Shown one piece after another: positions 1-64,000 of a stretch of DNA of 64,000 bases (positions are counted from its first letter, which is position 1; every line of letters begins with the position of its first letter). Origin of the DNA: an uncultured Solibacteraceae bacterium (GTDB taxonomy: Bacteria; Acidobacteriota; Terriglobia; 20CM-2-55-15); the NCBI GenBank assembly GCA_964584785.1, contig CAZPBY010000012.1, positions 56,590 through 120,589 of the forward strand. Reading direction: 5' to 3'. The position numbers and the translations under genes were made by a program. The notes beneath the pieces were generated by a model. It saw nothing but the letters and a program-made list of their open reading frames with translations. It did not search any database and was not told the DNA's origin.

Positions 1-1656
1 GGCTACGGACTGTTGCTCGCGTTCATGATCGTCCTGGCGGTTTTCGTCTGGCGAAACGCTTCCGTCGCGACGAATGACGCAGTTCCGTCGCAGGCCGGAC
101 GCTCGCCGTCGTGGCGCACACGAATTTTCTGGCTTGCCGCTTCGTTTGTGCCGTCCGCGTTGATGCTCGCGGTCACCAATCACCTTACGTTGAACATCGC
201 GCCGGCGCCGTTGCTGTGGGTCATTCCGCTGGCGGTTTATCTACTCACCTACATTATGGCGTTCGCGCGCCGGCTTCGGCAGCGTACGGTAACGGTGTCA
301 ACGATTGCCACCATCGTCCTGCTCGTGTTTTTTCCTCTGGCCGCGTCCGGTGTTCCAATACATACCGCATCGATTTGGACCTTGATGGCTTGTCATCTGC
401 TGATCCTTTTCTTTGGTGCTCTGCTTTGTCACTCGTCACTGGCCGACAGCCGACCGCCGACGCAATACCTTACAGAGTTTTATTTTCTTCTCGCCTTGGG
501 AGGCGTGCTCGGCGGGATCTTCACGTCCATCGTGGCACCGGCAATCTTCAGGACCGTTCTGGAGTATCCGCTGCTGGTTGCTGTGCTCATGTTTTTTAGA
601 ATGCCTCCCGGGCAGCAGCGATCGCGGCCAGCGGACGCCGTTTGGATCGCGGCGTACGCGCTGCTGGTGGACGGCGCCATTCGAATGCTGAACTGGTTGA
701 AAGTGGACGCGGCGTCGTTCACGTTGTCGTGGCACTGGAAGGAGATCAGTCCCGACGACGTCATCGTCGCCACTACCGGTCTGGCCTTGCTGCTGACTCT
801 GATTCGATTCAGGAAGAGACGCATGGTGTTTGCCGCAGGCTTCGCGGCTTTCGTCATGGCTCTTGCGATCGAATTACCGAGACAGTACGAAACTACGGCG
901 ATCGTTCATATCGACCGCAATTTTTTCGGCGTGAAGAAAGTCCTGTTCGACGCCGGCGACAACGCACGCAAGCTTCTTCACGGCGACACTCTTCACGGAT
1001 TAGAGAGCCTTGATCCAGCTCTTCGCGGAGAACCGCTCTTTTATTACTACCGCGGCGGAGCCTTCAGCGATGTGATGCACACCTTCGACGGCCGGCGGAA
1101 TTTGCGTGTCGCCGTCGTGGGTTTGGGAACCGGGACGATCGCCGCGTATGCGACGGCAGAGCGGCACATTACTTTTATCGACATCGATCCTCAAATGGTG
1201 GACATCGCTCGCAATTACTTCACGTTTCTCGAACGCTGCGGCACCAACTGTGACGTCGTTGTCGGCGATGGAAGGCTGTCGCTCGAAGCCAGGTCCGAAG
1301 CCGATTACGACCTGATCGTTCTGGACGCTTTCAATTCGGACTCGATTCCCGCACATCTCATTTCGCGTGAGGCCGTGCGCTCTTTCCGTAGCAAATTGCG
1401 CGACGGTGGCGCGCTGCTGTTTCACGTTTCAAACCGCTATCTGGACGTCGGCAAGCTGGCCGCAGCAGTTTCGATCGATGAAGGTCTGCGCGCATTCCGT
1501 CGCGCCGATGACGATTACATTGTGGCCGTCCGGAACCCCGCTGACCTGGATGCGATCGCACATAAAGACCAGTGGAACGAACTGACGCGCAGCGCGGACC
1601 TCCGGGCGTGGACGGATGACTATTCGAACGTTGTGAGTTTGATTCGATGGAATTAG
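1..1656 (+). CDS. Membrane protein with a C-terminal spermidine synthase-like (aminopropyltransferase fold) domain. The reading frame is open to the window edge, so the gene is probably 5'-partial.
   Basis: 547-aa ORF. The N-terminal part has multiple hydrophobic helices. The C-terminal part carries the VVGLGTGTIA...IDIDPQMV...VVGDGR...YDLIVLDAF motifs typical of the SpeE-like Rossmann methyltransferase fold. No in-frame stop lies between position 1 and the first ATG at 13. Confidence 0.6.
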   Translation, partial: GYGLLLAFMIVLAVFVWRNASVATNDAVPSQAGRSPSWRTRIFWLAASFVPSALMLAVTNHLTLNIAPAPLLWVIPLAVYLLTYIMAFARRLRQRTVTVSTIATIVLLVFFPLAASGVPIHTASIWTLMACHLLILFFGALLCHSSLADSRPPTQYLTEFYFLLALGGVLGGIFTSIVAPAIFRTVLEYPLLVAVLMFFRMPPGQQRSRPADAVWIAAYALLVDGAIRMLNWLKVDAASFTLSWHWKEISPDDVIVATTGLALLLTLIRFRKRRMVFAAGFAAFVMALAIELPRQYETTAIVHIDRNFFGVKKVLFDAGDNARKLLHGDTLHGLESLDPALRGEPLFYYYRGGAFSDVMHTFDGRRNLRVAVVGLGTGTIAAYATAERHITFIDIDPQMVDIARNYFTFLERCGTNCDVVVGDGRLSLEARSEADYDLIVLDAFNSDSIPAHLISREAVRSFRSKLRDGGALLFHVSNRYLDVGKLAAAVSIDEGLRAFRRADDDYIVAVRNPADLDAIAHKDQWNELTRSADLRAWTDDYSNVVSLIRWN

Positions 1657-1815
1657 GGAATTTCGAAATTGGACGAGTCCTGCATTGCTAATCCGAAAAA
1701 ATCCGAAAACACAAATCTCAAACTGGACCTGACGGCCCGTCACAGGTCGAGGCGTCCAATTTGACATTTGTGTTTTCGGATTTGGCAATTCGCTTCGTCC
1801 AATTTCGAAATTCCC
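1656..1815. terminator. 160-bp nested imperfect palindrome between convergent genes. Outer arms are 20 bp (1656-1675 / 1796-1815), inner arms 16 bp (1701-1716 / 1766-1781), with a central tgacggcccgtca core. Proposed role is a bidirectional terminator or a MITE-like element.
   Basis: Direct reading: gggaatttcgaaattggacg at 1656-1675 is the exact reverse complement of cgtccaatttcgaaattccc at 1796-1815. atccgaaaacacaaat (1701-1716) is the reverse complement of atttgtgttttcggat (1766-1781). Confidence 0.5.
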
Positions 1816-1821
1816 TGTCTG

Positions 1822-2223
1822 TTACGTATTCGTGTTGAAGATATCCACAACCATCTTGATGTTGCCGTCCGTCTGCCGCTTCCAGATGACGACATACTTT
1901 CCCTGTGCCCGCGCGGTTTTGCCGGGCGTCGTAGGCAGATTCGCTTCGAACGTTCCGATCTCGTACGCCAAATCGCCGAACGGTTTGACGTCGACTACCG
2001 TCAGCTTGCCGTCGGATGCGCCTGCATCGAAAAAGGCTTTCCAGAACTGCTGAATGTTTTGCCGGCCTTTGACGATCGGCGACCCGGGAGGCAGCAGCGA
2101 CGCGTCTTCGGTGTAGAAATTGGCAATCGTGACCGCATCCTTGGCGTTGGCTGCTTTCTCAAAGACGGCGATCGCACTCTCAATGGCTGACCTGAAATCA
2201 AACGCACCTGTTGCTTGTGGCAT
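1822..2223 (-). CDS. SnoaL-like / DUF4440 (NTF2-fold) small protein.
   Basis: 133 aa of NTF2-like ketosteroid-isomerase-type sequence (FYTEDASLLPPGSPIVKGRQNIQQFW...GKYVVIWKRQTDGNIKMVVDIFN). Compact ORF lying downstream of the amidase on the same strand. Confidence 0.55.
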   Translation of the reverse strand: MPQATGAFDFRSAIESAIAVFEKAANAKDAVTIANFYTEDASLLPPGSPIVKGRQNIQQFWKAFFDAGASDGKLTVVDVKPFGDLAYEIGTFEANLPTTPGKTARAQGKYVVIWKRQTDGNIKMVVDIFNTNT

Positions 2224-2288
2224 TCTTACCTCCTTAAATTTCTGTGCGATAATTCTGTCACCCGGTCATCAAAGAAATACTATTTTCA

Positions 2289-4082
2289 TTAATCCAAATT
2301 CGGGTGTTTCAGATGATACCCGGTCGCGTCCTGGTAGGCCTTGACGACGGCCAACAGCTCGGCTTCTCCAAACGGCCGCGCGAAAAACGTGATGCTGGTT
2401 GGCAGACCGCCCTGGCTGAACCCGTTCGGGACAGCGATTGCGGGATAGCATGCAAGTTGCGCCATCGTCGAATGACGTCCGGCGACGTTCACATTGGGAG
2501 CGCCGCCCGCGGCTCCACCGCCGCCCCGCGCGCCCGCCGCTCCACGACCTCCGGTTGCGCCGCCGCCACCGGGTGCACCGACATTGCCCGCATTGCCTGG
2601 AGCGATCCAGACGTCGACGTCTTTTGTGGCCTCCGCGAGCATCATCATCATGACCATTCGAGCCCGCTGCGACTGCAGATACTCGACGGCGGGAACCACG
2701 CGAGCCTCGCGCAACTCCTGATCGAGCGATTGCAGGAGCAGTTTCTTCGTGCGGCCGTCACGCAGCGGGACATCGAAGAACGTGGCCTCTTCAATCGGAT
2801 AGGAAGTGACGTTCAATGAAAACTCGGGCACCTGGACCGGTATCAGGGTGAGTCCAAGCGCTTTCAGATGATCGAGTGTCTTCTGATCGCTCTCTTTGGA
2901 AACCGGATTGGTCACCTGATCGAAAGCATCCTTCAAATAACCGAATCGGATCTTCTTCACATCCTGCTGCCCGTTCCAGTTGAACGGAATGTCCTGCACG
3001 GTAAGGTCGCGATCGTCGGGCCGGCAGATGGCATTCAGGACCAGCGCGCAGTCCTCGGCGTACCGGCACATCGGCCCAAGACGGTCCTGCGTCCACGAAA
3101 GAACCATGACTCCGTTCCTGCTGACCCGTCCCAAGGTGGGCCGCAGTCCTGTGACACCGCAGCGCGTGGAAGGACCGATGATCGAACCGGCCGTTTCCGT
3201 TCCGATGGCGAACCCGACGCAGCCTGACGCCGTGGCGGAAGCCGGACCCGCCGACGATCCGCCCGAACCCTGCGTTGGATCCCATGGATTCTTTGTCTGA
3301 CCTCCGAACCATCGATCGCCGGCAGCCAGTTCTCCCGACACAAGTTTAGCGATGAGCACTGCGCCTGCCTCGCGCAGCATCTCGATAACGCTGGCATCCT
3401 GGTCGATCATCTGGTCCTTCCAGACCGGTGATCCCCAGGTTGTCGGATAGCCCTTGGCAGCGATGATGTCTTTCGCGCCCCATGGAATGCCATGAAGCGG
3501 GCCGCGGATTTTTCCGGCAGCGATTTCGGCATCCGCCTGTTTCGCCTGTTTCATCGCGAGATCGTCACAGAAGGTCACAACGTTGCTCAGCTTGGTGTTG
3601 TAGCGTTTCAAACGCGTCAGGTACATCGTGGTCAACTCGGTCGATGTCACCTGTTTCGTCCGAATCAGTTCCGCGAGGTGCCGCACCGGCCAAAACGCGG
3701 CGTCTTCCAGATTCGACGGCTTCCTGATGTTGGAGACAACGCTCATGCGCATCGGTTCGCGGCGCCGGTTGATCTTCATTCCCGGCACGAGAGCGCTGAA
3801 GTGAAACGGCGGCGAAACGTCGTTCGGGATCGGGAACTTGTGAAGGTCTTCGTATTGCGACAGGCTGCGATTGACGGTTTGCACCATCGCGTTTCGTTCC
3901 GCGTCGTTGAATTCCAGTCCTGATACGGCCAGGGCGGTTTTCAACATGTCCGCGCTGATGCGCGGTTCGCCGCTCTGCTGAATCTGCATCCAAAGCACAC
4001 CCGGTAATAAGGTCGAGCTGAGTCCCGTCCCAGCGAACTGTGCCAGAAAACGTCGTCGCGCATCGTTCATGTTCTTGATCAT
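2289..4082 (-). CDS. Amidase-signature family amidase carrying a twin-arginine (Tat) signal peptide and a Gly/Ala-rich low-complexity insert.
   Basis: GGSSAGPASATASGCVGFAIGTETAGSIIGPS amidase signature. N-terminus MIKNMNDARRRFLAQFAGTGL has the RRxFL Tat motif. Start moved to the ATG at 4082 because GGAGG sits 6 nt upstream; the longer 4142 ORF start lacks an RBS. The insert reads APGGGGATGGRGAAGARGGGGAAGGAP. Confidence 0.8.
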   Translation of the reverse strand: MIKNMNDARRRFLAQFAGTGLSSTLLPGVLWMQIQQSGEPRISADMLKTALAVSGLEFNDAERNAMVQTVNRSLSQYEDLHKFPIPNDVSPPFHFSALVPGMKINRRREPMRMSVVSNIRKPSNLEDAAFWPVRHLAELIRTKQVTSTELTTMYLTRLKRYNTKLSNVVTFCDDLAMKQAKQADAEIAAGKIRGPLHGIPWGAKDIIAAKGYPTTWGSPVWKDQMIDQDASVIEMLREAGAVLIAKLVSGELAAGDRWFGGQTKNPWDPTQGSGGSSAGPASATASGCVGFAIGTETAGSIIGPSTRCGVTGLRPTLGRVSRNGVMVLSWTQDRLGPMCRYAEDCALVLNAICRPDDRDLTVQDIPFNWNGQQDVKKIRFGYLKDAFDQVTNPVSKESDQKTLDHLKALGLTLIPVQVPEFSLNVTSYPIEEATFFDVPLRDGRTKKLLLQSLDQELREARVVPAVEYLQSQRARMVMMMMLAEATKDVDVWIAPGNAGNVGAPGGGGATGGRGAAGARGGGGAAGGAPNVNVAGRHSTMAQLACYPAIAVPNGFSQGGLPTSITFFARPFGEAELLAVVKAYQDATGYHLKHPNLD

Positions 4083-4232
4083 GCGTTTGCCTCCGAGAAA
4101 AGAGCGCATTTTATCAAAACATCGCATGCAATCTGGCAGCACGAAGCCCGCCGCTGCGCCATGTTTGTCCTTGCCAGGCCTTAAATCCCCCGAATATCCT
4201 TAATCCACTCCATGCATAAGGAGAATCGATAG

Positions 4233-4721
4233 ATGAGCAACATCACGTTAAAGGTGAACGGGAAATCCCACACCGTGGACGTCGAACCGTCGACGCCTCT
4301 GCTATACGTGCTGCGGAACGACCTCGGTCTGCGCGGCCCTCGCTTTGGTTGCGGGCTTGGCCAGTGCGGCGCATGCACCGTCATCATCAACGGGACGGCG
4401 ACGCGATCCTGCATCACGCCGACTTCGACCGTGAAGAGTGAGATCACCACGCTCGAAGGCATCGCGAAGGACGGCAAGCTGCATCCTTTGCAACAGGCGT
4501 GGATCGAGGAGCAAGTGCCGCAATGCGGCTTCTGTCAGAACGGGCAGATCATGACCGCCAAGGCACTGCTGGATCGCAACTCCAATCCCACCGACGCTGA
4601 GATCCGCGATGGAATGGCGGGTACGCTCTGCCGGTGCATGACGTACTACAGAGTTCAGGCAGCCATCAAGCTAGCCGCGAAAACAATCGCATCGGGTTCG
4701 AACAAGGGGGTCGCGTTATGA
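4233..4721 (+). CDS. (2Fe-2S)-binding small subunit of a molybdenum hydroxylase (aldehyde/isoquinoline oxidoreductase alpha-subunit-like).
   Basis: 162 aa with the CGxGxCGACTV plant-ferredoxin-like cluster motif and a second C-x-x-C...C-x-C cluster (QCGFCQNGQ...CRCMTY). AAGGAG RBS upstream. Confidence 0.85.
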   Translation: MSNITLKVNGKSHTVDVEPSTPLLYVLRNDLGLRGPRFGCGLGQCGACTVIINGTATRSCITPTSTVKSEITTLEGIAKDGKLHPLQQAWIEEQVPQCGFCQNGQIMTAKALLDRNSNPTDAEIRDGMAGTLCRCMTYYRVQAAIKLAAKTIASGSNKGVAL

Positions 4722-7096
4722 CACCCTTCACGAATCTTCCGAGGCAGATCGAAACCGCGCTCGACAACCTGGACCTCACAACTTCCAGACGAACCTTCCT
4801 CAAGACTTCCGGACTGCTTGTGGTGAGCCTCAGCGCTCCGGCGCTTGTTAGTGCGAGCACACAGACGACGCCGGCTCAGGGAGGGAGCGGTCCCTATCCG
4901 GATCCGGACTACAAACAGCTGGATTCGTGGATCGTGATTCATCAGGACAACACGGCCACGTTCTATGTCGGCAAGACGGATCTCGGCCAGGGGACGGGAA
5001 CGGCGTTCCGTCAGATGATGTCGGACGAACTCGATATCGCATTCGATAAAACGGCCTGCGTGATGGGAACCACCGATATCACCGTCGATCAGGGCGGCTC
5101 GGGCGGATCGGATGCCATTCAAGTGGACGGCTGGCCGATGCGGCGAGTCGCCGCCGAAGCACGACGTGTTCTTCTGGAAATGGCGTCGAAGCGATTCGAA
5201 GTTCCTGTCGATCAACTCAGTGTTCGAGATGGCCTGGTCACTGTGAAATCCGACGCGTCGAAAAAAGTGACGTACGGCGAACTGATTGGCGGGAAGAGAT
5301 TCAACGTCACACTGACCGGCAACAATGTCGACAACACGACGGGTGTCGCAAAAGTGAAACCGGTTCAGGAACTCCGGATGGTCGGGCAGTCGCCGCAACG
5401 TTATGACATTCCGCCGAAGGTTGACGCGTCGTTAACGTGGGCCGTGGACGTCAAGGTCCCGGGCATGGTGCACGCGCGCAACGTCAAGCCTCCGGTCGCT
5501 GCCGCGAAGCTGGTCAGCGTGGACGAATCGTCCGTGCGGAGCCTGCCGGGATTCATCAAAGTCGTCAGCAGGGGCAACTACGTCGCCGTTGTTTGTGAAC
5601 GCGAGGAACAGGCGATCAACGCCGCCAGACAACTCAAGTGCAATTGGGAAAAACCGGCGACGGCGCCCTTCCCGCCATCCGAAGACCTGTTCAAATTCAT
5701 TCGCAGCGCCACGCCCACATCGAGCGGCCGGCCCGCCGTGACGGGTGATCCCGACGCGGCGTTCGCTTCTGCGGCGAAGGTTATCGAAGCCGAGTACGAT
5801 TTTCCGTTCCAGGGGCACACTTCCATCGGTCCGGCTCATGCAATGGCCGATCCGTCCAACGGCCAGATGACGATCTATTCAAATGATATGAAGTCGTACG
5901 GACTGCGCACCGGCGTCGCGGAGTTTCTTCAGATGCCGCGCGACAAAGTGCGTGTCGTATGGATGGACGGACCGCAGGCCTTCGGCCGAACTGCCGCGGA
6001 TGACGCCGGTTTCGAAGCCGCGTTTCTCGCGAAAGAACTGGGCCGTCCGGTACGCGTCCAATGGATGCGGCAGGAAGAAACGGCGTGGGATACGAAAGGT
6101 CCGGCGTTCGCATTCAAGATGCGCGGCGCATTGGACGCGCAAGGCAATCTTGTGGCGCTGGACTACGACGCGCGAGCCGCGGACTACAACCATCTTGGAT
6201 ACAACGAACCGGACACCGTGTTGATCGCTCAGCTCATGGGCAGAAGGCGCTCGACGCCGGCCGGCGGCAGCTCGGCCACGCCGTCGGATATGTATGTGAT
6301 CCCGCACCGGCGGATGGCGACGAGTGTGGTTGGGCTGCCTCTCATTTGGGAAACGCCCGTCCGCACCGGGAACCTCCGCGATCCGAATGGCCCGCAGGTC
6401 ACGTTCGCCGCCGAATCGTTTATCGACGAACTGGCGGTCGCGGCAAAAGCGGACCCACTCGAGTTCCGCCTCAAGCTGATCAACGCGAGTACCACCGACG
6501 ACAGCGGCTTCAAGCGCGCCCGCTCGATTGCGGTTTTAAAAGCTGCGGCTCAAACGTACGGATGGGACACGCGTCCGTCGCCGAAAACGGCCGGAGCGGG
6601 AAATGTCCTGACGGGTCGCGGTGTGTCTTATACATTCCGGGGCCAAACGGTTTTGGCGGTGATCGCCGAAGTCGAGGTGAATCGCCGAACAGGCCACGTT
6701 TGGGTGAAACGGCTGGTATGCGCGCACGACTGCGGACTCGTGATCAATCCCGAAGCGTTGAAACGCAGCGTGGAGTGCGGGCTTCTTCACTCGCTGAGCC
6801 GCACCCTGCACGAGGAAGTGCGGTTCGATAGCGAGAAGGTGACGAGTGTGGACTGGAGGACACACCCAACCCTGACGCATGCCGACACGCCCGCAAAGAT
6901 CGATGTCGTGATCGTGAACGGCGATCCCAGTCCGAAGCGTCCGGATCTCCCGCACTACGGCGCCGGCGAAGCATCATGCAAGGCCATGATTGCCGCGGTC
7001 GGCAATGCGATTCACGACGCGACCGGAGTTCGGCTGCGACGCGTACCGTTCAGGGACGAACGCGTGTTGGCCGCTTTGAAAACAGCCAGCATGTAA
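4718..7096 (+). CDS. Molybdopterin-binding large subunit of an aldehyde oxidase / xanthine dehydrogenase family enzyme (IorB-like), with a Tat signal.
   Basis: N-terminus MTPFTNLPRQIETALDNLDLTTSRRTFLKTSGLLVVS carries a Tat motif. The remainder is a long Mo-hydroxylase beta-subunit-like sequence. The start ATG at 4718 overlaps the upstream stop (ATGA), and a GGGGG RBS precedes it. Confidence 0.8.
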   Translation: MTPFTNLPRQIETALDNLDLTTSRRTFLKTSGLLVVSLSAPALVSASTQTTPAQGGSGPYPDPDYKQLDSWIVIHQDNTATFYVGKTDLGQGTGTAFRQMMSDELDIAFDKTACVMGTTDITVDQGGSGGSDAIQVDGWPMRRVAAEARRVLLEMASKRFEVPVDQLSVRDGLVTVKSDASKKVTYGELIGGKRFNVTLTGNNVDNTTGVAKVKPVQELRMVGQSPQRYDIPPKVDASLTWAVDVKVPGMVHARNVKPPVAAAKLVSVDESSVRSLPGFIKVVSRGNYVAVVCEREEQAINAARQLKCNWEKPATAPFPPSEDLFKFIRSATPTSSGRPAVTGDPDAAFASAAKVIEAEYDFPFQGHTSIGPAHAMADPSNGQMTIYSNDMKSYGLRTGVAEFLQMPRDKVRVVWMDGPQAFGRTAADDAGFEAAFLAKELGRPVRVQWMRQEETAWDTKGPAFAFKMRGALDAQGNLVALDYDARAADYNHLGYNEPDTVLIAQLMGRRRSTPAGGSSATPSDMYVIPHRRMATSVVGLPLIWETPVRTGNLRDPNGPQVTFAAESFIDELAVAAKADPLEFRLKLINASTTDDSGFKRARSIAVLKAAAQTYGWDTRPSPKTAGAGNVLTGRGVSYTFRGQTVLAVIAEVEVNRRTGHVWVKRLVCAHDCGLVINPEALKRSVECGLLHSLSRTLHEEVRFDSEKVTSVDWRTHPTLTHADTPAKIDVVIVNGDPSPKRPDLPHYGAGEASCKAMIAAVGNAIHDATGVRLRRVPFRDERVLAALKTASM

Positions 7097-7103
7097 CGGC
7101 ATT

Positions 7104-7141
7104 GAACCTGCGCTAATTTGACGTTCCGGTAGCGCAGGTTC
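7104..7141 (+). terminator. Hairpin after the molybdoenzyme operon (12-bp perfect stem, 14-nt loop).
   Basis: gaacctgcgcta (7104-7115) pairs with tagcgcaggttc (7130-7141). No clear U-tract follows, so intrinsic-terminator status is tentative. Confidence 0.4.
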
Positions 7142-7215
7142 ACCGGCCGTTAAATCTTGTAAATGGACGCTGGAGGGTTGCACAAAATCTGTCATCCATC
7201 GTCAAATCGCGGGAT

Positions 7216-10212
7216 ATGAAGTTCTATCGTTTGCTGCTCGTCTTATCCGTATTTTTATTTTCCTTTTCATATGTTTACGCTGAGTCCACCTCTTCGACCG
7301 GCCGCGGTAACGGTCTTGATCGAACGGCTTCCGCACTCGCGCTTCATCAACTAAACCTGCAAAGACTCGGCGGCGCCCTGACGGGCTTGCAACCGAGAGC
7401 GCTGAAAGATCAAGGCAACGTGTCGGTCATGCAGGATGATGGAACGTTGATTGTTCCGCTGAACCGGTTCGATTTGTCGAATCGTTCCGTGACCTTTACG
7501 CCACGAACAAGCGGATATCAAGTGATCAGCGGCCCAACAGGCTACGAGAGCGTTGCAGGATCCGTCATCAACTTGAATCTTGATGACGACGACACGTATC
7601 AGCTGAACTTGCCCTTTCCATTCACATTTTATGGAGTGAACTACAACTCGGTTTACGTGAACACCGATGGCAATCTGACGTTTGGCATATCTGATACGGC
7701 TCACACCGAACGGGACCTCCATCGTGTCGTCGACGGGCCGCCGCGGATCGCTCCGCTGCTGGACGATTTACTTCCGAGCCGGACGGGTTTTGTATCGATC
7801 ACGAAGTTCGCAGACAGAGTTCGTGTCGACTGGAATTCGATCAGCGAGTACGGCCGCCGGCAAACCAGCACGTTTCAGGTCATCCTGAATGCCAGCGGCG
7901 TCATTCAATTCAATTACCTCAGCGTCAACATCACCGGCGGAGTTGTCGCACTTTCGCCGGGCAAGTCTTCGCCCCTGCAGACGATGGATTTTTCGCAGCA
8001 AACGTCCTCGACAACCATTACGGGAATCGTTGCTGAAGTGTTTTCCAATGTCGAAGAACTGGATCTAACGTCGATCAGCGCGTCGTTCCTGCAGACCCAC
8101 CGCGATGCTTACGATGCGCTGTTTATTTTTTCGGATTTCACTCTCGACCTCGGTAACGCCTTCGCTTATGAGATTCCGGTCAGAAACGATATCCAGGGGA
8201 TCATGCCCGGATACGGCTCCTTCGATTACGGCTCCGATTACGGTTCCGCCGGCCGCCTGTCGTCGCTGGTCAATGCGGGCGCAATAAGCAACTACGTCAC
8301 GGATCCGCAGGAGATTTTTCTCGGAACAAACAACACCCTGGACATTCTCGGTCAGGAGTTCGGACACCGCTGGCTGGCGTATATCGACACGTCTCCATCG
8401 TCGATGCTCGGAAGAGACATGGCTCATTGGAGTTTCTTCATGAACACGGAGGGATCCGTGATGGAGGGGAATCAGATTCAGGATCTGGGAAACAACACGT
8501 TCAGGACCATCGGAGCCACTTTCCGATACAGCCCGCTGGACCAGTACATCATGGGTCTGCGCGATACAACCGAGGTCCCACCGTGGTTCGTCGTCGCGAA
8601 TCCGCGAATGCTTTCCGCTCCTCCCGGTTTCACCTGCACGACATTCGTTGCATCATGCGCTCCCGCGGTTGGCGTGGAGTTCTCCGGAACGCGCCGCGAT
8701 CTCACCATCAACAACGTCATTTCGATTGCGGGCGCGCGAGTGCCGTCCGCGGCCAATTCACAGAAGGACTTCTCGGTCGCGTTCATCCTTATCACCAGGC
8801 AGGGACAGGAAGCGAACGGGAAATCGATTACTCATATCGAAAATGTCCGCCGGCAGTGGGAACAGTTTTTCGTGAGCGCAGTAGACGGGCGGGCAACGAT
8901 GACGACCTCCCTGCTCTATCCGCTGACGACACGGATGCAGGTCAGCATTCCAGCGAACGGCAGCACCGATCTGGAAAGCGTCGCGTCGGGCAGCACGCAG
9001 GTTGGATACGGAACGCTCGAACAAGGATTCGGCGTTGCGGTTCTTCGATCGTTTTCCGGACCTAAGCTAATCGCCGAAGCAGCCGTCCCCGCAATGCCCG
9101 CCGCATCGCACTGGGTGATGTACGCCGAGAAGGCGGCAGCACTCTCCACGGGCGTCGCCATCGCAAATCCGAATGGGGTGCCCGCGAACTTAACGCTTCG
9201 CTTGAACGACGGCAGGCAGGCGAACATACAGCTTGCCGCCAAAAATCATCGGGCCGCGTTTGTGGAAGAGTTGTTGGGAGTCTCCGAACCGTTCCTCGGA
9301 GTCCTGACGATTGATTCAGACGTCAATGTCGCTGTCGTTGCTTTGCGCGGTTCCATCAGTGCGAGCGGTGATTTCATCATGACGACAATTCCGATGACGT
9401 CCGCCCCTCCGTCGACCGATACCGTGGCATTTCCGATAATCGCGGATGGCGGCACTTACAAAACGGAAATCATTCTGGTCAACTCGGATTCGGCGCCAAG
9501 CATGGGCGCCATTCGATTCTCACCCGGAAACGAAGTCTCTTTCTCGATTGCGCCCGGCAGTGTCTGGAAATACCAGACACCAGGCACAGGTCCGGACGTG
9601 ATTTCAGGAAGCGCTACATTAAGGACGGACTCCGGCGCCACGCCGGACGCGGTTGCGATCATACGATTCAGTTCCGCGGCCGGCCTGATTTCGGAGACTG
9701 GAGTTCCCGCTCAGCATCTGCTGACGCGGGGCCTGATGTTTGGGTCGATGGATACGAATCTTCGCACCGGACTGGCGATCCTCAATCCATCCGCAACCCC
9801 CGTGAACATTCAGCTCACTGCGCGCAACAGCGACGGCACGATTGCAACGGCAGGATCCGTCTCTCTCGATCCTTCCGGCCGAATTTCAGCGTTTCTCGAT
9901 GAGATGATCCCCGGCTTTGCGTCATCGTTCCACGGCACCGTCACGCTCGAATCGGACGGACCTGTGTATGCGGTTTCCATCCGAGGAACCACAATTGAAA
10001 ACGGCGGCTTTGTGATGTCCACCGTCCCGATCATGGACGCGAACCAAAGCGTCGCCGCAACCGGATATTTCCCTCAGATCGCGACCGGGTCCGCGTTCAC
10101 CACGGAGTTTCTCGTGGCCGACTCGGTCTCCACGACGTTTTCTCTGACGTTCACGAGTTCTTCAGGTGACCCTCTCTCCCTGGCCCTTAAGAACTGGTTC
10201 CCGGGCAACTAG
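7216..10212 (+). CDS. Large secreted protein of unknown function. The N-terminal region contains a zincin-like QEFGH motif. The C-terminal half holds about four ~100-aa beta-rich repeats marked by a G-x-A-I-[AL]-N-P-[NS] signature.
   Basis: Sec signal peptide MKFYRLLLVLSVFLFSFSYVYA. Repeats: GVAIANPNGVPANLTLRLNDGRQ, GLAILNPSATPVNIQLTARNSDGT. Motif DILGQEFGHRW at nt 8344-8367. No recognisable catalytic family. Confidence 0.7.
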   Translation: MKFYRLLLVLSVFLFSFSYVYAESTSSTGRGNGLDRTASALALHQLNLQRLGGALTGLQPRALKDQGNVSVMQDDGTLIVPLNRFDLSNRSVTFTPRTSGYQVISGPTGYESVAGSVINLNLDDDDTYQLNLPFPFTFYGVNYNSVYVNTDGNLTFGISDTAHTERDLHRVVDGPPRIAPLLDDLLPSRTGFVSITKFADRVRVDWNSISEYGRRQTSTFQVILNASGVIQFNYLSVNITGGVVALSPGKSSPLQTMDFSQQTSSTTITGIVAEVFSNVEELDLTSISASFLQTHRDAYDALFIFSDFTLDLGNAFAYEIPVRNDIQGIMPGYGSFDYGSDYGSAGRLSSLVNAGAISNYVTDPQEIFLGTNNTLDILGQEFGHRWLAYIDTSPSSMLGRDMAHWSFFMNTEGSVMEGNQIQDLGNNTFRTIGATFRYSPLDQYIMGLRDTTEVPPWFVVANPRMLSAPPGFTCTTFVASCAPAVGVEFSGTRRDLTINNVISIAGARVPSAANSQKDFSVAFILITRQGQEANGKSITHIENVRRQWEQFFVSAVDGRATMTTSLLYPLTTRMQVSIPANGSTDLESVASGSTQVGYGTLEQGFGVAVLRSFSGPKLIAEAAVPAMPAASHWVMYAEKAAALSTGVAIANPNGVPANLTLRLNDGRQANIQLAAKNHRAAFVEELLGVSEPFLGVLTIDSDVNVAVVALRGSISASGDFIMTTIPMTSAPPSTDTVAFPIIADGGTYKTEIILVNSDSAPSMGAIRFSPGNEVSFSIAPGSVWKYQTPGTGPDVISGSATLRTDSGATPDAVAIIRFSSAAGLISETGVPAQHLLTRGLMFGSMDTNLRTGLAILNPSATPVNIQLTARNSDGTIATAGSVSLDPSGRISAFLDEMIPGFASSFHGTVTLESDGPVYAVSIRGTTIENGGFVMSTVPIMDANQSVAATGYFPQIATGSAFTTEFLVADSVSTTFSLTFTSSSGDPLSLALKNWFPGN

Positions 10213-10276
10213 AGCAACGGCCTCGCCAGACACTGGCAACGCAACTCCGCCATAGAGTTGTTTCCGCTTCAAAGTG

Positions 10277-10321
10277 CCATCCGAATGATAGTGTCGGTCA
10301 TCATCCGGATGGTTTCCTCCC
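10277..10321 (+). terminator. Putative intrinsic terminator of gene 7216-10212.
   Basis: Stem ccatccgaatgat (10277-10289) / atcatccggatgg (10300-10312) matches at 12 of 13 positions and is followed by tttcc. Confidence 0.4.
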
Positions 10322-10457
10322 GATTCGTCAGGCTTAATGCGTCTTCCTGATTCTCAACATTCTCACGTAAAAACACGCATCTGCGCCTTAGTGCGCAATG
10401 GCCGATCAACTGCGTTAGCGGAAGCCGGTTGAAAAATTCACGAGGAGGTGAGCAGAA

Positions 10458-11789
10458 ATGAAAATCTGCCATATGTTCGCGATCGCTTCGGTTTTCGCAA
10501 TTGCCGGCTTCCTGACCGGCGGAGGTGTCACGGCGAATGCGCAGTACACCTATGACAACTACTATCCACCCACACCGTCGCAGGGACCTCCCCTCGCGTC
10601 GGGAACAACGTTTTTCACGGTGGACACGTTTATAACTCCTGAAGTGTACGGCCGCATCGACCGGTCCATTCGGGACAACAACCACTGCTATAACGCGGTC
10701 AAATCCGGCGCTCCATCGTGTTTCAGTACCGAGGGAGTCGACGACAACGACAATTGCGTTTGGGGTTGCACCAAGAACGGCGTCTTTATCCCGCGGCCGA
10801 CGTCCGCTGCCATGATCTCGGCCTCCGAGAAAAGGTATTCGCCTCGACTCAGCCAGACTCTGTATCCCGACCGGCCCAATGAAAACGTCGCACAGACCCC
10901 GTTCTTCGTGGTTTACAGCCTGACGCAAATCTGGGGATGCGGCTCGTTAGGATGCCACGAGTATCCCTACTCGCGAACGGTCAGCCAATCCATCGATGTC
11001 TACATTGCTTGCCAGGACTGGCAAAAGGGAGCGGGCAAGCTGGCCGCTGCCACAGTTGTGTCGCGGGCATACATGGACGCGGACCACAGCGTGGTTGAAG
11101 ATACTCTGTTTGGAATTCTGTGGAACGACGTGATTCCGAACTATGTCGACAGCAGGGTCCGCTCGGCGCTTTCGAATTTCGGCTCGGGGACGAGTTCCAA
11201 ATTGTTAGGCAAAACCGATCCCGATGGAACGTTCCATCCGATCGACTGCAGCCGATTGGGCGTCCTCTCGTTCCCGAACGAAGTCGATGCCAAATTTGAA
11301 ACCATCAATTACGACTACTTCCCCACCCGCATCCTGCTGGCCGCGCAGCAGATTACGGTTCGCATTACGCAAATCCGGCGATTGGCCTTGCATGATTCCA
11401 GCGGAAGCATCGTCCGCTACGCCACGGAGTATCCGATGCTGGAATTCTATGCAGGCTACGCGAAGACCACGTTGAATCTGCCGCCGATGATGGAGAACTC
11501 CACTTATTATCCGCCGTCGACCGCCGCCTTGTCCGTTCCCGTTCCGTCAGACGCGGGCCAGTTGATCCTGATCGCGAACATGTGGGATCTCAGCCACTAC
11601 ACCCGCGACCCGCGGTTTGCCGTGTTCGACAGGACCAGCAATTGGGGAAGCGGCACACAAAAGATACTGACTCCGAAGATCTGGTCCGAATTAAGCCCGC
11701 TCTACCGGAAACCGATACTGATGCGTGGAAACGGTTATGAAGTAACGCTTCAGATCACAGGCCCGCCCACGGCATTTAGAGCGTTTTGA
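10458..11789 (+). CDS. Secreted cysteine-rich hypothetical protein.
   Basis: Signal peptide MKICHMFAIASVFAIAGFLTGGGVTANA. Strong RBS GAGGAGG 8 nt upstream. Many Cys residues. No recognisable domain. Confidence 0.65.
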   Translation: MKICHMFAIASVFAIAGFLTGGGVTANAQYTYDNYYPPTPSQGPPLASGTTFFTVDTFITPEVYGRIDRSIRDNNHCYNAVKSGAPSCFSTEGVDDNDNCVWGCTKNGVFIPRPTSAAMISASEKRYSPRLSQTLYPDRPNENVAQTPFFVVYSLTQIWGCGSLGCHEYPYSRTVSQSIDVYIACQDWQKGAGKLAAATVVSRAYMDADHSVVEDTLFGILWNDVIPNYVDSRVRSALSNFGSGTSSKLLGKTDPDGTFHPIDCSRLGVLSFPNEVDAKFETINYDYFPTRILLAAQQITVRITQIRRLALHDSSGSIVRYATEYPMLEFYAGYAKTTLNLPPMMENSTYYPPSTAALSVPVPSDAGQLILIANMWDLSHYTRDPRFAVFDRTSNWGSGTQKILTPKIWSELSPLYRKPILMRGNGYEVTLQITGPPTAFRAF

Positions 11790-11800
11790 ATCGCCGGACC

Positions 11801-11837
11801 ATCACGAAGCCCAAAGCGCAATGACGGGCTTCGTGAT
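11801..11837. terminator. Bidirectional hairpin between convergent genes.
   Basis: atcacgaagccc (11801-11812) pairs with gggcttcgtgat (11826-11837); 12-bp perfect stem. Confidence 0.45.
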
Positions 11838-11883
11838 GCCAGGCGTGCGCCCCACAGAACGACTCGACACCGTACTCGAAGCG

Positions 11884-13149
11884 TTAGGGAGTGTTGCCGC
11901 GGTAGATGATTTTCCCCTGGCGCAGTGTGTACTGAACGGTGGCCAGGGAGCGGAGGTCTTGAGATGGGTCTCCGTTGAACACGGTGATGTCGGCGTCGAA
12001 ATCTGCGGCGATTCTCCCAATTTGTTTCGACAGCCCGAACCGGCCGGCCGGAGTTGTGGTCAGGGAAGCGAGGATCTGCGGAAAGCTCATCCCGGCCTCG
12101 GACATCAGCATGTACTCTGCGGTGGGGTCGTAATCGACGGCGCCAAGATCATTCCCAAACAGAACAGTGCCGCCGGCGCCCAGCCACTCGCGTAGCTGTC
12201 CTACAGCGATACCGGCAGTTTGATCCTGCGTCGATGCGCGATCGTGACGTGCATAGTATTTCCATATCCAGAGCGTCGGTATCAGGGCGACGTGTCGTTC
12301 CATCATGGCGGCGATCGTCGCCTTATCCCACGGACCGGACGATGGAGTGGTGTGCGCGATGACATCCACGCCGCCCCGAACGGCCGTCAGCACATCGGCG
12401 GCCGTATTCGGATGAACGAAGACGGGCTTTCCCCATCGATGAGCTTTGGCAACGGCCGCCTCGATGGTGGACTGAGCCATCGTTGCGCCGCGCTGCGCCG
12501 ACGCGAACAATTTGATTCCGTCCACGCCTGCCTCCAGAAGCTTCGAAGAGGCGGCCTCTGCCTGGGCCACATTCGCAATTTCGGGCACGTCGACCTTCAT
12601 CCAACCCATCATGGAAACGACAATGTCCGGCGGAAGGCCGTCCGGTGGAAGCAGGGCTTCACCGGTCGACTTAATTCGCGGTCCCGCAACTTCACCCGAC
12701 TCGATGCGATCGCGAAGTCGACGCGTGTTGTCCCAAGCCGACGATAGATCAAACGCGCCGGTGAATCCGTATCGCGTCAACATCTCCTGAAGCTGACGCG
12801 TCAGCTCCGGCGCTGGTATGGCTGCGACGTTAGCCCATTTCCTTTCGGTGAAGTGCACATGGCTATTCCAGAAACCCGCAGTTATGGTGAGGCCTGAACA
12901 GTTGATCGTCGGTACCGCCGGATCAAGCCGCACGGTCGGGCGGCCACCGGCGGCCGCAATCTTTCCATCACGGATGAGCACCACGGCGTCTCGGATTGGA
13001 GGCTCGTCAGGACCGGCATATACAGTTCCTCCAACCAAAGCCAGATCGTTTCGAGAAGTGTTGGTCTGACCGATCAACATAAGTGAAACCACGATGACGG
13101 TAACGAGGCCCAGTTTCATCGGGCCGATCCCACTCAACATTAACAACAA
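11884..13149 (-). CDS. Secreted metal-dependent amidohydrolase family protein.
   Basis: N-terminal signal/anchor (MKLGLVTVIVVSLMLIGQ). Amidohydrolase-fold sequence including a GIKLFASAQRG segment (Lys-Leu-Phe dipeptide within a Gly/Ala-rich stretch) and VHPNTAADV...HTTP in the C-terminal half. Divergent from the ADOP permease gene. Confidence 0.7.
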   Translation of the reverse strand: MLLMLSGIGPMKLGLVTVIVVSLMLIGQTNTSRNDLALVGGTVYAGPDEPPIRDAVVLIRDGKIAAAGGRPTVRLDPAVPTINCSGLTITAGFWNSHVHFTERKWANVAAIPAPELTRQLQEMLTRYGFTGAFDLSSAWDNTRRLRDRIESGEVAGPRIKSTGEALLPPDGLPPDIVVSMMGWMKVDVPEIANVAQAEAASSKLLEAGVDGIKLFASAQRGATMAQSTIEAAVAKAHRWGKPVFVHPNTAADVLTAVRGGVDVIAHTTPSSGPWDKATIAAMMERHVALIPTLWIWKYYARHDRASTQDQTAGIAVGQLREWLGAGGTVLFGNDLGAVDYDPTAEYMLMSEAGMSFPQILASLTTTPAGRFGLSKQIGRIAADFDADITVFNGDPSQDLRSLATVQYTLRQGKIIYRGNTP

Positions 13150-13206
13150 ATGTGGAACACGGGAAGGCGGCCGACCGTATTCCGTGACACTCCGGAGGTC
13201 GTCAAG

Positions 13207-15651
13207 ATGGATGTTCGATTTGCGATACGGACTCTCGCCCGAAACAAAACGTTCACGGCGATTGCTGTGCTGACGCTTGCTGTCGGCATCGGCGCCAACA
13301 CCGCGATTTTCAGCGTCGTCAATGGCGTGCTGTTGCGCCCGCTGCCCTATGACAGTCCGGAGCGGCTCTTCGTTCTTCAGGAAAACATCCCAAGCCTGAG
13401 CCGAATTGCGCCCGTGCTTCCGGTCTCAGGCAATCATTTCACGGCGTGGCGCCGGGACTGCAGGTCGTGCGAAGCAATGTCGGCATTGCGGCCGATGACA
13501 TTCAATCTCACAGGGGAAGGCGCTCCCGAACGGGTCAGCGCCGCCCGAGTATCGGCGAATCTTTTTAACGTGCTGGGTATTCAACCGCAACTTGGGCGAT
13601 GGTTCACCGAGCAGGAAGATCAACCCGGCAACGATCGCGTCGTCATGCTCAGCGACACCTTCTGGCGCCGCAGGTTCATGGCGGATGCTTCGATCGCGGG
13701 TAAGACCATTCGTCTGAACGGCAACCCTTTCACGATTGTGGGAGTGCTGCCGGCGAGTTTCGTCCCACCGAAAGGCTATGAGTTGAACGCTCTCGTGGGC
13801 TTCGATCAGCGTACGGATATGTGGACGCCGGTTGCTTTTAGTCCGGAGGATCTGCGCAGTCCGCTCGGAAATTTCAATTACAGCGCGATCGTTCGAGCGA
13901 AGCCGCAGGTAACGGCGCAGCAGATTACGGACGAACTGAATTCGATCACCGCAGGCATCGTCAATTCCATTCCGAACGAAAAGGATCGAGCCGAGGTCCG
14001 CGTATTCGTGCTTCCAATGCAGAATCAAATTGTCGGAAATGCGCGCCAGTCGTTGCTTTTGCTGATGGCTTCTGTGGGAGCTCTGTTGCTGATCGTTTGC
14101 GCAAACCTGGCAAACCTTTTGCTGGCGCGGGGATCGGCACGTCAACGGGAACTTGCGGTTCGCACGGCTCTCGGCGCGAACCGAACTCGCCTGCTCCGCC
14201 AGCTCCTCGTCGAGAATCTGATCATCGCACTGATCGGCGGCGCGCTTGGATTGATCGTCGTGGCGGCGGCCCTGCGGATCTTACGGGCATACGCGCCACA
14301 CGACTTGCCGCGTGTCGAATCGATATCGATTGATGCGTGGGTGTTGATGTTCACGATGCTGCTCTCGGGCGTCGCCAGTATCGTCTTCGGATGGATTCCG
14401 GCGTGGCGCGGCGCCAGATCCGATCCGCAGGGCGGCTTGCGCGGAGGCCGGGGCCTCTCGGAAAGCCACGCCGGCGGCCGTCTCCGGACGGTTTTCGTTG
14501 CGGCCGAAGTCGCGCTCAGTGTGACATTGCTTGTCGCTGCCGGCTTGCTTCTGAGCAGTTTTGCCAATGCCCTCCGAGTCGACAAGGGATTCAACGAGGC
14601 TGGTACTCTCGCTGCAGACCTCACGTTGCCACCTGGCAAATATCAGCAAGCGATGTCGCGTATCGCATTCTTCGACGCCGTCCTGGAACGCGTGAAGAAT
14701 GTCCCGGGTGTGGAGACTGTCGGGTTGACCAATGTACTACCTCTAAGCGGGCACGGAGAGGTGAACCCTATCATTCCGGAAGGGTCCGATCCAGCCATCA
14801 AAGACTCTGCGGTAACCGATACGCGTTACGTCAACCGCGACTACTTTCGAGCGATGTCGATTCCTTTACAACGCGGCGAGGTCTTTCAGGAATCGGATCG
14901 TCCGCGCAAAATCGCGCTGGTATCCGCGCGAACGGCCGAGCGAGTGTGGCCGGGAGAAAACCCGATCGGCAAAAGATTTCGTTACAACAGCCGTACGGGT
15001 CCCTTTTCGGAAGTGATCGGCGTCGTCGGTGATGTACAGAACACCAGCTTGCAGGAAACGGCTGCCGATCAAACATTGATGGTGTACATCCCGTATTGGG
15101 AGCGCACGCCTACAACAGCGTCTGTGGTGGTGCGCGCATCCGTTCCGCCGGGGGCCATCGCACAGCCGATCCGCAGGGCGATCTGGCAGGTAGATCCCGA
15201 CTTGCCGGTTCCTGAATTCCGGACGATGCAGCAAGTCGTCTCCGCAACCGTTGAAAGTGAGCGCTTCCGGTTAATCCTCGTCGTGGCATTTTCGTCCACC
15301 GCAATTGCGCTTGCGGCACTCGGCGTTTACGGAGTTGTCGCGTATTCGGTGTCTCAGCGTCGCAATGAGATCGGGATTCGCATCGCGTTGGGCGCGGATG
15401 GAGTCCAGGTACGCCACATGGTTCTGCGTCAGGGACTCAAGCCCGTCGTCGTTGGATTGGCGTTAGGTATCGCAGGAGCGCTGGCCACGGGCAGGTTGCT
15501 CGGAGGACTCCTGTTTGGTGTGTCCAGTCACGATTCCCGTGTTTATGCAATCGTGTCGGGAATTGTGATCATCGCGGCTTTATGCGCCTGTTATCCGCCC
15601 GCACGAAGCGCGTCACGCGCGAACCCCGCTACGGTACTGCGAGAAGGCTAG
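13207..15651 (+). CDS. ABC transporter permease of the MacB/FtsX-like duplicated type (ADOP family: Acidobacterial duplicated orphan permease).
   Basis: ~815 aa. N-terminus MDVRFAIRTLARNKTFTAIAVLTLAVGIGANTAIFSVVNGVLLRPLPY is characteristic of ADOP/MacB. Two FtsX-like 4-TM modules, each preceded by a large periplasmic domain. Start placed at 13207 because GGAGG sits 9 nt upstream. Confidence 0.85.
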   Translation: MDVRFAIRTLARNKTFTAIAVLTLAVGIGANTAIFSVVNGVLLRPLPYDSPERLFVLQENIPSLSRIAPVLPVSGNHFTAWRRDCRSCEAMSALRPMTFNLTGEGAPERVSAARVSANLFNVLGIQPQLGRWFTEQEDQPGNDRVVMLSDTFWRRRFMADASIAGKTIRLNGNPFTIVGVLPASFVPPKGYELNALVGFDQRTDMWTPVAFSPEDLRSPLGNFNYSAIVRAKPQVTAQQITDELNSITAGIVNSIPNEKDRAEVRVFVLPMQNQIVGNARQSLLLLMASVGALLLIVCANLANLLLARGSARQRELAVRTALGANRTRLLRQLLVENLIIALIGGALGLIVVAAALRILRAYAPHDLPRVESISIDAWVLMFTMLLSGVASIVFGWIPAWRGARSDPQGGLRGGRGLSESHAGGRLRTVFVAAEVALSVTLLVAAGLLLSSFANALRVDKGFNEAGTLAADLTLPPGKYQQAMSRIAFFDAVLERVKNVPGVETVGLTNVLPLSGHGEVNPIIPEGSDPAIKDSAVTDTRYVNRDYFRAMSIPLQRGEVFQESDRPRKIALVSARTAERVWPGENPIGKRFRYNSRTGPFSEVIGVVGDVQNTSLQETAADQTLMVYIPYWERTPTTASVVVRASVPPGAIAQPIRRAIWQVDPDLPVPEFRTMQQVVSATVESERFRLILVVAFSSTAIALAALGVYGVVAYSVSQRRNEIGIRIALGADGVQVRHMVLRQGLKPVVVGLALGIAGALATGRLLGGLLFGVSSHDSRVYAIVSGIVIIAALCACYPPARSASRANPATVLREG

Positions 15652-15672
15652 GCGTTGTTCTAAGAGTTTGTC

Positions 15673-17271
15673 CTAAGGTACCGTGATCGATTCACCCTTT
15701 AACGCCGGCGTGTGCACGGGTCGACGGCGTGCGTGCGTCGCCTGCTCGAAGCTGTATCCGAGCGACAGCAGTTTTTCTTCACTGAACGCGAGACCGAAGA
15801 ATGAAATACCGACAGGTAAGTCATCGCCGGTAAAACCGGCCGGAACGATGAGATCCGGAAAGCCGGTCAGGTTCGCGATATTGGTCGCTGACGCGGCCGT
15901 CCCTCCCGGCGGATCCGGCGGAGCGGCAATCAACGCGGGCCGCCGCGGCGATGTCGGATAAACAATCGCGTCGAGCTTTTGCGACACAAAGATCCCTTCG
16001 ATGGCGGATCGAACCAGCGGCAGGCCATGATCGCGGACCGACGTGTATTGGTAGTCGTCCAGTTTGCCGCTCGACGCTTCGCGTTTGAATAAAGTCCAGC
16101 GGCTCGGATTCGGCCCGGCGCCGTCGGGTCGCATCGACGTGAACTGATTCGCGCGCTCGATCAACTGCTCGATGTTCTTGGGATAGCTGGGACCGATGGT
16201 CGCAAGATAATCGGCGATTTGTGCAGCAAACTCCGGGTATCGAATGGCGTTATAGAACTCGCCCTTGGCGTCCAGCAGCCACTTGGGGTAACGCACATCG
16301 ATAACAGTGGCGCCGCCGCGTTTCATGGCCTCAATCGAAGCCTCGACAACCCAATCGACATCCGGATCCGAGCCCATGAAATCGCGAGCGATACCGATCC
16401 GGGCACCTTTGAGAGCATTGGCATTCAAACTCTTTGAATAGTCCGTCAGGAATTTGCCTTCGCTTTTCTTTGTTGCAGCGTCGGCCGGATCCACGCCCGT
16501 CATGACGCCCAGCATTGCCGCGATGTCGTAAACGTTACGGGCCATGGGACCGCCCGTATCGAAGGTCAGCGACAACGGAATGATTCCGTCTCGACTCAGC
16601 AATCCATGCGTCGGCTTCAAGCCCACGATTCCGTTCGACGTGGACGGCCCTCGAATCGACCCTCCCGTATCCGTACCCATTCCAAGCGGCGCATATCCCG
16701 CTGCGATCGCGACTCCCGTTCCACCCGACGAACCTGCGGGCGAACGCGTCAGATCATGGGGATTCTTCGACTGTCCGCGAATTGAACTGTAGGCGCCGGC
16801 CGACGCGAACTCGGACATGTTGACCTTCGCCAGAATAATCGCTCCCGCAGCTCGCAGCTTCTTGACCAGGAATGCATCATCGGGTGGAAGCGAGTCTTCG
16901 AGCAATACCGAACCGCCTGTCGTCGGCAGATCGAAAGTGTCGTAGTTGTCCTTCAGTACTACCGGAATGCCATGCAGCACCGAGCGCGGACCCTTCGTTT
17001 TTCGTTCGGCATCGAGCGCTCGAGCCGTTTCGAGGGCTTTGGGATTCAGCGTGATGATGGCGTTCAGATTCGGGCCCTGGCGGTCGTAAGCCTGAATGCG
17101 CGCCAAACAGAGTTGCACAAGCTTTTCGGCCGTCAACGTCCCGGCATTGAATGCAGCGTTGAGTTCCGCGATCGTGGCGTTATCGAAATCGACCGGTTTC
17201 GAAAACGCAGGCGTCAGTAAAGCGACGGTAAGCAGTAGCGCGGCAACTACCGAACGTGTCCATCGATCCAT
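15673..17271 (-). CDS. Secreted amidase-signature family amidase.
   Basis: GGSSGGTGVAIAAGYAPLGMGTDTGGSIRGPS signature. Signal peptide MDRWTRSVVAALLLTVALLTPAFS. Start placed at 17271 with GAGGAGGG upstream. Confidence 0.8.
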   Translation of the reverse strand: MDRWTRSVVAALLLTVALLTPAFSKPVDFDNATIAELNAAFNAGTLTAEKLVQLCLARIQAYDRQGPNLNAIITLNPKALETARALDAERKTKGPRSVLHGIPVVLKDNYDTFDLPTTGGSVLLEDSLPPDDAFLVKKLRAAGAIILAKVNMSEFASAGAYSSIRGQSKNPHDLTRSPAGSSGGTGVAIAAGYAPLGMGTDTGGSIRGPSTSNGIVGLKPTHGLLSRDGIIPLSLTFDTGGPMARNVYDIAAMLGVMTGVDPADAATKKSEGKFLTDYSKSLNANALKGARIGIARDFMGSDPDVDWVVEASIEAMKRGGATVIDVRYPKWLLDAKGEFYNAIRYPEFAAQIADYLATIGPSYPKNIEQLIERANQFTSMRPDGAGPNPSRWTLFKREASSGKLDDYQYTSVRDHGLPLVRSAIEGIFVSQKLDAIVYPTSPRRPALIAAPPDPPGGTAASATNIANLTGFPDLIVPAGFTGDDLPVGISFFGLAFSEEKLLSLGYSFEQATHARRRPVHTPALKGESITVP

Positions 17272-17464
17272 GGGCCCTCCTCTTGTCGTTAATCCGTTCA
17301 AGGACGCTTCTGCTCTACCACAATCGCCGCGGCCAACGCAAAATCTTGCGCGTCGCCCGGATCATCTGTTGTCGTAACTCAGACACGATAGGTCTAGCGT
17401 CGGAGAGATTGTGAAGAGGAGGAATCTTAAGGAGTCGCCCGTTTGTGGGATGGTAACGTCAGGG

Positions 17465-18787
17465 CTACGACTTCTGAACTGGCGTAACCACGTGATCGTC
17501 TCTGAGGATCGGTTCACCCAGGTTGACAATATCCAGAAGGTACTGGCCGCCATTCAACCGGCTCCAGACATCATGCCGGGACACCAGGTTCGTCCCAAGC
17601 ACGACGACTTCGCCATAGCGAATCACTTCATCCAGCCCATTTCGAACGAGCGTACCAATATGGGGAATGTAGCTTTCGATGAATTCACGGTTGGAACCAA
17701 TCAACTGGCCGAGTGATACGTTTTCATCCCAAATCCGCACCTCGCAACCTTCAGCGATCAGTTTCTTCACAAGGTGCACCATCGGACTTTCGCGCAGATC
17801 GTCGGTGCCGGTCTTGAAGCATAGTCCAAGAAAACCGATCTTTCTCTTGGAGAGACCCAGAATCGCATCGGCGGCGCGTTGAATGTGCTCGGCATTGCTG
17901 GGGATAATCGACTCGAGGAGAGGTAGTTTCAAATCCAGTTCCTTCACCCGATAGGTGAGGGCTCGGAGGTCCTTCGGCAAGCATGATCCGCCGAAAGCAA
18001 ATCCCGGGCTCAGATAGGCACGCGAAATGTTGAGATGCGTATCAGCCATGAAAATCTCGGCAACCGTTTTTGCATCAGCGCCAACGGAACCGGCGATCGT
18101 ACCCATCTCATTGGCAAATGCGACTTTCAACGCGTGAAACGCATTGCAGTAGTACTTCACCATTTCTGCGGCTCGAAGGGGCACTTCGAACAGACGTGCA
18201 GACAGGAAACTATAGAGGTCTCGAACTGGAATCGTCCGCGCGGGGTCGACGGTACCTAGTATCGTGAAAGGCGGGTTAAAGAAATCGGCAACCGAAGTAC
18301 TTTCACGGAGAAACTCGGGATTGAAGCACACCAGAAAATCATCGCCGGCTTTTTTGCCGCTGGCTCTTTCAAGCGCCGGAATGACCACTTCTTCCGTTGT
18401 TCCCGGTAGAACGGTGCTCCGCATAACAATCCAGTGAAACGAGTTTTTCCTCTTGAGGGCCTGACCGATGTCCGAGCAAACCTTGTGAATGTGCGACACG
18501 TCGAGTTTTCCGTTCCGCTGACTGGGCGTACCTACTGAAATGAACGAGATGTCGGAGTTTGCGATCGCGGCATTGGAGTCCTGAGTCGCCGAAACCAGGC
18601 CGTTTTGCTTCGCAGTGGTCAGCATTTCCTCAACGCCTTTTTCCAGGATCGGGCTTAAGCCTTCGTTGATGCGTTGAGTCTTCAGGTTATTCGGATCGAC
18701 TCCGATCACTCGATGTCCGCGCGAAGCAAAACACGCGGCCGTTACCGCTCCGACGTAACCCAATCCAAAAATGCTGATCGTCTTCAT
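17465..18787 (-). CDS. Nucleotide-sugar 6-dehydrogenase (UDP-glucose / GDP-mannose dehydrogenase family).
   Basis: N-terminal Rossmann motif MKTISIFGLGYVGAVTAACFA. Catalytic Cys region GFAFGGSCLPKD. A C-terminal UDP-binding domain is present. Confidence 0.85.
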   Translation of the reverse strand: MKTISIFGLGYVGAVTAACFASRGHRVIGVDPNNLKTQRINEGLSPILEKGVEEMLTTAKQNGLVSATQDSNAAIANSDISFISVGTPSQRNGKLDVSHIHKVCSDIGQALKRKNSFHWIVMRSTVLPGTTEEVVIPALERASGKKAGDDFLVCFNPEFLRESTSVADFFNPPFTILGTVDPARTIPVRDLYSFLSARLFEVPLRAAEMVKYYCNAFHALKVAFANEMGTIAGSVGADAKTVAEIFMADTHLNISRAYLSPGFAFGGSCLPKDLRALTYRVKELDLKLPLLESIIPSNAEHIQRAADAILGLSKRKIGFLGLCFKTGTDDLRESPMVHLVKKLIAEGCEVRIWDENVSLGQLIGSNREFIESYIPHIGTLVRNGLDEVIRYGEVVVLGTNLVSRHDVWSRLNGGQYLLDIVNLGEPILRDDHVVTPVQKS

Positions 18788-19101
18788 AGATGTATGATGC
18801 AATACAGGCATAATTTCAGAACACAAGAAATCTTCTGGCCGTCGGCTTGAGTAATGTTCGAAAGTCCGTGTTCGCCGATTTCAACGAGAGGCTGCTCGGC
18901 CCCGCCGGTTCTTCGGACTGCCCGGCGCGCGTTCCTCATCCATATTTTAAATTAATTTGACAAAGTCCATTTAAGTCATTAAGACTGAATTACTTCGACC
19001 TCGGTCTGAAATCAACATCCCTCGCGCCAAATCCCGGCAGCGACGCTGAACAGGGCGTGTCTGCCGCAACTCGTAACAATGAAACAAAGGAGTTGATCTG
19101 C

Positions 19102-19968
19102 ATGCGATATCGAGAGGTCTCGCTCATCGCAATACTCGTTCTGACATTGCTGTCGTCGCTCGGGTTGCCTGCGCCCCCGGCCGGCACAACAACGATTGAA
19201 GTACCCGGCGCGCGCGACACTGTTGTGAGCGGAATCAATAATTCCGGCGACGTCGTCGGTTCCGGTCATGGCGGCGCAGCCGGAGGCAAAGGGTTCGTTT
19301 TTCGACAAGGTTTCTTCAACATCGTGGAGATACCTGCTGCGGGCGAAACGCAAGCGCTGGGTATCAACGGTCGTGGTGATGTCGTGGGCTATTACACGAA
19401 GGGAGGTTCCGGCCACGGCTTCTTATTGCGCCAGGGCCAGGGAACCGCCATCACGATGGATTTCCCCGGTGCGCTTCAAACGCAGGCATTTGGCGTGAAC
19501 GACCGCGGCGACGTTGTGGGCTCTTATGTCGATTTGGCGGGCAACCACGGCTTTTTACTGCGGCAAGGCGTGTATTCGACGATCGACGTGCCCGGCGCGG
19601 GTTTCACGGCAGCCACGGAGATCAACGATCCGGGCGAAGTCGTCGGCTTTTATATCGCTGGTGCGAAATCCGGCCCGGCTCGCGGGTTCGTGCTGCGGCA
19701 GGGCATCCTCGCCACAGTAACCGTGCCGGGCGCATCCGAGACGTCGGCGTCCGGAATCAACAATCGCGGTGACATTGCCGGTGCCTACCGCACGTCCGAC
19801 GGGCTGCAGCATGGCTATGTCCTGCGGCAGGGGAAGTACGTCACTGTCGATATACCCGGTGTCGCCTTCACCACGGTTACCGGCATCAATGAGCGCGGCG
19901 CCATCGTCGGTAATTCCGGCCCGGTAAACGAAGTCAGCTTCATTCATGGCTTTGTTATGACACCGTAA
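19102..19968 (+). CDS. Secreted HAF-family extracellular repeat protein.
   Basis: Signal peptide MRYREVSLIAILVLTLLSSLGLPAPPAG. Six repeats of about 40 aa, each ending in GIN[NGE][SR]GD[VI]VG and containing HGFLLRQG (HAF-like). AAGGAG RBS. No PEP-CTERM tail. Confidence 0.75.
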   Translation: MRYREVSLIAILVLTLLSSLGLPAPPAGTTTIEVPGARDTVVSGINNSGDVVGSGHGGAAGGKGFVFRQGFFNIVEIPAAGETQALGINGRGDVVGYYTKGGSGHGFLLRQGQGTAITMDFPGALQTQAFGVNDRGDVVGSYVDLAGNHGFLLRQGVYSTIDVPGAGFTAATEINDPGEVVGFYIAGAKSGPARGFVLRQGILATVTVPGASETSASGINNRGDIAGAYRTSDGLQHGYVLRQGKYVTVDIPGVAFTTVTGINERGAIVGNSGPVNEVSFIHGFVMTP

Positions 19969-20805
19969 GATTGTTAGTGTAGTTCCGCGTTGAATCCGCC
20001 CGCATGGGGCACGAGATGACTGAAACCGTGATCCTGCGGGCGATCCAGCCGATCTTCCAACTCACTTACGCACTTAGCCAACAAACTTTGTAGACACATG
20101 TTAGGTGCGAGTTTTCTCGCGGATTCGTTTTGTTACGCATCCAGAAAGCATGTTCCCACCGACCTTCGAACACTGGCGTTCGACACCAGCACGCCGCCGG
20201 CGAATGTATTTTCTTGGCGGAAAGTCTCCACTGGGCCATTGCACAGCCGGATCGGGCCGCCAAAACCGCTTCGACTACGTTGATTTTAGAGGGCGTGGGC
20301 ATCCACTTCGGATTGCCACTTTGTCCGTCAGGATTGGGTTGAACAACAGCCGCAAACGACGATGGTAAGACCAAAAAAGTTGAGGACTTTCCGAAGATGG
20401 CGGACTGATTGCTTTACTAGGGCCGTTCGTTGCTCGCACAAGGACGTAAGAACGTGAGAACCAAGTATCTCAAAGGATTTTCAAGGTCGTCAGAAACTCG
20501 AGACCGATGCCGGATAGAGCGTAACACCGTTCGATGCCTATGTTCGGCCTCACGACACCATGACGTTTTGAAACCGGCTTTCTTGCGGTCATTTAGCGTC
20601 ACGACAATGTCAGAAATTTTGAGTAATTTTGGCGATGCCCACTCTTTAACGGTTTCTGCAAGGTTATCGCACCTTATCAGTTCATAAAGAGACGCCGCTG
20701 AGCGGCGCTCGGAGCGGTTTTAGTACACAACCTGATGCAGACAGTAGTTGGAGTCAACACTCCACGTTAACGGGAGAGCACTGCCCACGGATGGAGATCA
20801 TGTTC

Positions 20806-23800
20806 ATGAGTAACAGATTTGCAAAAAACTTAGGCCGATCATTTTCGAGACTCCTCGTCTTCGTCGCGCTCGGTGCATCTGTCCTTATCGCAGCACCGCA
20901 AAAACCACAAATCACAGACATCAGTCCGTCCAGCGGCCAGATTGGATCGACAGTAAGAATCAACGGTTCCAGTTTTTCAGCAACGCCAAGCCTGAACAGA
21001 ATCCTGTTCACCGCGGCGGGTGGGGGCTCCGTTACAGCTCCCGTGATCTCAGCGAGTTCGAATAGCCTCACAGTCACAGTTCCCTCCGGTGCAATATCCG
21101 GTAAGGTATGGGTACAGTCCAATTTCAAATCGAACGGTGTCCTCTTCACGGTCACGACTACTACGAATCAGCCGCCGACAGTCAATGCAGGGCCCGATCT
21201 TAGTGGAACTATGACTTCCGGTCTGTCACTTACTGGCGCCGCGTCGGACGACGGTATTCCTTCAGGCGCGCTTTACGTGTCGTGGTCGCAAGTAAGTGGT
21301 CCGGGTACAACTACCTTCGCTCCCGTGGATTCCCTGGGAACGACAGCTACATTCTCCGCAGCGGGAACTTATGTTTTGCGGCTGACCGCCACTGACGGCG
21401 CGCTCACCTCCACCGACGACATGACGGCCACGATTGTTTCGAATGGTACGCCGCCGGTGAACCAGGCTCCTGTCGTCAATGCGGGTTCCAACCAGACGGT
21501 CACGTTGCCTGCGGGCACCACAGTTTCCGGCACAGCGACAGACGATGGGTTGCCGAACAACAGCCTTTCCGTTGCATGGAGTCAGGTCAGCGGACCTGGA
21601 ACGGCAGTATTTGGTACTGCCGGTTCGCTTACGAGCACTGTCACTTTTCCAACAGCAGGTTCTTATGTTTTGAAGCTGTACGCAAGCGACTCGCTGCTAT
21701 CGAACTCAAGTCAGATGACGGTGACGGTTCTTAGCGCCCCTGCAGCGAACCAAAAGCCTACCGTGAATGCGGGATCGAATCAGTCGGTAACAATGCCGTC
21801 GGGAGTCATGCTTTCGGGCACGGCGACGGACGATGGTTTGCCGAACGGTACTCTCACGGTCGGATGGAGTAAAGTAAGCGGCCCGGGAACCGTCAGCCTT
21901 GGCACTCCAACCGCACTTACAAGCTCGGCCACGTTCTCCGCTGCGGGTTCGTACGTCATGCGTCTGACCGCAAACGACTCGCAACTCTCCAACACCAGTG
22001 ACACGACGGTGACTGTGAGTAGCGCACCGGCGACGAACCAGGCCCCCAACGTGAATGCGGGATCCGGACAGACCGTCACGCTGCCTTCCGGAGTGAGTCT
22101 TTCCGGTACGGCCACCGATGATGGTTTGCCGAACAACACTCTGACGGTGGCGTGGTCCAAAGTGAGCGGTCCCGGTACCGTCACCTTCAGCGCTCCGAGC
22201 GCAGTTACAGGCTCCGCGACGTTCTCTGCGGCGGGCACGTATGTTCTGCGACTGACTGGGAACGACTCCGCACTCTCCTCCACAAGTGATGTGACCATGA
22301 ACGTTTTGAGCGCGCCGTCGGGCAGCGTTTCGAGCCAGGGCACCACACCGGGCGGCGTGAACGTCATGTCCACCTTCCAGGCGATCAGTGTCCGGGCAGC
22401 TTTCTCAGGTGATGACAACTCGAACAATTCCGCCGTCGTTCAGTACCGAAAGGCTGGAACAACCGCATGGATGCCGGCTTATGCCCCGCTCATCGATCGG
22501 CGGGCGTCGCTCGGTGGAGCTACGAATCCTTATGTGAATCAGGCCCGCGTCAGCATCGTCGGCTTGACCGCAAGCACTCAGTACGAAGTTCAGGTTCTAT
22601 GGAGCGATTCAGATGGAGTTGCCGCTCAACCCGGTATCGCAACAATCTCGACCCTGTCCTACACGCCTCCAACGGGTGGAAGCACTATCACCGTCACGAA
22701 CGACTCATCTCTCGCGTCGGCGTTGAACAGCGTCTCCCCCGGCCAGACGATTCACCTGAACCCGGGTACTTATTCACCGTTCTCCATCACACGGTCGGGC
22801 ACACCTTCCGCCTGGATCACAATTGAAGGTGACGCCGCCGGCGGAACAACCATCGGCGGCTCCGGCGTCAGCCAGAACGTTCGTATCGCAGCAAGCTACG
22901 TGATCGTCCAACGGCTGAAGCTGAGCGATTCGGATTGGCATGGTATCTACCTCGAGACTGTCAATCACGTCTTCGTACAGGACAACACTGTTCAGAATGC
23001 TGGAGCCAAGTGCGCCACGGATCTCAGTGGACACTATGGCGACGGTGGTATCACGATTAGCAACGCCAGCGATAACATCTACATTCTGCGCAACAACGTG
23101 AACTCCACTTCATTGAATGGATGCACGGCTACCCCGATTTGGGATAGTCCGGGCGCCGGCATTCAGTGGTACAACATCAACACGCTGATCGTGCAAGGCA
23201 ACACCGTCACCGGTGGATTCCGAGACGCGATCACGGCCGACAACTCCCAGATCGTGGGTGAAAACATCGATATCGTCGGGAACACCCTCAGCGGTTACAA
23301 GGACGACGGTACGGAGTCCAAGGGTACCAACATCAACGTCCGCATGTGGTCGAACAAGATTCTTGTGGACAATGGCGACACTTGCTTCGCGGGTAACACC
23401 AACACCACTACGAACGTTTACGGACCTCTGTACATCTTCAGGAACAGCTGCCGCGTGACTACATCCAACCCCTCGGGCACGACGGTATACAAACTCGGCG
23501 GCGCGCCCACGTTCCTGTTCCATAACTCGGTGGATGCCTCAACGGCGGGAACTCGTTGGGACGGCTTCGTCGGTGTAACGAACAACGTCGTGGCCTACAA
23601 CAACGCGCTCAAGACCGGCGGCTCGGCGATCGATTACGGCGCCACAGGCTCCGTGTTTGACTACAACCTGCACCTCATCACCTCCGGCTCTTCATTCGCG
23701 TATCTGTGGAACTCGACGTCGTATGACACATTGGCGACATTCAAATCGGGAACCGGACAGGAAATCCATGGCAAGCAAATGGAACCTAAGTTTCTGGATA

Positions 23801-23937
23801 CGAACCTCAGTATCGACAGTACCAGCCCGGCTTTTGATTCCGGCATGATCCTCCCCAACTTCAATGACCTGAATTCGGCGTGGCCTTATTCCGGAGCCGC
23901 GCCGGATATCGGAGTGTGTGAATATTGGCCCAAGTAA
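20806..23937 (+). CDS. Large secreted surface protein built as IPT/TIG domain + 5 tandem PKD/Ig-like domains + Fn3-like domain + C-terminal right-handed parallel beta-helix domain (putative glycan lyase or glycanase).
   Basis: Signal peptide MSNRFAKNLGRSFSRLLVFVALGASVLIAAPQ. Start moved to 20806 because GGAG sits 9 nt upstream; the ORF track starts at 20791. Five ~95-aa repeats of the form VNAG..Q.VTLP....LSGTATDDGLP...L.V.WS.VSGPG.V.F......ATFSAAG.YV.RLT. Beta-helix repeats such as NTVTGGFRDAIT..N..IVGN.. The protein ends in AWPYSGAAPDIGVCEY. Confidence 0.8.
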   Translation: MSNRFAKNLGRSFSRLLVFVALGASVLIAAPQKPQITDISPSSGQIGSTVRINGSSFSATPSLNRILFTAAGGGSVTAPVISASSNSLTVTVPSGAISGKVWVQSNFKSNGVLFTVTTTTNQPPTVNAGPDLSGTMTSGLSLTGAASDDGIPSGALYVSWSQVSGPGTTTFAPVDSLGTTATFSAAGTYVLRLTATDGALTSTDDMTATIVSNGTPPVNQAPVVNAGSNQTVTLPAGTTVSGTATDDGLPNNSLSVAWSQVSGPGTAVFGTAGSLTSTVTFPTAGSYVLKLYASDSLLSNSSQMTVTVLSAPAANQKPTVNAGSNQSVTMPSGVMLSGTATDDGLPNGTLTVGWSKVSGPGTVSLGTPTALTSSATFSAAGSYVMRLTANDSQLSNTSDTTVTVSSAPATNQAPNVNAGSGQTVTLPSGVSLSGTATDDGLPNNTLTVAWSKVSGPGTVTFSAPSAVTGSATFSAAGTYVLRLTGNDSALSSTSDVTMNVLSAPSGSVSSQGTTPGGVNVMSTFQAISVRAAFSGDDNSNNSAVVQYRKAGTTAWMPAYAPLIDRRASLGGATNPYVNQARVSIVGLTASTQYEVQVLWSDSDGVAAQPGIATISTLSYTPPTGGSTITVTNDSSLASALNSVSPGQTIHLNPGTYSPFSITRSGTPSAWITIEGDAAGGTTIGGSGVSQNVRIAASYVIVQRLKLSDSDWHGIYLETVNHVFVQDNTVQNAGAKCATDLSGHYGDGGITISNASDNIYILRNNVNSTSLNGCTATPIWDSPGAGIQWYNINTLIVQGNTVTGGFRDAITADNSQIVGENIDIVGNTLSGYKDDGTESKGTNINVRMWSNKILVDNGDTCFAGNTNTTTNVYGPLYIFRNSCRVTTSNPSGTTVYKLGGAPTFLFHNSVDASTAGTRWDGFVGVTNNVVAYNNALKTGGSAIDYGATGSVFDYNLHLITSGSSFAYLWNSTSYDTLATFKSGTGQEIHGKQMEPKFLDTNLSIDSTSPAFDSGMILPNFNDLNSAWPYSGAAPDIGVCEYWPK

Positions 23938-23968
23938 CGCCTGACCACTCGAAGCATCCTTAATAAAT

Positions 23969-23989
23969 AGGAGGAGCCTGGCTCCTCCT
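23969..23989 (+). terminator. Perfect 10-bp hairpin (aggaggagcc t ggctcctcct) located 32 nt after the stop of the giant gene.
   Basis: Direct reading. The palindrome sequesters an AGGAGG Shine-Dalgarno-like sequence. No U-tract follows, so terminator status is tentative. Confidence 0.4.
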
Positions 23990-24130
23990 GCCAAAACACG
24001 AATCGGCCAATCAGCGCGTCTAACATCGCTGGTTGGCCGATCCCTCTTTCAAGACGCTTTCGTCTGGAGCGTTGACGGTTCGGTTAGCAGGCGGTAACCT
24101 AACCACAGCGCGGTTGGCAATGAGCGCTCA

Positions 24131-25843
24131 ATGACGATGTTTTACGTGATTTTAGCTCTTCGGATTCTTTATTCCTTATCCATGTTGTACAGCAGTATGG
24201 TTGGACTTCAGACAGGCACAGTCCAATCGAACGACACGGCGCCGGGCAATCTCATACTACTCTCCACATTTCGTTCGATCAGCGTGAAGGCACCATTCAG
24301 CGGTGATACCAACGGAAATAATTCCGCCGAAATTCAATTCCGCCCAGTGGGAAGTACGGCGTGGCTGAAGGCCTACACGCCTTTCATCGACCGCCGTCAA
24401 AAACTGGATGGAGTCCAGAATCCATACTTCGGCCAGGCCAGAGTCAGTATTGTGGGGTTAACCGAGAATACGAAATACGAGGTTCAAGTAATCTGGACGG
24501 ATACGGATGGAGTGACGTCTCAGCCTTCCGTCGCCAGCGTTTCGACTCTCTCGTACGAAAAGCCGACAGGAGGCAGCACGATAACAGTGCGCGACGATGC
24601 AACCTTGAGTGCGGCACTGAGAAGCGTGCAACCCGGCCAGACAATTCATATGAATCCCGGATCGTATCGCCCGTTTGCCATCAGGCGCTCCGGAAGTGAG
24701 GGAGCGTGGATTGTATTGGAAGGTGAAACTGGAGGGGGAACCGTTGTCACCGGGGCGGGCGAGAAACAGAACGTGCTGGTGAGCGCGAACTATGTAGTCA
24801 TTCGCAACCTTAGACTAAGCGCATCGGATTCTCATGGGATGTTTCTCTCTCCGAAGGCTCATCATATCTTCGCGCAGGACAATTCCTTTGAGAACATTTC
24901 CACAACATGCGGCGCGAATCCGAAGGGACACTATGACGATGGTGGAATCACGATCGGCGACGGTGCCGGTGACATCGTCATCTTACGAAACAACATCAAT
25001 TCGAGCGCGTTGAGCGCCTCCGCCTGTACTTTAAAGCCCAACTACGACAGCCCCGGCGCGGGCATTCAGTGGTACAACATCACGACACTTGTCGTGCAGG
25101 ACAATACCGTGACCGGAGGCTTTCGCGACGCGATCACAGTAGACAACTCCGGCGATCTGGCTGAAAACGTCGATGTGGTTGGGAACAGTGTGGCGGGTTA
25201 CAAGGACGACGGGCTGGAATCAAAGGGCGGGAACGTGAATGTACGGATCTGGGGCAATCACGTCACTGCAGATCAGGCTAACACGTGCCTGGCGGCAAAC
25301 ACGAATACGACTTCGAACCGGTACGGCCCGATTTACATCTTCAGGAACGACTGTCTGGCGACAGCAAGGAACTCCGAGGGGACGACGGTCTTCAAGCTTG
25401 GCGGTTCGCCGATGTACTTATTTCACAACTCGGTCGACGCCTCTCGCGCTACACCACGCTGGGACGGCTTGATTTCACCAGACGGCTTCACCGTAGCGAT
25501 GAACAACATCGTTAAACTCGGAGGCTCGGCCATCGACTACGGCACTCGTGGAGCCGTCCTCGATTACAACCTATACTTCATCAACTCCGATGCGTCGTTC
25601 GCTTATAAGTGGGACGGTGCAGCGACATACAACACCCTCGCGGAATTCAAATCCAGGGTTGGACAAGAACAACACGGGAAGAACCAGGAGCCGCGGTTTG
25701 CCGACACCCAGCTTCACATCAACGCGACAAGCCCCGCCTTTGATACCGGCACGGTCATCATGAACTTTAACGATCCACAGTCCGCGTGGCCGTATTCAGG
25801 GGCCGCACCGGATATCGGAGCCTTCGAATTTCGTCGAAACTAG
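24131..25843 (+). CDS. Truncated paralog of the C-terminal half of gene 20806-23937 (Fn3-like + right-handed beta-helix).
   Basis: It aligns colinearly with residues ~515-1048 of the upstream protein (e.g. STFRSISVKAPFSGDTNGNNSAEIQFRPVGSTAW versus STFQAISVRAAFSGDDNSNNSAVVQYRKAGTTAW). It ends in AWPYSGAAPDIGAFEF. The N-terminus is hydrophobic but not a canonical signal peptide, so the start is uncertain. Confidence 0.7.
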   Translation: MTMFYVILALRILYSLSMLYSSMVGLQTGTVQSNDTAPGNLILLSTFRSISVKAPFSGDTNGNNSAEIQFRPVGSTAWLKAYTPFIDRRQKLDGVQNPYFGQARVSIVGLTENTKYEVQVIWTDTDGVTSQPSVASVSTLSYEKPTGGSTITVRDDATLSAALRSVQPGQTIHMNPGSYRPFAIRRSGSEGAWIVLEGETGGGTVVTGAGEKQNVLVSANYVVIRNLRLSASDSHGMFLSPKAHHIFAQDNSFENISTTCGANPKGHYDDGGITIGDGAGDIVILRNNINSSALSASACTLKPNYDSPGAGIQWYNITTLVVQDNTVTGGFRDAITVDNSGDLAENVDVVGNSVAGYKDDGLESKGGNVNVRIWGNHVTADQANTCLAANTNTTSNRYGPIYIFRNDCLATARNSEGTTVFKLGGSPMYLFHNSVDASRATPRWDGLISPDGFTVAMNNIVKLGGSAIDYGTRGAVLDYNLYFINSDASFAYKWDGAATYNTLAEFKSRVGQEQHGKNQEPRFADTQLHINATSPAFDTGTVIMNFNDPQSAWPYSGAAPDIGAFEFRRN

Positions 25844-25856
25844 TGGTGTCCCTCCA

Positions 25857-27740
25857 CTACATCCATTCCTGTTGCCAGGCTTGAAACATCAGAATTCCCC
25901 ACAGTTCGTGAGCCCGGTTCTTGGTTCCGTTCAAGTGATCCTGCCACGCCTGCCGGACAGGTACAGGATCGAAGATTCCTTTACGTCGCATTTCTGCCGG
26001 ATCGAGAAGATCTTCGACCCAGGTGCGCAGCGGACCGCGAAGCCACTGGCGTAAGGGGAAACCAAAACCCATTTTAGGACGCTCAAACAACTCGGTGGGC
26101 ACGTAACGATTCAAGATCAAGCGAAGGAGCCGCTTTCCTTTTCCCTGATTGATCTTGTACTCGAGCGGCAACTGCCAGGCATACTCGATGATGCGATAGT
26201 CGAGCAGTGGTTCTCGCGCTTCGAGACTGACTGCCATACTCGCCCGATCCAGTTTTGTGAGGATATCCTCAGGCAGGTATGTGACGAGATCAAGATACAT
26301 CATTCGCTCGGTATCGTTCATCTTGTCGGCCCATAGGCTGGCGTCCGTAAACGGAGTCAGGTGTTCCGACGACTGCGGAACAAGTTCGGCCGGCCGCATC
26401 CACTGGGACACATGGTAGCGATGCATTCCTTCCGGTGTTTTTACCTGCAACAAGTCCTGAACGTTTCGAAATCTCCGGTTTCCGAGCAACTCCATGCCTC
26501 GGACGCCCATTTCCACCATGCTGCGAACCGGCGTGGGCACGGCCTGGAGCAACTTCCATCGCTTCGCTCCCAGGATGTATTCCTCGTATCCGCCAAACAA
26601 CTCGTCGCCGCCATCTCCCGAGAGGCTGACGGTAACGGACTCACGTGCCAGCTTGGAGACAAGGAACGTCGGTATCTCCGAAGGATCCGCGAACGGTTCA
26701 TCGTAGATCGCCGACATCAACGGGATGGTCTGAAGGGCAGCTTCCGAGGAGACGAACAACTCCGTATGGTCTGTACCCAAATGCTGCGAAACTCGTTTCG
26801 CGTAACTGGCTTCATTATGCGTGGCCTCTTCAAAACCAATCGTGAATGTCTTCACGGTTGATGTCGTTTGCGCCTGCATCATCGATACGACCAACGATGA
26901 ATCGATTCCTCCGGAAAGAAACGCCCCGACCGGGACGTCTGCCAGCATTCTCAACCGGACGGAATCGCGCAACAGTACTTCCAACTCATCGGCCGCCTCG
27001 TGTATGTCCGGCGCCGGGCGACCGTCCAGCTGACCTTCCACAACGTCTCTCGCCGACCAATAGGGCGTAGACGACGCCCGGTCCTGCGGTGACGACATCG
27101 TCACATAGTGGCCCGGAAGTAACTTGCGCACGTTCTCGTAAATACAGTGCGGCGCCGGAATGTATCCGAGGCGAAGGTACAGCGCGAGACTGCTGCGATC
27201 CAATCTGGCAGCAAATCCCGAGTATGCGCGCAGAGCCTTGAGTTCAGAACCGAATAGCAAAGCATTGCCTGTCCAACCATAGAACAGCGGCTTCACTCCC
27301 ATCCGGTCTCGAGCAAGCGTGAGCTTTCGCTCTTTCCTATCCCAGAGAGCAAAAGCGAACATTCCATTACATCGGCGCAAGGTATCCCGCACACCCCATT
27401 CGGCGCATGCATCGAGAAGAACCTCAGTATCGGAATTGCTGACGAACTTACGGCCACGGCCTTCCAGTTCCCGACGGATATCCTGGAAGTTATAAATCTC
27501 GCCGTTGTACGCAATGACGTAGCGTCCACAATGAGACACCATCGGCATATGCCCCGCTGGAGAGAGATCAAGAATCGCCAGCCGGCGGCTGGCAAGTGCT
27601 ATTCCTGCGGCGGGATCGACCCATAACCCGTCGTCATCGGGTCCACGATGCAGCAGGCTCCTGCTCATCGCGGCACCCATCGAGATCATGGCTTCTTCAG
27701 CATCACCGGGTACTTTCCAGAAGCCGGTAAGTCCGCACAT
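25857..27740 (-). CDS. asnB: Asparagine synthase (glutamine-hydrolysing) family amidotransferase, AsnB-like, of the polysaccharide-locus type.
   Basis: N-terminal MCGLTGF class-II glutamine amidotransferase nucleophile. SGGIDSS PP-loop. 627 aa. Confidence 0.85.
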   Translation of the reverse strand: MCGLTGFWKVPGDAEEAMISMGAAMSRSLLHRGPDDDGLWVDPAAGIALASRRLAILDLSPAGHMPMVSHCGRYVIAYNGEIYNFQDIRRELEGRGRKFVSNSDTEVLLDACAEWGVRDTLRRCNGMFAFALWDRKERKLTLARDRMGVKPLFYGWTGNALLFGSELKALRAYSGFAARLDRSSLALYLRLGYIPAPHCIYENVRKLLPGHYVTMSSPQDRASSTPYWSARDVVEGQLDGRPAPDIHEAADELEVLLRDSVRLRMLADVPVGAFLSGGIDSSLVVSMMQAQTTSTVKTFTIGFEEATHNEASYAKRVSQHLGTDHTELFVSSEAALQTIPLMSAIYDEPFADPSEIPTFLVSKLARESVTVSLSGDGGDELFGGYEEYILGAKRWKLLQAVPTPVRSMVEMGVRGMELLGNRRFRNVQDLLQVKTPEGMHRYHVSQWMRPAELVPQSSEHLTPFTDASLWADKMNDTERMMYLDLVTYLPEDILTKLDRASMAVSLEAREPLLDYRIIEYAWQLPLEYKINQGKGKRLLRLILNRYVPTELFERPKMGFGFPLRQWLRGPLRTWVEDLLDPAEMRRKGIFDPVPVRQAWQDHLNGTKNRAHELWGILMFQAWQQEWM

Positions 27741-27741
27741 A

Positions 27742-28935
27742 CTAAACCTCTCTGGCTGAAAATACTTCCTGATGTTCCAGGAGTTCGGCCGGGCAAGGGA
27801 TACCGAAGAAGTTGTAGATTTCCGTGATCACGGACATGACTTCTGCATCCTGCATTTCGTAATACATGGGCAACCGAAGTAACCTCTCGCTCAACTGCTC
27901 GGTTACAGGCAACATGCCCTGGCGGTATCCCATCGCTGTGCCCATGGGTGACGTGTGAAGTGGAACGTAATGAAAGACCGCGAGTATGCTGCGGCTCTTG
28001 AGGTGATCGATCAACTTAGTCCGTTCATTCAACGACCTCAGCAGAACATAGAACATGTGGTAGTTTGAATCGCAGTCTGCCGGTACCGTCGGAAGTGTAA
28101 GGAGACCTTCTCTAGCCAGAGGTTCGAGGCAGAACTTATAGAGTTCGTAGATTCGCGCCCGGCGCCTGGTAATGAGATCCATATTCTCGAGCTGCGCATA
28201 CAGGAACGCCGCGACGATATCCGAAGGCAGCAGAGACGACCCGATGTCGACCCAGGTGTATTTGTCGACCTGGCCGCGGAAGAAACGGCTTCGATTGGTT
28301 CCTTTTTCACGAACGATTTCGGCCCTTTCCACGAACTCACGGTCGTTCAGTACGATCGCGCCGCCTTCACCGCATATAAAATTCTTGGTTTCATGAAAGC
28401 TGTACGCGCCGATGTTACCGAGGGTCCCCAGGAAGCGTCCTTTGTATTTCGAATTGACTCCCTGCGCGGCGTCTTCAATAACAAGCACTCCGCGCTTCCT
28501 GGCGATTGCCTGAATCGTGTCCATATCGCACGAAATCCCAGCGTAGTGCATCGGGACGATGACGCGCGTCCGTTCCGTGATGACGCGGTCGATGTGGGTC
28601 TCGTCGATATTCATCGTGTCGGGCCGGCAGTCGACAAACACCAGTCGAGCGCCTCGCAACAGAAACGCATTTGCCGTTGATGAGAAGGTGTACGAAGGCA
28701 TGATCACTTCGTCGCCGGCTTGCACATTCGAAAGAATGGCTGCGAGTTCGAGCGCTGCCGTAGCCGACGTCGTCAGCAGGATTTGCTGCGCACCAAAGGA
28801 TTCCTGCAACAACTGTTGGGCCTTCTTTGTATATGGACCGTCGCCGCTTATCTGTCCATGAAGCACCGATTGGGCGATGTAGTACAGCTCCTTGCCGACA
28901 ATAAATGGCTTGTTGAATGGAATGCGATAATTCAT
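27742..28935 (-). CDS. DegT/DnrJ/EryC1/StrS-family PLP-dependent sugar aminotransferase (WecE/ArnB-like; makes an NDP-4-amino-4,6-dideoxyhexose).
   Basis: N-terminus MNYRIPFNKPFIVGKELYYIAQSVLHGQISGDGPYTKKAQQLL closely parallels the WecE/ArnB N-terminus. Lies adjacent to rmlA and the Und-P GT2 gene. Confidence 0.8.
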   Translation of the reverse strand: MNYRIPFNKPFIVGKELYYIAQSVLHGQISGDGPYTKKAQQLLQESFGAQQILLTTSATAALELAAILSNVQAGDEVIMPSYTFSSTANAFLLRGARLVFVDCRPDTMNIDETHIDRVITERTRVIVPMHYAGISCDMDTIQAIARKRGVLVIEDAAQGVNSKYKGRFLGTLGNIGAYSFHETKNFICGEGGAIVLNDREFVERAEIVREKGTNRSRFFRGQVDKYTWVDIGSSLLPSDIVAAFLYAQLENMDLITRRRARIYELYKFCLEPLAREGLLTLPTVPADCDSNYHMFYVLLRSLNERTKLIDHLKSRSILAVFHYVPLHTSPMGTAMGYRQGMLPVTEQLSERLLRLPMYYEMQDAEVMSVITEIYNFFGIPCPAELLEHQEVFSAREV

Positions 28936-28967
28936 AGCAGTGTCCTTCTTTTACGAATTTCGAAGTG

Positions 28968-29975
28968 TTACTCGTTCTCTTTAACTATGGAGTCCCGGAC
29001 TGCGTAAGGCGGCCGATCCATGGTTCGAAAGTGCATGCGTGCAAGGTACTCACCGATAATCCCGAGAGCGAAAAGCTGTGCTCCTGAGAAAATGGCGATG
29101 ACGGAAGCGAGAAAAGGAAATCCAGCGACTGTGCTGCCATACTTCAAGTACTTTGCCAGGACGTACATCAAGACTCCAACACCGAAAAAGGTGAAGAAAA
29201 ATCCGACGATACTTGCAACCTGAAGTGGAAACGTGCTGAAACCGGTCATCATGTTCATCGCATGACGAATCAGTTTACCCAGGGTGTAGCCGGACCTGCC
29301 GATAGTGCGCTGATCGTGACGCACAGTAACAGCCGAGAATCTCGTGGTACCCCACGTCAACAAAACGTCAATGGAAACGTAGGGACCTCTATAATTGGCA
29401 AACGCTTCGCGCAACTGAGTTCGGAATGCACGATAGGTACTCACGCGGCGAGCTGTTTCCGCTCCCATCGCGCTCTGAAGCGCTATTTTCGTCAAGGTTG
29501 AGGCCAGGTCTCTCAGTAACCCGTGCCGTTCCTGGTCTGGCCGCGCATAAACGACGTCAAACCCTTCGTTCAATTTCGAAAGGATCTTAGGTATCTCTTC
29601 GGGTGGATTCTGAAGGTCGTCGTCCAGTGTAATCGTCACATCGAATTGGGCGGCTCGGATTCCGCAAAGCAACGCGTTGTGTTGACCGAAATTCCGCATC
29701 AATCGAATTCCGTGCACCCAATCGTGTTCTTGGGCAAGGCGGGTGACGATGTCCCAACTGCGATCCTTGCTGCAATCATCAACCAGAATGACTTCGAAGT
29801 TTGAAGTGCAAGACATCAAAACTGGTTCGAGGCGTTCCGCCAGCAAGGACAGGCTGTCCTGACTGTTGTAGACTGGAACAACGATCGAAACGCCGTGTTT
29901 CAGAGCGTCCTTGTCGACGCCGGTCCACAGCGTGGTTTCCGAAATTCTATCGTTGATCGATATCATCGTATTCAT
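28968..29975 (-). CDS. GT2-family polyprenyl-phosphate glycosyltransferase (ArnC/GtrB-like) with a C-terminal transmembrane anchor.
   Basis: [13 protein letters not shown]...[14 protein letters not shown] DxD-type N-terminus. Two or three C-terminal TM helices. Start placed at 29975 (MNTMISIND), which overlaps the rmlA stop as ATGA, with GGAGG upstream. Confidence 0.75.
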
Positions 29976-30874
29976 CGCAGGCTGTCCTCCAAAACGATAT
30001 CCTGCAGATATTTCCCATAAGGGTTCTTCAAAGCTTTCGCCAAATCCAACATTTGCTGCGCCGTGATGAACCCCTGGCGATAGGCCACTTCTTCGATGCA
30101 CGCGATCTTGAAACCTTGACGCGCCTGAATCGTCTCGACGAAAGCCGATGCCTGCATCAGGGATTCGTGTGTACCGGTATCGAGCCAGGCAAAACCGCGC
30201 CCGAACCGTTCGACCGAGAGTTGCCCGCGGCGCATGTACTCGCGATTGACATCCGTGATTTCCAGTTCGCCGCGAGCCGAAGGTTTTATGCTTCCGGCAA
30301 TGTCCACAACCTGATTGTCATAGAAGTACAAGCCGGTCACCGCAAAGTGCGACTTAGGTTGTGCCGGCTTCTCCTCAATCGAAATCGGCCGCCACTCCGA
30401 ATCAAATTCCACAACGCCATAGTGCTGGGGCTCACTCACGGCATAGGCAAAGTTTGTGGCTCCTGTCGAACGAACTGTAGCTGCGACAAGTTTTTCCTGA
30501 AAACCCTGGCCATAGAAAATATTGTCGCCGAGTATCAGTGCGACGTGGTCGCGCCCAATAAACTCGCGCCCTACCAAAAACGCTTGCGCCAGACCTCCAG
30601 GATGCGGCTGCACAGCATAAGTAATGCGGATGCCGATCTTGCTGCCATCGCCCAGTACCCGTTCGAAGCTGCCGATGTCGTGAGGGGTTGAAATCACCAG
30701 GACATTTCGGATCCCTGCCAACATCAGTGTCGACAGCGGATAGTAGATCATCGGCTTGTCGTAGATCGGCAGCAGCTGCTTGCTGATGGCATGCGTCACC
30801 GGATACAACCTCGTCCCGAGCCCTCCGGCAAGAATGATTCCCTTTGTGAACGCGGGCGTCTGGTCAGCCATCAA
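29972..30874 (-). CDS. rmlA: Glucose-1-phosphate thymidylyltransferase (RmlA/RfbA).
   Basis: [46 protein letters not shown] is the canonical RmlA N-terminus. Confidence 0.9.
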
Positions 30875-32235
30875 GCCAACCTCCTCGAAGCAACGAGCGG
30901 CCGCCGTACCCAGTCACCAACAACCAGCGCCGCTTGCGCGGCGAACAGCAACATCGCAAACTCCACGGGATAGTGGTAACGGATATTCCACCCTCCGATG
31001 TAGCTGTAAACCGCGGTGTCCGCAATGATCAACAAAAGAGCAACGCAGTCGATCCAGTATTCTCTAATGAATGACATTCCGTGCCGCACCTGAATCAGCC
31101 GGGACACCACGACAGGAATACTCAGGATCAGGAGGAGATAGTACGGCACTCTTCGCCCCAGCATGTACGACAATGAATAATCATCTCGATACCTGGGAGG
31201 TTCCCACCAAAAATGCGAAAGGTTCATCAGCACCAGACGTCCCGAATCGAGCGGGGAGTCACCGATGGCGGACTTTATTGCTTCCGCCAGCATTTCACCT
31301 TCCTGGAGTTCATTCAGCGTACGGCCGCGTTTCTCCAGGTCAATCAGTGTTTCATCGGACAAGGGCATGGGATAGCCGGCCTCGGATCGAGTCTTCAGTA
31401 GTTCGTGGCCGGTAGCGGCTCTCATGACGATCCGGTCAAACAAGATGTAGTTCCGAATGAACCAAGGAGCAATCACCACGAAGACCACGGCTCCAGCGGT
31501 GACGACGCAAACGAGCTTGTCGGCATACCGGTCGCGAAAAACGAACGCCGCTACGCAGAGAGCCAGAGTGGTGAACAACAACGTCCCTGGGTTGGTCATA
31601 CCGAGAACGCCGGCAGTTGCACCGCAGCAGGCAAACCTCCGCACCGTCGGATTCTTCTGAAGGCCCGCTACAAGGTAGAGGAACACCGACAACAAAAACA
31701 GAAGGACGATAGTCGACTCCGGTGACGTAGCACACTGATATATAAAAGGTGGATAAATGGCGAAGCCCAGGGCAAACGCCAGACCGATTAGGGTCGAATG
31801 GGAACGAAACGTCAGGAACAACGTGACGGCCGTAAGCCCCGCTATCACGCTATGCACTATGAAGAGGGCCAGAAAATTTCCGCTGCCGAAAACATAAAAC
31901 ACAGCGGCAATCAGGAACGGAAACACCGGCTGCTTCAGCGTTGTCGGCCGGGCCCCGCCGATCACGGGATCTTGTATCTTTTTCTCGATATCCTGAACAA
32001 GGTTCCCATAAACCATTCGGGTGCGCCATTCCGTGTCCAGCGAGTAACCGTTTCCACGTACCAGATTCCTGCCGATCGATACATCTTCCCAATAGAGAAC
32101 CTTGTCGTTGCCCTTGAAAGTGGCCGCGATCGCCAGAAGGCGTATGCCTACTGCCAGACAAAACAGCAGTATGACTATCGTTCTGGTGCTGGGAAGGAAC
32201 TCCGTCGCGTTCCTTGCGTTCATCATCCTTCTCAT
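30871..32235 (-). CDS. Polytopic membrane glycosyltransferase of the GT-C fold (ArnT/PMT-like, GT39/GT83-type). Assignment is tentative.
   Basis: About 11 predicted TM segments. The first periplasmic loop ([18 protein letters not shown]) resembles the acidic-loop region of ArnT/PMT_2 enzymes. Sits in the same block as the ArnB- and ArnC-like genes. Confidence 0.5.
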
Positions 32236-32257
32236 TCTGAAAAACCTCTAAGATCTG

Positions 32258-33706
32258 CTATGCGGGCGCCAGGGCGGAAGACTCTTCGATTCGTGCTGCC
32301 TGCGACTTGACGTCAAGGCTGCTCACGACGCCGGTCAACCAAAATCCGATCACGTCGAACATTTGGTCCCACCGAAGATCCGACGTTAAACCCAGTATGA
32401 AAAAACACAAGACGGCTACAAGGCCGACGAGGGCAAACCTTCTTTCGTAAGCCCACTGCTCCCCTTTCAAGTGCCAGTAAGCGCGGAGGCACACTAGAAA
32501 TGAAAATAGAATGATCCCTCCATAACTGAGGAAACCTAGTATTCCCAGTTCTGCCAGGATGCCGAGAAGTGAACTGTGGTTGCCGTCTTCCAATTCGCGG
32601 ACTTGAGAAAAGCCAGTTGGAAAGTACTTGTCCCACTCATGAAGAAACCGGCCGTATCCGACTCCGAATAGCCAGTGGTCCTTGAACATGTTGTAGGTAG
32701 TTTCATAGTTGGCATAACGGTATTCGACCGTTTGCTGGCGCCGGGAGAAGAGCGTATCTTCGCCCGACGAAAACTTTGAGCCGGCACCCGAAAAGAACCC
32801 AACGACCAGCAAGCATGCGAGCACCATGGAGTTTCTGCGCATTGGAGTCTTCAAGAGCAAAGTCGTCGCCATGATGGCCGCGAATCCAAGCCAAATCGCT
32901 CTGGTTTCTGTGAAGTAAACGGCGAGTACGACGAAGCCATAGAGCATGAGAGTAATCATGCGCTTGATTCCGGTCCACTCTGCCATCATGCAAGCAAGAG
33001 CCGCGAAGGTCACCAGTAAGATGCCGCCATCGGTCACCGAACTCAGGAACGGCCCCCTGGCTCTGCCAAAGTGTATGCCTATACCGTCTCGCATGATGTA
33101 CGACGGGATAACAAGCTTCGGGAAGAAGTGCTCGCAAATATTCGTAATTGCCAGGTAGATGCAAATACCTGAAAGCCACTTCAGTATTCGGTCTATGGAC
33201 TCCCTGCTGTGATCCAGACGCCGCGCGATCGCATACGCCACTCCCGGCCAGACTGGAAAGTTGAAGATTGTCGTCAGCAATCGAAACGCCTGGTTCTCAG
33301 CGTCACCGCCTGATGTGAGGTAAGAGAGTGTGACGACCACGAAGTAGGTCACCATCAGCAATCCGACCATCGCGGCGGCAAATCCGGCTTTGGGTTTCTC
33401 CGAACCTTTGGGTGCGGCCGGACGCCCGAGGTACGTCACCAGAATCGCGCCGAAAGCTATCCGATCCGGGAAGAAACTAAGTCCGATATTCCAATTGAAT
33501 ACCGGCATGTATTTGTATTGAAAACACTGCAGGAACATCCAGACGCAGAACAACCTGATGAGTTTTTCATCCGGCGTCAACGCCTTGGCCCGGCCGATGA
33601 TCCTCGCGACTGTTGGTTTCGGTTCCCGGACCGGCTTTCCAACACGTGCTGCCACCGGTGACTTCAAGCCCGGTCTCAGTTCGTTTTTTATTTTCCCAAC
33701 GAGCAT
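32258..33706 (-). CDS. O-antigen ligase / Wzy_C-family polytopic membrane protein (polysaccharide polymerase or ligase).
   Basis: 482 aa, at least 10 TM helices, and a periplasmic loop with a Wzy_C-like region (FLHEWDKYFPTGFSQVRELEDGNHSSLLGILAELGILGF). Confidence 0.65.
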   Translation of the reverse strand: MLVGKIKNELRPGLKSPVAARVGKPVREPKPTVARIIGRAKALTPDEKLIRLFCVWMFLQCFQYKYMPVFNWNIGLSFFPDRIAFGAILVTYLGRPAAPKGSEKPKAGFAAAMVGLLMVTYFVVVTLSYLTSGGDAENQAFRLLTTIFNFPVWPGVAYAIARRLDHSRESIDRILKWLSGICIYLAITNICEHFFPKLVIPSYIMRDGIGIHFGRARGPFLSSVTDGGILLVTFAALACMMAEWTGIKRMITLMLYGFVVLAVYFTETRAIWLGFAAIMATTLLLKTPMRRNSMVLACLLVVGFFSGAGSKFSSGEDTLFSRRQQTVEYRYANYETTYNMFKDHWLFGVGYGRFLHEWDKYFPTGFSQVRELEDGNHSSLLGILAELGILGFLSYGGIILFSFLVCLRAYWHLKGEQWAYERRFALVGLVAVLCFFILGLTSDLRWDQMFDVIGFWLTGVVSSLDVKSQAARIEESSALAPA

Positions 33707-33983
33707 TCAGGCGCCGCCGCAAACATGGAAGCGTTGCGGGTCCTCGCGTTCATGGCAAGAGTCCGGTTTTGTTAGCGTCAGACGGATGGGAAGCAACTGC
33801 GCTTGAGATGCGCTACCGCCATTTCAGTCCCGAATAGACTCCGGTAGACAGCAGCGTTCAATGAAGAATTCCAGATCGCCCTTCGGCAAAAGGATGAAGG
33901 ACGACGGAGTGCATGCTATGGACTGCATGGGTTTATGTCAAGCGGCTTTTGGCTGAATTCAAGCGACAAAGCGACAAAACGGC

Positions 33984-34012
33984 TTGACTTTTTTTCCTCT
34001 GATTGGCATGAT
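33984..34012 (+). promoter_or_regulatory. Sigma70-like promoter candidate upstream of giant gene 34087: TTGACT-N17-CATGAT. It is preceded by the tandem direct repeat agcgacaa x2 (33961-33978).
   Basis: Direct reading. The -35 hexamer is at 33984-33989 and the -10-like hexamer at 34007-34012, about 75 bp before the ATG. Confidence 0.3.
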
Positions 34013-34086
34013 GCCGCCGCCGCAGGGTCAGAACGACTCGCCATCCGAGCGGTTAAATCGAAATCTGAAGGTTCAAAGCAAACTGC

Positions 34087-37000
34087 ATGGTCGGTCGGCG
34101 TTCATGTCGAATTCGATTACGTACACTCATTAGCCTTAGCCTTCTAGCGTCATCGCGCCAACAAGCTCAAACACCCACCGGCATTTCGGCCGAAGCAAGC
34201 CGGACGGTTCACGAGTCGGCGGCGATCCTTACGTACACCAACCCAGCCGGTATCGTCGTCTCGCGTGCCGGAGTGAACCCAACGGAGCCGCTCAAATCGG
34301 GCCTGATATTTGTCGATCAGACCGGCCCGACGACGGGCATTACGCTTGCCAATCCATCGGACCAATCAGCATCGCCCACGCTCATTCTGCGCGACGAATC
34401 GGGCCGGGAGACCGCACGAAGAACGCTCGACCTGGCGGCGAAACAAGATAGTGACGTTACCATCAGCGAACTGTTTCCTGGATTGCCTGACGGCTTCCGC
34501 GGCACCCTCGCCTTTGAGTCCGATCAGCCGCTCGCCGGAAATGGTTTCCGCGAAAACATTAACGCATACGGCGAGTCCATCCTTTCGAGTGTTCCTGCCG
34601 TTGATTCCGCATCACCTTTATCCGCAGAACCGTTGGTTCTCCCTCACATTGCTGCCGCGGGCGGGACAACCGACGTTGTGCTGGTCAACACCGCCGACCA
34701 GAGGGTCCGCGGAACCATTCGGTTGATCGGGCCGTCCGGCAAGCCATTGGCGATGCGGCTGAGTGACCACATCGGATCGCAGTTCGGCTACGAGATCGAA
34801 GCCGGGGGCGTTTACCGCGGTCGATTCGAGAGCCTGTCCGCCGGGGCAGCCGGTTATGCGATCGTCACTCCCAACGACGGAGACTCTACTCCGACGGGAA
34901 TGCTGATTTTCCAGGCCACATCCGGCAGAGGGCTGGTCTCCGAAGCGATTGTTGCCGTCAACGAAAGACCCACAACGTCCGCCAGAGTTTTTGTCGATAA
35001 CGCAACTGCAAGGACCGGGTTCGCAATCGCCAACCCCAATCTCGTTTCCACAACGGTATCTTTTGCGTTGCTTGATGCGAACGGCACTGCCGTTGGGAAA
35101 GTCACAACCGAGCTCGCTCCTCGTGGATACAGCGCGGTGTTTGCTAATGAACTCTTCCCGCAGCTGGTGGACGGCTTTGAAGGATTGCTCGACATCACAG
35201 CTCCCCTGCCTGTAGTACCGATCAGCTTGATGGTCGCCTTGAACGAGAGGAACGATCCAATTCTAACTTCGCTTGATATTGTGGACCTGGATCATCCACT
35301 TGAGTCGCAGTCTCTGGTTTTCCCGCAGACTTCGTTCGGGTTGCAGGCAGCTGCGCGCCTGATTGCGATCGAAGCGAGCAGGGATTCGTCAGCCGGCGTC
35401 ATTTTGACGCTATCGCAACTGGACAGCACCCAACTTCATAGCCTGTCCTTGAGCGGCAGTGCCAATCAGTCCGGATCTCAATCGGGAAAGAAACCGGTGG
35501 CGTTCGCGCCCGGCAACGCTCCGCGACTCTCTGTTGCGGCCACGTGTGATCCGCTCCTTCAAAATCCCATCATGTCCGAATACCAATTGACCGGAAATCC
35601 ACAGATCGAATGGGATGTGACCGGAGCCGGCGATTCCAGTATCCAGGGATTCGCATCGGAGATCAGTGTCAATAAGGGTGAGACAGTCTTCTTTAAAGTC
35701 AGCACTCCCTCGACAAGTTACCGTCTCGATATATATCGTCTGGGCTACTATGCCGGCGCTGGTGCCAGAAAAATAACCACTGTCAATCCGTCCGTCGTTC
35801 TACCGCAAAATCAGCCCGCTTGTCTGACGGATTCCACGACGGGCTTGATCGATTGCGGCAACTGGGCTGTGTCCGCTTCCTGGGCCGTTCCTTTGACGGC
35901 CGTTTCCGGCGTCCACATTGCAAAGCTTGTGCGACAGGATGGATCGACCGTATCAAGCCACATTGTGTTTATTGTCCGGGACGACGCAAGCACGTCCGAT
36001 CTTCTTTTCCAGACTTCGGACACCACCTGGCAGGCCTACAACAGTTACGGCGGCAACAGTTTCTACACCGGCTCTCCGGCAAGCCGCGCCTTCAAGATTA
36101 GTTATAACCGGCCATTCAATACCAGGGTAACGAACACCAACAGCTGGTTGTTTGGCGCGGAATATCCGATGATTCGCTTCCTCGAGGCGAACGGGTATAA
36201 CGTCACCTACTTCACGGACATCGATACGGATCGCCGGGCCTCGCTCCTGCTTCAGCACAAGGTTTTCCTGTCGGTGGGTCACGATGAGTATTGGTCCGCT
36301 GCCCAGCGCACAAACGTCGAAAACGCCCGCGCGGCCGCCATCAATCTGGCGTTTTTCAGCGGCAACGCGGTGTTTTGGAAGACACGGTGGGAAAACAGCA
36401 TCGACGGATCGAATTCCCCTTACAAGACGCTCGTGTGTTACAAGGAGACCCACGCCAACGCGAAAATCGATCCCACTCCGGTTTGGACGGGAACCTGGCG
36501 CGATCCCAGATTCAGTCCTCCAGCGGATGGCGGCCGACCATCAAACAGTCTGAAAGGAACACTCTTCTCGGTCAACGGTCCGCGAAGTGACGCCATTGCC
36601 GTGCCGTCGACTTATGCTCCCTTGAGGTTCTGGCGAAACACCACGGTCGCTTCACTTTCATCCGGTCAGACAGCGACGTTCCCCGTAGGTACGCTGGGTT
36701 ATGAATGGGACGAGGCACCGGATGGACCTAACGCGCCTCCGGGTCTGGTCACGATGTCGTCCACCACTCTGGATGTTTCGCCCAGCTACCTTTTGAACTA
36801 CGGCTCGACGTTCGGTTCCGGCATAGCGACGCACCAGCTGACTCTATACAAACACAGCAGCGGCGCTCTGGTTTTCAGCGCGGGAACCGTACAGTGGGCA
36901 TGGGGGTTAGACAATATTCATGACGGCTCTGCCCCGGCTCCTGACGTGCGCATGCAACAAGCGACGATCAACTTGTTCGCCGATATGCGCGCGCAGCCGC

Positions 37001-40000
37001 TAACACTGCAATCGGGGCTTGTGGCAGCCACTGCTTCGACGGACACCGTTGCTCCCTCGTCCACGATAACTTCGCCTGCTACTGGGGCGGCCTTCAGCTT
37101 CGGTAGTACCTTGACGATAACCGGTACGGCCGCTGACACCGGTGGTGGCGTGGTCGGAACAGTGGAAGTATCCACGGACGGTGGTGTTACCTGGCGCCGA
37201 GCGACGGGCAGGCAGAGTTGGAGCTACACCTGGACAGCTTATACATCGGGATCCATCAACATCAAAAGCAGAGCCGCAGACGATAGCGGCAACCTGCAAG
37301 TCCCGGGCGCCGGCATCAACGTCACAGTGGCAGCACCATTATGCCCATCCACAACTGTATCGTGCTTCAGTCTTTGGAACAGCAGCGCGACTCCTACCGT
37401 TGCCTCTGCCAACGATGCCAGTTCGGCAGAGGTTGGCGTGAAATTCAAGTCCGATGTGAACGGATACGTAACCGCTGTTCGTTTTTACAAGGGCACTCAA
37501 AATACCGGCAACCACATCGTAAACCTCTGGACAAGCGCCGGTACGCTGATGGCAACCGCGCCGACCGTCAACGAAACCGCATCAGGCTGGCAACAGGCCA
37601 ACTTCGCCTCTCCCGTTGCGGTAACCGCCAATACGACCTACGTTGCTTCTTACTTCACGCCCACGGGTTTCTATTCTTATTCACGACCATACCTTACATC
37701 CGGCTTCGACAACGCGCCATTACATGCGCTCGCGGATGTAGCTTCGGGGGGTAACGGAGTTTATCGCTACGGCGTGGCGTCAGGCTTTCCGACCAGTGCC
37801 TATCAGGCATCCAATTTCTGGGTGGACGTTTTCTTCACTACGGCAACACCGTCGGACACGACGCCACCGGTCATCAGCGCGGTTCAGTCCGCCGGTGTAA
37901 CCTCAAACGGAGCGACCATTACATGGAGTACCAACGAGGCATCCGACAGCCAGGTCGAATACGGTACGACCACAAGCTACGGATTGAGCACGCCGGTCGA
38001 TTCCAATCTTGTTTTAAGCCATTCGCAGCAGCTTTCGGGTCTCACTGCTGGAACGTTGTATCACTACCGCGTGAAGAGCAAGGATGCGTCCGGCAATCTT
38101 GCGGTGTCTGCCGACTTCACTTTTTCGACTCCCGCAGGCTGTTCCTGCGACGTCAGTCTTTGGAATAACAGTCCTACCCCCGGCTCCAGCACGGATGGAA
38201 GGGCTCTCGAAATAGGTGTGAAGTTTAAGTCGGACGTGAACGGGTATATCAAAGCGATCAAGTTCTATAAAGGGCCACAGAACACCGGTTCCCATACGGC
38301 GAATCTATGGACCAGCACCGGTACTCAGTTAGGACAGGCTCTGTCCAGCGGAGAAACGGCAACGGGCTGGCAGACCGTTAATTTTTCTTCGCCGATCGCG
38401 ATCACCGCCAATACGGTTTACGTCGCGTCTTACTTCACAACGTCTGGATTTAATGCCGTCACCAACGGCTATTTTACTTCCGGCTTTGACAACGCACCAC
38501 TGCATGCCCTGTCGGACGCAAGTGCCGGAGGAAATGGACTCTACCGATTCGGCTCAACCTCGGGGTTCCCGAACAGCAGCTATCAGGCTTCGAACTACTG
38601 GGTGGATGTTGTGTTTGCCACGACAATCGCCACGGATACCACCCCACCGGTCATCAGCAGTGTCCAGGCGGGATCGATTACAACCACGACCGCCACGATT
38701 ACATGGACCACGGATGAGGCGTCGGACTCTCAGGTCGACTATGGGACCACAGCCAGCTATGGCTCGAGCACTCCGCTGAACTCATCTTCCGTTACGAGCC
38801 ATTCGCAGCAGATTACGGGTCTCACAGCAGGAACGTTGTATCACTACCGTGTCAGGAGCAGGGATGCAGCCGGCAATACAGCCAATTCGTCGGATTTGAC
38901 ATTCTCGACGACTGCCGATACCACAGCGCCGGTGATCAGCAGCGTCCAGGCCGGTTCGATCACAGCCACGTCGACGACGATTACCTGGAGTACAGACGAG
39001 GCGTCGGATTCTCAGGTCGAATATGGAACAACAATCAGCTACGGGTTGACGACGACGCTGAATTCCACTCTCGTCACCAGCCACTCCCAACCGCTTACCG
39101 GATTGGCTGGTGGTACGCTGTACCACTACCGCGTCAAGAGCAAGGATGCAGCCGGCAATCTGGCAGTCTCGGCAGACTTCACATTCACCACAATAGCGCT
39201 GGATACGACGCCGCCGGTTGTCAGCAATGTCCAGGCCGTCTCCATCACGACGACGTCGGCGACGGTCACGTGGAGCACCGATGAAGCATCCGACACTCAG
39301 GTGGATTACGGAACGACGATCAGTTACGGTTCGTCCACTACTCTGAATTCCTCGCTGGTCACCAGCCACTCGCAACCTCTTGCAAGTCTGACGAGCGGCA
39401 CGTTGTATCACTATCGAGTCCGAAGCAAGGATGCAGCCGGCAACCTGACAGTCTCGGCAGATTTCACTTTCACGACTACCGCAGCGGATGTCACTCCTCC
39501 GGTTATCAGCGGTGTTCAGGCGGGTTCGATTACCGCCGCGGCGGCTACGATCACCTGGAATACCGATGAAGCATCGGACAGTCAAGTGGATTACGGCACC
39601 ACGACCGGTTACGGGTCGTCAACAACGCTGAACGCCTCGCTTGTCACCAGTCATTCGCAGCAGCTCACGAGCCTGACCACCGGGACGTTGTACCACTATC
39701 GCGTCAGAAGCAAGGATGCCGCAGGCAACACGGCCGTGTCCGCCGATTTCACGTTCACGACGCTCGCATCCTGCAACTGCGACGTCAGTCTTTGGACCAC
39801 GAGCATCACTCCCGGAAATAGTACGGATTCTCGCGGCGTCGAAGTTGGGGTAAAGTTCAAGTCCGACGTTAACGGTTTCATCAAAGCGATCAGGTTCTAT
39901 AAGGCGAGTCAAAGTACCGGCCCGCACACGGTAAGTCTCTGGAGCAGCACCGGAGCCTTGTTAGGACAGGCACAAACGACGTCGGAAACAGCGTCGGGAT

Positions 40001-40266
40001 GGCAGACGGTGAACTTCGCTACTCCGATAGCGATAACGGCCAACACCGTCTACGTCGCGTCCACATTTTCGCCTTCGGGTTATAACGCCCAGACCGTCTT
40101 CTACTTCAACTCGGGCTTTGACAATCCTCCGCTGCATGCTCCGGATAACGGCTCGTCGGGAGGGAATGGTGTCTATAGGTTTGGGACGACAGCTGGTTTT
40201 CCGACGAGTAGCTATCAAGCATCCAACTACTGGGTGGACGTGATTTTTGCTACTTCGATTCCTTAG
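34087..40266 (+). CDS. 2059-aa secreted multidomain protein. Order of modules: signal peptide; ~3 ANP-type beta repeats; a large DmfA2-like (N,N-dimethylformamidase large-subunit-like) domain; an Ig-like domain; DUF4082 #1; Fn3; DUF4082 #2; 5 tandem Fn3; DUF4082 #3.
   Basis: Three copies of the DUF4082-like module (SLWN..TP.......EVGVKFKSDVNGY..A.RFYKG.QNTG.H..NLWTS.G...Y.AS..W.DV.F). Fn3 units of the form TTPPVIS.VQAGSIT...ATITW.TDEASDSQV.YGTT.SYG..T.LNS.LVTSHSQ.L.GL..GTLYHYRV.S.DAAGN. N-terminal repeats GITLANPSDQ... and GFAIANPNLV... are shared with gene 7216. Confidence 0.8.
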   Translation: MVGRRSCRIRLRTLISLSLLASSRQQAQTPTGISAEASRTVHESAAILTYTNPAGIVVSRAGVNPTEPLKSGLIFVDQTGPTTGITLANPSDQSASPTLILRDESGRETARRTLDLAAKQDSDVTISELFPGLPDGFRGTLAFESDQPLAGNGFRENINAYGESILSSVPAVDSASPLSAEPLVLPHIAAAGGTTDVVLVNTADQRVRGTIRLIGPSGKPLAMRLSDHIGSQFGYEIEAGGVYRGRFESLSAGAAGYAIVTPNDGDSTPTGMLIFQATSGRGLVSEAIVAVNERPTTSARVFVDNATARTGFAIANPNLVSTTVSFALLDANGTAVGKVTTELAPRGYSAVFANELFPQLVDGFEGLLDITAPLPVVPISLMVALNERNDPILTSLDIVDLDHPLESQSLVFPQTSFGLQAAARLIAIEASRDSSAGVILTLSQLDSTQLHSLSLSGSANQSGSQSGKKPVAFAPGNAPRLSVAATCDPLLQNPIMSEYQLTGNPQIEWDVTGAGDSSIQGFASEISVNKGETVFFKVSTPSTSYRLDIYRLGYYAGAGARKITTVNPSVVLPQNQPACLTDSTTGLIDCGNWAVSASWAVPLTAVSGVHIAKLVRQDGSTVSSHIVFIVRDDASTSDLLFQTSDTTWQAYNSYGGNSFYTGSPASRAFKISYNRPFNTRVTNTNSWLFGAEYPMIRFLEANGYNVTYFTDIDTDRRASLLLQHKVFLSVGHDEYWSAAQRTNVENARAAAINLAFFSGNAVFWKTRWENSIDGSNSPYKTLVCYKETHANAKIDPTPVWTGTWRDPRFSPPADGGRPSNSLKGTLFSVNGPRSDAIAVPSTYAPLRFWRNTTVASLSSGQTATFPVGTLGYEWDEAPDGPNAPPGLVTMSSTTLDVSPSYLLNYGSTFGSGIATHQLTLYKHSSGALVFSAGTVQWAWGLDNIHDGSAPAPDVRMQQATINLFADMRAQPLTLQSGLVAATASTDTVAPSSTITSPATGAAFSFGSTLTITGTAADTGGGVVGTVEVSTDGGVTWRRATGRQSWSYTWTAYTSGSINIKSRAADDSGNLQVPGAGINVTVAAPLCPSTTVSCFSLWNSSATPTVASANDASSAEVGVKFKSDVNGYVTAVRFYKGTQNTGNHIVNLWTSAGTLMATAPTVNETASGWQQANFASPVAVTANTTYVASYFTPTGFYSYSRPYLTSGFDNAPLHALADVASGGNGVYRYGVASGFPTSAYQASNFWVDVFFTTATPSDTTPPVISAVQSAGVTSNGATITWSTNEASDSQVEYGTTTSYGLSTPVDSNLVLSHSQQLSGLTAGTLYHYRVKSKDASGNLAVSADFTFSTPAGCSCDVSLWNNSPTPGSSTDGRALEIGVKFKSDVNGYIKAIKFYKGPQNTGSHTANLWTSTGTQLGQALSSGETATGWQTVNFSSPIAITANTVYVASYFTTSGFNAVTNGYFTSGFDNAPLHALSDASAGGNGLYRFGSTSGFPNSSYQASNYWVDVVFATTIATDTTPPVISSVQAGSITTTTATITWTTDEASDSQVDYGTTASYGSSTPLNSSSVTSHSQQITGLTAGTLYHYRVRSRDAAGNTANSSDLTFSTTADTTAPVISSVQAGSITATSTTITWSTDEASDSQVEYGTTISYGLTTTLNSTLVTSHSQPLTGLAGGTLYHYRVKSKDAAGNLAVSADFTFTTIALDTTPPVVSNVQAVSITTTSATVTWSTDEASDTQVDYGTTISYGSSTTLNSSLVTSHSQPLASLTSGTLYHYRVRSKDAAGNLTVSADFTFTTTAADVTPPVISGVQAGSITAAAATITWNTDEASDSQVDYGTTTGYGSSTTLNASLVTSHSQQLTSLTTGTLYHYRVRSKDAAGNTAVSADFTFTTLASCNCDVSLWTTSITPGNSTDSRGVEVGVKFKSDVNGFIKAIRFYKASQSTGPHTVSLWSSTGALLGQAQTTSETASGWQTVNFATPIAITANTVYVASTFSPSGYNAQTVFYFNSGFDNPPLHAPDNGSSGGNGVYRFGTTAGFPTSSYQASNYWVDVIFATSIP
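38641..39770 (+). repeat. Four tandem near-identical ~285-bp coding repeats (Fn3 units 2-5 of the six) inside gene 34087.
   Basis: Fn3 copies 2-5 begin at about 38641, 38921, 39211 and 39496. The more diverged copy 1 begins at about 37861, and DUF4082 copy 2 lies between Fn3 copies 1 and 2. Protein identity between tandem copies is high. The antisense ORF 38782-39585 is a repeat artefact. Confidence 0.8.
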
Positions 40267-40288
40267 TTCCGGCGAGGTGGGGCGAGGT

Positions 40289-40954
40289 TTAAACGAGGTG
40301 TTTTGTAATCCAGTCTTCGGCGCCGTTGCTTGATGCCAGCTTGAGAACCGGATTCACGTCATAGAGCCGTTCGATTCGCTCGACCGTGAGATCGCTGGTA
40401 TCGATCACCATTGCGCAAGCCGTCGCTTTCAACTCGCGCGACTGACCTACTGAACCGGGATTGAGCAGGTAGGGCTTCTTGTCGGTCCGGCAAACGACGC
40501 GATGCGTTTGCCCGAAGAGGATCACGTCGTAGTCGAATTCACTCAGCCGGTCGAGAGCCGCAGAACCGGGATACATGTAATCCTCAATCGTACGCCACGG
40601 ACTGCCATGAACCATGAGGAAAGTCCGACCGTCGAGTCGTCCGGACCAGGTCAGAGGGAGTTCGGATAGCCATCGGCGGTTCTCGTCTGAAATGCTCTGT
40701 CGCGCAAACTCGACACCGAATCGGACACTCGCCGGAACATCGTCCGGACAGCCGTAGAGCAGAAAGTAGTCATGATTGCCGAGGATAGACCGCACGCCCA
40801 TGGCACGAACGTAGTCCATCACCTCATTTACCTGGCAATAGTATCCGGTGAGGTCACCGGCGCAAAGAATCCGATCGGCCGATTCGAGGACATCGCTCAA
40901 CGCCTTCAATGCTTCGAAATTTGCATGAAGATCACTGATCAGGGCGATGCGCAT
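40289..40954 (-). CDS. Metallophosphoesterase (calcineurin-like phosphoesterase, YfcE-like).
   Basis: MRIALISDLHANFEALKAL...ILCAGDLTGY...LGNHDYF carries the DxH...GD...GNHD/E motifs. Confidence 0.85.
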   Translation of the reverse strand: MRIALISDLHANFEALKALSDVLESADRILCAGDLTGYYCQVNEVMDYVRAMGVRSILGNHDYFLLYGCPDDVPASVRFGVEFARQSISDENRRWLSELPLTWSGRLDGRTFLMVHGSPWRTIEDYMYPGSAALDRLSEFDYDVILFGQTHRVVCRTDKKPYLLNPGSVGQSRELKATACAMVIDTSDLTVERIERLYDVNPVLKLASSNGAEDWITKHLV

Positions 40955-40958
40955 AGGC

Positions 40959-42095
40959 TTAATGCAGGATGTGAGTCAATGGAGTATCGACGGTGAGAGG
41001 GCTGACATCTCCGGGAACTTCGGGCATCGCTTCCTTTCGCATCCCGTAATCTTCAACTTCCAGTTCGTACAATTTTGGATTATCGAGCACGCTGGATTTG
41101 GACAATGTCGCGTAAGCGTCCGTATCGACGTACACTTCGTTCCAATAACGCAGCATGATTCCTTTTGTAATCCGAGGAAGGTCGACCGCCGGCTCACCGA
41201 GCGCGTAGTGGCGAATCGCGGCCTCGACTTCATTGAAGCCCAGCCGGGCTCGCACTGGAGTCGTTCCCGAGAATCGGACGTTCACCTCGAAGCAGACCGG
41301 ACGCCCACCGGACGTCCTGAGCTGGATGTTGCAGGGCCCCATGGGCCTCAAGGCCTGAGCAATCCGGACAGCCTCTTCACACACGTCGTCAAAACGTCCG
41401 ACTTCCGCGCGGGCCGTGGTTCCGCTGAGAAGATCGCGGCGCATGGCAATCGCTCCGCGGACTTTGCCTTCGCTGTCGCTGAAGCATCCGACGGTGTACT
41501 CGTGATCGGCGTCACCAAGTAACTCCTGAACGATATAGTCATTCCGGCTGCCGATGAATGCGAGATCGGCATCGTTGCGCAGTTCGAAAATGCCCCGCCC
41601 CCCTTTCCCGTTCAGCGGCTTTGCGAACAAAGGGTATCCGCACTCGGCGACAAGCGCCGCCAGCCTCTTCGTATCGGTTGAAGACGCGTAGCGGGGAAAG
41701 TTAAGGCCCTGCTGCTCCAGCCACTGGCAAGTGAGCAGCTTGTCACCACCAATACGAATAGCTTCCGGGCTACTCACGATGCAGATCGCGCCCGTCCGCT
41801 CTCGAATGAATTGAACGTGTTCCGACAGGACCGCAAGCACCGGTTCAACACCGGACAGGATGACGCCCACGCCCTCAGCCACCGATGTCTCGATCAGCCA
41901 GGGCAGGAAATCCGGACTTGCCGCCGGCGGACATACGTACGAACGATCGACGGTATACAAACCCATCGCTAGCGGACTAACACATGCACCCACAACTCTG
42001 CAATCGAGGTTGCTCAAAGCAAGAGCCTTCAGAATGCCTTGGCTGACAGAGCCTCCCACTCCAAGTACAAGCACTGTCAGCTTCTCGTTTTTCAT
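40959..42095 (-). CDS. ATP-grasp domain protein (carboxylate-amine ligase-like).
   Basis: 378 aa. N-terminal pre-ATP-grasp Rossmann region (LTVLVLGVGGSVSQGILKAL). Central ATP-grasp region (YPLFAKPLNGKGGRGIF). Overlaps the start of the downstream metallophosphoesterase closely. Confidence 0.7.
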   Translation of the reverse strand: MKNEKLTVLVLGVGGSVSQGILKALALSNLDCRVVGACVSPLAMGLYTVDRSYVCPPAASPDFLPWLIETSVAEGVGVILSGVEPVLAVLSEHVQFIRERTGAICIVSSPEAIRIGGDKLLTCQWLEQQGLNFPRYASSTDTKRLAALVAECGYPLFAKPLNGKGGRGIFELRNDADLAFIGSRNDYIVQELLGDADHEYTVGCFSDSEGKVRGAIAMRRDLLSGTTARAEVGRFDDVCEEAVRIAQALRPMGPCNIQLRTSGGRPVCFEVNVRFSGTTPVRARLGFNEVEAAIRHYALGEPAVDLPRITKGIMLRYWNEVYVDTDAYATLSKSSVLDNPKLYELEVEDYGMRKEAMPEVPGDVSPLTVDTPLTHILH

Positions 42096-42166
42096 ATCAA
42101 AACCCCGCGTAGACGCCCCCTTTTAACATGTGGCCCGCCGTTCGACCAGAGATGTTTTTACGGCGC

Positions 42167-45100
42167 TTACTGTATGAATTGGAATGCGCCGATATCCCAG
42201 GCGGATCCTATAGGCCGCTTCTTTCCAGCGAAATCCACATCGAACCCGGTCGCATGTAAATCAATTCCCCGCTGGACCGCCGGGTTGTTCGACTTCAGGT
42301 GGAAATTACCGTTCGCCGGATCGACAAACAAATCTGCGTTCGACGGCAGCGATTGAGAATGAGGTCCTTCCTGCCAACCGTTTGAGATGAGGGTTCCATT
42401 CACGAGAATGTTGTAATCACTATCGACTACGGTCGAATCAAACGCAGCGAGTTCAAACGTGCCGAACGGCACGTTAGCAAGGAGATTGTTCCGCACAATG
42501 ATTTTCTTCCCATGAGCAACGCCAATGCCGACACCGTTCAGGGTGTTGTTGAATATTTGGACATCGAGGTTAAAGGTGTACGGATACCTGTCCGATTCAT
42601 CGCCGGCGACGGCGATGCCTGAAGCAGAGTTGGAAATCACGTTGTTACGAATGACAGTTCCGTTCTGGTTCAACAGCGCGCTGAGGGCATAGCCGTTCCG
42701 GTCGAGAATCTGGTTGTTTTCGATGAGGTAGTCCGTCCTGTCGACCGGAACGTTGTCCAATCCCGGAATGACACCGAGCGAAACGATACCGCTCGAAAAC
42801 GCGTTTCCGCCCTTGAGCACGTTGCCGCGGATCGTGACGTTTCTCAATCCCGCTTTCAAATCGATCTGGTCGGTTTCTCCACCATTCGAGTCGGACTGAT
42901 CCAAAAGATTGTTCTCGATCAGAATGTCGCTATGCGTATTGCCCCACAGGAGGCAGCCACCGTCACCCAGGTAATTTCCGGAAATGTATATCGCCTCGCC
43001 ATAGCCTCGTTCGACGACGTTGTTTCGCAGCGTAATGTCCTCGAGATTGCCAAACACGGCGGCGCAGTTGACGTTAACCGCAGCGTGAAAAATCACGCTG
43101 GGTCCCGTGTTCAACAGATCGTGAATGTGCATGTACTCAACGACCGTCGAGTTTCCCGCAAACGCGACGCGCCCCGTGGTTCCGCTTACATCGAATCCGC
43201 GAATGGTGGTGTAGTGATTCGGGAAATCGGTGAACGGCGACTGAACGCCAATTGAAAGTCCGCCGGTAGTAATGCTGACGTTGAACTTGTTCGTGCCGGA
43301 GTAATCCACCCAGGATGGCGCGTCATCGTTCGTGTTGTACTTCGACATGCCATCGAGCGTGAGCCGGTTTGTTCCAATATCGGTGCGCCAGAGGTTGATT
43401 TCCTTGTTTTCGATTTCCGGCGTGTCGGATGTTGCTTGACGCGCGCTGTAGTACACGATCACGTTGTTTGTGGCCAGAGCAGCATTGACCGCAGTCCACT
43501 GCTCGTTCGGCCGATCGGTCGCAAACCTCTTCCATGGATGTGCAGCGCTTCCATCGCTGATCAAGCCGGTATAAGTCGGATCGACATAGAAAGCGGTTTG
43601 ACTCTCGGCCGACAGTACGGCGACGGTTGTGCTCGCCGTGTCGGTGACGATGCCGTCGCTGACAGTGAGATCAAAGCCGTACACTCCTGCCATCGTGAAC
43701 GAAGCTGTCGTGGTGAGTGCCCATGGCGCCGAAAACACCGCCTGCGCCGGCCCGCTTGTCTGCTTCCACTCCACGGTGTAAGACACATCGTCGACGCCGC
43801 TCACATGCCCGAACAGACTCACGTCGCGCACAGGAAGAGCGATGGTTTTCAGCGGTCCTGTATCCACGGTGATCGAAACAGGGTTGACCGTGACCTGGAC
43901 GTCGCTGCTTCCTGAAAAAGGCCCATGTGCCGCCGTCAACCGAAGCTTGTAGTGTCCGGGTGCTGAAAAGTTCGCAGTTGCGGTGAGGGAAGCCGGGTCG
44001 CTGAACGTCACCTCGCCCGGGCCACTTACTTTGCTCCACGTTGTGCCGAAGCCTGCGCTGTGCGGAACCTCTTCCGCCGATCCCGCCATCGTGGCCGCGG
44101 CGGGCAACCTGACGGTCTGGTCCGGTCCGGCGTTCACAGTGATCGTCGGCGACGCCGTTACGGTGAGATCGCTGATGGCGGTATACGGACCTTCCGTCCC
44201 TGTGAAACGCAGGACGTAGGTACCCGCTTCGGAAAACTCGGCGGTACTTTCCGGGAACGCCGAATTGCCGAACGACACGTCGCCCGGGCCGCTCACCTTG
44301 CTCCACAACACGGTGAACGATTCGCTGGCCGGAAATACGGTCGCCGAACCTGCAAGCGAAATCAGTCCCGGCAGCTTGACGTCTTGATTGGGTCCTGCGA
44401 CCACCGTGACGGTAGGTGTCGCGATCACCGTCAGATCGCCGGCCGCCAGCAGAGGAGGATCGTTCGCGGTCAAGCGCAGCACGTAAGTCCCCCACGCGGA
44501 AAATGTCGTTGTGGAAGATGGAGAAGCAGCGTTGTCGAACGTAACGTCGCCCGGGCCGCTTATCTTGGTCCACAGTATCGTACCGTTGGCGCTCAGGCCT
44601 TCGACGGTTCCGGGCAGAGTCAGCGACGCCGGCAATTTGACGTTCTGAGTGGGACCCGCATTCACGGTAAGCGCGGGGGCAACGGTTATCGTGATGTCGC
44701 TCGACGCACTAAACGGTCCGTCTGTCGACGTCAGCCGCAAGACATACGCTCCCCAGATAGAGAAGGCAGCGGTCGAATTGACAGATGACGCATTACTGAA
44801 CGTGACGTCGCCCGGGCCGCTGACTTTGCTCCACGATGTCGCGAACGCAGCGCTTGCGGGCGTTGAATTCGCCGTGCCGGCAAGCGTCGCCGTAGCCGGA
44901 AGCTTGATGTTCTGATTTGCCCCGGCATTCGCCGTGATCGTCGGTGTTGTCGTTATCGTCACATCGCTGGTTTCGCTGAAGGGACCGTCGCTGGACGTCA
45001 ATCGGAGGACATAGGTGCCCCACGCCGAGAAAGTCGCTGTCGTATTCAAAGAGGCTGCATTCGCAAATGTGACGTCGCCCGGGCCGCTCACTTTGCTCCA

Positions 45101-48100
45101 GGCTGTCGCGAATGCACCGCTCGCCGGAGTCGAAGTGCCGGATCCAGACAGTGTGGCCTCCGCGGGCAGCTTGACGTTCTGATTCGCCCCGGCGTTCGCC
45201 GTGATCGTCGGAGTAGTCGTCACTGTCAAGTCGCTTGTCTCGCTGTATGGAGCATCGGTCGCCGTCAGCCGCAACACGTAAGTGCCCCACGCCGAAAAAC
45301 TCGCGGTCGTGCTTAAGGACGACGCGTTGCTGAACGTGACGCTCCCGGGACCACTCACTTTGCTCCAGGAAGTTGCAAACGTCGCCGTCGCCGGAGTCTC
45401 CGTCGCTGCGCCGGCCAGGGATGCCTCGGCGGGCAGCTTTACATTCTGATTGGCCCCAGCTGTAGCCGTAATGGTCGGGCTGGCGGTGATCGTCACGTCA
45501 CTGCTGGCGTTGTGAGGTCCGTCCGAGGCGGTCAGCCGCAGCACATAAGTTCCCCACGCCGAAAAACTGGCTGTTGTGGCGGGCGACGTCGCATCAGCGA
45601 AGGTCACCTCGCCCGGTCCACTGACTTTGCTCCACGCTTTCGTGAACCCAGCGGAGGCAGGAGTTTCACTGGCACTACCGGAAAGCGTAGCCGTCGCAGG
45701 CAGCTTAACGTTCTGATTGGCTCCCGCCGAAGCCGTGATCGTCGGCGTGGCGGTAATCGTCAGTTCGCTGATTGCACTGAACGGCCCGTCTGTTGCGGTC
45801 AGGCGCAAGACGTACGTGCCCCAGGCTGTGAAATCCGCGGTAGTGGCGACGGAATTTGGATTGGCGAACGTGACGTTTCCTGGTCCGCTCACTTTGCTCC
45901 ACACAGTCGTGAAGCCCGTACTGGCTGGGGTTTCGGCCGCAGCAGCTGCAAGCGTGCCAGAGGCCGGCAGTTTCACATTTTGATTAGGGCCGGCGGTGGC
46001 CGTGATCGTTGGCGTCGTGGTAATCGTGACATCGCTGATTTCGCTGAACGGGCCATCCGTCGCTGTTAACCGCAGGACATACGTTCCCCATGCAGAAAAA
46101 CTCGCGGTTGTGCTCGAGGACGCGGCGTTAGCGAATGTGACATCGCCAGGACCGCTCACTTTGCTCCACGCAGTCGCGAATCCGGCGGCCGTCGGAGTTT
46201 CAGTCGCAACTCCGGCGAGCGCTGCCGCAGCGGGGAGTTTGACATCCTGATTGACGCCCGCGGAGACAGCAATCGTGGGTGTGGTGATGATCGTCACCTC
46301 GCTGGTGGCGCTGAAAGGGGTGTCCGTCGCCGTCAGCCTCAAGACATATGTTCCCCATGCGGAAAAACTCGCCGTCGTGTTCAAAGACGCAGCGTTAGCG
46401 AACAAGACGTCGCCGGGACCGCTGACCTTGCTCCACGCCGTCGCGAATCCAGCCCCCATCGGCGTTTCACTCGCACTTCCCGCGAGTGCTGCCGCAGCAG
46501 GCAGCTTCACATTCTGATTAGGTCCGGCCGCTGCAGTGATCGTAGGTGTTGTGATGATCGTAACGTCACTCGCCGCATTGAACGGTCCGTCCGTCGCAGT
46601 CAAACGCAGGACGTAGGTTCCCCACGCCGAAAAAGTCGCTGTTGTGACTGGAGACGCCGCATTTGCGAAAGCGACATCGCCTGGACCGCTCAGCTTGCTC
46701 CATGCGGTGGCGAATCCCGCGCTCAACGGGATCTCACTGGCATTGCCCGACAGCGTAGCGGCCGCAGGTAGCTTCACATTCTGATTGGCTCCGGCGCTGA
46801 CCGTAATGGTCGGTGCTGCGGTTACTGTGAGTTCGCTGATCACACTGAAGGGACCATCCGTCGCGGTTAACCTCAAGACATATGTCCCCGACGCTGAGAA
46901 ATCCGCCGTCGTGCCCGGAGAGGCTGGATTGGCGAACACCACGTTCCCAGGGCCGCTTACCTTGCTCCATAACGTTGTGAACCCGGCGCCGCGCGGTGTC
47001 TCACCGGCAATTCCGGCAAGTACGGCCGACGCAGGCAGCATGATGTTTTGATTGGCACCGGCGGTGGCGGTGATCGTGGGTGTGGTGACGATTGTCACGT
47101 CACTCGACACACCGAACGGTCCGTCCGCCGCGGTCAAACGCAGCACGTAGGTGCCCCACGCCGAAAAAGTCGCTGTTGTGACTGGAGACGCCCCATTTGC
47201 GAAAGCGACATCGCCGGGACCGCTGACCTTGCTCCACGCGGTGGCGAATCCCGCGCTCAACGGGATCTCACCCGCATTGCCGGACAGCGTCGCGGCCACA
47301 GGGAGCTTCACATTCTGATTGGCACCGGCGCTTACGGTAATGGTCGGTGTTGCGGTTACTGTGAGTTCGCTGATCACACTGAAGGGACCATCCGTCGCGG
47401 TTAACCTCAAGACATATGTCCCCGACGCTGAGAAATCCGCCGTCGTGCCCGGAGAGGCTGGATTGGCGAACACCACGTTCCCAGGGCCGCTTACCTTGCT
47501 CCACAACGTTGTGAATCCGGGGCCGAGCGGCGTCTCACCGGCAATTCCGGCAAGTACGGCCGACGCTGGCAGCATGATGTTTTGATTGGCACCGGCGGTT
47601 GCGGTGATCGTGGGAGTGGTGACGATTGTCACCTCACTCGCCGCATTGAACGGTCCGTCCATCGCAGTCAAACGCAGGACGTAGGTTCCCCACGCCGAAA
47701 AAGTCACCGTTGTACCTGGAGAGGCAGCATTTGCGAAAGCGACATCGCCCGGCCCGCTCACCTTGCTCCACGCAGTTGCGAACCCCGGACTCATCGGCGT
47801 TTCACTGGCATTGCCCGACAGCGCAGCGGCCAAAGGGAGCTTCACATTCTGATTGGCTCCGGCGCTGACCGTAATGGTCGGTGTTGTGGTTACTGTCACT
47901 TCGCTGATCGCAATGAAGGGACCATCTGTCGCGGTTAACCGCAAGGCATATGTTCCCCATGCCGAGAAATCGGCCGTCGTGTTCGGCGAGGCTGGATTAG
48001 CGAATAGGACATTCCCGGGGCCGCTTACCTTGCTCCATAACGTTGTGAATCCGGAGCCGAGTGGTGTCTCACTCGCAATTCCGGCAAGTACGGCCGACGC

Positions 48101-50113
48101 AGGCAGCATGACGTTTTGATTGGCACCGGCGGTTGCGGTGATCGTGGGTGTGGTGACGATTGTCACGTCACTCGACACACTGAACGGTCCGTCCGTCGCG
48201 GTCAATCGCAGGACGTAAGTTCCCCACGCCGAAAATGTCGCAGTTGTGCCTGGAGACGCCGCATTGTTGAAAGCGACATCGCCCGGACCGCTGACTTTTG
48301 TCCACAATACGGCAAACCCGGCGCCCGCAGGAGTCTCGGTCGCTGTTCCGGTGAGCGTAGCGGCGGCAGGTAGTTTCACGTTTTGATCAGAGCCGGCATT
48401 TACAGTGATCGTCGGTGTCGCCATGACAACGACGTCGCTGCTCTCGGAATACGGCCCATCGCTGGCAGTCAGTCGTAGAACGTACTTGCCCGATGCCGTG
48501 AAACTGGCGGTGGTGCTTGTGGCCGACGGCGTCCCGAAAATGACGTCGCCGGGTCCACTAACCTTACTCCACAATACCGCGATTCCGGCACCTGCCGGAG
48601 TCTCGCTGACCGTTCCCGAAAGGTTGACTCCGGCCGGCAATTTCACATTCTGGTCCTGACCTGCATTGACTGTAATGGTGGGGGCGGCCGTTATAGTGGT
48701 GTCGCTACTTGTACTGTGAGGGCCATCTGTTGCCGTGAGGCGCAACACGTACGTGCCCCACGCCGAGAACGTGGCAGTCGTTGCCGCAGACGATGGATTT
48801 GCGAATGCCACATCACCGGGCCCGCTGACCTTACTCCACGACAAGGAGATCCCCGGATTCGCCGGGATCTCCGTTGCGGCTCCTGCAAGCGGAGCCGCGG
48901 CAGGCAATTTGACGAACTGGTTGGCTCCGGCAACGGAAGTGATCGTAGGTATGGTCGTTACGGTCGTTTCACTATTGCTGCTGTAAGTCCCGTCACTGGC
49001 CGTCAGGCGCAGGACATATGTTCCCCACGCCGAGAAAGTCGCTGTCGTAACCGCTGCCGAGGGGTTGGCGAACGACACTTCGCCGGGTCCGCTTACTTTA
49101 CTCCACGAGGCCGAGAGGTTCGGGCTTGATGGTATCTCATTAATCTCACCGGTCAGTGTCGCGGAGGAAGGCAGCTTGATCTGCTGGTCTGACCCGGCGC
49201 TCGCAACAACGGTCGGCGACACGATGACGCCCACATCGCTGCTCGCGTTGAAGGGGCCGTCGATAGCGTTGAGTCGCAGTACGTAAGTACCGACAGCCGA
49301 AAAGTCCACGTTCGTTGCAGGTGATGCCGGGTTAGAAAAGGTAGCTATTCCCGGGCCACTAACCTTCTCCCAGAACACGGTAAAACCTGGACTCACCGGA
49401 AACTCACTCGCAGTTCCGGAAATCGTCAGGCTGCCGGGCAGCCTGAGGTTCTGGAGTGGCCCGGCACTCACATTGAAAGTGGGGGCAGCTGTGATGGTTA
49501 CGTCGCTGCTGCCGGCTTGCACATTATTCGACACCGACAATCGCAGAACGTATATACCGGCTAAAGAGAACGTAGCAGAGGTGTCGAAGGATGAAGGATT
49601 GCTAAACGCAACAAGACCAGGTCCACTGACCTGAGACCAGGAAGGTACGAATTTTCCCCCGGCATTAGAGTCCGAGTAGGCGGTTCCGTGCAGACTGACG
49701 CCGCTTGGCAGGACGATAGCCTGGTTCGGTCCGGCACTGACCGTGATGGTAGGACGCATCACGAAGTTGAGCCGGTTGGATGTCAATGCACCCATCCGCA
49801 CATAGACAGGTCCTGTGACGCTGTCCGCAGGTACGGTTACTACCAGTTTGTTCGAGGCCGCGGAATTTACAGTGGCCTGTGCAGTGGTGTTGCCCTTCCC
49901 TGGAAACACCACCAGGTTCAGGGACGGCGTCGTCGAGAATCCGCTTCCCATGATCTCGACTTTGGAACCGATCTGCGCTTCCGACGGACTCAACTCCCAC
50001 AGTTGCAGGCCGGACTTCGCGGCTTGAGCAAATGCTCCTGCGGCGACGATGATGGCTATGGCTAACCATCTCGTCGCGAACCGCAACCAATTTTTTGAAT
50101 GACTTTGTGACAT
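42167..50113 (-). CDS. Giant (~2648 aa) secreted cell-surface protein built as IPT/TIG + about 22 tandem PKD/Ig-like domains + C-terminal right-handed parallel beta-helix domain (putative polysaccharide lyase or glycanase).
   Basis: Signal peptide MSQSHSKNWLRFATRWLAIAIIVAAGAFAQA. Start chosen at 50113 with GGGGAG upstream; the ORF track starts at 50227. About 22 units of ~89-95 aa of the form PTIT..AGANQNVKLPA...L.G.A.ETP...GF...WSKVSGPG.V.F.N..S...TA.FSAWGTYVLRLTATDGPFS..S.VT. C-terminal ~500 aa carry beta-helix repeats (NN.I.., G..V.G., and so on) and end in SAWDIGAFQF. Confidence 0.85.
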   Translation of the reverse strand: MSQSHSKNWLRFATRWLAIAIIVAAGAFAQAAKSGLQLWELSPSEAQIGSKVEIMGSGFSTTPSLNLVVFPGKGNTTAQATVNSAASNKLVVTVPADSVTGPVYVRMGALTSNRLNFVMRPTITVSAGPNQAIVLPSGVSLHGTAYSDSNAGGKFVPSWSQVSGPGLVAFSNPSSFDTSATFSLAGIYVLRLSVSNNVQAGSSDVTITAAPTFNVSAGPLQNLRLPGSLTISGTASEFPVSPGFTVFWEKVSGPGIATFSNPASPATNVDFSAVGTYVLRLNAIDGPFNASSDVGVIVSPTVVASAGSDQQIKLPSSATLTGEINEIPSSPNLSASWSKVSGPGEVSFANPSAAVTTATFSAWGTYVLRLTASDGTYSSNSETTVTTIPTITSVAGANQFVKLPAAAPLAGAATEIPANPGISLSWSKVSGPGDVAFANPSSAATTATFSAWGTYVLRLTATDGPHSTSSDTTITAAPTITVNAGQDQNVKLPAGVNLSGTVSETPAGAGIAVLWSKVSGPGDVIFGTPSATSTTASFTASGKYVLRLTASDGPYSESSDVVVMATPTITVNAGSDQNVKLPAAATLTGTATETPAGAGFAVLWTKVSGPGDVAFNNAASPGTTATFSAWGTYVLRLTATDGPFSVSSDVTIVTTPTITATAGANQNVMLPASAVLAGIASETPLGSGFTTLWSKVSGPGNVLFANPASPNTTADFSAWGTYALRLTATDGPFIAISEVTVTTTPTITVSAGANQNVKLPLAAALSGNASETPMSPGFATAWSKVSGPGDVAFANAASPGTTVTFSAWGTYVLRLTAMDGPFNAASEVTIVTTPTITATAGANQNIMLPASAVLAGIAGETPLGPGFTTLWSKVSGPGNVVFANPASPGTTADFSASGTYVLRLTATDGPFSVISELTVTATPTITVSAGANQNVKLPVAATLSGNAGEIPLSAGFATAWSKVSGPGDVAFANGASPVTTATFSAWGTYVLRLTAADGPFGVSSDVTIVTTPTITATAGANQNIMLPASAVLAGIAGETPRGAGFTTLWSKVSGPGNVVFANPASPGTTADFSASGTYVLRLTATDGPFSVISELTVTAAPTITVSAGANQNVKLPAAATLSGNASEIPLSAGFATAWSKLSGPGDVAFANAASPVTTATFSAWGTYVLRLTATDGPFNAASDVTIITTPTITAAAGPNQNVKLPAAAALAGSASETPMGAGFATAWSKVSGPGDVLFANAASLNTTASFSAWGTYVLRLTATDTPFSATSEVTIITTPTIAVSAGVNQDVKLPAAAALAGVATETPTAAGFATAWSKVSGPGDVTFANAASSSTTASFSAWGTYVLRLTATDGPFSEISDVTITTTPTITATAGPNQNVKLPASGTLAAAAAETPASTGFTTVWSKVSGPGNVTFANPNSVATTADFTAWGTYVLRLTATDGPFSAISELTITATPTITASAGANQNVKLPATATLSGSASETPASAGFTKAWSKVSGPGEVTFADATSPATTASFSAWGTYVLRLTASDGPHNASSDVTITASPTITATAGANQNVKLPAEASLAGAATETPATATFATSWSKVSGPGSVTFSNASSLSTTASFSAWGTYVLRLTATDAPYSETSDLTVTTTPTITANAGANQNVKLPAEATLSGSGTSTPASGAFATAWSKVSGPGDVTFANAASLNTTATFSAWGTYVLRLTSSDGPFSETSDVTITTTPTITANAGANQNIKLPATATLAGTANSTPASAAFATSWSKVSGPGDVTFSNASSVNSTAAFSIWGAYVLRLTSTDGPFSASSDITITVAPALTVNAGPTQNVKLPASLTLPGTVEGLSANGTILWTKISGPGDVTFDNAASPSSTTTFSAWGTYVLRLTANDPPLLAAGDLTVIATPTVTVVAGPNQDVKLPGLISLAGSATVFPASESFTVLWSKVSGPGDVSFGNSAFPESTAEFSEAGTYVLRFTGTEGPYTAISDLTVTASPTITVNAGPDQTVRLPAAATMAGSAEEVPHSAGFGTTWSKVSGPGEVTFSDPASLTATANFSAPGHYKLRLTAAHGPFSGSSDVQVTVNPVSITVDTGPLKTIALPVRDVSLFGHVSGVDDVSYTVEWKQTSGPAQAVFSAPWALTTTASFTMAGVYGFDLTVSDGIVTDTASTTVAVLSAESQTAFYVDPTYTGLISDGSAAHPWKRFATDRPNEQWTAVNAALATNNVIVYYSARQATSDTPEIENKEINLWRTDIGTNRLTLDGMSKYNTNDDAPSWVDYSGTNKFNVSITTGGLSIGVQSPFTDFPNHYTTIRGFDVSGTTGRVAFAGNSTVVEYMHIHDLLNTGPSVIFHAAVNVNCAAVFGNLEDITLRNNVVERGYGEAIYISGNYLGDGGCLLWGNTHSDILIENNLLDQSDSNGGETDQIDLKAGLRNVTIRGNVLKGGNAFSSGIVSLGVIPGLDNVPVDRTDYLIENNQILDRNGYALSALLNQNGTVIRNNVISNSASGIAVAGDESDRYPYTFNLDVQIFNNTLNGVGIGVAHGKKIIVRNNLLANVPFGTFELAAFDSTVVDSDYNILVNGTLISNGWQEGPHSQSLPSNADLFVDPANGNFHLKSNNPAVQRGIDLHATGFDVDFAGKKRPIGSAWDIGAFQFIQ
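43660..49730 (-). repeat. ~6 kb array of about 22 tandem coding repeats (period ~267-285 bp) inside giant gene 42167-50113. Within it, 46250-48120 consists of near-identical 534-bp higher-order (two-domain) repeats.
   Basis: Plus-strand artefact ORFs at 46785, 47319 and 47853 are near-identical and spaced 534 bp apart. Minus-strand artefact ORFs 46734-46970 and 47268-47504 are identical over their first 50 aa. The translated protein shows two near-identical 178-aa blocks. Confidence 0.85.
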
Positions 50114-50288
50114 GACACTAGCTCCCCAGTGTCCTGTCCTTGGCTCGTGTCGTGTGTGAGCTAAACTATCTTGCTTGCGCTCACTTACTCCACCTGCCGG
50201 CCATACTGCCGGCAAGATGGACCACATCGAAACTATTCGTACCCGAGGACGGACTATCTGTGCAGCCTATCGAATGAACGCGTCGTTT

Positions 50289-51875
50289 CTACGAGGGTTT
50301 ACCCTCAACCGGAAACAGGACCGTTTTATCGACAAGGCGAAAAAGAAAAGCACCTACCGTAAACGAACACATTGCAAATACCGTCGGCATGCCGACCGCC
50401 CAAAGCTGCAACATCGAGCGGGAGACGGTAGCCCACGCTGTAAACCTGCTCCCAATCATGATTCCAAGCGCGCCCAACCCGCACGTTGCGCCAAGCTTGA
50501 GAGCGAACACACGCAACGAACTCCATCCCAGAGGACCGAAACTCCTCTGGGCCTTCCATATCATGTAAATCGTATTGCTGATCGACGCCAGCGACACCGC
50601 AATAGGCAGGCCGGGCAATCCGATCAGGGCGACAAGTCCTATTGCAGCGGCCGTATGAACACCCACGAAGATAAGCGTACTGATGAGAGGTGTTCTGGTG
50701 TCCAGATTCGCGTAAAAGAGCGTTTGAGTGACGCTGACGATACGGCCTAAGAAGAGGTCTGGAATCAAAAACCGGATGATCACGCTGGTCAGTATCGCGT
50801 CCGTCCTTGTAAATCCTCCTCTGCCGAAGAGCAGCATCAGCAAAGGCTCTGCCGTAAGAGCCAGCCAGATGCACACCGGCAGACCCACGCACGCCAGGAG
50901 CTGGAGGCTTTCGAAGAAGGCTTTCCTCTGAGCTCGCAGATCGTTCGCCGACGCATGCTTCGCGATCAACGGCAGTGTTACTTGTACGACACTACCGAGA
51001 AGGATGCCGCCCATCGCCTGCACGATCCTGGCGGCATAACGCATCACCGTGACACTTCCGCTGCCCAGGAACGAGGCCAGCAGATTCTGGAGAACGGTCC
51101 CGCTCTCACTGACAATGTGCCCTGCCAGTGGATGCCGGAATGATCGGATGATTTCCTTCAATGTCGTTTCACCCGGTTGAAGGACCCACCTATAACGGAA
51201 CCCTTCTTTGCGGAGCGCGATGAAGAGAGCGGTCACCTGAACCGCACCACCCAACACCATTCCGACGGCTACCGCGCGTACACCAAACTGCCCGCGGCTG
51301 AGAATCAGCACGATCGTCGTCATGATGTTTCCGACAAGTTTGCCTCCGGACGAGATCAGGTATCGATGGCGCGCATACAATACCGACTGCAAAATCGAAG
51401 ACAGGCCCTGGCACAGCAGGATCCAGAATGCCGTCCGGCTCAGCCACACGGCCAGGCCGATCGTTTGCGAAGTCAAACCCGGAATCTGAAGCGGGACGAT
51501 AGCCGTCGACAACAATGTTCCAGCCGAACACACCACGAGCAGCGCCACGAACGCCGTTGTGAGTACATTTCGCAGCAGCGCCCATCCCAACTCGTCGCCG
51601 CGTCCGAAATGCTCACTGAACACGGGAACCAGAATCTTGGGACACTGTATCGAGAAGACGCCAATGAGGAGCGTCGGAATAGTCAGTGCGGTGAGGAGCG
51701 CGTCGGTTTGATAACCGACACCGAAAAAGTTCAGGATTAGTGCGTCGAGAACGAATCCGCTGACGACGCCGGCACCCGAGAGAACGGCGATGGTGCTCGC
51801 GTTCTTGAATAGATAATGTTTTGAACCGATTTTATGAGCAGTCATGAAGGTTGAATTAACGCGTCCTTTCGTCAC
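50289..51875 (-). CDS. MurJ/MviN-family (MOP superfamily) polysaccharide or lipid-linked oligosaccharide flippase.
   Basis: 528 aa, about 14 TM helices. The N-terminal region (GFVLDALILNFFGVGYQTDALLTALTIPTLLIGVF...VPVFSEHFGRGDE) parallels the MurJ N-terminus (ARDAIVARIFGAG..TDAFFVAFKLPNLLRRIF...VPILAEY). Confidence 0.75.
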   Translation of the reverse strand: MTKGRVNSTFMTAHKIGSKHYLFKNASTIAVLSGAGVVSGFVLDALILNFFGVGYQTDALLTALTIPTLLIGVFSIQCPKILVPVFSEHFGRGDELGWALLRNVLTTAFVALLVVCSAGTLLSTAIVPLQIPGLTSQTIGLAVWLSRTAFWILLCQGLSSILQSVLYARHRYLISSGGKLVGNIMTTIVLILSRGQFGVRAVAVGMVLGGAVQVTALFIALRKEGFRYRWVLQPGETTLKEIIRSFRHPLAGHIVSESGTVLQNLLASFLGSGSVTVMRYAARIVQAMGGILLGSVVQVTLPLIAKHASANDLRAQRKAFFESLQLLACVGLPVCIWLALTAEPLLMLLFGRGGFTRTDAILTSVIIRFLIPDLFLGRIVSVTQTLFYANLDTRTPLISTLIFVGVHTAAAIGLVALIGLPGLPIAVSLASISNTIYMIWKAQRSFGPLGWSSLRVFALKLGATCGLGALGIMIGSRFTAWATVSRSMLQLWAVGMPTVFAMCSFTVGAFLFRLVDKTVLFPVEGKPS

Positions 51876-52748
51876 TCAGCCGAGAACCGCTCGGATCGCT
51901 CCCCACAAACCGCTCGCCTTGACGATGAGTTCGTGTCGATCAGCGGAGTCTGAAATGCAGATCCTGCGAAGCTTGTAGGCTGGCGTCGTTGCGGTGTTGA
52001 ATCCTCGGTCCAGCGTCAGAGCGCAACGGTATCCTGCCTTCTCCGCCAGCTCCACTTCGCGTTCGGAGTAATCACCGTTTGGATATGCGAGAGCGTAAAT
52101 CTCATGACCAAGCCTCGCCTGGAGGTCGAGTTTCGAGTTGGTGATCTCGGACTCGGCCCGAGCCGGCATGCATCGCGGCAGGATAGAGTGAAAAACCGTG
52201 TGCGACTGAAAGTCGGCCAACGTCTTCAGCTCTTCCACCTCGGCAAACGACAGCGCCTGCCTGTCATGGAATTCTTGTTGCTCCTCGAAACCTGTATCGC
52301 GAAGCGCCGCCCGGCGGTCCGCATCGGGAAGGGTTTTGAGCGACTGCACCACATCGGCAGCCGCGTCATGCTGGAACCAGAACCGTCGACGCGTATCGAT
52401 CACGCCGCTGCACAGGAAAATAGTCACCGGCACATTGTGCTTTTGAAGGACCGCTTTGAGGTCGTAATTACTCTGATGACCGTCATCGAGTGTAATAATC
52501 AGGGCTCTCTGAGGCAGCCGTAAACCGTGGGTTTCCCGGGCATCGACATATTGAGCGAGCGGAATGATGTTATAGAGCCGTTTCAGCAGGCCGAGGTGAG
52601 AATCCAGGACATCCGCCGCCGGCGCGTGATAAGCAAGAATCGTTACCTTGCTGCGCTGCAACACGGTGCGAATGAGGAATGGCAGCAGCGTCAGTCGCAG
52701 CGCCGCAAAAGCCAGCGCCCGCGACTCGGTACCGTTTACGCGACGCAT
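51876..52748 (-). CDS. Polysaccharide deacetylase (NodB-homology) family protein.
   Basis: ITLDDGHQSNYD (the TFDDG-type motif) and later H-containing motifs. 290 aa. Starts 1 nt after the flippase start, which is a tight junction. Confidence 0.7.
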   Translation of the reverse strand: MRRVNGTESRALAFAALRLTLLPFLIRTVLQRSKVTILAYHAPAADVLDSHLGLLKRLYNIIPLAQYVDARETHGLRLPQRALIITLDDGHQSNYDLKAVLQKHNVPVTIFLCSGVIDTRRRFWFQHDAAADVVQSLKTLPDADRRAALRDTGFEEQQEFHDRQALSFAEVEELKTLADFQSHTVFHSILPRCMPARAESEITNSKLDLQARLGHEIYALAYPNGDYSEREVELAEKAGYRCALTLDRGFNTATTPAYKLRRICISDSADRHELIVKASGLWGAIRAVLG

Positions 52749-53740
52749 GAGTCCTCTTTCGCGGTTCGCGTTCGCTGTCGAACGACCTGCTTATACACAT
52801 TCACGATTTCTTCAACCAGGCGCGGCTGATCGTATTTCAGCATCGCCTTCCTGCCATCGAACCCGGCGGCTCGTGATGTCTCGACCACCGACCTCAGCTT
52901 GTTGGCGATGTCGCTGATGTCGTCGGTGCAGATTTGTGTTCCCGGTATGTTCTTCAGGATTCCCCGCACATCACCGACGTCGGTCGACACAACGGGCAGG
53001 TTGCAGGCGAGAGCTTCCTTGATCGATGTCGGCGAACCTTCGCGAGAGGAACTAAGAATCATGGCGTCCGCGGCGCTGTAATACCAGGGCATCTCGCGAT
53101 TGTCCGAATTGTAGACACTCTCCAGCCGGACATTCATTCCTTCTTGAATCAATCGATCGACCGCTGCCTTAGCCAGATGGTATCGCTTCACTTCACGCGT
53201 CGGATCGAATGGGAATAGGACGATGTGTTTGTCGTCAGTCCAGCCTACTCGCGTCCGGGCCTCCATGCGATCGTAAGGCTTGAATATATTGAGATCCACA
53301 CCACAAGGGATAACGGTGCCTGGAATCCTCTTTTGCATCTCTTCCGACACCACAATGACTCTGTCGGCGAAGCGCCAGATTAAACGGCTGCAGAGGCTGT
53401 CGACTCCGCCGCCAAGAACATCGCTACCATGCAGTGTCAGGACAAGCGGGGACTGCACGCGAAACCACGCCGGAAATCCCGACAGGCCATAGTGCGCGTG
53501 CACTACATCGTAAGCCGCTCCACGCGTGATGCGAACGACTTCGGCGGCACCCTTCAAGTAGTTCAGCTTGGAGCGAAACCCAAGGATATTGACAACGTCG
53601 ACGGTGTGGCCAAAGGTTCGCAGTTGCTGCGCCTGCTGCCACACGAAGGCGCCATAACCCGGCCGTTCGGCGGATGGATACATGTTGGTGACAAATAGAA
53701 TTTTCACGACGCTAGTTTGACCGGGCGGTGTTCCGCACAA
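52736..53740 (-). CDS. Glycosyltransferase family 4 (GT-B fold).
   Basis: KILFVTNMYPSAERPGYGAFV N-terminus and a C-terminal EGSPTSIKEALACNLPVVSTDVGD (E-x7-E-like GT4 motif). Overlaps neighbouring genes at both ends. Confidence 0.8.
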   Translation of the reverse strand: MCGTPPGQTSVVKILFVTNMYPSAERPGYGAFVWQQAQQLRTFGHTVDVVNILGFRSKLNYLKGAAEVVRITRGAAYDVVHAHYGLSGFPAWFRVQSPLVLTLHGSDVLGGGVDSLCSRLIWRFADRVIVVSEEMQKRIPGTVIPCGVDLNIFKPYDRMEARTRVGWTDDKHIVLFPFDPTREVKRYHLAKAAVDRLIQEGMNVRLESVYNSDNREMPWYYSAADAMILSSSREGSPTSIKEALACNLPVVSTDVGDVRGILKNIPGTQICTDDISDIANKLRSVVETSRAAGFDGRKAMLKYDQPRLVEEIVNVYKQVVRQRTRTAKEDSCVA

Positions 53741-54884
53741 ATGACCGATAAATATTGAGGTGGCGGGCAGCGAGCTGTTTCAACGAAAACATCTCCTCGA
53801 CTCTTTCACGTCCGGCGATGCCAAGACGCGTGGCTTGACCCGATTGGTCCAGGAGCAATTCGATCTTCTCCGCCACACCTTTGTATTCACCTTGTGGCAC
53901 CAGAAATCCGTGGATGCCATTTTCGATGAGCTCGGCACTTCCCCCGCCATCCGTAACGACGACGGGCTTTCCCGCGGCCATGTACTCCATTACCGAATTC
54001 GATATTCCTTCCGTGAACGTGCATAGAACTCCGATGTCCATCTGCTGTATCAGCGGCTCCACATCGGTTCGCTGCCCCAGAAACTGGATTCGGTCGCCGC
54101 CGGGGACTACCAACTGCCTGCAAGCTTCGAGGTTCTTGCCGCCGCCAACCATCACAAAAATGACGTCGTCTCGCTTTGCAACGATACTTTGAGCGGCTCG
54201 AATGAATGTCGGGAAGTCTTTATAGTCGGAGAACTCGGCGACCATGCCGACAACCTTGCGGCCGTCTGCTTTGAGGTCGGATTCGTTTCGGCGAACCGAA
54301 ACCTGGCTGTGGAATCGATTCAAGTCCAGCCCATTGTAGATAACGTGATTCCCACGCGAATCGTGGTGCAGTCCTCGGCTTGCAAACCCGGCTTGTGAGT
54401 TACTGATTCGGGCATCGGCCAGGTACAACATCAGCTTGTGCCATTGCCAACGAGGCCCGCTTCCTGAAAAGGCGTTGCGCAATGTGGCGTTGATGATTCT
54501 GATTCCCATCAAACGAGCCAGTGGCCACGCATAAGACATGGCCATCTCGCTATTGGTGTGAATGATATCCGGCCGAAACTCGCGGAGAATCCGGAGCAGT
54601 CGGGTGAACACGCTGGGATCCCATCGAAACCGCCTCAAGAGGTAGACCAGCGGAATTCCGAGCTTTTGAATCTCCGCGACATAAAACTGTTCCGTTCCCA
54701 TGGTGACGACCAATGCATCGATCGATTGGTCGGCATTCAGCGCCTTCAGCAGCTCGCAAATCTGACGCTCCTTGCCTCCGACCCGCAGGCTGTCAACGAG
54801 GTAAAGGACGCGGACATTCGACCGAATGGTGTCGCTTATATCCGGCATCGCTTCAGCCGCTTGTGTGATGTAACCAGACTTCAT
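53712..54884 (-). CDS. Glycosyltransferase family 4.
   Basis: VLYLVDSLRVGGKERQ N-terminus (GT4 N-terminal domain). C-terminal EGISNSVMEYMAAGKPVVVTDGGGSAELI. Confidence 0.8.
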   Translation of the reverse strand: MKSGYITQAAEAMPDISDTIRSNVRVLYLVDSLRVGGKERQICELLKALNADQSIDALVVTMGTEQFYVAEIQKLGIPLVYLLRRFRWDPSVFTRLLRILREFRPDIIHTNSEMAMSYAWPLARLMGIRIINATLRNAFSGSGPRWQWHKLMLYLADARISNSQAGFASRGLHHDSRGNHVIYNGLDLNRFHSQVSVRRNESDLKADGRKVVGMVAEFSDYKDFPTFIRAAQSIVAKRDDVIFVMVGGGKNLEACRQLVVPGGDRIQFLGQRTDVEPLIQQMDIGVLCTFTEGISNSVMEYMAAGKPVVVTDGGGSAELIENGIHGFLVPQGEYKGVAEKIELLLDQSGQATRLGIAGRERVEEMFSLKQLAARHLNIYRSFVRNTARSN

Positions 54885-55900
54885 CGCGTCATCGCCATCG
54901 CGAGCGAGGGGTAACCGTAGGCCGCGTTCACGTCTCCAAGGATTTCATCCAGGGCGCCGACGTCAGAGCTTTTGAGGTCTTTAGCAAACTTGTAGTTCAT
55001 GTCCTTAAAAGCCGACTTGGTTCTTATGTAGTCGTGGACCTTAGACGATGGAGCGAGATGTGAAAACGTGAACAACCCGTCCATTGCTGCTATCGGGTCG
55101 CGCAAGGCATCTTCATAGCGAATTTCCAGATACTGGCCCGGACCGATCGCTTTAGCCTCTTCGCGAGCCATCAGCATGATTCGACGCCACTGGACCGCCG
55201 TCAGGGCGACCGGCGTCTTGCCGTACTTGTCGTAGAGTTCGATATCTTCTTCGGTCAGACCTCCGCGCCACCACGGTTTGTGATAGCCGCCACCATTCTT
55301 CCAAAAATCGACTTTCATCAGGGAGTTCACGACCGCGCGGCCGTCTCGGACAACGTGGATGAAAAGCGCATCGGGAAAGATGCTGTTGAGATAGGCCATC
55401 CTCGTCGGTCCTGTTATCTTGGTCGCGAACCTGTGCTTGCTCTGGTACCTCGTGACCTTGTCAACGAGCCGGACGACCTTATCCTTTTCTTCCTGCGACG
55501 CCTTTTGGTTCAACAGGTAGTCGAATCTGAATTTTTGCCCGCAGCAGAGTTCCCACGCAGGGTAGCACTCAACGGCATAAGGACGAGGTATCCTGAACGC
55601 CGACTCACCGTTCTGCCTCTTGGCGCCGAGTAAATCATTCGAAATTGCCAGTCGCGAAAATAATGACACCACTGGAAAACGAGGGAATCGGTAGAGGTAA
55701 TTCGAGAACCACGCCAGGTCGGGGTGTGAGGAAAACGCCTCAAACAGAATCGTCGTCCCACTCCTTGGGGCACCAACAAAAAAAATCGGTCGATCCACTT
55801 GTTCGCTCATCATTTGTTTTTCATCCTTGGAATACTGAAAGAAAGTCGTCCTTGAAAACCTACCCGACGTGTTTGTACAAGAGCTCACCGACGAGGACAA
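54881..55900 (-). CDS. Sulfotransferase-family protein (PAPS-dependent).
   Basis: PIFFVGAPRSGTTILFEAFSSHP matches the 5'-PSB loop (GxPRSGTT) of sulfotransferases. The 3'-PB region (RDGRAVVNSL) also fits. 339 aa. Confidence 0.75.
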   Translation of the reverse strand: MSSSVSSCTNTSGRFSRTTFFQYSKDEKQMMSEQVDRPIFFVGAPRSGTTILFEAFSSHPDLAWFSNYLYRFPRFPVVSLFSRLAISNDLLGAKRQNGESAFRIPRPYAVECYPAWELCCGQKFRFDYLLNQKASQEEKDKVVRLVDKVTRYQSKHRFATKITGPTRMAYLNSIFPDALFIHVVRDGRAVVNSLMKVDFWKNGGGYHKPWWRGGLTEEDIELYDKYGKTPVALTAVQWRRIMLMAREEAKAIGPGQYLEIRYEDALRDPIAAMDGLFTFSHLAPSSKVHDYIRTKSAFKDMNYKFAKDLKSSDVGALDEILGDVNAAYGYPSLAMAMTR

Positions 55901-56927
55901 ATAGCCGCTCCGGAATCACAGGCAGCACTTTCCGGTAAATCGGATTTGTCCTCGGCTTCAAGTTGCCGGCCTCGTCTTGAGTTTGTAGCGGTTTGGGTTT
56001 CGTCGTGTCGCGGTAATAGAACAATTCAGCGCGGTGCGCTCCCAGACGGTTTTTGAAAGTGATCAGGCCGTGATGGTCCAGATCCGAACGTCCCAGATCG
56101 AACTGCGTGGCTCCCTGGGACTTCGCTTCCCGTATCGTCTGCCAGCATAGAAACGGCATGGCGCCGAGATTGTTATACCGATCGTCCGAGCAGGCATATT
56201 TGTAAACGATGGTGTCCCTGAAACTCAGCGTCATGGTGGCCGCAATGGGAACGCCGTCCTTTGACGCGATCCGGATGGCAACCTGATCACCGAGACACTG
56301 AACGACGTTTTCAAACCATTTGAAAGGTTGAGGTGGCACACCGTGCCGGCGCCGGGTGGATACGAACAGCCGGTAGAAACCGTTCAACAGAGCCGCGGAA
56401 TTGCCGGATTCATATTGCAGGTTTTCCCGCTCCGCGCGCCTCACGGCGTTTCTCTCACTCTTAACGAATCCCTTGAAGATCTCCTCTTCCGTTCGTGAAA
56501 GATCCAGCGTGTGCAGGCAGAAGCTCTTGAAAGTCCCGAAGCCGGAAACGCCGTCCAGCGTCGATGCCGGCAACACCGATGGGCGTATCTCGACGAACCG
56601 TTGCTGGGAACGGCGACGCTCTTCATGCGCAAAACACAACAATTCTTTGAGCGCTGCACCGCTATGAACCAGCGGACTGCAATGATCCGAAAACGGCAGC
56701 GATACACTTCGGTTGCCCGTCAACCAGCTCTTCAAATGGCAGAGAACCAGACCGTCCCTGAGCTGCCCCGACGGTAGCGTTGTGACATACGCCACCGGTT
56801 CAAATCCGTACGTCAGCTTCAACGCCTCGAGCCATTTGGCGGTATGGAAGATGCATGCCGCCGGATGACTCTCAACGAACGTATGCCAACGCGGATCTTG
56901 AATCGGATCGATTCTGGTGACTGTCAT
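55860..56927 (-). CDS. FemAB-family protein (GNAT-fold aminoacyl/peptidyl transferase-like), of the PEP-CTERM-locus-associated type.
   Basis: 355 aa. N-terminus MTVTRIDPIQDPRWHTFVESHPAACIFHTAKWLEALKLTYGFEP is typical of the FemAB-like proteins encoded next to exosortase/EPS genes. Confidence 0.65.
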   Translation of the reverse strand: MTVTRIDPIQDPRWHTFVESHPAACIFHTAKWLEALKLTYGFEPVAYVTTLPSGQLRDGLVLCHLKSWLTGNRSVSLPFSDHCSPLVHSGAALKELLCFAHEERRRSQQRFVEIRPSVLPASTLDGVSGFGTFKSFCLHTLDLSRTEEEIFKGFVKSERNAVRRAERENLQYESGNSAALLNGFYRLFVSTRRRHGVPPQPFKWFENVVQCLGDQVAIRIASKDGVPIAATMTLSFRDTIVYKYACSDDRYNNLGAMPFLCWQTIREAKSQGATQFDLGRSDLDHHGLITFKNRLGAHRAELFYYRDTTKPKPLQTQDEAGNLKPRTNPIYRKVLPVIPERLFVLVGELLYKHVG

Positions 56928-56950
56928 GTTACGAAGCGGATGGTCCGCAG

Positions 56951-58240
56951 TTACTTACACGCCACCCGCTCGACAAATCGGACGTAGGCGTCCCTTTGCC
57001 GGGGCCAGTTATAAACGGAATTGAATTTTTCGGAATTCCTGGCCAGTTGCTCGCGCCGGGCCTTGTCGCGATACAGCTTACGGATGCGATCGGCCAGATC
57101 CTCGACGTCCTCCGCGTTGAAGAACTCGACAGTGTCTTCGCTGAAGTAGTGCGACACGACACTCGTTCGAGCGACAACGGCAGGGACACCCAGCGCGACG
57201 TACTCCAGCAACTTCGTGGGGAGGATACCGTCCGTGAAGACATCGCGCCGATAGGGAACAATACCGACATCATGCGACTGAATAAGCTCTGCGAGTTCAA
57301 CCGACGTCAGAAACTCCGTCGTTACCTCGACATCCTTCTGAAGGCCAAGCTCCTTCACCAGTTCGCGAATGGCATCAATGTAGTCGCCGCGGCCATGTAT
57401 CCTCAGAGAGATGTTCGGTATCTCGTTACGAACCGATTGGTAAGCCCTCAGCAGAAGGTCGATACCATATCGATGTGCGAGCGTCCCATGGTAGAGCAGC
57501 CTTAGCGGAAGCCCCTCCCCTCCGTTCTTTTGCAAACGGCGGCTCAGTGGCTGTCGAGTGAAGTGTGTTTCATCCGCCAGATTCATCACAACGAAGCACT
57601 TCTCCTTCGGAACACCGCGCTTGATAAGCGTGTCCCTCCAAAGATCCGTTACCGTGATAACCCGATGCGCAAACCGGCATGATAGGTATTCTTGCAATTT
57701 AAGAACGTATGCCGGCAGGCTATCCATGGACTGTTTGAATCTGGAACAATAGAACTCCGGCATCAGGTCGTGAATGTCGAGAATGACCCGACTGCCGGTC
57801 AGGCGTGGAACAAGCGCCGCAAACACAAGGAAGTCGGGCAGATTGTGACACTGCACAACGTTGAAACGGTTCTTCAAATGAAGCCGCGACACTTTCAGGA
57901 ATGCCAGGAAGGCAAAAGCCACGTATTCGAACAGTTGTGCGAATCGGCTCCATTTCTTCTGGCCGAGGCCGATGCGATGAATCGACAGTTGCCCATTCGA
58001 TTCATACAGCGGCTCCGAGCCGAAGCGCCGGCAGATGACGTCGACCACGTGGCCTTGCGCCATCAGTGCCTCGGCCTCGCGCTGTACACGGACCTCGGAA
58101 AAGGGGTAGTAGTTTTGCACGACCATGCAATGCCGGAGAGGCTTTGCGGCCGTGGCTTGTATCTTCGCCTCTGAAACCTCAGAGGGATCCAGTATCGAGG
58201 GTGATCTCATAGCTTTTTCCGGAAGTTTTCGATCGGACAC
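56951..58240 (-). CDS. Glycosyltransferase family 4 (PEP-CTERM/EpsH1-system-associated sugar transferase type).
   Basis: 429 aa with a GT-B two-domain layout. C-terminal region LLRLLYHGTLAHRYGIDLLL...EFLTSVELAELIQSHDVGIVPY matches the GT4 C-terminal domain. Confidence 0.75.
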   Translation of the reverse strand: MSDRKLPEKAMRSPSILDPSEVSEAKIQATAAKPLRHCMVVQNYYPFSEVRVQREAEALMAQGHVVDVICRRFGSEPLYESNGQLSIHRIGLGQKKWSRFAQLFEYVAFAFLAFLKVSRLHLKNRFNVVQCHNLPDFLVFAALVPRLTGSRVILDIHDLMPEFYCSRFKQSMDSLPAYVLKLQEYLSCRFAHRVITVTDLWRDTLIKRGVPKEKCFVVMNLADETHFTRQPLSRRLQKNGGEGLPLRLLYHGTLAHRYGIDLLLRAYQSVRNEIPNISLRIHGRGDYIDAIRELVKELGLQKDVEVTTEFLTSVELAELIQSHDVGIVPYRRDVFTDGILPTKLLEYVALGVPAVVARTSVVSHYFSEDTVEFFNAEDVEDLADRIRKLYRDKARREQLARNSEKFNSVYNWPRQRDAYVRFVERVACK

Positions 58241-58242
58241 GG

Positions 58243-59448
58243 TTAGGCGACGGCTGCCCGGGTCGCGTAGAACTCTTTAATCGCATCGACGACCTTGTCC
58301 TGCTGTTCGTCGCGCAGTTGCGGATACATCGGCAGTGACAGGATTTGTGAAGCGGCCTCCTCACAAACGGGGAAATCGCCCTTGCGATATCCAAGATGCG
58401 CATAGGCGTCCTGTAAGTGGAGTGGCAATGGATAGTGCAGACCGGTTCCGATTCCCTGCGCCGTGAGGTGCGACTGCAGTTGATCGCGAACCGCGGTTCG
58501 AATCACATAAAGGTGGTAGACACCACGACTCCAGTCCGGCTCAACGGGCAATGCCAGTTCCTCGACCTCGGCCAGCAGTTCGTTGTAACGCTTCGCCAAT
58601 CGAGCGCGGCTCGCGTTCCATTCGGCCAGGTAGCGCAATTTGACGCTCAAGATGCCGGTCTGAACGGCGTCCAGCCGGCCATTGTAACCCTCGAATGCAT
58701 GGAAGTACTTCTGACGTTGGCCGTGATCTCGGAGCATGCGGACCTTGGCCGCAATGGCGTCATCGTCTGTCGTCAATCCACCGCCTTCACCCATGGCGCC
58801 CAGATTTTTGGCAGGATAAAAACTGAAAGCGGCGGCCCTTCCAACACTGCCGGCCGTTTTCCACTCCGACTTCTTCGGCAATAGACATTCCGCGCCGTGC
58901 GCCTGGCAGGCGTCTTCGACGACGAACAGGCCGTATCGCCCGGCGATTTCGAGAATGCCTTCCATGTCTGCCATCTGCCCGTACAGATGAACCGGCACGA
59001 TAGCCTTCACCCGCAGGCCGGTTGCTCGATCGATCGGCAGCCCGGTTTTCGAATCATGCTCACACGCCGTCTCCAGGTAATTTGCCAGCGCGATAGTGCT
59101 CATGTTTGACGTTGCCGGGTCGATGTCGATGAATCGGCAAGTGCCACCGGCCTGTGTGATCGCTTCGCCGGTTGCAATGAACGTATTCGGCACCGTGAGC
59201 ACGGCGTCGCCCGCGGTGATACCCGCGGCGATCAGCGCGAAACGAAGAGCGTCGGTACCGCTGTTCAGAGCGACGCTGTGTTTCGTTCCGCAAAACTCGG
59301 CAAACTCTTTCTCAAACCTCTGGACAAAGGGTCCGCCGATGGCGATGCCGGTCGTGAGCACTTCATCAAAAACCGCCTGAAGTTGCTCTTTCAGTTCTAG
59401 GTTGCTTTGAATTAAATCTACGAATGGAACGATTGTTTGACTATTCAT
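58243..59448 (-). CDS. DegT/DnrJ/EryC1/StrS-family PLP-dependent nucleotide-sugar aminotransferase.
   Basis: 401 aa. PLP-binding region SFYPAKNLGAMGEGGGLTTDD (Lys within the AKNLG motif). N-terminal substrate domain. Confidence 0.85.
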   Translation of the reverse strand: MNSQTIVPFVDLIQSNLELKEQLQAVFDEVLTTGIAIGGPFVQRFEKEFAEFCGTKHSVALNSGTDALRFALIAAGITAGDAVLTVPNTFIATGEAITQAGGTCRFIDIDPATSNMSTIALANYLETACEHDSKTGLPIDRATGLRVKAIVPVHLYGQMADMEGILEIAGRYGLFVVEDACQAHGAECLLPKKSEWKTAGSVGRAAAFSFYPAKNLGAMGEGGGLTTDDDAIAAKVRMLRDHGQRQKYFHAFEGYNGRLDAVQTGILSVKLRYLAEWNASRARLAKRYNELLAEVEELALPVEPDWSRGVYHLYVIRTAVRDQLQSHLTAQGIGTGLHYPLPLHLQDAYAHLGYRKGDFPVCEEAASQILSLPMYPQLRDEQQDKVVDAIKEFYATRAAVA

Positions 59449-59941
59449 TAGTACCTGTCTCCTCCTTGATATAACGAACGATACGCGCTGGGTTTCCTAC
59501 GACGATTGCCGATGGCGGCACATCCTTGGTAACGACGCTGCCTGCACCGACAATCGCGTTTTCGCCGATGGTGACATTCGCCAGGATGGTTGTGCCCGAT
59601 CCGATGGAGGCTCCCTTTTTCACGAGGGTAGGGCTGACACTCCAATCCGCTTCTGTTTGCAACTGTCCAGAGCCGGTGGTGGCTCTGGGATAAAGATCAT
59701 TAATAAAAGTCACGCTATGGCCGATGAAGACGTTGTCCTCGATCGTGACACCTTCACAAACGAATGTATGGCTGGATATCTTGCAGTTCTTTCCAACAAA
59801 CGCGTTTTTCTGGATCTCGACAAATGCACCGATCTTGGTGTTGTCTCCGACCGTGCAGCCATAAAGGTTGATGAACCTTGCTAGTCTGACGTTCTCACCC
59901 AACCGAACATCATCGGCAATACTTACCAAATCGTTCTTCAT
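59441..59941 (-). CDS. Left-handed beta-helix (hexapeptide-repeat) sugar N-acetyltransferase (WbbJ/PglD-like).
   Basis: 166 aa of tandem hexapeptide repeats (IGAFVEIQKNAFVGKNCKISSHTFVCEGVTIEDNVFIGHSVTF). The gene is paired with the DegT aminotransferase gene immediately downstream on the minus strand (58243-59448). Confidence 0.8.
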   Translation of the reverse strand: MKNDLVSIADDVRLGENVRLARFINLYGCTVGDNTKIGAFVEIQKNAFVGKNCKISSHTFVCEGVTIEDNVFIGHSVTFINDLYPRATTGSGQLQTEADWSVSPTLVKKGASIGSGTTILANVTIGENAIVGAGSVVTKDVPPSAIVVGNPARIVRYIKEETGTNE

Positions 59942-59974
59942 TGTTCCTTTTCTTCCTTTTCAATGATTCCAAAC

Positions 59975-61342
59975 CTACCGGCGCGACACTCCGAGCTTGT
60001 CCATAAGCTCATAAAGTGTCGGCCTGCTGATCGACAACTCCGCTGCAGCCCGAGTCACGTTGCCCCTGTTCTTGTTCAGTGCGGCTTCGATCATCTGACG
60101 CTCCAGCGCTTCTCGCGCCTGCCCCAACGACTGCCCCTCGTATTCAGCGTAGGACGTTGCAAGACCGAGATCTTCGGGCGTAACCCTTCCGGTCTCCGCC
60201 ATGATGGCCGCCCGTTGAATTCTGTTTTCGAGTTCCCGGACGTTTCCGGGCCACGAGTGCGATTCGATCGCTTTAATGGCTCGCGGCGTAAAGACAAGCT
60301 TCTTCTGCTGCGCGTCCGACTGCCGTTGCAGGAATGCGTTGGCCAGCTGGATCACGTCGCCTTCGCGCTGACGCAGCGGAGGCATGGACACAACCACTAC
60401 GGCAAGCCGATAGTAAAGGTCTTCGCGGAAGCGTCCATCGAGCATCGCTTTGGTCAAGTCGATGTTGGTCGCGGCAATCACCTTTGCATCCACTTTGATC
60501 AATGTTCTGCCGCCGACTCTCTCGAATTCACGTTCCTGCAAAAACCGCAGAAGCTTTACTTGTAAGGCCGGTGACAGTTCTCCGATCTCGTCGAGGAACA
60601 AGGTCCCACGCTGGGCCAATTCGATTCGCCCCTGCCGCTGGACGTGAGCCCCGGTGAACGCTCCCTTTTCGTGGCCGAAGAGTTCGCTCTCCAGAAGGTT
60701 TTCGGGAATGGCTCCGCAGTTGATGGCGATAAACGGGCCGTTCTTTCTCGAACTCAGACGGTGGATGGCACGCGCGACAAGCTCCTTGCCCGTGCCGCTT
60801 TCGCCTCCGATCAGAACGGAGGCATCCGAGCCCGACATCTTTCGGATTGACGCGAATACCGATTGCATTTGCGGACCGCTCCCGATGATGCCTTCCAGCG
60901 AATCGGTCTGGCCGTTTGCCAGCAGTTCGCGATGGTCGAGCTCAAGCTGATGAACGTGTACAGCCCGTGTCATCACAATCTTGAGTTCGTCGATGTTGAC
61001 CGGCTTGCAGAAGAAATCGTAGGCACCCTGCGCTATCGCCTGAATGCCGTTCTCTTTTTCATCCTGACCGGTAATGACAATAATCTTGAGCGATGGATCG
61101 GACTGAAGTAGATCCGCCAGCGCGGCAAAACCTTCACGGGTGTCGCCGGGAGATGGAGGGAGTCCGAGATCCAGAGTCACAACAGCGGGTCTGTGTTGCT
61201 TCAAGACCTGAAGAGCGGTCTGCCTGTCTTCAGCCAGCAATACCTCGAACTGTTGCGTGAGAGCCCATCTCATCTGGCTTCTCACTTCGTCGTCATCTTC
61301 AACAATCAAAATCGTAGGCAGTTCCATACGTTTTAATTCCAT
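59975..61342 (-). CDS. prsR: Sigma-54-dependent response regulator PrsR (PEP-CTERM-box response regulator type).
   Basis: N-terminal receiver domain (ILIVEDDDEVRSQ...DLGLPPSPGDTREGF, the PrsR-characteristic insert). AAA+ sigma-54 interaction domain (GESGTGKE...GAFTGA). C-terminal Fis-type HTH. Confidence 0.85.
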   Translation of the reverse strand: MELKRMELPTILIVEDDDEVRSQMRWALTQQFEVLLAEDRQTALQVLKQHRPAVVTLDLGLPPSPGDTREGFAALADLLQSDPSLKIIVITGQDEKENGIQAIAQGAYDFFCKPVNIDELKIVMTRAVHVHQLELDHRELLANGQTDSLEGIIGSGPQMQSVFASIRKMSGSDASVLIGGESGTGKELVARAIHRLSSRKNGPFIAINCGAIPENLLESELFGHEKGAFTGAHVQRQGRIELAQRGTLFLDEIGELSPALQVKLLRFLQEREFERVGGRTLIKVDAKVIAATNIDLTKAMLDGRFREDLYYRLAVVVVSMPPLRQREGDVIQLANAFLQRQSDAQQKKLVFTPRAIKAIESHSWPGNVRELENRIQRAAIMAETGRVTPEDLGLATSYAEYEGQSLGQAREALERQMIEAALNKNRGNVTRAAAELSISRPTLYELMDKLGVSRR

Positions 61343-62583
61343 TAGAACGCAAAGTGCAGTGCTTTGGCGCTCGACGGGACGTTAACCATATATCGTGAGG
61401 GTGAATCCGCGGGAGCCGCTAGGACCGGTAAGGGAATGCGGTCGCCATTAGCTCGTTCCAACCGAGCTGTCAAAGGTCGCGCAGAAGCCGGTAACATCAG
61501 TGTAACTTCCGGATCTCCAAACCTGGACGTATCCAGTGAACTTCGAATCGAAAGAGTGGTTTCGTTGTTCAACCGGTACGCCGTGATGTGCATCTGCCGG
61601 CGGGCCTCGCAGTAAGCCGCAAGGTCTCCCATGGTCGCAACCCAAATGTTGCCGGACCTCTGCTCATTATCGAAGTAGTGCAGGATTCGGCATAAATGGT
61701 CTTCAAAAAGTTCCGACGGGTCTGACGGATGAAGCCATAAAGAGTAGGCAGCGCGGCGTTCCATCGCCTTTTCGACAAAGATTCTTACCTTCTCGAGGTA
61801 ATCGTAGTGCCGTGCGGACCGCATGTTCATGCTTTCGTAAATCTTGTACACGCCGGATGGTGTTCGTTCCGGATATGAGCATCGAATACGATCGTCTCGG
61901 TGCCGGACCGCGACAATTCCGTCCTCGGCCAGCAACGGCAGGTAGGAATGGCCCATGATGTTGTGCGGAAACACAAGAGATCGCGGTGTTACACCGAAGG
62001 GGCGCATCGCACCGGCGCAACTCTCGATCTCACGATGAACCAGATCGGGCGTGGAGCAGCGATCCGAAAAATTGATGTGGCTGAACGTGTGAGTTCCGAT
62101 CTCATGATCCATCTTCGCGTCGACGATCTGCTGCACAAGATCAGGCGCATACCATAAGGGATCCCTTGTCCAGTCGGAGCAGGGATCGTGCAGATACCAG
62201 TCGCCGGTCCATCGGTCGTTAGCTCGCGGCCTGGGCATGTTGGCATGAGCAAGGCCGGAGCAAGAACGTGTGCAGCTCTCGAGAAACAGGTGGCCGACGG
62301 TGGCCCAGGTGATCGGAATGGAGAAGTCATCCAGCATTTTCAAAAGCACCGGCATGTTGGCGCGTTCCTGCACGCCTCTCCACATCGCTGCGTCCGGATC
62401 ACGCCCGCGCCAGGCCCAGCTCATCTCAAAGTCCGCAGAGATCGATACGGCTGCACGTGCATCATTCTTGAATGGTGCGATCTCGATTCCAGAAAAGGAC
62501 CGATGCTCAGGCGGATGACCTGGAGCGAAGTTCCCCTTCAACCCGAAAATCGTTTTCAGAAGTGTGGGGTTATCTACTTTCAT
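61342..62583 (-). CDS. Polysaccharide deacetylase (NodB-homology) family protein inserted between prsK and prsR.
   Basis: 413 aa with the motifs ISADFEMSW and HEIGTHTFSH. The stop lies 4 nt from the prsK stop and the start overlaps the prsR start position. Confidence 0.6.
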   Translation of the reverse strand: MKVDNPTLLKTIFGLKGNFAPGHPPEHRSFSGIEIAPFKNDARAAVSISADFEMSWAWRGRDPDAAMWRGVQERANMPVLLKMLDDFSIPITWATVGHLFLESCTRSCSGLAHANMPRPRANDRWTGDWYLHDPCSDWTRDPLWYAPDLVQQIVDAKMDHEIGTHTFSHINFSDRCSTPDLVHREIESCAGAMRPFGVTPRSLVFPHNIMGHSYLPLLAEDGIVAVRHRDDRIRCSYPERTPSGVYKIYESMNMRSARHYDYLEKVRIFVEKAMERRAAYSLWLHPSDPSELFEDHLCRILHYFDNEQRSGNIWVATMGDLAAYCEARRQMHITAYRLNNETTLSIRSSLDTSRFGDPEVTLMLPASARPLTARLERANGDRIPLPVLAAPADSPSRYMVNVPSSAKALHFAF

Positions 62584-62586
62584 GAC

Positions 62587-64000
62587 TCAACTGCGCGGTA
62601 AAACCACCCGGAACTCCGTCCCTTTGCCGAGTGCGCTATTCACCTCGATCCTTCCTCGATGCGCTTCAACGATCAACTTACTGTGAAACAACCCAATGCC
62701 CAGGCCCTTCTTCTTGGTCGTCTGAAAGGGCCGGAACAGAGCATTCTCAATGAACTCTTCGGACATTCCACATCCGTTGTCGCGAACGGAAAAACCTACC
62801 ATGTTCCCTTCGTGGATAGTTGCGACACGGATCACACCGTTGCCGTTGACTGCTTCGCTGGCGTTAATAACTAAATTCGTTAGCACCTTGTGCATTTGTT
62901 CGGAATCGACAAGGGCTTTGGGTATCGGCCGCAAGTCCGGCTGGATGTCCGCTTTCACATTTTTGAACTCACTCAGCGTGTTTGTGATGAGGGCGTTCAA
63001 ATCGCCTTCGGACACCTTGAGTTCGATGTTGCGCTTGAGCATCGCAAGCCGGCTGCACATATCGTCGATCTTCGCCACGCTTGTCGAGATGACGCGAAGC
63101 GCGTCCGCCCGGAACTCCGGACTCTCAAAGTTTGCCGGCAGATTCTGCATCGTCAGAGAAAGTCTCGAAGCCAGATTCTTCAGGTCGTGAACGAAGAATG
63201 TGGATACCGTTTGAAAAGTCTCGATCTCTTTTGCGTGCCTGAGGCGCGCCGAGAACTTGACGTTCAGGATGCTTGCAGCGAGGTGCGATGCCAGTGTCTC
63301 CAGCAGCACAAAGTCTTCGGCAGAGAGATCTTTCACGCCGCCGATTCGATCGTCGTTCAGCGTCATGACGCCGACCAACTCGCCGGCCGCCTGCAGCCGG
63401 ACGACATACCGCATTTTCGATTCGCGAAAACATTCGCCACTGGCAGCCATGATCTCCGCAGGCCAGGCGAACTCCCGCTCCGACAAATCCACGCAATTGG
63501 AATGATCTTGAAAGAAACGGATCAGATCCGCAGCGCTCTTTCCCGCTCTTTCCAACTCTTTGGCATGGACGGCGTGAATCGCCGTCGATCCGGCCAGCGT
63601 CAGCCGTTGTTGCGTTTCGTCCGCCAGCCACACGCTGACGGAAAGGATGTCCAGCGACTCCGAGACCATCTTGCTCACGGCTCCACTCAGTTCGCTTGCA
63701 TCCAGTAGCGACGCTGTTCTCCTGGTGAGATCCATCCACACGCTGCGGTAGTCGTAGGCCGGCCGATTGAAGTGTCGTGTTACAAAGAGCCGCAGCTTGT
63801 GTCGAAGGCGATTCGACAGCAACAGAACCGCAAGCACGATCAACGACAGGACAACGACGAACGCGTCGACCGGAATCGACGGGCTCGGGGCCAGATCGCG
63901 CGCAAATCGCGCCAGCACACCTACCGAAATGAGGTAAATGCCGACGAGGATGAGGGTCAAAGAGTTCTGAATCGTGACCGTGGAAAGGTAGACATCCACA
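62587..64000 (-). CDS. prsK: Sensor histidine kinase PrsK (PEP-CTERM-system type), truncated at its N-terminus by the window edge.
   Basis: GAF-like domain, HisKA (FFVHDLKNLASRL) and HATPase_c (RDNGCGM...GLGIGL). The ORF runs open to position 63999 with no genuine ATG (GTG at the edge). TM helices are present at the N-terminal end of the visible portion. Confidence 0.8.
   Translation of the reverse strand, partial: VDVYLSTVTIQNSLTLILVGIYLISVGVLARFARDLAPSPSIPVDAFVVVLSLIVLAVLLLSNRLRHKLRLFVTRHFNRPAYDYRSVWMDLTRRTASLLDASELSGAVSKMVSESLDILSVSVWLADETQQRLTLAGSTAIHAVHAKELERAGKSAADLIRFFQDHSNCVDLSEREFAWPAEIMAASGECFRESKMRYVVRLQAAGELVGVMTLNDDRIGGVKDLSAEDFVLLETLASHLAASILNVKFSARLRHAKEIETFQTVSTFFVHDLKNLASRLSLTMQNLPANFESPEFRADALRVISTSVAKIDDMCSRLAMLKRNIELKVSEGDLNALITNTLSEFKNVKADIQPDLRPIPKALVDSEQMHKVLTNLVINASEAVNGNGVIRVATIHEGNMVGFSVRDNGCGMSEEFIENALFRPFQTTKKKGLGIGLFHSKLIVEAHRGRIEVNSALGKGTEFRVVLPRS

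Follow-up and report, generated by a model that had tools for sequence, protein, structure and literature searches.

A predicted Arn/Gtr-like module for decoration with an amino-dideoxyhexose in a bacterial exopolysaccharide locus

In E. coli and Salmonella, the Arn pathway (PmrHFIJKLM; ArnB, ArnC, ArnA, ArnD, ArnT, and ArnE/F) modifies lipid A with L-Ara4N. Finished glycans are modified by Gtr-type three-component systems, in which a polyprenyl-phosphate GT2 and a small flippase work with a GT-C enzyme—GtrA/GtrB/GtrC, CsbB/YfhO, GacI/GacL, and the Citrobacter GT136 system (PMC11127046). In the dTDP-Fuc4NAc branch of enterobacterial common antigen (RffH/RffG/WecE/WecD/WecF), Fuc4NAc is added to Und-PP-linked lipid II by the cytoplasmic glycosyltransferase WecF. 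The Gtr-type donors known to us derive from UDP-, GDP- or PRPP-activated precursors and comprise Glc, Gal, GlcNAc, Man, GalA, GalN, Ara4N, and pentofuranoses. A dTDP-activated 6-deoxy-amino-hexose is used by wxc region 3 of Xanthomonas campestris, which places a Fuc3NAc branch on an independently made O-antigen main chain; the branch is lost in wxcK and wxcN mutants (PMC4878081). This region encodes an aminotransferase (wxcK), a glycosyltransferase (wxcL), an acetyltransferase/isomerase (wxcM), a small membrane protein (wxcN), and a membrane protein (wxcO) (PMC12573098).

Here, we describe a minus-strand operon of six genes (33706→25857) within the polysaccharide locus of a soil bacterium, contained in a 64-kb stretch of DNA (hereafter, the window). 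Its four core genes probably form a three-component-type (Arn/Gtr-like) module, predicted to add 4-amino-4,6-dideoxy-D-galactose (Fuc4N), or an N-acylated form of it, to an envelope molecule outside the cytoplasm. The features, in the direction of transcription, are:

33913..33941, minus strand: candidate sigma-70-type promoter, TTGACA-17-TAGCAT (consensus match only)
32258..33706, minus strand: Wzy_C-like polytopic protein, 482 aa; operon gene 1 (Pfam Wzy_C)
30871..32235, minus strand: GT-C-fold membrane glycosyltransferase, 454 aa (PMT_2 and fold)
29972..30871, minus strand: RmlA glucose-1-phosphate thymidylyltransferase, 299 aa from ATG 30871 (TIGR01207)
28968..29975, minus strand: ArnC/GtrB-type GT2, 335 aa (PDB matches to ArnC and GtrB)
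27742..28935, minus strand: WecE orthologue aminotransferase, 397 aa (NF008687)
25857..27740, minus strand: AsnB-like glutamine-dependent amidotransferase, 627 aa; final operon gene (Asn_synthase)

A sequence-only reading of this DNA had recognized the four core genes as co-directional, and their boundaries and identities were recovered as it gave them, on the minus strand. We assign all six genes to a single operon because of their spacing: the Wzy_C-like and GT-C genes lie 22 nt apart, GT2 and WecE 32 nt, and WecE and the AsnB-like gene 1 nt, while the GT-C/RmlA and RmlA/GT2 junctions overlap by 1 and 4 nt. With these overlaps and their SD sites, GT-C, RmlA, and GT2 are translationally coupled. 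The rmlA start is most likely ATG 30871 (TGATG overlap, GGAGG upstream) rather than TTG 30874. For GT2, a longer GTG reading frame reaching 30101 was rejected in favor of ATG 29975, which overlaps the rmlA stop (ATGA) and follows a GGAGGA at a distance of 8 nt. The candidate promoter, ~207 nt ahead of the Wzy_C start, matches 10/12 consensus positions; the intergenic region 33707-34086 contains no sigma-54 site. Family assignments rest on profile matches of E 1e-28 to 1e-178, beyond chance, the sole marginal one being the PMT_2 match of the GT-C protein, which is backed by fold evidence.

The sugar-nucleotide genes have clear counterparts. RmlA scored 477 bits against TIGR01207 (cutoff 360.65) and shares 60% identity with E. 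coli RffH. The aminotransferase (DegT_DnrJ_EryC1, E 2e-88) had been called WecE/ArnB-like, of which the WecE half stands: full-length alignment with E. coli WecE (374 aa) gives 57% identity, and the protein exceeds the cutoffs of both NF008687 (dTDP-4-amino-4,6-dideoxygalactose transaminase; 591 bits, cutoff 375) and TIGR02379 (552 bits, cutoff 434.85). A specific likeness to ArnB does not (32% identity; 216.8 bits on the ArnB model, cutoff 631). By sequence, then, the protein is classed as a WecE orthologue, a predicted PLP-dependent dTDP-4-keto-6-deoxyglucose 4-aminotransferase making dTDP-Fuc4N. RmlA would accordingly supply dTDP-glucose, a step for which the orthology is strong, and WecE, given its identity to the characterized E. 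coli enzyme, would transaminate C4 of dTDP-4-keto-6-deoxyglucose to yield dTDP-Fuc4N. The intervening dTDP-glucose 4,6-dehydratase is presumably encoded elsewhere in the genome, since its gene is absent from the window, as the sequence-only reading had held: no ORF of at least 150 aa in the 64 kb carries an Epimerase or GDP_Man_Dehyd domain, tblastn with E. coli RffG gave no match at E<=1, and the RmlB of a sister locus gave a best E of 0.036, which is not meaningful. Nor does the window encode a deacylase or a flippase of the ArnE/F or GtrA type; the absence of rmlB, a flippase, and an N-acyl or deacylase enzyme for the module from the 64 kb was counted against the module reading.

GT2 matched solved polyprenyl-phosphate transferases, namely ArnC (9bhc, E 4.9e-48, residues 28-333), GtrB (5ekp, E 6.6e-36), and DPMS (5mlz, E 6.5e-18). 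Processive synthases aligned to its N-terminal 100 aa only, at E>=4e-7, so that the protein sides with the former group. Its identity to E. coli ArnC is 33% end to end, taking in [13 protein letters not shown] and a GEY motif, and two C-terminal TM helices (248-277 and 281-310) provide the membrane anchor previously ascribed to it. The NCBIfam ArnC model gave 193.6 bits, under its cutoff of 529. [quoted passage not shown] To our knowledge, the characterized enzymes of this group (ArnC, GtrB, DPMS) use UDP- or GDP-sugar donors, and a dTDP donor is therefore an extrapolation.

The polytopic protein was confirmed as GT-C-like at the level of fold. It exceeded the PMT_2 cutoff marginally (28.4 vs 26.1 bits), and its AF2 model (pLDDT 86.7, pTM 0.88) retrieved STT3/PglB/AglB (E 4e-6 to 1e-4), ArnT (E 1.4e-3), AftB, and Pmt1 from the PDB by Foldseek, all with prob 1.0, oligosaccharyltransferases ranking above ArnT. 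Residues E50, D51, P257, W258, R261, and N262 are invariant in its family, the acidic pair E50-D51 lying in the loop after TM1; at E<=1e-30 the family comprises 1084 50%-identity clusters. Both checks that could have overturned the sequence-only reading, on the grouping of GT2 and on the GT-C nature of the polytopic protein, therefore left it standing. The label "ArnT-like" thus holds for the fold and fails for the sequence: hhalign profile comparison with E. coli ArnT gave prob 7.6%, and this compact protein lacks a large periplasmic domain such as the C-terminal one of ArnT. The marginal PMT_2 score, the lack of detectable kinship to ArnT, and the absence of any NCBIfam match were counted against the module reading. 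Once a flippase presumably encoded outside the window had moved the Und-P-sugar across the membrane, the GT-C protein, a predicted periplasmic transferase using a lipid-linked sugar, may pass it to the acceptor, as fold and linkage suggest, with E50/D51 in the first external loop as candidate catalytic or metal-binding residues.

Gene neighborhoods of relatives carry much of the argument. Close GT-C relatives (49-71% identity) define seven independent loci, including the window:

L016 and L017: GT-C, then RmlA (84% and 69% identical)
L012: GT-C, RmlA (73-76%), two genes, GT2 (72%)
L018: RmlB, RmlA, WecE (57%), GT2, MT, PhyH, GNAT, WbqC, ArnE-like, EamA, GT-C
L010: RmlA, WbqC, ArnE-like, EamA, GT-C, WecE (59%), GT2
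L001: EamA, GT2, acyl genes, WbqC, WecE (58%), GT-C

Distant GT-C relatives (32-38% identity) include:

L006 and L013: GT-C beside a short GT2 and GtrA
L005: GT-C beside GtrA
L004: GT-C beside DegT, RmlB, RmlA, and GT2

Relatives of GT2, from a search independent of GT-C, include:

P0169: GT2, GNAT, DegT
P0180: RmlA, GT2, GNAT, DegT
L014: GT2, WecD-like GNAT, WecE (56%)
L015: GT2, ATP-grasp, WecE (52%)

RmlA and/or a WecE-type aminotransferase is present in all seven close loci (directly adjoining GT-C in six) and an ArnC/GtrB-type GT2 in five of the five with enough flank. Together with the gene identities, this linkage upholds the proposed Arn-like logic of nucleotide-sugar aminotransferase, polyprenyl-phosphate GT2, and GT-C. 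In three of the close loci there are also small membrane proteins of ArnE/F-like type, those of L001 (E 2e-8) and L018 (E 4e-7) resembling E. coli ArnE; such proteins, or GtrA, may serve as the flippase in sister loci. Starting from GT2, every context examined for its close relatives (68-74% identity) holds a DegT aminotransferase, typed as WecE where DNA was available. The GT2 is conserved across loci and its GT-C partner varies. In L014 and L015, the polytopic proteins adjoining the GT2 relative have no kinship with the GT-C of the window, an observation counted against the module reading.

The surroundings are those of an XrtA/PEP-CTERM exopolysaccharide (EPS) locus. Besides the Wzy_C protein, they encode three GT4 enzymes, a MurJ/Wzx-like flippase, and a second aminotransferase/acyltransferase pair, and giant secreted proteins flank the locus. 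This setting, in which the product of RmlA and WecE could simply go into repeat units assembled in the cytoplasm, was likewise counted against the module reading. AsnB and an O-antigen-ligase-like protein do flank the core genes as had been described, but both probably belong to the EPS locus and not to the module. The Wzy_C-like protein (Pfam Wzy_C, E 2.3e-18; ~9 hydrophobic segments) reached only 23.7 bits against TIGR03097 (exosortase-A-associated O-glycosylation ligase, cutoff 188), has no homologue upstream of GT-C in L016 or L017, and probably belongs to the EPS machinery around it. The AsnB-like protein (Asn_synthase, E 5.6e-111, plus GATase_6/7; N-terminal Met-Cys) scored 484 bits against TIGR01536 (cutoff 267) and 564 against TIGR03108 (XrtA/PEP-CTERM amidotransferase), under the cutoff of 817; its role probably lies in the EPS locus, for instance in the amidation of uronic acids, and AsnB is also present in the RmlA-GT2-GNAT-DegT block around P0180. 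The most likely acceptor of the module is the glycan made by this locus.

The weakest part of the sequence-only reading is its description of the sugar as cationic, which is not established. It is a real possibility that the module works as proposed and the sugar stays N-acylated (e.g., as Fuc4NAc) through an acyltransferase encoded elsewhere, making the decoration neutral. Of the eight related loci whose flanks are long enough, six have an N-acyl enzyme between or beside GT2 and WecE: a WecD-like GNAT in P0169, P0180, and L014 (best NCBIfam match NF008212), an ATP-grasp in L015, and GNAT, WbqC, and acyl-ACP genes in L018 and L001. With 69-74% identity to the GT2s of GNAT-containing blocks, the window GT2 probably uses the same donor; moreover, ArnC accepts only an N-formylated donor (10.1101/2025.01.29.634835). 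Also in its favor, the window encodes a hexapeptide NeuD/PglB/VioB-like acyltransferase at 59441-59941 and an ATP-grasp protein at 40959-42095 that is 28% identical to that of L015. Against it, the GT2-WecE gap in the window is just 32 nt, tblastn searches of the 64 kb using WecD, WbqC, and the GNATs of L014 and L018 found no match, and the hexapeptide enzyme is paired with another aminotransferase; in L012, too, RmlA and GT2 have no such gene between them.

As to the acceptor, we regard it as unlikely that the sugar goes to lipid A or the LPS core rather than to EPS; this would make the GT-C a functional analogue of ArnT, lowering anionic charge and conferring resistance to cationic peptides. 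In favor of such an acceptor, the sister loci L018, L010, and L001 have the look of self-contained operons in Arn style, with ArnE/F-like genes and outside obvious EPS loci; their GT-C proteins are 59-61% identical, and among orthologues that close one would expect the acceptor to be conserved. However, the missing sequence kinship to ArnT and the Foldseek ranking speak against this acceptor, as do the position of the window GT-C behind Wzy_C in an XrtA/PEP-CTERM locus, the placement of some distant relatives between PrsK and PrsR or beside FemAB-like EPS genes, and the absence of a PmrA/PhoP-type context.

Still less likely is that adjacency reflects EPS gene clustering only, with RmlA and WecE feeding dTDP-Fuc4N(Ac) to cytoplasmic repeat-unit assembly, as in enterobacterial common antigen, and GT2/GT-C forming a separate Gtr-like side-chain system for a common UDP-sugar (e.g., glucose or GlcNAc). 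The large EPS locus with its own glycosyltransferases, flippase, and second aminotransferase/acyltransferase pair would accommodate this, the UDP- or GDP-sugar donors of characterized ArnC/GtrB-type enzymes agree with it, and L005, L006, and L013 have GT2 and GtrA with no dTDP-sugar genes within ~1.6-9 kb of flank per side. Yet every context examined keeps the GT2-(acyl enzyme)-WecE block, including L015, which sits among housekeeping genes with no cytoplasmic or other glycosyltransferase nearby to use the dTDP-sugar; RmlA or WecE directly adjoins GT-C in 6/7 close loci; the translational coupling ties RmlA to both transferases; and the window encodes no WecF-type cytoplasmic Fuc4NAc transferase.

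Direct glycosylation of secreted or PEP-CTERM proteins from the Und-P-sugar is highly doubtful: PMT_2 is the protein O-mannosyltransferase superfamily, oligosaccharyltransferases are the top fold matches, and the locus lies in a PEP-CTERM protein-sorting system alongside giant secreted proteins, but none of these adjacent proteins has a PEP-CTERM tail, the GT-C has neither the MIR nor the periplasmic peptide-binding domains found in PMTs and OSTs, and no acceptor candidate is kept beside it in relatives.

The module's closest precedents are the Arn pathway and wxc region 3. As in Arn, a 4-aminotransferase acting on a nucleotide 4-keto sugar is followed by a GT2 that loads Und-P and ends in a TM hairpin, and then by a periplasmic transferase of GT-C fold, and sister loci (not the window) add ArnE/F-like proteins. 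Unlike Arn, the module uses a dTDP-hexose derivative instead of a UDP-pentose, has WecE in place of ArnB, lacks ArnA (decarboxylase/formyltransferase) and ArnD, has a GT2 beneath the ArnC equivalog cutoff and a 454-aa GT-C that has no periplasmic domain and is unrelated to ArnT in sequence, and resides in an EPS locus instead of the PmrA regulon. With Gtr-type systems it shares the component logic, the conserved GT2 with variable GT-C partners, and distant GT-C relatives adjoining GtrA; it differs in its dedicated dTDP-Fuc4N genes and in a window without a GtrA or SMR gene. By description, wxc region 3, whose pathway was reportedly called Gtr-like originally, offers the closest genetic parallel for the entry of a dTDP-aminosugar into such a route, although its sugar is 3-amino (Fuc3NAc), N-acetylated, and carried on LPS O-antigen. 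RmlA and WecE are clear orthologues of the common antigen enzymes, and a WecD-like GNAT stays beside WecE in relatives of the module, but the window has an ArnC-type GT2 in place of WecF, WecD, and RffG. The type of mechanism is thus already known, and the module is plausibly a relative of the Arn and Gtr systems rather than a new kind of system.

Six ORFs follow one another on the minus strand between 33706 and 25857. The first two lie 22 nt apart, the second and third overlap by 1 nt and the third and fourth by 4 nt, and the last two gaps measure 32 nt and 1 nt. The sequence-only reading had seen in this region an ArnB/ArnC/ArnT-like module that adds a cationic amino sugar to a polysaccharide, lipid or protein; the observation is real, with gene coordinates that agree with our ORF calls, and its interpretation is mostly right.

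Genes of the operon, in order of transcription
32258-33706, minus strand: Wzy_C-domain polytopic protein, first gene of the operon
30871-32235, minus strand: 454-aa polytopic protein (GT-C), scoring marginally above the Pfam PMT_2 threshold (28.4 bits, threshold 26.1)
29972-30871, minus strand: RmlA (TIGR01207, 477 bits against a cutoff of 360.65)
28968-29975, minus strand: GT2, matching ArnC/GtrB over its full length
27742-28935, minus strand: DegT-family aminotransferase WecE (NCBIfam WecE equivalog NF008687, 591 against a cutoff of 375)
25857-27740, minus strand: AsnB-like glutamine amidotransferase, last gene of the operon

The ATG at 29975 first proposed as the GT2 start was upheld over a longer GTG ORF (28968-30101), as it has GGAGGA upstream and shares an ATGA with the stop codon of rmlA; for RmlA, a TTG start at 30874 was replaced by the ATG at 30871, most likely the true start. 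The AsnB and Wzy_C genes share a transcript with the module. In the close relatives L016 and L017, GT-C has no Wzy_C beside it, and AsnB was seen again in just one other locus (P0180, the neighbourhood of a GT2 relative).

For the proposed dTDP-4-amino sugar, both RmlA and WecE score above their equivalog cutoffs (TIGR01207 and NF008687). RmlA is 60% identical to E. coli RffH, and the aminotransferase shares 57% identity with WecE of E. coli K-12, as against 32% with ArnB.

In searches against the PDB, the GT2 matched ArnC (9bhc; E 4.9e-48, query 28-333) and, over its full length, GtrB (5ekp; E 6.6e-36). Its identity to E. coli K-12 ArnC is 33% from end to end, including an aligned 13-residue GT2 stretch, and two C-terminal TM segments lie within residues 248-310; the protein thus combines the hallmarks of a polyprenyl-phosphate glycosyltransferase, namely a GT-A domain with DxD, juxtamembrane helices, a C-terminal TM hairpin and ArnC/GtrB homology. 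In contrast, heparosan and chondroitin synthases matched residues 23-129 only, that is, the first ~100 (E 4e-7 to 1e-4), and the PgaC and NodC models gave at most 47 bits. Since ArnC and GtrB align along the whole length, TM helices included, and the synthases along the N-terminal part only, the GT2 groups with polyprenyl-phosphate transferases rather than with processive synthases. It is not ArnC itself (NCBIfam NF007986: 193.6 bits, cutoff 529), and it belongs to a separate, very large and highly conserved clade of more than 100 clusters at 64-86% identity, for which more than 8,000 hits were counted. A search of a plasmid collection with the GT2 returned canonical ArnC only, at 33-35% identity.

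The AF2 model of the GT-C protein (pLDDT 86.7, pTM 0.88) was compared with the PDB using Foldseek, and its top 33 matches all have the GT-C fold (best E 3.9e-6, TM about 0.5). STT3, PglB and AglB came first (E 4e-6 to 1e-4), ArnT followed at 1.4e-3, and AftA/B, Pmt1, ALG enzymes and Emb stood further down, nearly all with a probability of at least 0.9; three of the 33 are PIG-U, a GT-C-like subunit of the GPI transamidase. In the model, TM1 spans residues 17-39 and E50-D51 sits at the start of the next helix, the site of the GT-C catalytic acid in PglB, ArnT and PMTs. Both residues are invariant in the family alignment (12/12 members), and each of the 16 aligned sequences that extend across position 50, even the most distant, has an acidic residue there. 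The acidic loop motif after TM1 was read from this alignment rather than from an HMM because the PMT_2 HMM covers residues 103-259 only. Together, the fold matches and E50/D51 after TM1 therefore identify the protein as GT-C by both fold and acidic loop. Membership in PMT_2 (PF13231) was found as well, at a marginal score just above the gathering threshold (28.4 against 26.1 bits, E 2.3e-6, residues 103-259), and most GT-C relatives are likewise annotated PF13231.

Of the claimed likeness to ArnT, the shared GT-C fold stands, but membership in ArnT/GT83 by sequence does not: when the family profile was compared with E. coli ArnT by hhalign, the probability was 7.6%, and the protein stops at residue 454, directly behind the last TM helix, without the C-terminal periplasmic domain. 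When ArnT was searched against the window by tblastn, the best match (E 0.54) lay elsewhere than GT-C. Neither the NCBIfam models nor, for the family profile, the PDB sequences yielded a match, and a scan of species-representative genomes (a set without the source genome) found one relative only, at 36% identity. An exhaustive profile search gave about 1,084 50%-identity clusters at E<=1e-30; this is a sizeable, compact GT-C family without a curated model.

The strongest evidence that the four genes form one pathway comes from their linkage in related loci. Within the close GT-C clade (49-71% identity), all seven independent loci carry RmlA and/or a WecE-type aminotransferase, usually adjoining.

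Gene order in the seven loci of the close GT-C clade
Window: Wzy_C, GT-C, RmlA, GT2, WecE, AsnB
L016 and L017: GT-C, RmlA
L012: GT-C, RmlA, two genes, GT2 (72% identical to the window GT2)
L018: RmlB, RmlA, WecE, GT2, methyltransferase, dioxygenase, GNAT, WbqC, ArnE-like, EamA, GT-C
L010: RmlA, WbqC, ArnE-like, EamA, GT-C, WecE, GT2
L001: EamA, GT2, acyl-ACP genes, WbqC, WecE, GT-C

Judged by gene content, L018 is predicted to amount to a full Arn-style operon centred on dTDP-Fuc4N (the nucleotide form of 4-amino-4,6-dideoxy-D-galactose), and small membrane proteins of L001 and L018 resemble E. coli ArnE (E 2e-8 and 4e-7). More distant GT-C relatives (32-38% identity) lie beside a short GT2 and GtrA (L006, L013), beside GtrA (L005) or next to DegT, RmlB, RmlA and GT2 (L004); these loci fit the three-component pattern. 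Approached from the GT2 side, all four relatives with a readable neighbourhood have a DegT aminotransferase separated from the GT2 by a single gene; in the two for which DNA was available (L014 and L015), this aminotransferase proved to be WecE-type.

Gene order around GT2 relatives
P0169: GT2, GNAT, DegT
P0180: RmlA, GT2, GNAT, DegT
L014: GT2, WecD-like GNAT, WecE
L015: GT2, ATP-grasp, WecE

RmlA and WecE might instead merely feed cytoplasmic repeat-unit assembly. This is unlikely, because the L015 block sits among housekeeping genes with no other glycosyltransferase nearby to consume the dTDP-sugar; in the window, no WecF homologue was found either. We favour a single pathway through the GT2 and GT-C. 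The GT2–acyl–WecE cassettes of L014 and L015 are flanked by unannotated polytopic membrane proteins (L014 8123-9703; L015 13490-15358 and 19165-20778), one of 526 aa with nine TM segments, one of 622 aa with seven and one of 537 aa with a weak PMT_2 match. They showed no detectable sequence relation to the window GT-C and may be alternative acceptor-specific transferases.

Within the window the module is incomplete, with no rmlB, flippase or N-acyl enzyme. The absence of rmlB, already remarked on by the sequence-only reading, was borne out by Pfam and tblastn, and tblastn with E. coli and all sister-locus versions found no rmlB, wecD, arnA, arnD, arnE/F, gtrA or wbqC in the window; nor did Pfam detect WecD. 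RmlB is present in the sister loci L018 and L004, and WecD-like GNATs in L014, P0169 and P0180. To find a dedicated small flippase, the window was searched by tblastn using ArnE and ArnF, three GtrA proteins and four EamA-like proteins of sister loci, and none turned up (best E 0.11); the gaps at 19969-20790 and 33707-34086 hold no small membrane ORFs. Flippase-type small membrane genes (GtrA or ArnE/F-type SMR/EamA) occur in six sister loci (L001, L010, L018, L005, L006 and L013).

The cationic nature of the sugar is the least secure part of the original proposal, because, of eight relatives whose flanks are long enough, six have an N-acyl enzyme along with GT2 and WecE, and because ArnC needs an N-formylated donor (10.1101/2025.01.29.634835). 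The 32-nt spacing between GT2 and WecE in the window argues for a free amine, and the 69-74% identity of the window GT2 to the GT2s of GNAT blocks argues for an acylated donor from elsewhere; we consider the chances of the free-amine form to be roughly even. In three sister loci, tailoring genes lie between WecE and GT-C (L001 1693-6572, L018 4142-7030, L010 771-1472)—a set comprising WbqC, GNAT, acyl-CoA ligase with carrier protein, luciferase-like oxidoreductase, PhyH dioxygenase and methyltransferase—which suggests that the amino sugar of those organisms bears an unusual N-acyl group.

Elsewhere in the window, a PseC/LegC-like aminotransferase, 56% identical to the DegT of the syntenic locus L002, is paired at 58243-59941 (minus strand) with a hexapeptide NeuD/PglB/VioB-like acyltransferase. 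The locus thereby holds a second amino-sugar pathway, distinct from the module, although Fuc4N might in principle be a substrate of this acyltransferase too. At 40959-42095 (minus strand), an ATP-grasp protein (PF15632 ATPgrasp_Ter; NF009402, 301 bits) adjoins a YfcE-type metallophosphoesterase (40289-40954, minus strand). It is 28% identical (E 2e-9) to the L015 ATP-grasp encoded between GT2 and WecE, and possibly N-aminoacylates the amino sugar.

As a whole, the surroundings are those of an XrtA/PEP-CTERM exopolysaccharide (EPS) locus, with the following features at the right end of the window.

Regulatory and EPS genes
59975-63999, minus strand: PrsR/PrsK regulatory pair
50289-59941, minus strand: EPS gene block after PrsR/PrsK, with a MurJ-like flippase, two Polysacc_deac_1, three GT4 and a FemAB-like protein
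54881-55900, minus strand: sulfotransferase in the EPS block

PrsR reached 606 bits with TIGR02915 (cutoff 502.6) and PrsK, cut by the window end, 296.9 against 300 with TIGR02916. The AsnB-like (564 against 817) and FemAB-like (137 against 260) proteins fall below their equivalog cutoffs. The window contains no exosortase gene; in L002, Exosortase_EpsH lies upstream of PrsK. One distant GT-C relative is encoded between PrsK and PrsR, beside an exosortase, and this placement, together with the nature of the window locus, leads us to favour EPS as the acceptor. Given the self-contained sister operons, lipid A or core is a possible alternative acceptor.

PrsR control would lead one to expect a sigma-54 promoter, but none was found in the intergenic region upstream of the operon. 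A sigma-54-like -24/-12 match (TGGCGCCCGCATAGCA, 9/11 positions) occurs inside the operon at 32256-32271 (minus strand). It precedes the start codon of GT-C by 21 nt and overlaps the Wzy_C stop together with the short stretch between the two genes. It is probably due to chance, since the window holds five matches of this quality and the resulting leader would not leave enough room for the SD site.

Four very large secreted proteins are encoded around the operon (20791-23937 and 24131-25843, plus strand; 34087-40266, plus strand; 42167-50227, minus strand). They include one of 2686 aa with 22 K319L-like PKD repeats, one of 2059 aa with three DUF4082, DMFA2_C and fn3, and two beta-helix proteins (1048 and 570 aa) whose ~60-aa C-termini are highly similar (…TSPAFD.G….NFND..SAWPYSGAAPDIG..E…). 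None of the four has a PEP-CTERM tail, and we dismissed them as PEP-CTERM acceptors. The left third of the window (13-19968) is devoted to unrelated metabolism and transport, with amidases (2289-4142 and 15673-17301), a xanthine-dehydrogenase-type Mo/2Fe-2S enzyme (4233-7096), a MacB/FtsX-type permease (13150-15651), an amidohydrolase, a nucleotide-sugar dehydrogenase (17465-18826) and two signal-peptide proteins without a family match (7216-10212 and 10458-11789).

Taken together, these observations suggest the following route. RmlA would form dTDP-glucose, a dehydratase presumably encoded outside the window would yield the 4-keto-6-deoxy intermediate, and WecE would convert it to dTDP-Fuc4N, the first and third steps being backed by strong orthology. 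To judge from its family and conserved linkage, the GT2 would then place the sugar on undecaprenyl phosphate; a flippase, also from outside the window, may carry the lipid-linked sugar across the membrane, and the GT-C protein, going by its fold and conserved linkage, would pass it to the acceptor at the outer face of the inner membrane. A bolder reading, which we put forward as speculation and think rather improbable, is that the conserved GT2–WecE cassette and its GT-C partners constitute a widespread Arn-like pathway found in soil bacteria, probably those of the Acidobacteriota and related groups, in which the GT2 takes a dTDP-sugar and from which the N-acyl step has been lost here, placing free-amine, cationic Fuc4N on an otherwise anionic (uronic-acid, sulfated) EPS or on lipid A. 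If true, it would imply a zwitterionic surface polymer or intrinsic cationic-peptide resistance.

Three-component periplasmic glycosylation is a general bacterial route to surface variation after polymer synthesis. To our knowledge, its donors form a short repertoire, all from UDP-, GDP- or PRPP-activated precursors, and we know of no biochemical demonstration of dTDP-sugar use by polyprenyl-phosphate GT2s. A system fed by dTDP-Fuc4N, if confirmed, would widen this range to 6-deoxy-amino sugars and provide a function for a compact GT-C family of about 1,000 50%-identity clusters; free-amine delivery, if real, would change the charge of acidobacterial-type EPS or LPS, which bears on soil aggregation, metal binding and cationic antimicrobial resistance. 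The mechanism as understood would stay unchanged, making this an incremental extension. What is chiefly of interest is that two groups now have a testable function, namely the uncurated GT-C family and a GT2 clade that is very common but mis-annotated: metagenome annotation wrongly labels the unnamed "ArnC-like" clade as aminoarabinose transferase, and a dTDP-Fuc4N-fed system would provide a function for it.

Full-text searches of the literature returned no description of Fuc4N- or WecE-linked (or viosamine, or dTDP) ArnC/GtrB/GT-C systems. The closest genetic precedent for a dTDP-6-deoxy-aminosugar entering a Gtr-like route is region 3 of the Xanthomonas wxc cluster, which its original description reportedly presented as Gtr-like. 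In that system, an independently made O-antigen main chain is left without its Fuc3NAc branches when wxcK or wxcN is mutated (PMC4878081, PMC12573098). Compared with the Arn pathway for L-Ara4N modification of lipid A and with Gtr-type three-component systems, whose general scheme is given in PMC11127046, the module would work alike but belongs, at the equivalog level, to neither.

Follow-up and report, generated by a model that had tools for sequence, protein, structure and literature searches.

What does a very large protein that combines three DUF4082 modules with a dimethylformamidase (DMFase)-like domain do among genes for surface-polysaccharide synthesis? It is encoded by a single open reading frame (ORF) with an ATG start (positions 34087-40266, + strand; 2059 aa) in the 64,000-nucleotide stretch of Solibacteraceae DNA analyzed here (the window). 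Pfam-A searches detected three DUF4082 domains, one DMFA2_C-like domain, a Big_7 domain, and five Fn3 domains, each above the curated cutoff, in agreement with the DUF4082, DmfA2-like, and Fn3 calls of the initial annotation. The Fn3 domains had been described as five in tandem; all five are present, but they are arranged as one between the first and second DUF4082 copies and four between the second and third, the series being split by DUF4082-2. They were matched by Pur_ac_phosph_N (five stretches) and fn3 (four stretches), and self-BLAST placed their boundaries at residues 1255-1350, 1516-1610, 1610-1704, 1706-1799, and 1800-1894, with ~70% mutual identity. The Big_7 match spans residues 990-1059, and this region also resembles a bacterial Ig domain in the PDB (9kvu; E 0.008). 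Residues 1 to 28 probably form a Sec signal peptide, although a weak one as read from the translation; in homologs, a clear signal peptide occupies the equivalent place, and the core motif comes directly after it. An anchoring signal had been reported as absent, and the NCBIfam models for PEP-CTERM, LPXTG, and T9SS CTD sorting signals indeed gave no match in the protein at E ≤ 0.01. Its C terminus is the DUF4082 domain itself, ending in ...NYWVDVIFATSIP, and many homologs end likewise.

Table 1. Features of the protein under study and of its surroundings in the window
Feature	Residues	Positions	Strand	Basis or remarks
Probable Sec signal peptide	1-28	34087..34170	+	Arg-rich n-region, h-region TLISLSLLASS, read from translation
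N-terminal "ANP" module	29-444	34171..35418	+	Tandem beta-sandwich repeats, outside any Pfam family
Ser/Gly-rich linker at fusion joint	445-485	35419..35541	+	pLDDT <50, 22% Ser
DMFA2-like core, putative mononuclear-metal amidohydrolase	486-985	35542..37041	+	Pfam DMFA2_C
Big_7 bacterial Ig-like domain	986-1084	37042..37338	+	Pfam, 35.3 bits (cutoff, 24.1)
DUF4082 copy 1	1085-1255	37339..37851	+	179.5 bits
Fn3 domain 1	1256-1350	37852..38136	+	Pur_ac_phosph_N/fn3 matches, self-BLAST
DUF4082 copy 2	1351-1514	38137..38628	+	168.2 bits, 63% identical to copy 1
Four tandem Fn3 domains	1515-1894	38629..39768	+	Pfam, self-BLAST; 37% Ser+Thr
DUF4082 copy 3 and stop codon	1895-2059	39769..40266	+	166.7 bits, weak PHR match
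ANP-type repeats, C-terminal part of gene 7216 (7216-10212, 998 aa)		9031..10212	+	BLASTP, E 2e-23
Upstream glycan-synthesis genes (DegT, GT2, NTP-transferase, PMT_2-like, Wzy_C)		27742..33706	-	Pfam
Convergent downstream genes (metallophosphoesterase, ATP-grasp [ATPgrasp_Ter])		40289..42095	-	Pfam
DegT aminotransferase (58243-59448) and hexapeptide acyltransferase (59441-59941)		58243..59941	-	Pfam

The initial annotation considered this architecture unusual; it is in fact typical, because the same layout is standard in a widespread family. As read from the sequences, the standard layout consists of a predicted signal peptide, a DMFA2-like core, Big_7, and n units of a spacer plus DUF4082. 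The order core, Big_7, DUF4082 was found in all 11 of the closest full-length homologs (P0002 to P0012) and also in the protein under study, in which a 416-aa module is inserted between signal peptide and core. The family comprises 4,503 cluster representatives (E ≤ 1e-30), and its genes occur at no fewer than 600 genome loci (≥600), with cores that are 54 to 71% identical across phyla. We analyzed 80 of these loci (82 ORFs), spanning at least eight phyla. The fusion of core and DUF4082 was present in 72 of the 82 ORFs, which come from reference genomes, and in 108 of 149 cluster representatives. Members carry one to eight DUF4082 copies, separated by Fn3, Big_5, or other spacers, and most lack the ANP module. 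Proteins with the layout studied here include WP_052676720.1 from Microbacterium trichothecenolyticum (P0008), HEY1285353.1 from a Solirubrobacterales metagenome-assembled genome (P0006), and P0095, which are 45 to 55% identical to it over the shared part. The gene is thus ordinary for its family, which is large, present in many phyla, strongly conserved, and uncharacterized: NCBI labels the relatives "DUF4082 domain-containing protein," and a literature search returned no biochemical datum on any member and two papers that name DUF4082, both in lists only.

The DMFA2_C profile (PF20254) matches residues 547-943 with 335 bits (cutoff, 27; E 1e-99) and is covered from position 2 to position 370 of 374. 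The profile of the family core matches two solved enzymes, namely, N-acetyl-(R)-beta-phenylalanine acylase (PDB 8I5A and 8HUY; E 1.7e-16 at profile positions 107-293), its best solved-structure relative, and, more distantly, DmfA2 of Paracoccus sp. DMF (PDB 6LVB; E 9e-11), which has the DMFA2_C domain and the active-site residues in common with our protein. In the Paracoccus DMFase, Fe is bound by Y399, Y440, and E521, and H519 is essential (PMC7686228). In the alignment, Y399, Y440, H519, and E521 correspond to Y651, Y660, H732, and E734, such that the 2-Tyr-1-carboxylate Fe site and the essential His both have counterparts here. Y651, Y660, and E734 are therefore candidate metal ligands and H732 is a candidate catalytic residue. 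All four are kept in 83 of 83 family sequences, which, together with the identity of the core across phyla, argues for a conserved catalytic function. The acylase, which hydrolyzes an N-acetyl amide, has the QAY and H-x-E-Y motifs in common with the core; unlike our protein, it is a single enzyme of ~775 aa that lacks binding modules and acts on a small molecule.

The differences from DMFase are substantial. The core (~500 aa) has no counterpart of DMFase chain residues ~50-335 (~280 residues), the profile alignment jumping from chain residues ~3-49 to ~340-552, and the protein does not qualify as a full-length DMFase large subunit (~760 to 775 aa, with all domains). DMFase works in the cytoplasm as an alpha2-beta2 complex that includes a small subunit, DmfA1. 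The protein studied here begins with a signal-like sequence and is probably secreted, and no small-subunit partner is evident, the adjacent genes encoding Wzy_C and a metallophosphoesterase. The core is, moreover, part of a fusion with Big_7, DUF4082, Fn3, and the additional module at the N terminus, unlike DmfA2. Because ~280 DMFase residues are missing and a small subunit is not expected, the pocket and the substrate may differ. DMF itself, being a synthetic solvent, is unlikely to be the substrate in nature.

The three DUF4082 (PF13313) stretches give a whole-protein score of 482 bits (cutoff, 28.4) and are delimited by self-BLAST at residues 1085-1255, 1353-1512, and 1891-2059, with 57 to 63% mutual identity. 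A carbohydrate-binding fold had been raised for this domain. The AF2 model (pLDDT 90.9, pTM 0.88, all-beta) confidently predicts a jelly-roll beta-sandwich, which is compatible with such a fold, but true carbohydrate-binding modules (CBMs) and lectins match it weakly (CBM35 2w46, E 0.1; porphyran CBM 8xmz, E 0.09; thrombocorticin, E 0.007; TM 0.3 to 0.45), and no established CBM or lectin family matched significantly by sequence or structure. The predicted fold instead most resembles PHR domains (BTBD2 3NO8, TMq 0.57 and TMt 0.63; MYCBP2 3GBW and 3HWJ) and phage jelly-rolls, those of fiber tips and of capsids: a phage fiber/minor-tail jelly-roll (BFVD A0A7S5QUK7) aligned at 25% identity (E 2e-9, TMq 0.77), and the matches in the viral library were mostly to distal parts of tail-fiber and minor-tail proteins. 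Sequence identity to the PDB fold matches is ≤14%, the DUF4082 sequence profile found no match in the PDB, and its sole weak Pfam relative is PHR. None of the close structural relatives has known ligand binding, and the PHR domain, the best cellular match, is to our knowledge not an established sugar binder.

The window is a surface-polysaccharide locus. Its Wzy_C gene is transcribed divergently from the DUF4082 gene, and it also encodes two CE4 polysaccharide deacetylases, a sulfotransferase, a FemAB/GNAT-like protein, and further surface proteins of giant size (PKD and beta-helix). The DegT aminotransferase and the hexapeptide acyltransferase constitute an amino-sugar N-acylation pair that recurs near family genes: DegT was found no more than 10 kb from the family gene at 32 of the 80 loci, a hexapeptide acyltransferase at 25, and either of the two at 36. 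The DegT enrichment was judged against the general expectation for genomes, which carry only a few DegT genes. Such genes often adjoin the family gene on its own strand, for instance at distances of +36 bp (L042), -4 bp (L075), and -108 bp (L055). At the locus of P0004 (L082), the order is Epimerase, DegT, family gene, and an ATPgrasp_Ter gene is present as it is downstream of our gene. Unbiased clustering of the neighbors returned DegT, Bac_transf, GT2, Hexapep, Epimerase, GFO_IDH_MocA, ABC, and GT4. Approximately half of the family loci (e.g., L081) have no glycan genes within 10 kb.

We tentatively propose, with a confidence somewhat short of even, that the protein is a secreted, metal-dependent amidohydrolase tethered by its DUF4082 modules, whose substrate may be an N-acylated amino-sugar glycan. 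It would be exported via Sec as a multidomain extracellular enzyme. Its core would most likely contain a mononuclear metal site, with Fe(III) suggested by the DMFase analogy, in which Y651, Y660, and E734 bind the metal and H732 is the catalyst; the bond hydrolyzed would be an amide (N-acyl) bond. Multivalent binding would come from the three DUF4082 modules, set apart by Ig and Fn3 domains, and would keep the enzyme attached to a polymer. The best candidate for both ligand and substrate is the N-acylated amino-sugar polysaccharide that the neighboring genes would produce for the cell surface, on which the enzyme may act as a post-polymerization de-N-acylase or trimming enzyme. PgaB, IcaB, and PelA are de-N-acetylases of the CE4 fold encoded inside exopolysaccharide loci. 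They offer an analogy in that an exported enzyme in a polysaccharide locus is proposed to cleave amides on an amino-sugar polymer; they differ in having the CE4 fold rather than a DMFase-like core with a Tyr/Tyr/Glu site. The two CE4 proteins of the window could cover de-N-acetylation instead.

Several other readings account for parts of these data. A secreted acylase or amidase that scavenges soluble N-acyl compounds of small size, such as N-acyl amino acids, formamides, or N-acyl amines, would agree with the conserved active site, with the small-molecule substrates of both solved relatives (DMF and N-acetyl-beta-phenylalanine), and with the roughly half of the family loci that have no glycan genes; the DUF4082 and ANP modules would then only retain the enzyme on the surface or matrix of its producer, and the glycan neighborhood would be merely where surface proteins sit. 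We regard this as unlikely, given the tight same-strand adjacency to DegT, acyltransferase, and GT genes in many unrelated phyla and given that multivalent binding is a usual trait of enzymes with polymeric substrates. The conservation of the DMFase active site and core across the family speaks against a mainly structural role at the surface, as an adhesin or an S-layer-like or matrix protein that would receive O-glycans from the PMT_2-like and Wzy_C/PglL-like enzymes encoded alongside and whose DMFA2-like domain would serve in binding or assembly without catalysis. The great size and modularity of the protein, its Ser+Thr content (25% overall and 37% in the Fn3 array), the divergent Wzy_C and PMT_2 neighbors, and the giant PKD and beta-helix proteins of the locus would fit such a role, yet no S-layer or adhesin family matched in Pfam-A or NCBIfam, and we consider it distinctly unlikely.

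The likeness of the DUF4082 fold to distal domains of phage tail-fiber and minor-tail proteins raises the prospect of an antagonistic or nutritional enzyme directed at foreign polymers (peptidoglycan, chitin, or the capsule of another microbe), with DUF4082 binding its target as phage receptor-binding domains do. Some DUF4082 proteins also carry PF00722, PF00404, and PF00963, which we take to be GH16, dockerin, and cohesin. This reading has a slim chance, as the conserved neighbors are biosynthetic rather than catabolic or involved in uptake, and no toxin, immunity, or secretion-system genes lie nearby within the window. It is equally improbable that the Tyr/Tyr/Glu/His site performs other chemistry (esterase, lyase, or redox reactions on a sugar substituent such as a sulfate or acyl ester) in place of amide hydrolysis: the core is distant from the two characterized enzymes and is missing much of DMFase, and the sulfotransferase and FemAB/GNAT-like protein encoded in the locus imply that the glycan may carry other substituents, but both characterized members of the fold are amidohydrolases.

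New here are the mapping of the active site, the DUF4082 fold prediction, and the DegT/acyltransferase neighborhood. The Tyr/Tyr/Glu/His site and the N-acylation neighborhood provide a testable hypothesis for two orphan Pfam groups, DUF4082 and the non-DMFase part of DMFA2_C; if it is true, the proteins that remodel exopolysaccharides and biofilm matrices would gain an enzyme class and a binding module, both new. A bolder version, which we hold to be doubtful, is that the rare iron amidohydrolase site of the 2-Tyr-1-carboxylate type, known to date from dimethylformamidase, has its natural and ancestral setting in this family, that the family members are extracellular de-N-acylases remodeling surface polysaccharides with (di)acetamido sugars, and that DUF4082 represents a new CBM family. 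As DMF is man-made, the hypothesis bears on what DMFase-like enzymes do in nature, and such an ancestry would suggest an origin for the enzyme that degrades it.

The N-terminal ANP module contains two internal repeats (residues 57-187 and 283-414; 35% identical by self-BLAST), and its AF2 model is all-beta (pLDDT 82, pTM 0.84). The only domain-level fold match was TM1070 (1nc7), an uncharacterized protein, and Pfam returned only sub-threshold matches to DUF5719. The repeats had been noted in the product of gene 7216 as well, and BLASTP aligned residues 82-418 of our protein with residues 644-958 of that product (26% identity, E 2e-23). Judged by these comparisons, the module is a lineage-specific addition and the sole variant part of the protein relative to the family. 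As an accessory that also occurs in other secreted proteins encoded by this genome, it may be a common tether to the surface or matrix. Elsewhere, the module is joined to NHL, LTD, DUF11, TonB_C, LRR, and other partners, and it is combined with the family core in one other protein, P0095, which is 47% identical to ours over 1,544 aa.

The Pfam-A matches that define the modules of the target gene product all exceeded their curated cutoffs; they comprised DUF4082 (PF13313; 482 bits in three stretches), DMFA2_C (PF20254; 335 bits, E 1e-99), Big_7 (35 bits), and Fn3-type modules, which were matched by Pur_ac_phosph_N in five stretches and by fn3 in four. The DUF4082 and DMFA2-like modules, which the initial annotation had named, are thus confirmed by profile. 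Its count of five Fn3 domains also stands, but these are not all in tandem: one is followed, further on, by the other four. Module boundaries were drawn from self-BLAST and composition (see the table). None of the NCBIfam sorting-signal models matched the target, in agreement with the earlier reading that no anchoring signal is visible.

Modules and putative site residues of the target, and other genes of the window
Feature	Target residues	Window position (strand)	Remarks
Target gene		34087-40266 (+)	Single ORF, ATG start, 2059 aa
Signal-like peptide	1-28		
N-terminal repeat module (ANP)	29-444		Repeats 57-187 and 283-414, 35% identical
Ser-rich linker	445-485		
DMFA2-like core	486-985		DMFA2_C match 547-943, profile positions 2-370 of 374
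Putative metal ligand	Y651		DMFase Y399; family motif WQAYN (Y)
Putative metal ligand	Y660		DMFase Y440; family motif GGNS(L/F)Y (final Y)
Putative catalytic His and metal ligand	H732, E734		DMFase H519, E521; family motif GHDEYW (H, E)
Big_7	986-1084		Pfam match 990-1059
Start of DUF4082-1 (Cys pair)		37339-37380	LCPSTTVSCFSLW
DUF4082-1	1085-1255		179.5 bits (scanned singly)
Fn3-1	1256-1350		
Start of DUF4082-2 (Cys pair)		38137-38170	GCSCDVSLW
DUF4082-2	1351-1514		168.2 bits (scanned singly)
Fn3-2 to Fn3-5	1515-1894		
Start of DUF4082-3 (Cys pair)		39769-39800	SCNCDVSLW
DUF4082-3	1895-2059		166.7 bits (scanned singly)
Two amidase-signature enzymes, one Amidohydro_1 protein		2289-4142, 11884-13149, 15673-17301 (all -)	Upstream of the glycan locus
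Gene 7216		7216-10212 (+)	998 aa
PKD protein		20791-23937 (+)	1,048 aa
Right-handed beta-helix protein		24131-25843 (+)	570 aa; weak chondroitinase-B-like match
Giant secreted PKD protein		42167-50227 (-)	2,685 aa; 23 K319L-like PKD domains, beta-helix/DUF5123 region
Sulfotransferase		54881-55900 (-)	
FemAB/GNAT-like protein		55860-56927 (-)	
Sigma-54-dependent response regulator, second CE4 deacetylase-like gene, GAF histidine kinase		59975-63999 (-)	Locus edge

The architecture had been described as unusual; it is rather the norm of a family of proteins that combine a DMFA2-like core, Big_7, and DUF4082 (the core family). A search of 5.8 billion proteins, which recovered the target itself (P0001, from NCBI, on a 124-kb contig), identified 11 full-length relatives with 45-55% identity in the region they have in common with it. 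In all 11, a signal peptide leads directly into a DMFA2-like core of ~500 aa, followed by Big_7, DUF4082, and spacer-separated DUF4082 copies; NCBI labels such relatives "DUF4082 domain-containing protein" (e.g., WP_052676720.1 from Microbacterium trichothecenolyticum). Other carriers that can be cultured include Nostoc sp. NIES-4103, Nitrobacter sp. TKz-YC01, and Actinoplanes spp. Scanning one genome per GTDB species with a core profile matched at least 600 loci, of which 80 (54-71% identity) were kept; these do not include the window's own genome and belong to Actinomycetota, Acidobacteriota, Pseudomonadota, Verrucomicrobiota, Cyanobacteria, Chloroflexota, Planctomycetota, and Bacteroidota. 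DUF4082 is present in one to five copies in 72 of the 82 core-bearing ORFs from these loci, and the majority of the ORFs that lack it are truncated by contig ends. When 1.84 billion cluster representatives were searched exhaustively with HMMER, 4,503 matched at E<=1e-30; the best 150 of these are all multidomain proteins (589-2,958 aa), and DUF4082 is present in 108 of the 149 that were re-examined. The target almost certainly belongs to this secreted family; it adds to a known, functionally uncharacterized group a new member that has a rare N-terminal add-on. In one protein of the representative library (P0064; 2,958 aa), the DMFA2-like core occurs twice in the same chain.

A PDB search with the target sequence alone returned no relative for either the core or DUF4082. 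The large subunit of Paracoccus N,N-dimethylformamidase (DMFase; 6lvb, E 9e-11) surfaced only after the switch to a 12-sequence core-family profile, which also matched the N-acetyl-(R)-beta-phenylalanine acylase 8i5a (E 1.7e-16). In DMFase, a mononuclear Fe(III) is ligated by Y399, Y440, and E521, the nearby H519 is essential, and the mutants Y440A, E521A, and H519A are inactive (PMC7686228). HMMER alignments, in which the Y440A and E521A mutant chains served as internal markers, placed these residues at Y651, Y660, H732, and E734 of the target. All four are kept in 83/83 aligned core-family sequences, a level that speaks for a catalytic metal site rather than a decayed one; as judged by sequence, the DMFase-type site is intact. 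In contrast to DMFase, which is cytoplasmic, the core family appears to be exported, and its core aligns solely to DMFase residues ~3-49 and ~340-552, with roughly 280 residues absent. The shorter core and the export thus indicate a protein that is DMFase-like in its site, yet not a dimethylformamidase. The target is probably an active metal-dependent amidohydrolase.

Core-family genes recur beside genes for amino-sugar N-acylation and glycan assembly. At 32 of the 80 loci, a homolog of the window's DegT lies within 10 kb of the core-family gene; for the hexapeptide acyltransferase of the window the count is 25, and for either of the two it is 36; any glycan gene was found at 45/80 loci, and at 28/49 among those with full 10-kb flanks. 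Genomes usually contain just a handful of DegT genes, and, judged against such copy numbers, their presence within 20 kb at 40% of the loci would be a strong enrichment. The DegT and acyltransferase genes often directly adjoin the core-family gene on the same strand (e.g., at distances of +36 bp in locus L042, -4 bp in L075, and -108 bp in L055). When all neighboring ORFs were clustered without bias and then annotated with Pfam, the commonest families were DegT, Bac_transf, GT2, Hexapep, Epimerase, GFO_IDH_MocA, ABC_tran, and GT4. In the locus of homolog P0004, for which independent gene calls were available, ATPgrasp_Ter comes first, then Epimerase, DegT, and the core-family gene on a single strand, and after these Bac_transf, NTP_transferase, two GT2s, Polysacc_synt, and a GT1; glycan genes are absent from the locus of homolog P0007. 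Two neighbor clusters with no Pfam match (clusters 2 and 3; 19 and 16 loci, respectively) were considered as conserved partners and rejected, being Arg/Ala/Gly-rich antisense ORFs in high-GC DNA, many of which overlap the core-family gene.

For DUF4082, sequence searches of the PDB, with either one copy or a DUF4082 profile as the query, found no relative. An AlphaFold2 model built from a 30-sequence alignment of target and homolog copies was confident and all-beta (pLDDT 90.9, pTM 0.88). Its Foldseek matches in the PDB were weak and included a PBCV-1 capsid protein (E 2e-4), the PHR domains of BTBD2 and MYCBP2 (TMq 0.57, TMt 0.63), a mycobacteriophage central fiber, and, at E 0.007-0.1, thrombocorticin lectin, the Cwp84 lectin-like domain, CBM35, and a porphyran-binding CBM; Pfam likewise gave a weak PHR match. 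The model and these matches predict a jelly-roll beta-sandwich like those that serve as distal binding domains. The carbohydrate-binding fold raised in the initial annotation is compatible with this prediction, and a role in sugar binding is plausible; the lectin and CBM matches are weak. Among predicted viral structures, the best match to the model was a domain of the 830-aa phage protein BFVD A0A7S5QUK7_1 (E 2e-9, TMq 0.77, 25% identity), with many minor-tail and collagen-repeat fiber proteins of Streptomyces phages ranking next, which suggests that phage proteins have this module in common with bacteria. The three target copies all keep the columns that are invariant in the 30 aligned copies (in copy 1, e.g., H62, E82, W87, Q88, Y104, and D166). 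A Cys pair comes before each target copy, and in many copies the family consensus is CPCS-x-W, which may form a disulfide or metal-binding motif. A profile search for partner domains gave little information on them: most of what it returned were contig fragments and ~300-aa proteins that contain DUF4082 twice. Such free-standing proteins (P0215-P0334; ~300-320 aa, with nothing else), some of them in complete genomes (e.g., Streptosporangium lutulentum), indicate that DUF4082 works outside the enzyme fusion as well.

We propose that the target would be exported via Sec, that Y651, Y660, and E734 would bind a mononuclear metal while H732 assists amide-bond hydrolysis, and that the Ig/Fn3-spaced DUF4082 copies would bind polymer multivalently, the substrate being an N-acylated amino-sugar glycan made by the surrounding locus. 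This proposal as a whole, i.e., a secreted, metal-dependent amidohydrolase tethered by DUF4082 to such a glycan, is tentative, at slightly below an even chance; that the substrate is a glycan at all is possible but doubtful. A scavenging acylase for small N-acyl compounds, a reading that has the acylase match on one side and the recurring glycan genes on the other, is unlikely. Somewhat less likely still is a mainly structural, possibly O-glycosylated surface protein, to be set against the invariance of the four site residues. We consider it improbable that the enzyme is directed at foreign polymers, and equally improbable that the conserved site performs a different chemistry.

The proposed N-acylated amino-sugar glycan reflects the genomic association of the family, which suggests a testable substrate class. 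In the literature searched, mentions of DUF4082 were confined to lists in two papers with nothing functional, PF13313 and PF20254 were not cited, and an acylase search likewise gave nothing functional. The interest, which is moderate, sits at the level of the core family, the layout of the target being its norm: the family is very widespread, highly conserved, apparently secreted, and has no published characterization, and its Tyr/Tyr/Glu iron-amidase-type site is rare.

The one departure of the target from this norm is the 416-aa ANP module between signal peptide and core. The same layout recurs in homolog P0095 (47% identity over 1,544 aa), so it represents a genuine variant and not an assembly artifact. 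No Pfam family covers the module, which gave just subthreshold DUF5719 matches; its model (pLDDT 82, pTM 0.84) is a compact beta-sandwich array followed by a disordered linker, with TM1070, a structural-genomics protein of unknown function, as the sole domain-level match and generic multi-beta-sandwich matches beyond it. The kinship noted earlier with gene 7216 was borne out (26% identity over 339 aa, E 2e-23), the module aligning to the C-terminal third of that product. Gene 7216 encodes a clear signal peptide, and its N-terminal ~600 aa, ahead of the repeat region, have no family match (sole match NIDO, E 0.04). Elsewhere, the module occurs at the N or C terminus of many otherwise unrelated secreted proteins, with partners including NHL/SMP-30, LTD, DUF11, TonB_C, LRR, PLD-like, and FG-GAP, and all organism-labeled examples are labeled Acidobacteria. 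It looks like a mobile accessory module, which may have a shared tethering role. N-terminal extensions of other kinds exceed 150 aa in 32/149 representatives, and eight reference loci (L003, L010, L015, L022, L023, L034, L050, and L078) have 900-1,350 aa of unknown content ahead of the core, which marks the N terminus as a hot spot for module addition.

The window from about 17.4 kb to its end is a surface/exopolysaccharide locus. It encodes UDP-glucose/GDP-mannose dehydrogenase, NTP-transferase, GT2, and three GT4s, together with two DegT aminotransferases, a hexapeptide acyltransferase, AsnB, a FemAB/GNAT-like protein, a sulfotransferase, and two CE4 deacetylases. Also present are Wzy_C, a PMT_2-like protein, a MurJ/Wzx-type flippase, an ATP-grasp protein, a metallophosphoesterase, a sigma-54 activator, a histidine kinase, and further giant secreted proteins in which PKD and beta-helix domains occur. 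The target stands alone as a plus-strand gene between a divergent Wzy_C gene and a convergent metallophosphoesterase gene. Since a sigma-54 activator is among the products of the locus, a sigma-54 promoter was considered, and it was rejected: there were 31 matches in the window against 29 expected by chance, none above chance anywhere and none upstream of 34087. Scans for sigma-70 promoters and terminators were also at chance level. The amidase-signature and Amidohydro_1 genes upstream adjoin a MacB/FtsX-type permease and a molybdopterin oxidoreductase subunit and appear to have no relation to the target. The 2,685-aa PKD protein has a C-terminal "choice-of-anchor Q" match, and, among the locus proteins, the 570-aa beta-helix protein is a candidate lyase or hydrolase of glycans. 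The sulfotransferase and FemAB/GNAT-like genes lie within the polysaccharide locus, whose glycan may be sulfated and bear amino-acyl or acyl substituents.

Follow-up and report, generated by a model that had tools for sequence, protein, structure and literature searches.

What does a PrsK/PrsR pair govern when no exosortase accompanies it, and why should its locus encode one giant surface protein? Exopolysaccharide (EPS) loci of the PEP-CTERM/exosortase (EpsH/XrtA) type, with PrsK, PrsR, and PrsT, were defined by Haft et al. in 2006 (PMC1569441) and have been studied in Zoogloea and Aquincola (PMC9850573). Within the window analyzed here, a contiguous stretch of 64 kb, the original prediction described a PrsK/PrsR polysaccharide locus at 40289 to 64000 that lacked both an exosortase and its cargo. 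The data obtained in this study make it very likely that this interval is instead the downstream portion of an ordinary exosortase-associated EPS locus of soil Acidobacteriota, conserved and of Wzx/Wzy type, from a Terriglobia bacterium and cut within prsK by the window, and that the 2,648-aa protein is an enlarged form of a predicted enzyme of about 600 aa.

An exosortase gene past the window edge

An exact 43-mer from window positions 63941 to 63983 matched the public contig JACXTT010030659.1 (L015). The first 1,368 nt of this contig were the same as positions 62633 to 64000, with 0 mismatches, and it extended 5.2 kb further; all sequence past 64000 was taken from it, joined through this overlap. 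The contig completed prsK in frame, giving a 701-aa protein that matched TIGR02916 at 373.9 bits (cut-off, 300) over profile positions 5 to 679. Upstream on the same strand were a PrsT-like TPR gene directly adjoining prsK, an exosortase gene about 3 kb past the window edge, and a conserved gene of unknown function, with junctions of -4, -4, and +34 nt and the exosortase gene overlapping its neighbors by 4 nt. The TPR protein (769 aa) had its best match to TIGR02917 at 277.6 bits (cut-off, 312.2), while its orthologue in the related locus L002 scored 369.6 bits. The 312-aa exosortase matched PF09721 (147.5 bits), TIGR02602 (116.3; cut-off, 105.55), and TIGR04178 (50.9; cut-off, 23), with Cys190, Arg235, and His256 invariant in the alignment.

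Since this gene lies just beyond the edge on an identically overlapping contig, the apparent PrsK/PrsR pair without an exosortase was a window-edge artefact. The original claim holds for the 64-kb window but not for the locus, and an exosortase gene in the prsK flank had been named there as one half of the evidence against it. The anomaly was gone after 5 kb more sequence, a caution that what seems "absent" where a window ends may sit just outside it.

Exosortase subtype and cargo

PrsR and full-length PrsK reached the NCBIfam equivalog level, supporting the PrsK/PrsR assignment of the locus, and the exosortase scored as a member of its family. It missed the cut-offs of all named subtypes, at 160.9 versus 300 for XrtC, 123.5 versus 208 for XrtA, 110.6 versus 425 for XrtW, 106.4 versus 400 for XrtD, 82.5 versus 313 for XrtV, and 75.3 versus 275 for XrtB. 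The FemAB-like protein had its top NCBIfam match to TIGR03019 (XrtA/PEP-CTERM-associated FemAB) at 137.1 bits against a cut-off of 260, and the AsnB-type protein best matched TIGR03108 (XrtA/PEP-CTERM system amidotransferase) at 564.3 bits against 816.9. The stp2-like protein likewise fell short of its best NCBIfam match, TIGR03088, a PEP-CTERM/XrtA system glycosyltransferase family. With the exosortase, PrsT, FemAB, stp2, and amidotransferase homologues all below their cut-offs, the system is not strictly of XrtA type.

No PEP-CTERM-like C-terminal tail was found among the ORFs of the window and extension (69 kb), in agreement with the earlier observation that no large secreted protein in the window carries such a signal. 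In the survey of Haft et al., most PEP-CTERM genes were single-gene units scattered over the genome, and just 3 of 13 genomes had PrsK/PrsR next to EpsH (PMC1569441). A cargo-free locus is therefore normal rather than diagnostic, and we infer that the exosortase locus belongs to an active sorting system. A shared sequence upstream of target genes was also described in Proteobacteria (PMC1569441). A scan for the sigma-54 site TGGCAC-N5-TTGCW, allowing up to 2 mismatches, gave 31 matches against 29.3 expected and hence no enrichment; one candidate, at 20398 to 20413, falls within a spacer of 822 nt upstream of the gene for the 1,048-aa secreted protein.

Organization of the gene train

The genes form an unbroken train on the minus strand from 64000 to 40289 (Table 1), with the order, common direction, and family assignments that were originally predicted. 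The window contains 15 of them rather than the 20 that had been counted, and prsK does not head the train, since no fewer than three genes of the same direction lie ahead of it, just beyond the window end. With these and the rest of prsK, the train grows to 18 or more genes and a length of 28.9 kb or more. The predicted junctions of -41 to +34 nt hold for the 12 not involving the giant gene but not for its flanks, where the gaps were +61 nt upstream (+175 nt if the better start codon, ATG 50113, is used) and +71 nt downstream. ATG 50113 is also the start behind the earlier call of 2,648 aa. The -41 and -29 overlaps rest on TTG longest-ORF starts, and both genes have later starts available, at GTG 53707 and at ATG 55813 of the sulfotransferase gene; the latter has a Shine-Dalgarno-like AAGGA ahead of it, and the PAPS-binding loop comes within ∼14 residues after it. 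The 175-nt spacer that precedes the giant gene showed no sigma-70-like promoter, terminator-like site, sigma-54 consensus match, or Rfam family. The metallophosphoesterase gene closes the train, convergent with a plus-strand gene of 2,059 aa that ends at 40266. An ADOP permease match of 884.8 bits supports the assignment to Terriglobia, as do the closest related loci.

Table 1. Features of the window and their supporting matches
Feature	Position	Strand	Evidence
prsK, sensor histidine kinase, 3' two-thirds	62587..64000	-	TIGR02916, 296.9 bits, profile positions 221-679 only
Divergent CE4/NodB-like polysaccharide deacetylase, 413 aa, between prsK and prsR	61342..62583	-	PF01522, 27.6 bits (GA 23.1)
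prsR, sigma-54-dependent response regulator	59975..61342	-	TIGR02915, 606.2 bits (cut-off 502.6)
Left-handed β-helix (LbH, hexapeptide) sugar N-acetyltransferase	59441..59941	-	PF00132, 82.7 bits
DegT/DnrJ/EryC1 sugar aminotransferase	58243..59448	-	PF01041, 351.4 bits
GT4 glycosyltransferase	56951..58240	-	PF00534, PF13439, and related families
FemAB-like acyl/aminoacyl transferase, PEP-CTERM-locus type	55860..56927	-	PF02388, 58.7 bits
PAPS-type sulfotransferase	54881..55813	-	PF13469, 78 bits; likely start ATG 55813, longest ORF from TTG 55900
GT4 glycosyltransferase, stp2-like	53712..54884	-	TIGR03088, 182.9 bits (cut-off 409)
GT4 glycosyltransferase	52736..53740	-	PF13439, PF00534
CE4 polysaccharide deacetylase, PgaB/IcaB-like	51876..52748	-	PF01522, 56.2 bits; partial matches TIGR03938, TIGR03933
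MurJ-family (MOP) flippase	50289..51875	-	PF03023, 206.3 bits; TIGR01695, 217.2 bits (just below cut-off 235.55)
Spacer before giant gene, 175 nt	50114..50288	-	7-bp GC hairpin at 50195-50214
Secreted protein, 2,648 aa	42167..50113	-	Sec signal peptide, IPT-like, 23 K319L-type PKD, predicted right-handed β-helix, choice-of-anchor Q cap
ATP-grasp ligase ("carbamoyl-phosphate-synthase-like")	40959..42095	-	NF009402, 301.6 bits (cut-off 218); PF15632, PF02655
YfcE-like metallophosphoesterase	40289..40954	-	PF12850, 91 bits; starts 4 nt after ATP-grasp gene
Second gene block of this polysaccharide system, beyond the predicted interval	25857..33706	-	AsnB-type amidotransferase, WecE-type aminotransferase, GT2, RmlA, PMT_2-type membrane glycosyltransferase, Wzy_C
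Two secreted β-helix proteins: 1,048 aa (IPT-like + PKD domains) and 570 aa	20791..25843	+	PF22352, PF13229

Several products carried further family signatures. PrsR has the Pfam domains Response_reg, Sigma54_activat, and HTH_8 (REC–AAA+–HTH_8); the LbH acetyltransferase had NeuD/PglB/VioB as its top NCBIfam match (84 bits, below cut-off); and the sulfotransferase contains the 5'-PSB loop GAPRSGTT and the 3'-PB motif VVRDGRAVVNS. In the second block, matches included NF008687 (591 bits), TIGR01207 (477 bits), PF04932, and PF13231, with the Wzy_C polymerase/ligase-like gene at 32258 to 33706. The two smaller β-helix proteins were 58% identical to each other over 555 aa, and apart from the C-terminal DIGAxE cap, BLAST found no similarity between them and the giant's β-helix.

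The closest related loci are from Terriglobia. The order xrt–prsT–prsK is kept in four of them (L001, L002, the P0122 locus, and L017). In L001, a Terriglobia MAG, PrsK is 67% identical and the train continues with prsR–LbH–DegT as in the window, with no CE4-like gene between prsK and prsR, while in the P0122 locus the LbH–DegT pair follows prsR past a CE4-like gene. The product of the latter gene (423 aa) is a homologue of the 413-aa CE4-like protein, which had no NCBIfam match and is 54% identical to a 412-aa gene product adjoining Wzy_C in L018. The CE4-like gene is thus a conserved locus member of variable position. In the P0122 relative, the exosortase gene is also immediately preceded by Wzy_C, PKD/β-helix, and AsnB genes, and L018 has a PKD/β-helix gene directly after the MurJ-family gene. 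In one relative, a gene for a 269-aa protein with a weak PF07589 match lies between prsT and prsK. In the relatives, the same genes adjoin those for a chain-length determinant, a tyrosine autokinase, and a priming phosphoglycosyltransferase, the machinery of Wzx/Wzy EPS. The ATP-grasp protein has widely distributed homologues of ∼60% identity; one that was sampled from Terriglobales is within another EPS locus.

The giant PKD/β-helix protein

The signal peptide of the 2,648-aa protein has an AFA-QA site, after M39. Pfam reported PF22352 in 23 stretches (682 bits), the gene has 267-nt repeats of 69 to 75% identity, and the extreme C-terminus matched choice-of-anchor Q (NF041518, 26 bits), with no sorting tail or anchor after this cap. 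The PKD and β-helix parts of the proposed IPT/PKD/β-helix architecture were thus recovered, whereas the IPT part was seen by eye at the N-terminus only and was unreported by Pfam at E ≤ 0.01.

The C-terminal 482 aa were 50 to 53% identical to proteins of 599 to 619 aa with a PKD domain and a β-helix. The gene for one homologue, P0242, begins 16 nt after a MurJ-family gene in an EPS locus that also encodes FemAB and CysD/CysNC, and that for another, P0244, is four genes upstream of an exosortase gene. A giant protein of glycan-active β-helix type is therefore present as had been proposed, but its singularity was overstated, since the closest homologues of its predicted catalytic domain are regular ∼600-aa members of such loci. 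On these sequence comparisons, it is a local, PKD-repeat-expanded version of that secreted PKD and β-helix predicted enzyme. A third homologue, P0250, was 48% identical over the full β-helix domain and lay amid phage structural genes, and more distant homologues occupied unrelated contexts. Across 57 homologues, 16 residues were invariant, including D, E, R, and K.

The AlphaFold model of the C-terminal domain was a right-handed parallel β-helix (pLDDT, 92.6; pTM, 0.93). Foldseek matched it to GH136, Pel9A (PL9), the AlgE4/6 epimerase, PL6 lyases, tailspike depolymerases, RbmB, and the adhesin PfbA, with a probability of 1.00 for polysaccharide lyase, hydrolase, and tailspike families at modest TM-scores (0.35 to 0.51) and 9 to 14% identity. 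No CAZy-specific Pfam or NCBIfam family was above cut-off for the β-helix; Beta_helix (18.4 bits) and DUF5123 (21.7 bits) were both below GA. Given the modest TM-scores and the presence of PfbA among the matches, catalysis is only predicted for this domain. In other EPS systems, AlgL, PslG, PelA, and RbmB process their own polymer. By analogy with these and from the modeled fold, the giant most likely cleaves or otherwise modifies the polymer of its own locus.

Proposed pathway and alternative explanations

The following steps draw on family knowledge. DegT and the LbH acetyltransferase would form an acetamido sugar, and the three GT4 enzymes would assemble the repeat unit on undecaprenyl phosphate, to which the FemAB-like and ATP-grasp enzymes may attach an amino acid. 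The MurJ-family protein would flip the lipid-linked unit and the Wzy_C protein polymerize it; the sulfotransferase would transfer sulfate from PAPS onto the polymer, and the two CE4 enzymes would partially de-N-acetylate it. PrsK/PrsR, with sigma-54, would control PEP-CTERM cargo genes elsewhere in the genome. The encoded enzymes support the polymer that had been envisaged, an N-acetylated and partly deacetylated amino-sugar chain, probably sulfated and possibly decorated with amino acids.

The original reading, in which PrsK/PrsR is uncoupled from exosortase/PEP-CTERM sorting and has no targets beyond an unusual EPS and a giant surface protein, drew on the 64-kb window without an exosortase or PEP-CTERM tail, and the next 5 kb also contain no cargo gene. 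It now appears very improbable. The co-directional exosortase gene ∼3 kb beyond the window, with its 4-nt overlaps on a contig identical over 1,368 nt, argues against it, as do the repetition of the arrangement in four related loci, the PF07589-matching gene between prsT and prsK in one relative, and the dispersal of cargo genes that is normal for these systems (PMC1569441). An improbable, though less remote, alternative is that the MurJ, FemAB, ATP-grasp, and deacetylase set makes a peptidoglycan-like or protein-linked envelope glycoconjugate rather than a free EPS. The MurJ-family score is near the MurJ equivalog cut-off, FemAB and ATP-grasp enzymes attach amino acids in peptidoglycan synthesis, and nearby genes encode a PMT_2-type transferase and an "O-antigen ligase-like" Wzy_C protein; however, the best family of the FemAB protein is the PEP-CTERM-locus subfamily, and the relatives pair the same genes with Wzx/Wzy EPS machinery.

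For the giant protein itself, a noncatalytic role would have the PKD stalk present the β-helix as a binding module tying EPS to the cell or to surfaces, as an adhesin or matrix scaffold. The 23 Ig-like PKD domains, the secreted architecture, the match to the pneumococcal adhesin PfbA, and a cap typical of surface proteins are in keeping with this role, which nevertheless seems rather unlikely: the top fold matches are enzymes, the 48%-identical homologue is encoded among phage structural genes, a place where depolymerases occur, charged residues are invariant across the homologues, and the C-terminus has no anchor or sorting signal. An enzyme acting on the EPS of a Terriglobia exosortase locus is thus the preferred reading. 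A wider picture can be offered only tentatively: that the exosortase of Terriglobia is a distinct, unnamed subtype working with PrsK/PrsR/PrsT, that the EPS of its locus is sulfated and rich in amino sugars, that its cargo signal maybe differs from canonical PEP-CTERM, and that the PKD/β-helix family is shared, as a depolymerase, with phages of these bacteria and has in this strain gained a stalk of ∼23 PKD domains, possibly reaching through a thick capsule.

Comparison with known systems

The locus resembles EpsH/XrtA EPS loci in its exosortase Cys/Arg/His residues, PrsK and PrsR above equivalog cut-offs, the TPR gene beside prsK, its FemAB-like, stp2-like GT4, AsnB-type amidotransferase, CE4, and Wzy_C genes, and the chain-length determinant, tyrosine kinase, and priming transferase genes of its relatives. 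It differs in its host, which belongs to the Acidobacteriota and not the Proteobacteria, in the subthreshold exosortase (below XrtA and all other named subtypes) and PrsT, FemAB, stp2, and amidotransferase homologues, in the CE4-like gene between prsK and prsR, in the extra sulfotransferase, ATP-grasp, and PKD/β-helix genes, and in having no cargo gene in the 69 kb examined.

As a secreted, putatively glycan-active protein encoded within a biosynthetic locus, the giant is comparable to the EPS-operon polymer-processing enzymes AlgL, AlgG, PslG, PelA, BcsZ, and RbmB of Vibrio VPS, and its predicted right-handed β-helix is shared with AlgG/AlgE, PL6, and RbmB. Unlike those six enzymes, to which sequence similarity was undetectable (the paralogue was searched; the giant's fold matches are at 9 to 14% identity), it carries a fused PKD stalk of exceptional length. 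Phage tailspike and capsule depolymerases are a second point of comparison, through P0250 in its phage module and fold matches to CBA120 TSP3, Kp32gp38, Fri1 gp49, and Dettilon gp208, whereas the giant has a Sec signal and a chromosomal gene within an EPS locus, with no sign of a prophage nearby. This conserved, locus-encoded family of predicted enzymes, linked to phage tailspike-like proteins, offers a candidate for depolymerizing the EPS of Acidobacteriota.

These results document the genes of an exosortase EPS locus in the Acidobacteriota, a phylum whose matrix biology is little studied. The expansion to 23 PKD domains, the predicted sulfation of the locus's EPS, and an exosortase of no named subtype are points of some interest.

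Exosortase and PrsT-like genes beyond the window end

The original prediction described a polysaccharide operon headed by prsK, without exosortase or PEP-CTERM cargo. The prsK match in the window was restricted to positions 221-679 of the TIGR02916 profile, and the gene is therefore cut by the window. An exact 43-mer (window 63941-63983) was queried against public metagenome contigs and recovered JACXTT010030659.1 (L015, 6543 bp), bases 1-1368 of which match window 62633-64000 with 0 mismatches. This contig completed prsK in frame on the same strand, giving a 701-aa protein that covered the whole TIGR02916 profile at 373.9 bits (cut-off 300). After a 34-nt gap followed a gene for a 769-aa TPR protein that matched PrsT best (277.6 bits against a cut-off of 312.2), and overlapping that gene by 4 nt, on the same strand as prsK, was a gene for a 312-aa exosortase. 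A look-up of the exosortase, which has ~1100 homologues, gave a 100% match on this 6.5-kb contig alone. The exosortase scored 147.5 bits with PF09721, 116.3 with TIGR02602 (cut-off 105.55), and 50.9 with TIGR04178 (cut-off 23). The motifs APECSGIRS, FKNxxRI, and LHxEGG were kept, with Cys190, Arg235, and His256 invariant in an alignment (A2), and these residues match the conserved Cys, Arg, and His noted by Haft et al. (PMC1569441). A further gene of at least 400 aa overlapped the exosortase gene by 4 nt.

An exosortase upstream of prsK had thus been looked for and was found, 3.0 to 4.0 kb outside the window. Its reported absence holds for the window itself and not past its end, and because PrsT-like, exosortase, and conserved genes precede prsK, the operon is not headed by prsK. 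The headline anomaly was an artefact of the window edge.

The gene train within the window

An ORF scan showed the minus-strand train to be unbroken from 64000 to 40289. The predicted names and order of its genes were borne out by Pfam and NCBIfam (see the table), with a count of 15 rather than 20 genes. Junctions of -41 to +34 nt had been proposed; away from the giant gene, which encodes a 2648-aa PKD/β-helix protein, they ranged from -41 to +33 nt (longest ORFs), but its flanks measured +61 nt upstream (longest ORF) and +71 nt downstream. The upstream gap is +175 nt when counted from ATG 50113; a Shine-Dalgarno-like GGGGAG precedes this start codon, and a Sec signal peptide follows directly. 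No promoter, terminator, or Rfam family was matched in the 175-nt spacer, a sigma-70 promoter/terminator scan of 40-52 kb gave nothing in either spacer flanking the giant gene, and Rfam families had zero matches over 40-64 kb. In related loci the orthologue lies 8-16 nt from its upstream neighbor, which favors co-transcription there. A 7-bp GC hairpin, TGCCGGC-AGTATG-GCCGGCA, lies in the gap that separates the MurJ-family gene from the likely giant start, with no T-run after it. In the translated sulfotransferase, GAPRSGTT represents the 5'-PSB loop and RDGRAVVNS the 3'-PB motif. A specific tie of the ATP-grasp/phosphoesterase pair to the giant gene was unsupported, as a Terriglobales homologue sits in a different EPS context.

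Features of the window and of related contigs, with supporting matches
Feature	Position	Strand	Match
ADOP-family duplicated permease	13150-15651	+	TIGR03434, 884.8 bits
NDP-sugar dehydrogenase	17465-18826
303-aa secreted HAF-repeat protein	19057-19968	+	TIGR02913, 35.3 bits
Sigma-54-like -24/-12 element, TGGCGGACTGATTGCT	20398-20413	+
1048-aa secreted β-helix protein	20791-23937	+	IPT-like domain, four PKD domains
Adjacent 570-aa secreted β-helix protein	24131-25843	+
AsnB-like amidotransferase, WecE-type aminotransferase, GT2, RmlA, PMT_2-type transferase, Wzy_C	25857-33706
2059-aa secreted protein	34087-40266	+	three DUF4082, DMFA2_C, several fn3/purple-acid-phosphatase-N domains
prsK fragment		-	TIGR02916, 296.9 bits
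413-aa weak CE4/NodB protein		-	PF01522, 27.6 bits
prsR		-	TIGR02915, 606.2 bits (cut-off 502.6)
Hexapeptide acetyltransferase (LbH)		-	PF00132
DegT aminotransferase		-	PF01041
GT4 (first)		-	PF00534, PF13439
FemAB-like protein		-	TIGR03019 best (PEP-CTERM-locus subfamily), 137 bits, below cut-off
Sulfotransferase		-	PF13469
GT4, stp2-like		-	TIGR03088, below cut-off
GT4 (third)		-	PF13439, PF00534
CE4 deacetylase		-	PF01522
MurJ-family flippase		-	PF03023
GC hairpin	50195-50214	-
Giant protein	42167-50113	-	23 K319L-type PKD domains, C-terminal β-helix
ATP-grasp ligase		-	NF009402, above cut-off
Metallophosphoesterase		-	PF12850
Conserved gene next to exosortase, L015	5333-6535	-	no Pfam or NCBIfam match
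Same, L001	4570-5931	+	no Pfam or NCBIfam match
P0250, L021 (Logan SRR22868756)	5693-7561
P0250, L022 (Logan SRR22868764)	10001-11869
CysD and CysN/CysC, L018	18600-21442	+

A conserved locus type

Scanning GTDB with the PrsK fragment identified a Terriglobia MAG (L001, 67% identity) with the order chain-length determinant, tyrosine autokinase, priming phosphoglycosyltransferase, Gfo/Idh/MocA dehydrogenase, conserved unknown gene, exosortase, PrsT, PrsK, PrsR, LbH, and DegT. The exosortase-PrsT-PrsK order was also present on a second contig (L002). The nearest database relative of the exosortase (P0122, 60% identity) lies on a 61.5-kb contig, preceded by Wzy_C, GT4, a 599-aa PKD/β-helix protein, an AsnB-type amidotransferase, and two unknown genes and followed by PrsT, a 42-aa ORF, a 269-aa protein that weakly matches PEP-CTERM, PrsK, PrsR, a 423-aa CE4-like protein, LbH, and DegT. 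The same xrt-prsT-prsK-prsR core was found in a complete 6.47-Mb genome (L017, ERZ26694896), broken up by IS elements. These relatives show the locus to be of a conserved type. The conserved protein of ~450 aa that overlaps the exosortase gene from upstream was 59% identical between L015 and L001, and a 464-aa gene occupies its position in the P0122 locus. In L017, a Transposase_mut insertion interrupts prsR, and together with the IS elements riddling the locus this suggests that the exosortase/Prs system is decaying in that strain.

The 413-aa CE4-like gene was considered as a novel regulatory insert between prsK and prsR, but it was rejected as such, being a regular biosynthetic member with other positions in relatives. 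It was 54% identical to a gene adjoining Wzy_C in another relative (L018), and its homologue in the P0122 locus follows prsR; its placement here is therefore a local rearrangement. Searching the 413-aa sequence against the PDB gave nothing significant, and an exact look-up of the protein had no entry.

By its exosortase, PrsK, and PrsR, the locus belongs to the PEP-CTERM/exosortase EPS systems; its PrsT, FemAB, stp2, and amidotransferase score below the equivalog cut-offs. Strictly, it is not an XrtA system, as all named exosortase subtype models scored below cut-off. Published work calls exosortase-linked EPS clusters widespread, and the locus adds another member to a known system type.

Cargo and regulation

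Six-frame translations of the window, of the 69-kb merged sequence, and of five related loci were searched for tails, using a [PVILAS][EDT]P motif followed by a transmembrane segment and basic residues, plus a general search for C-terminal transmembrane-plus-basic tails. Only antisense or spurious ORFs were returned, so the lack of PEP-CTERM tails reported for the large secreted proteins was confirmed and holds for every ORF of the window. This lack in 69 kb is expected, since most PEP-CTERM genes are single-gene units with a large intergenic region in front, and PrsK/PrsR were next to EpsH in just 3 of 13 genomes (Haft et al., PMC1569441). PrsK/PrsR and sigma-54 would be expected, from family knowledge, to control cargo genes elsewhere in the genome. 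A sigma-54 consensus scan of the window gave 31 matches against 29.3 expected, showing no enrichment. The 822-nt spacer in front of the 1048-aa secreted protein holds one such element, in a layout that recalls PrsR-controlled cargo genes, with the match count for the window at chance level. The HAF repeat is typical of PEP-CTERM proteins; the 303-aa HAF-repeat protein has no PEP-CTERM tail.

The giant PKD/β-helix protein

Translated from ATG 50113, the 2648-aa protein starts with a signal peptide (…GAFA-QA) and continues with an IPT-like domain, PKD repeats, and a C-terminal domain of ~480 aa, residues ~2167-2648, that closes with a choice-of-anchor Q cap, with nothing beyond. Pfam delimited 23 PKD stretches, and the DNA repeats, with a period of 267 nt, are 69-75% identical, so the expansion is old. 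The C-terminal 482 aa matched 126 database proteins; among the matches listed (120 of 126), lengths were 282-802 aa, and most consisted of one K319L-type PKD domain and a β-helix. The closest homologues sit in EPS loci. P0242 (52% identical) begins 16 nt after a MurJ-family gene, in a locus also holding a CE4-like gene, Wzy_C, FemAB, and CysD/CysNC for PAPS synthesis, and the 599-aa gene of the P0122 locus, four genes before the exosortase, encodes P0244 (50%). The giant is therefore this locus's copy of an orthologous component, with its stalk expanded, and not a foreign insertion; orthologues are regular in such loci, so that calling it embedded overstated the case.

An AlphaFold model of the C-terminal domain (57 homologues) reached a pLDDT of 92.6 and a pTM of 0.93. 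The invariant residues of the domain include D249, K254, E207, and R197 (domain numbering). Foldseek matched it in the PDB to GH136 lacto-N-biosidases, PL9 Pel9A, AlgE4/E6 epimerases, PL6 alginate and chondroitin lyases, phage tailspike depolymerases, and the Vibrio matrix lyase RbmB, at TM-scores of 0.35-0.5 and identities of 9-14%. We read the family as predicted EPS-cleaving or EPS-modifying enzymes; that it serves purely as an adhesin is less likely. More distant β-helix homologues occurred in unrelated contexts. P0250, a 622-aa PKD and β-helix protein, shares 48% identity with the giant across the entire C-terminal domain. Its gene belongs to a phage structural module (terminase, portal, Mu-F, HK97-like capsid, another NosD/β-helix protein, and tail genes including the tail terminator), which suggests that host EPS enzyme and phage depolymerase may form one family.

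Proposed pathway and other genes of the window

Given the observed gene content and order, the exosortase/PrsKRT core, the secreted giant, and its predicted β-helix fold, family knowledge would have the polymer made along a Wzx/Wzy route. DegT and LbH would supply an acetamido sugar, and since relatives additionally carry a UDP-GlcNAc 3-dehydrogenase-like gene, a WbpB/E/D-like route is suggested by analogy. The sulfotransferase, with its PAPS-binding motifs, would add sulfate from PAPS, the polymer would be de-N-acetylated in part, FemAB/ATP-grasp may attach an amino acid, and the β-helix enzyme would trim the product. A search of the available literature for sulfotransferases in acidobacterial EPS found nothing. 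The window has no PAPS-synthesis genes, though it has a sulfotransferase; those of L018, beside FemAB and PKD/β-helix genes, fit a sulfated EPS in the lineage.

With the second biosynthetic block and the NDP-sugar dehydrogenase, the polysaccharide system spans at least about 52 kb. The ADOP permease supports the acidobacterial origin of the window. BLASTP aligned the giant's C-terminus with the 570-aa β-helix protein only at the terminal cap (DIGAFxF/'PDIGAxE'), and the giant's β-helix and the pair at 20791-25843 are therefore different families rather than close paralogues. The 570-aa sequence gave nothing significant against the PDB. The two adjacent β-helix proteins are 58% identical to each other over 555 aa. 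The gene for the 2059-aa secreted protein is convergent with the operon, ending 22 nt away.
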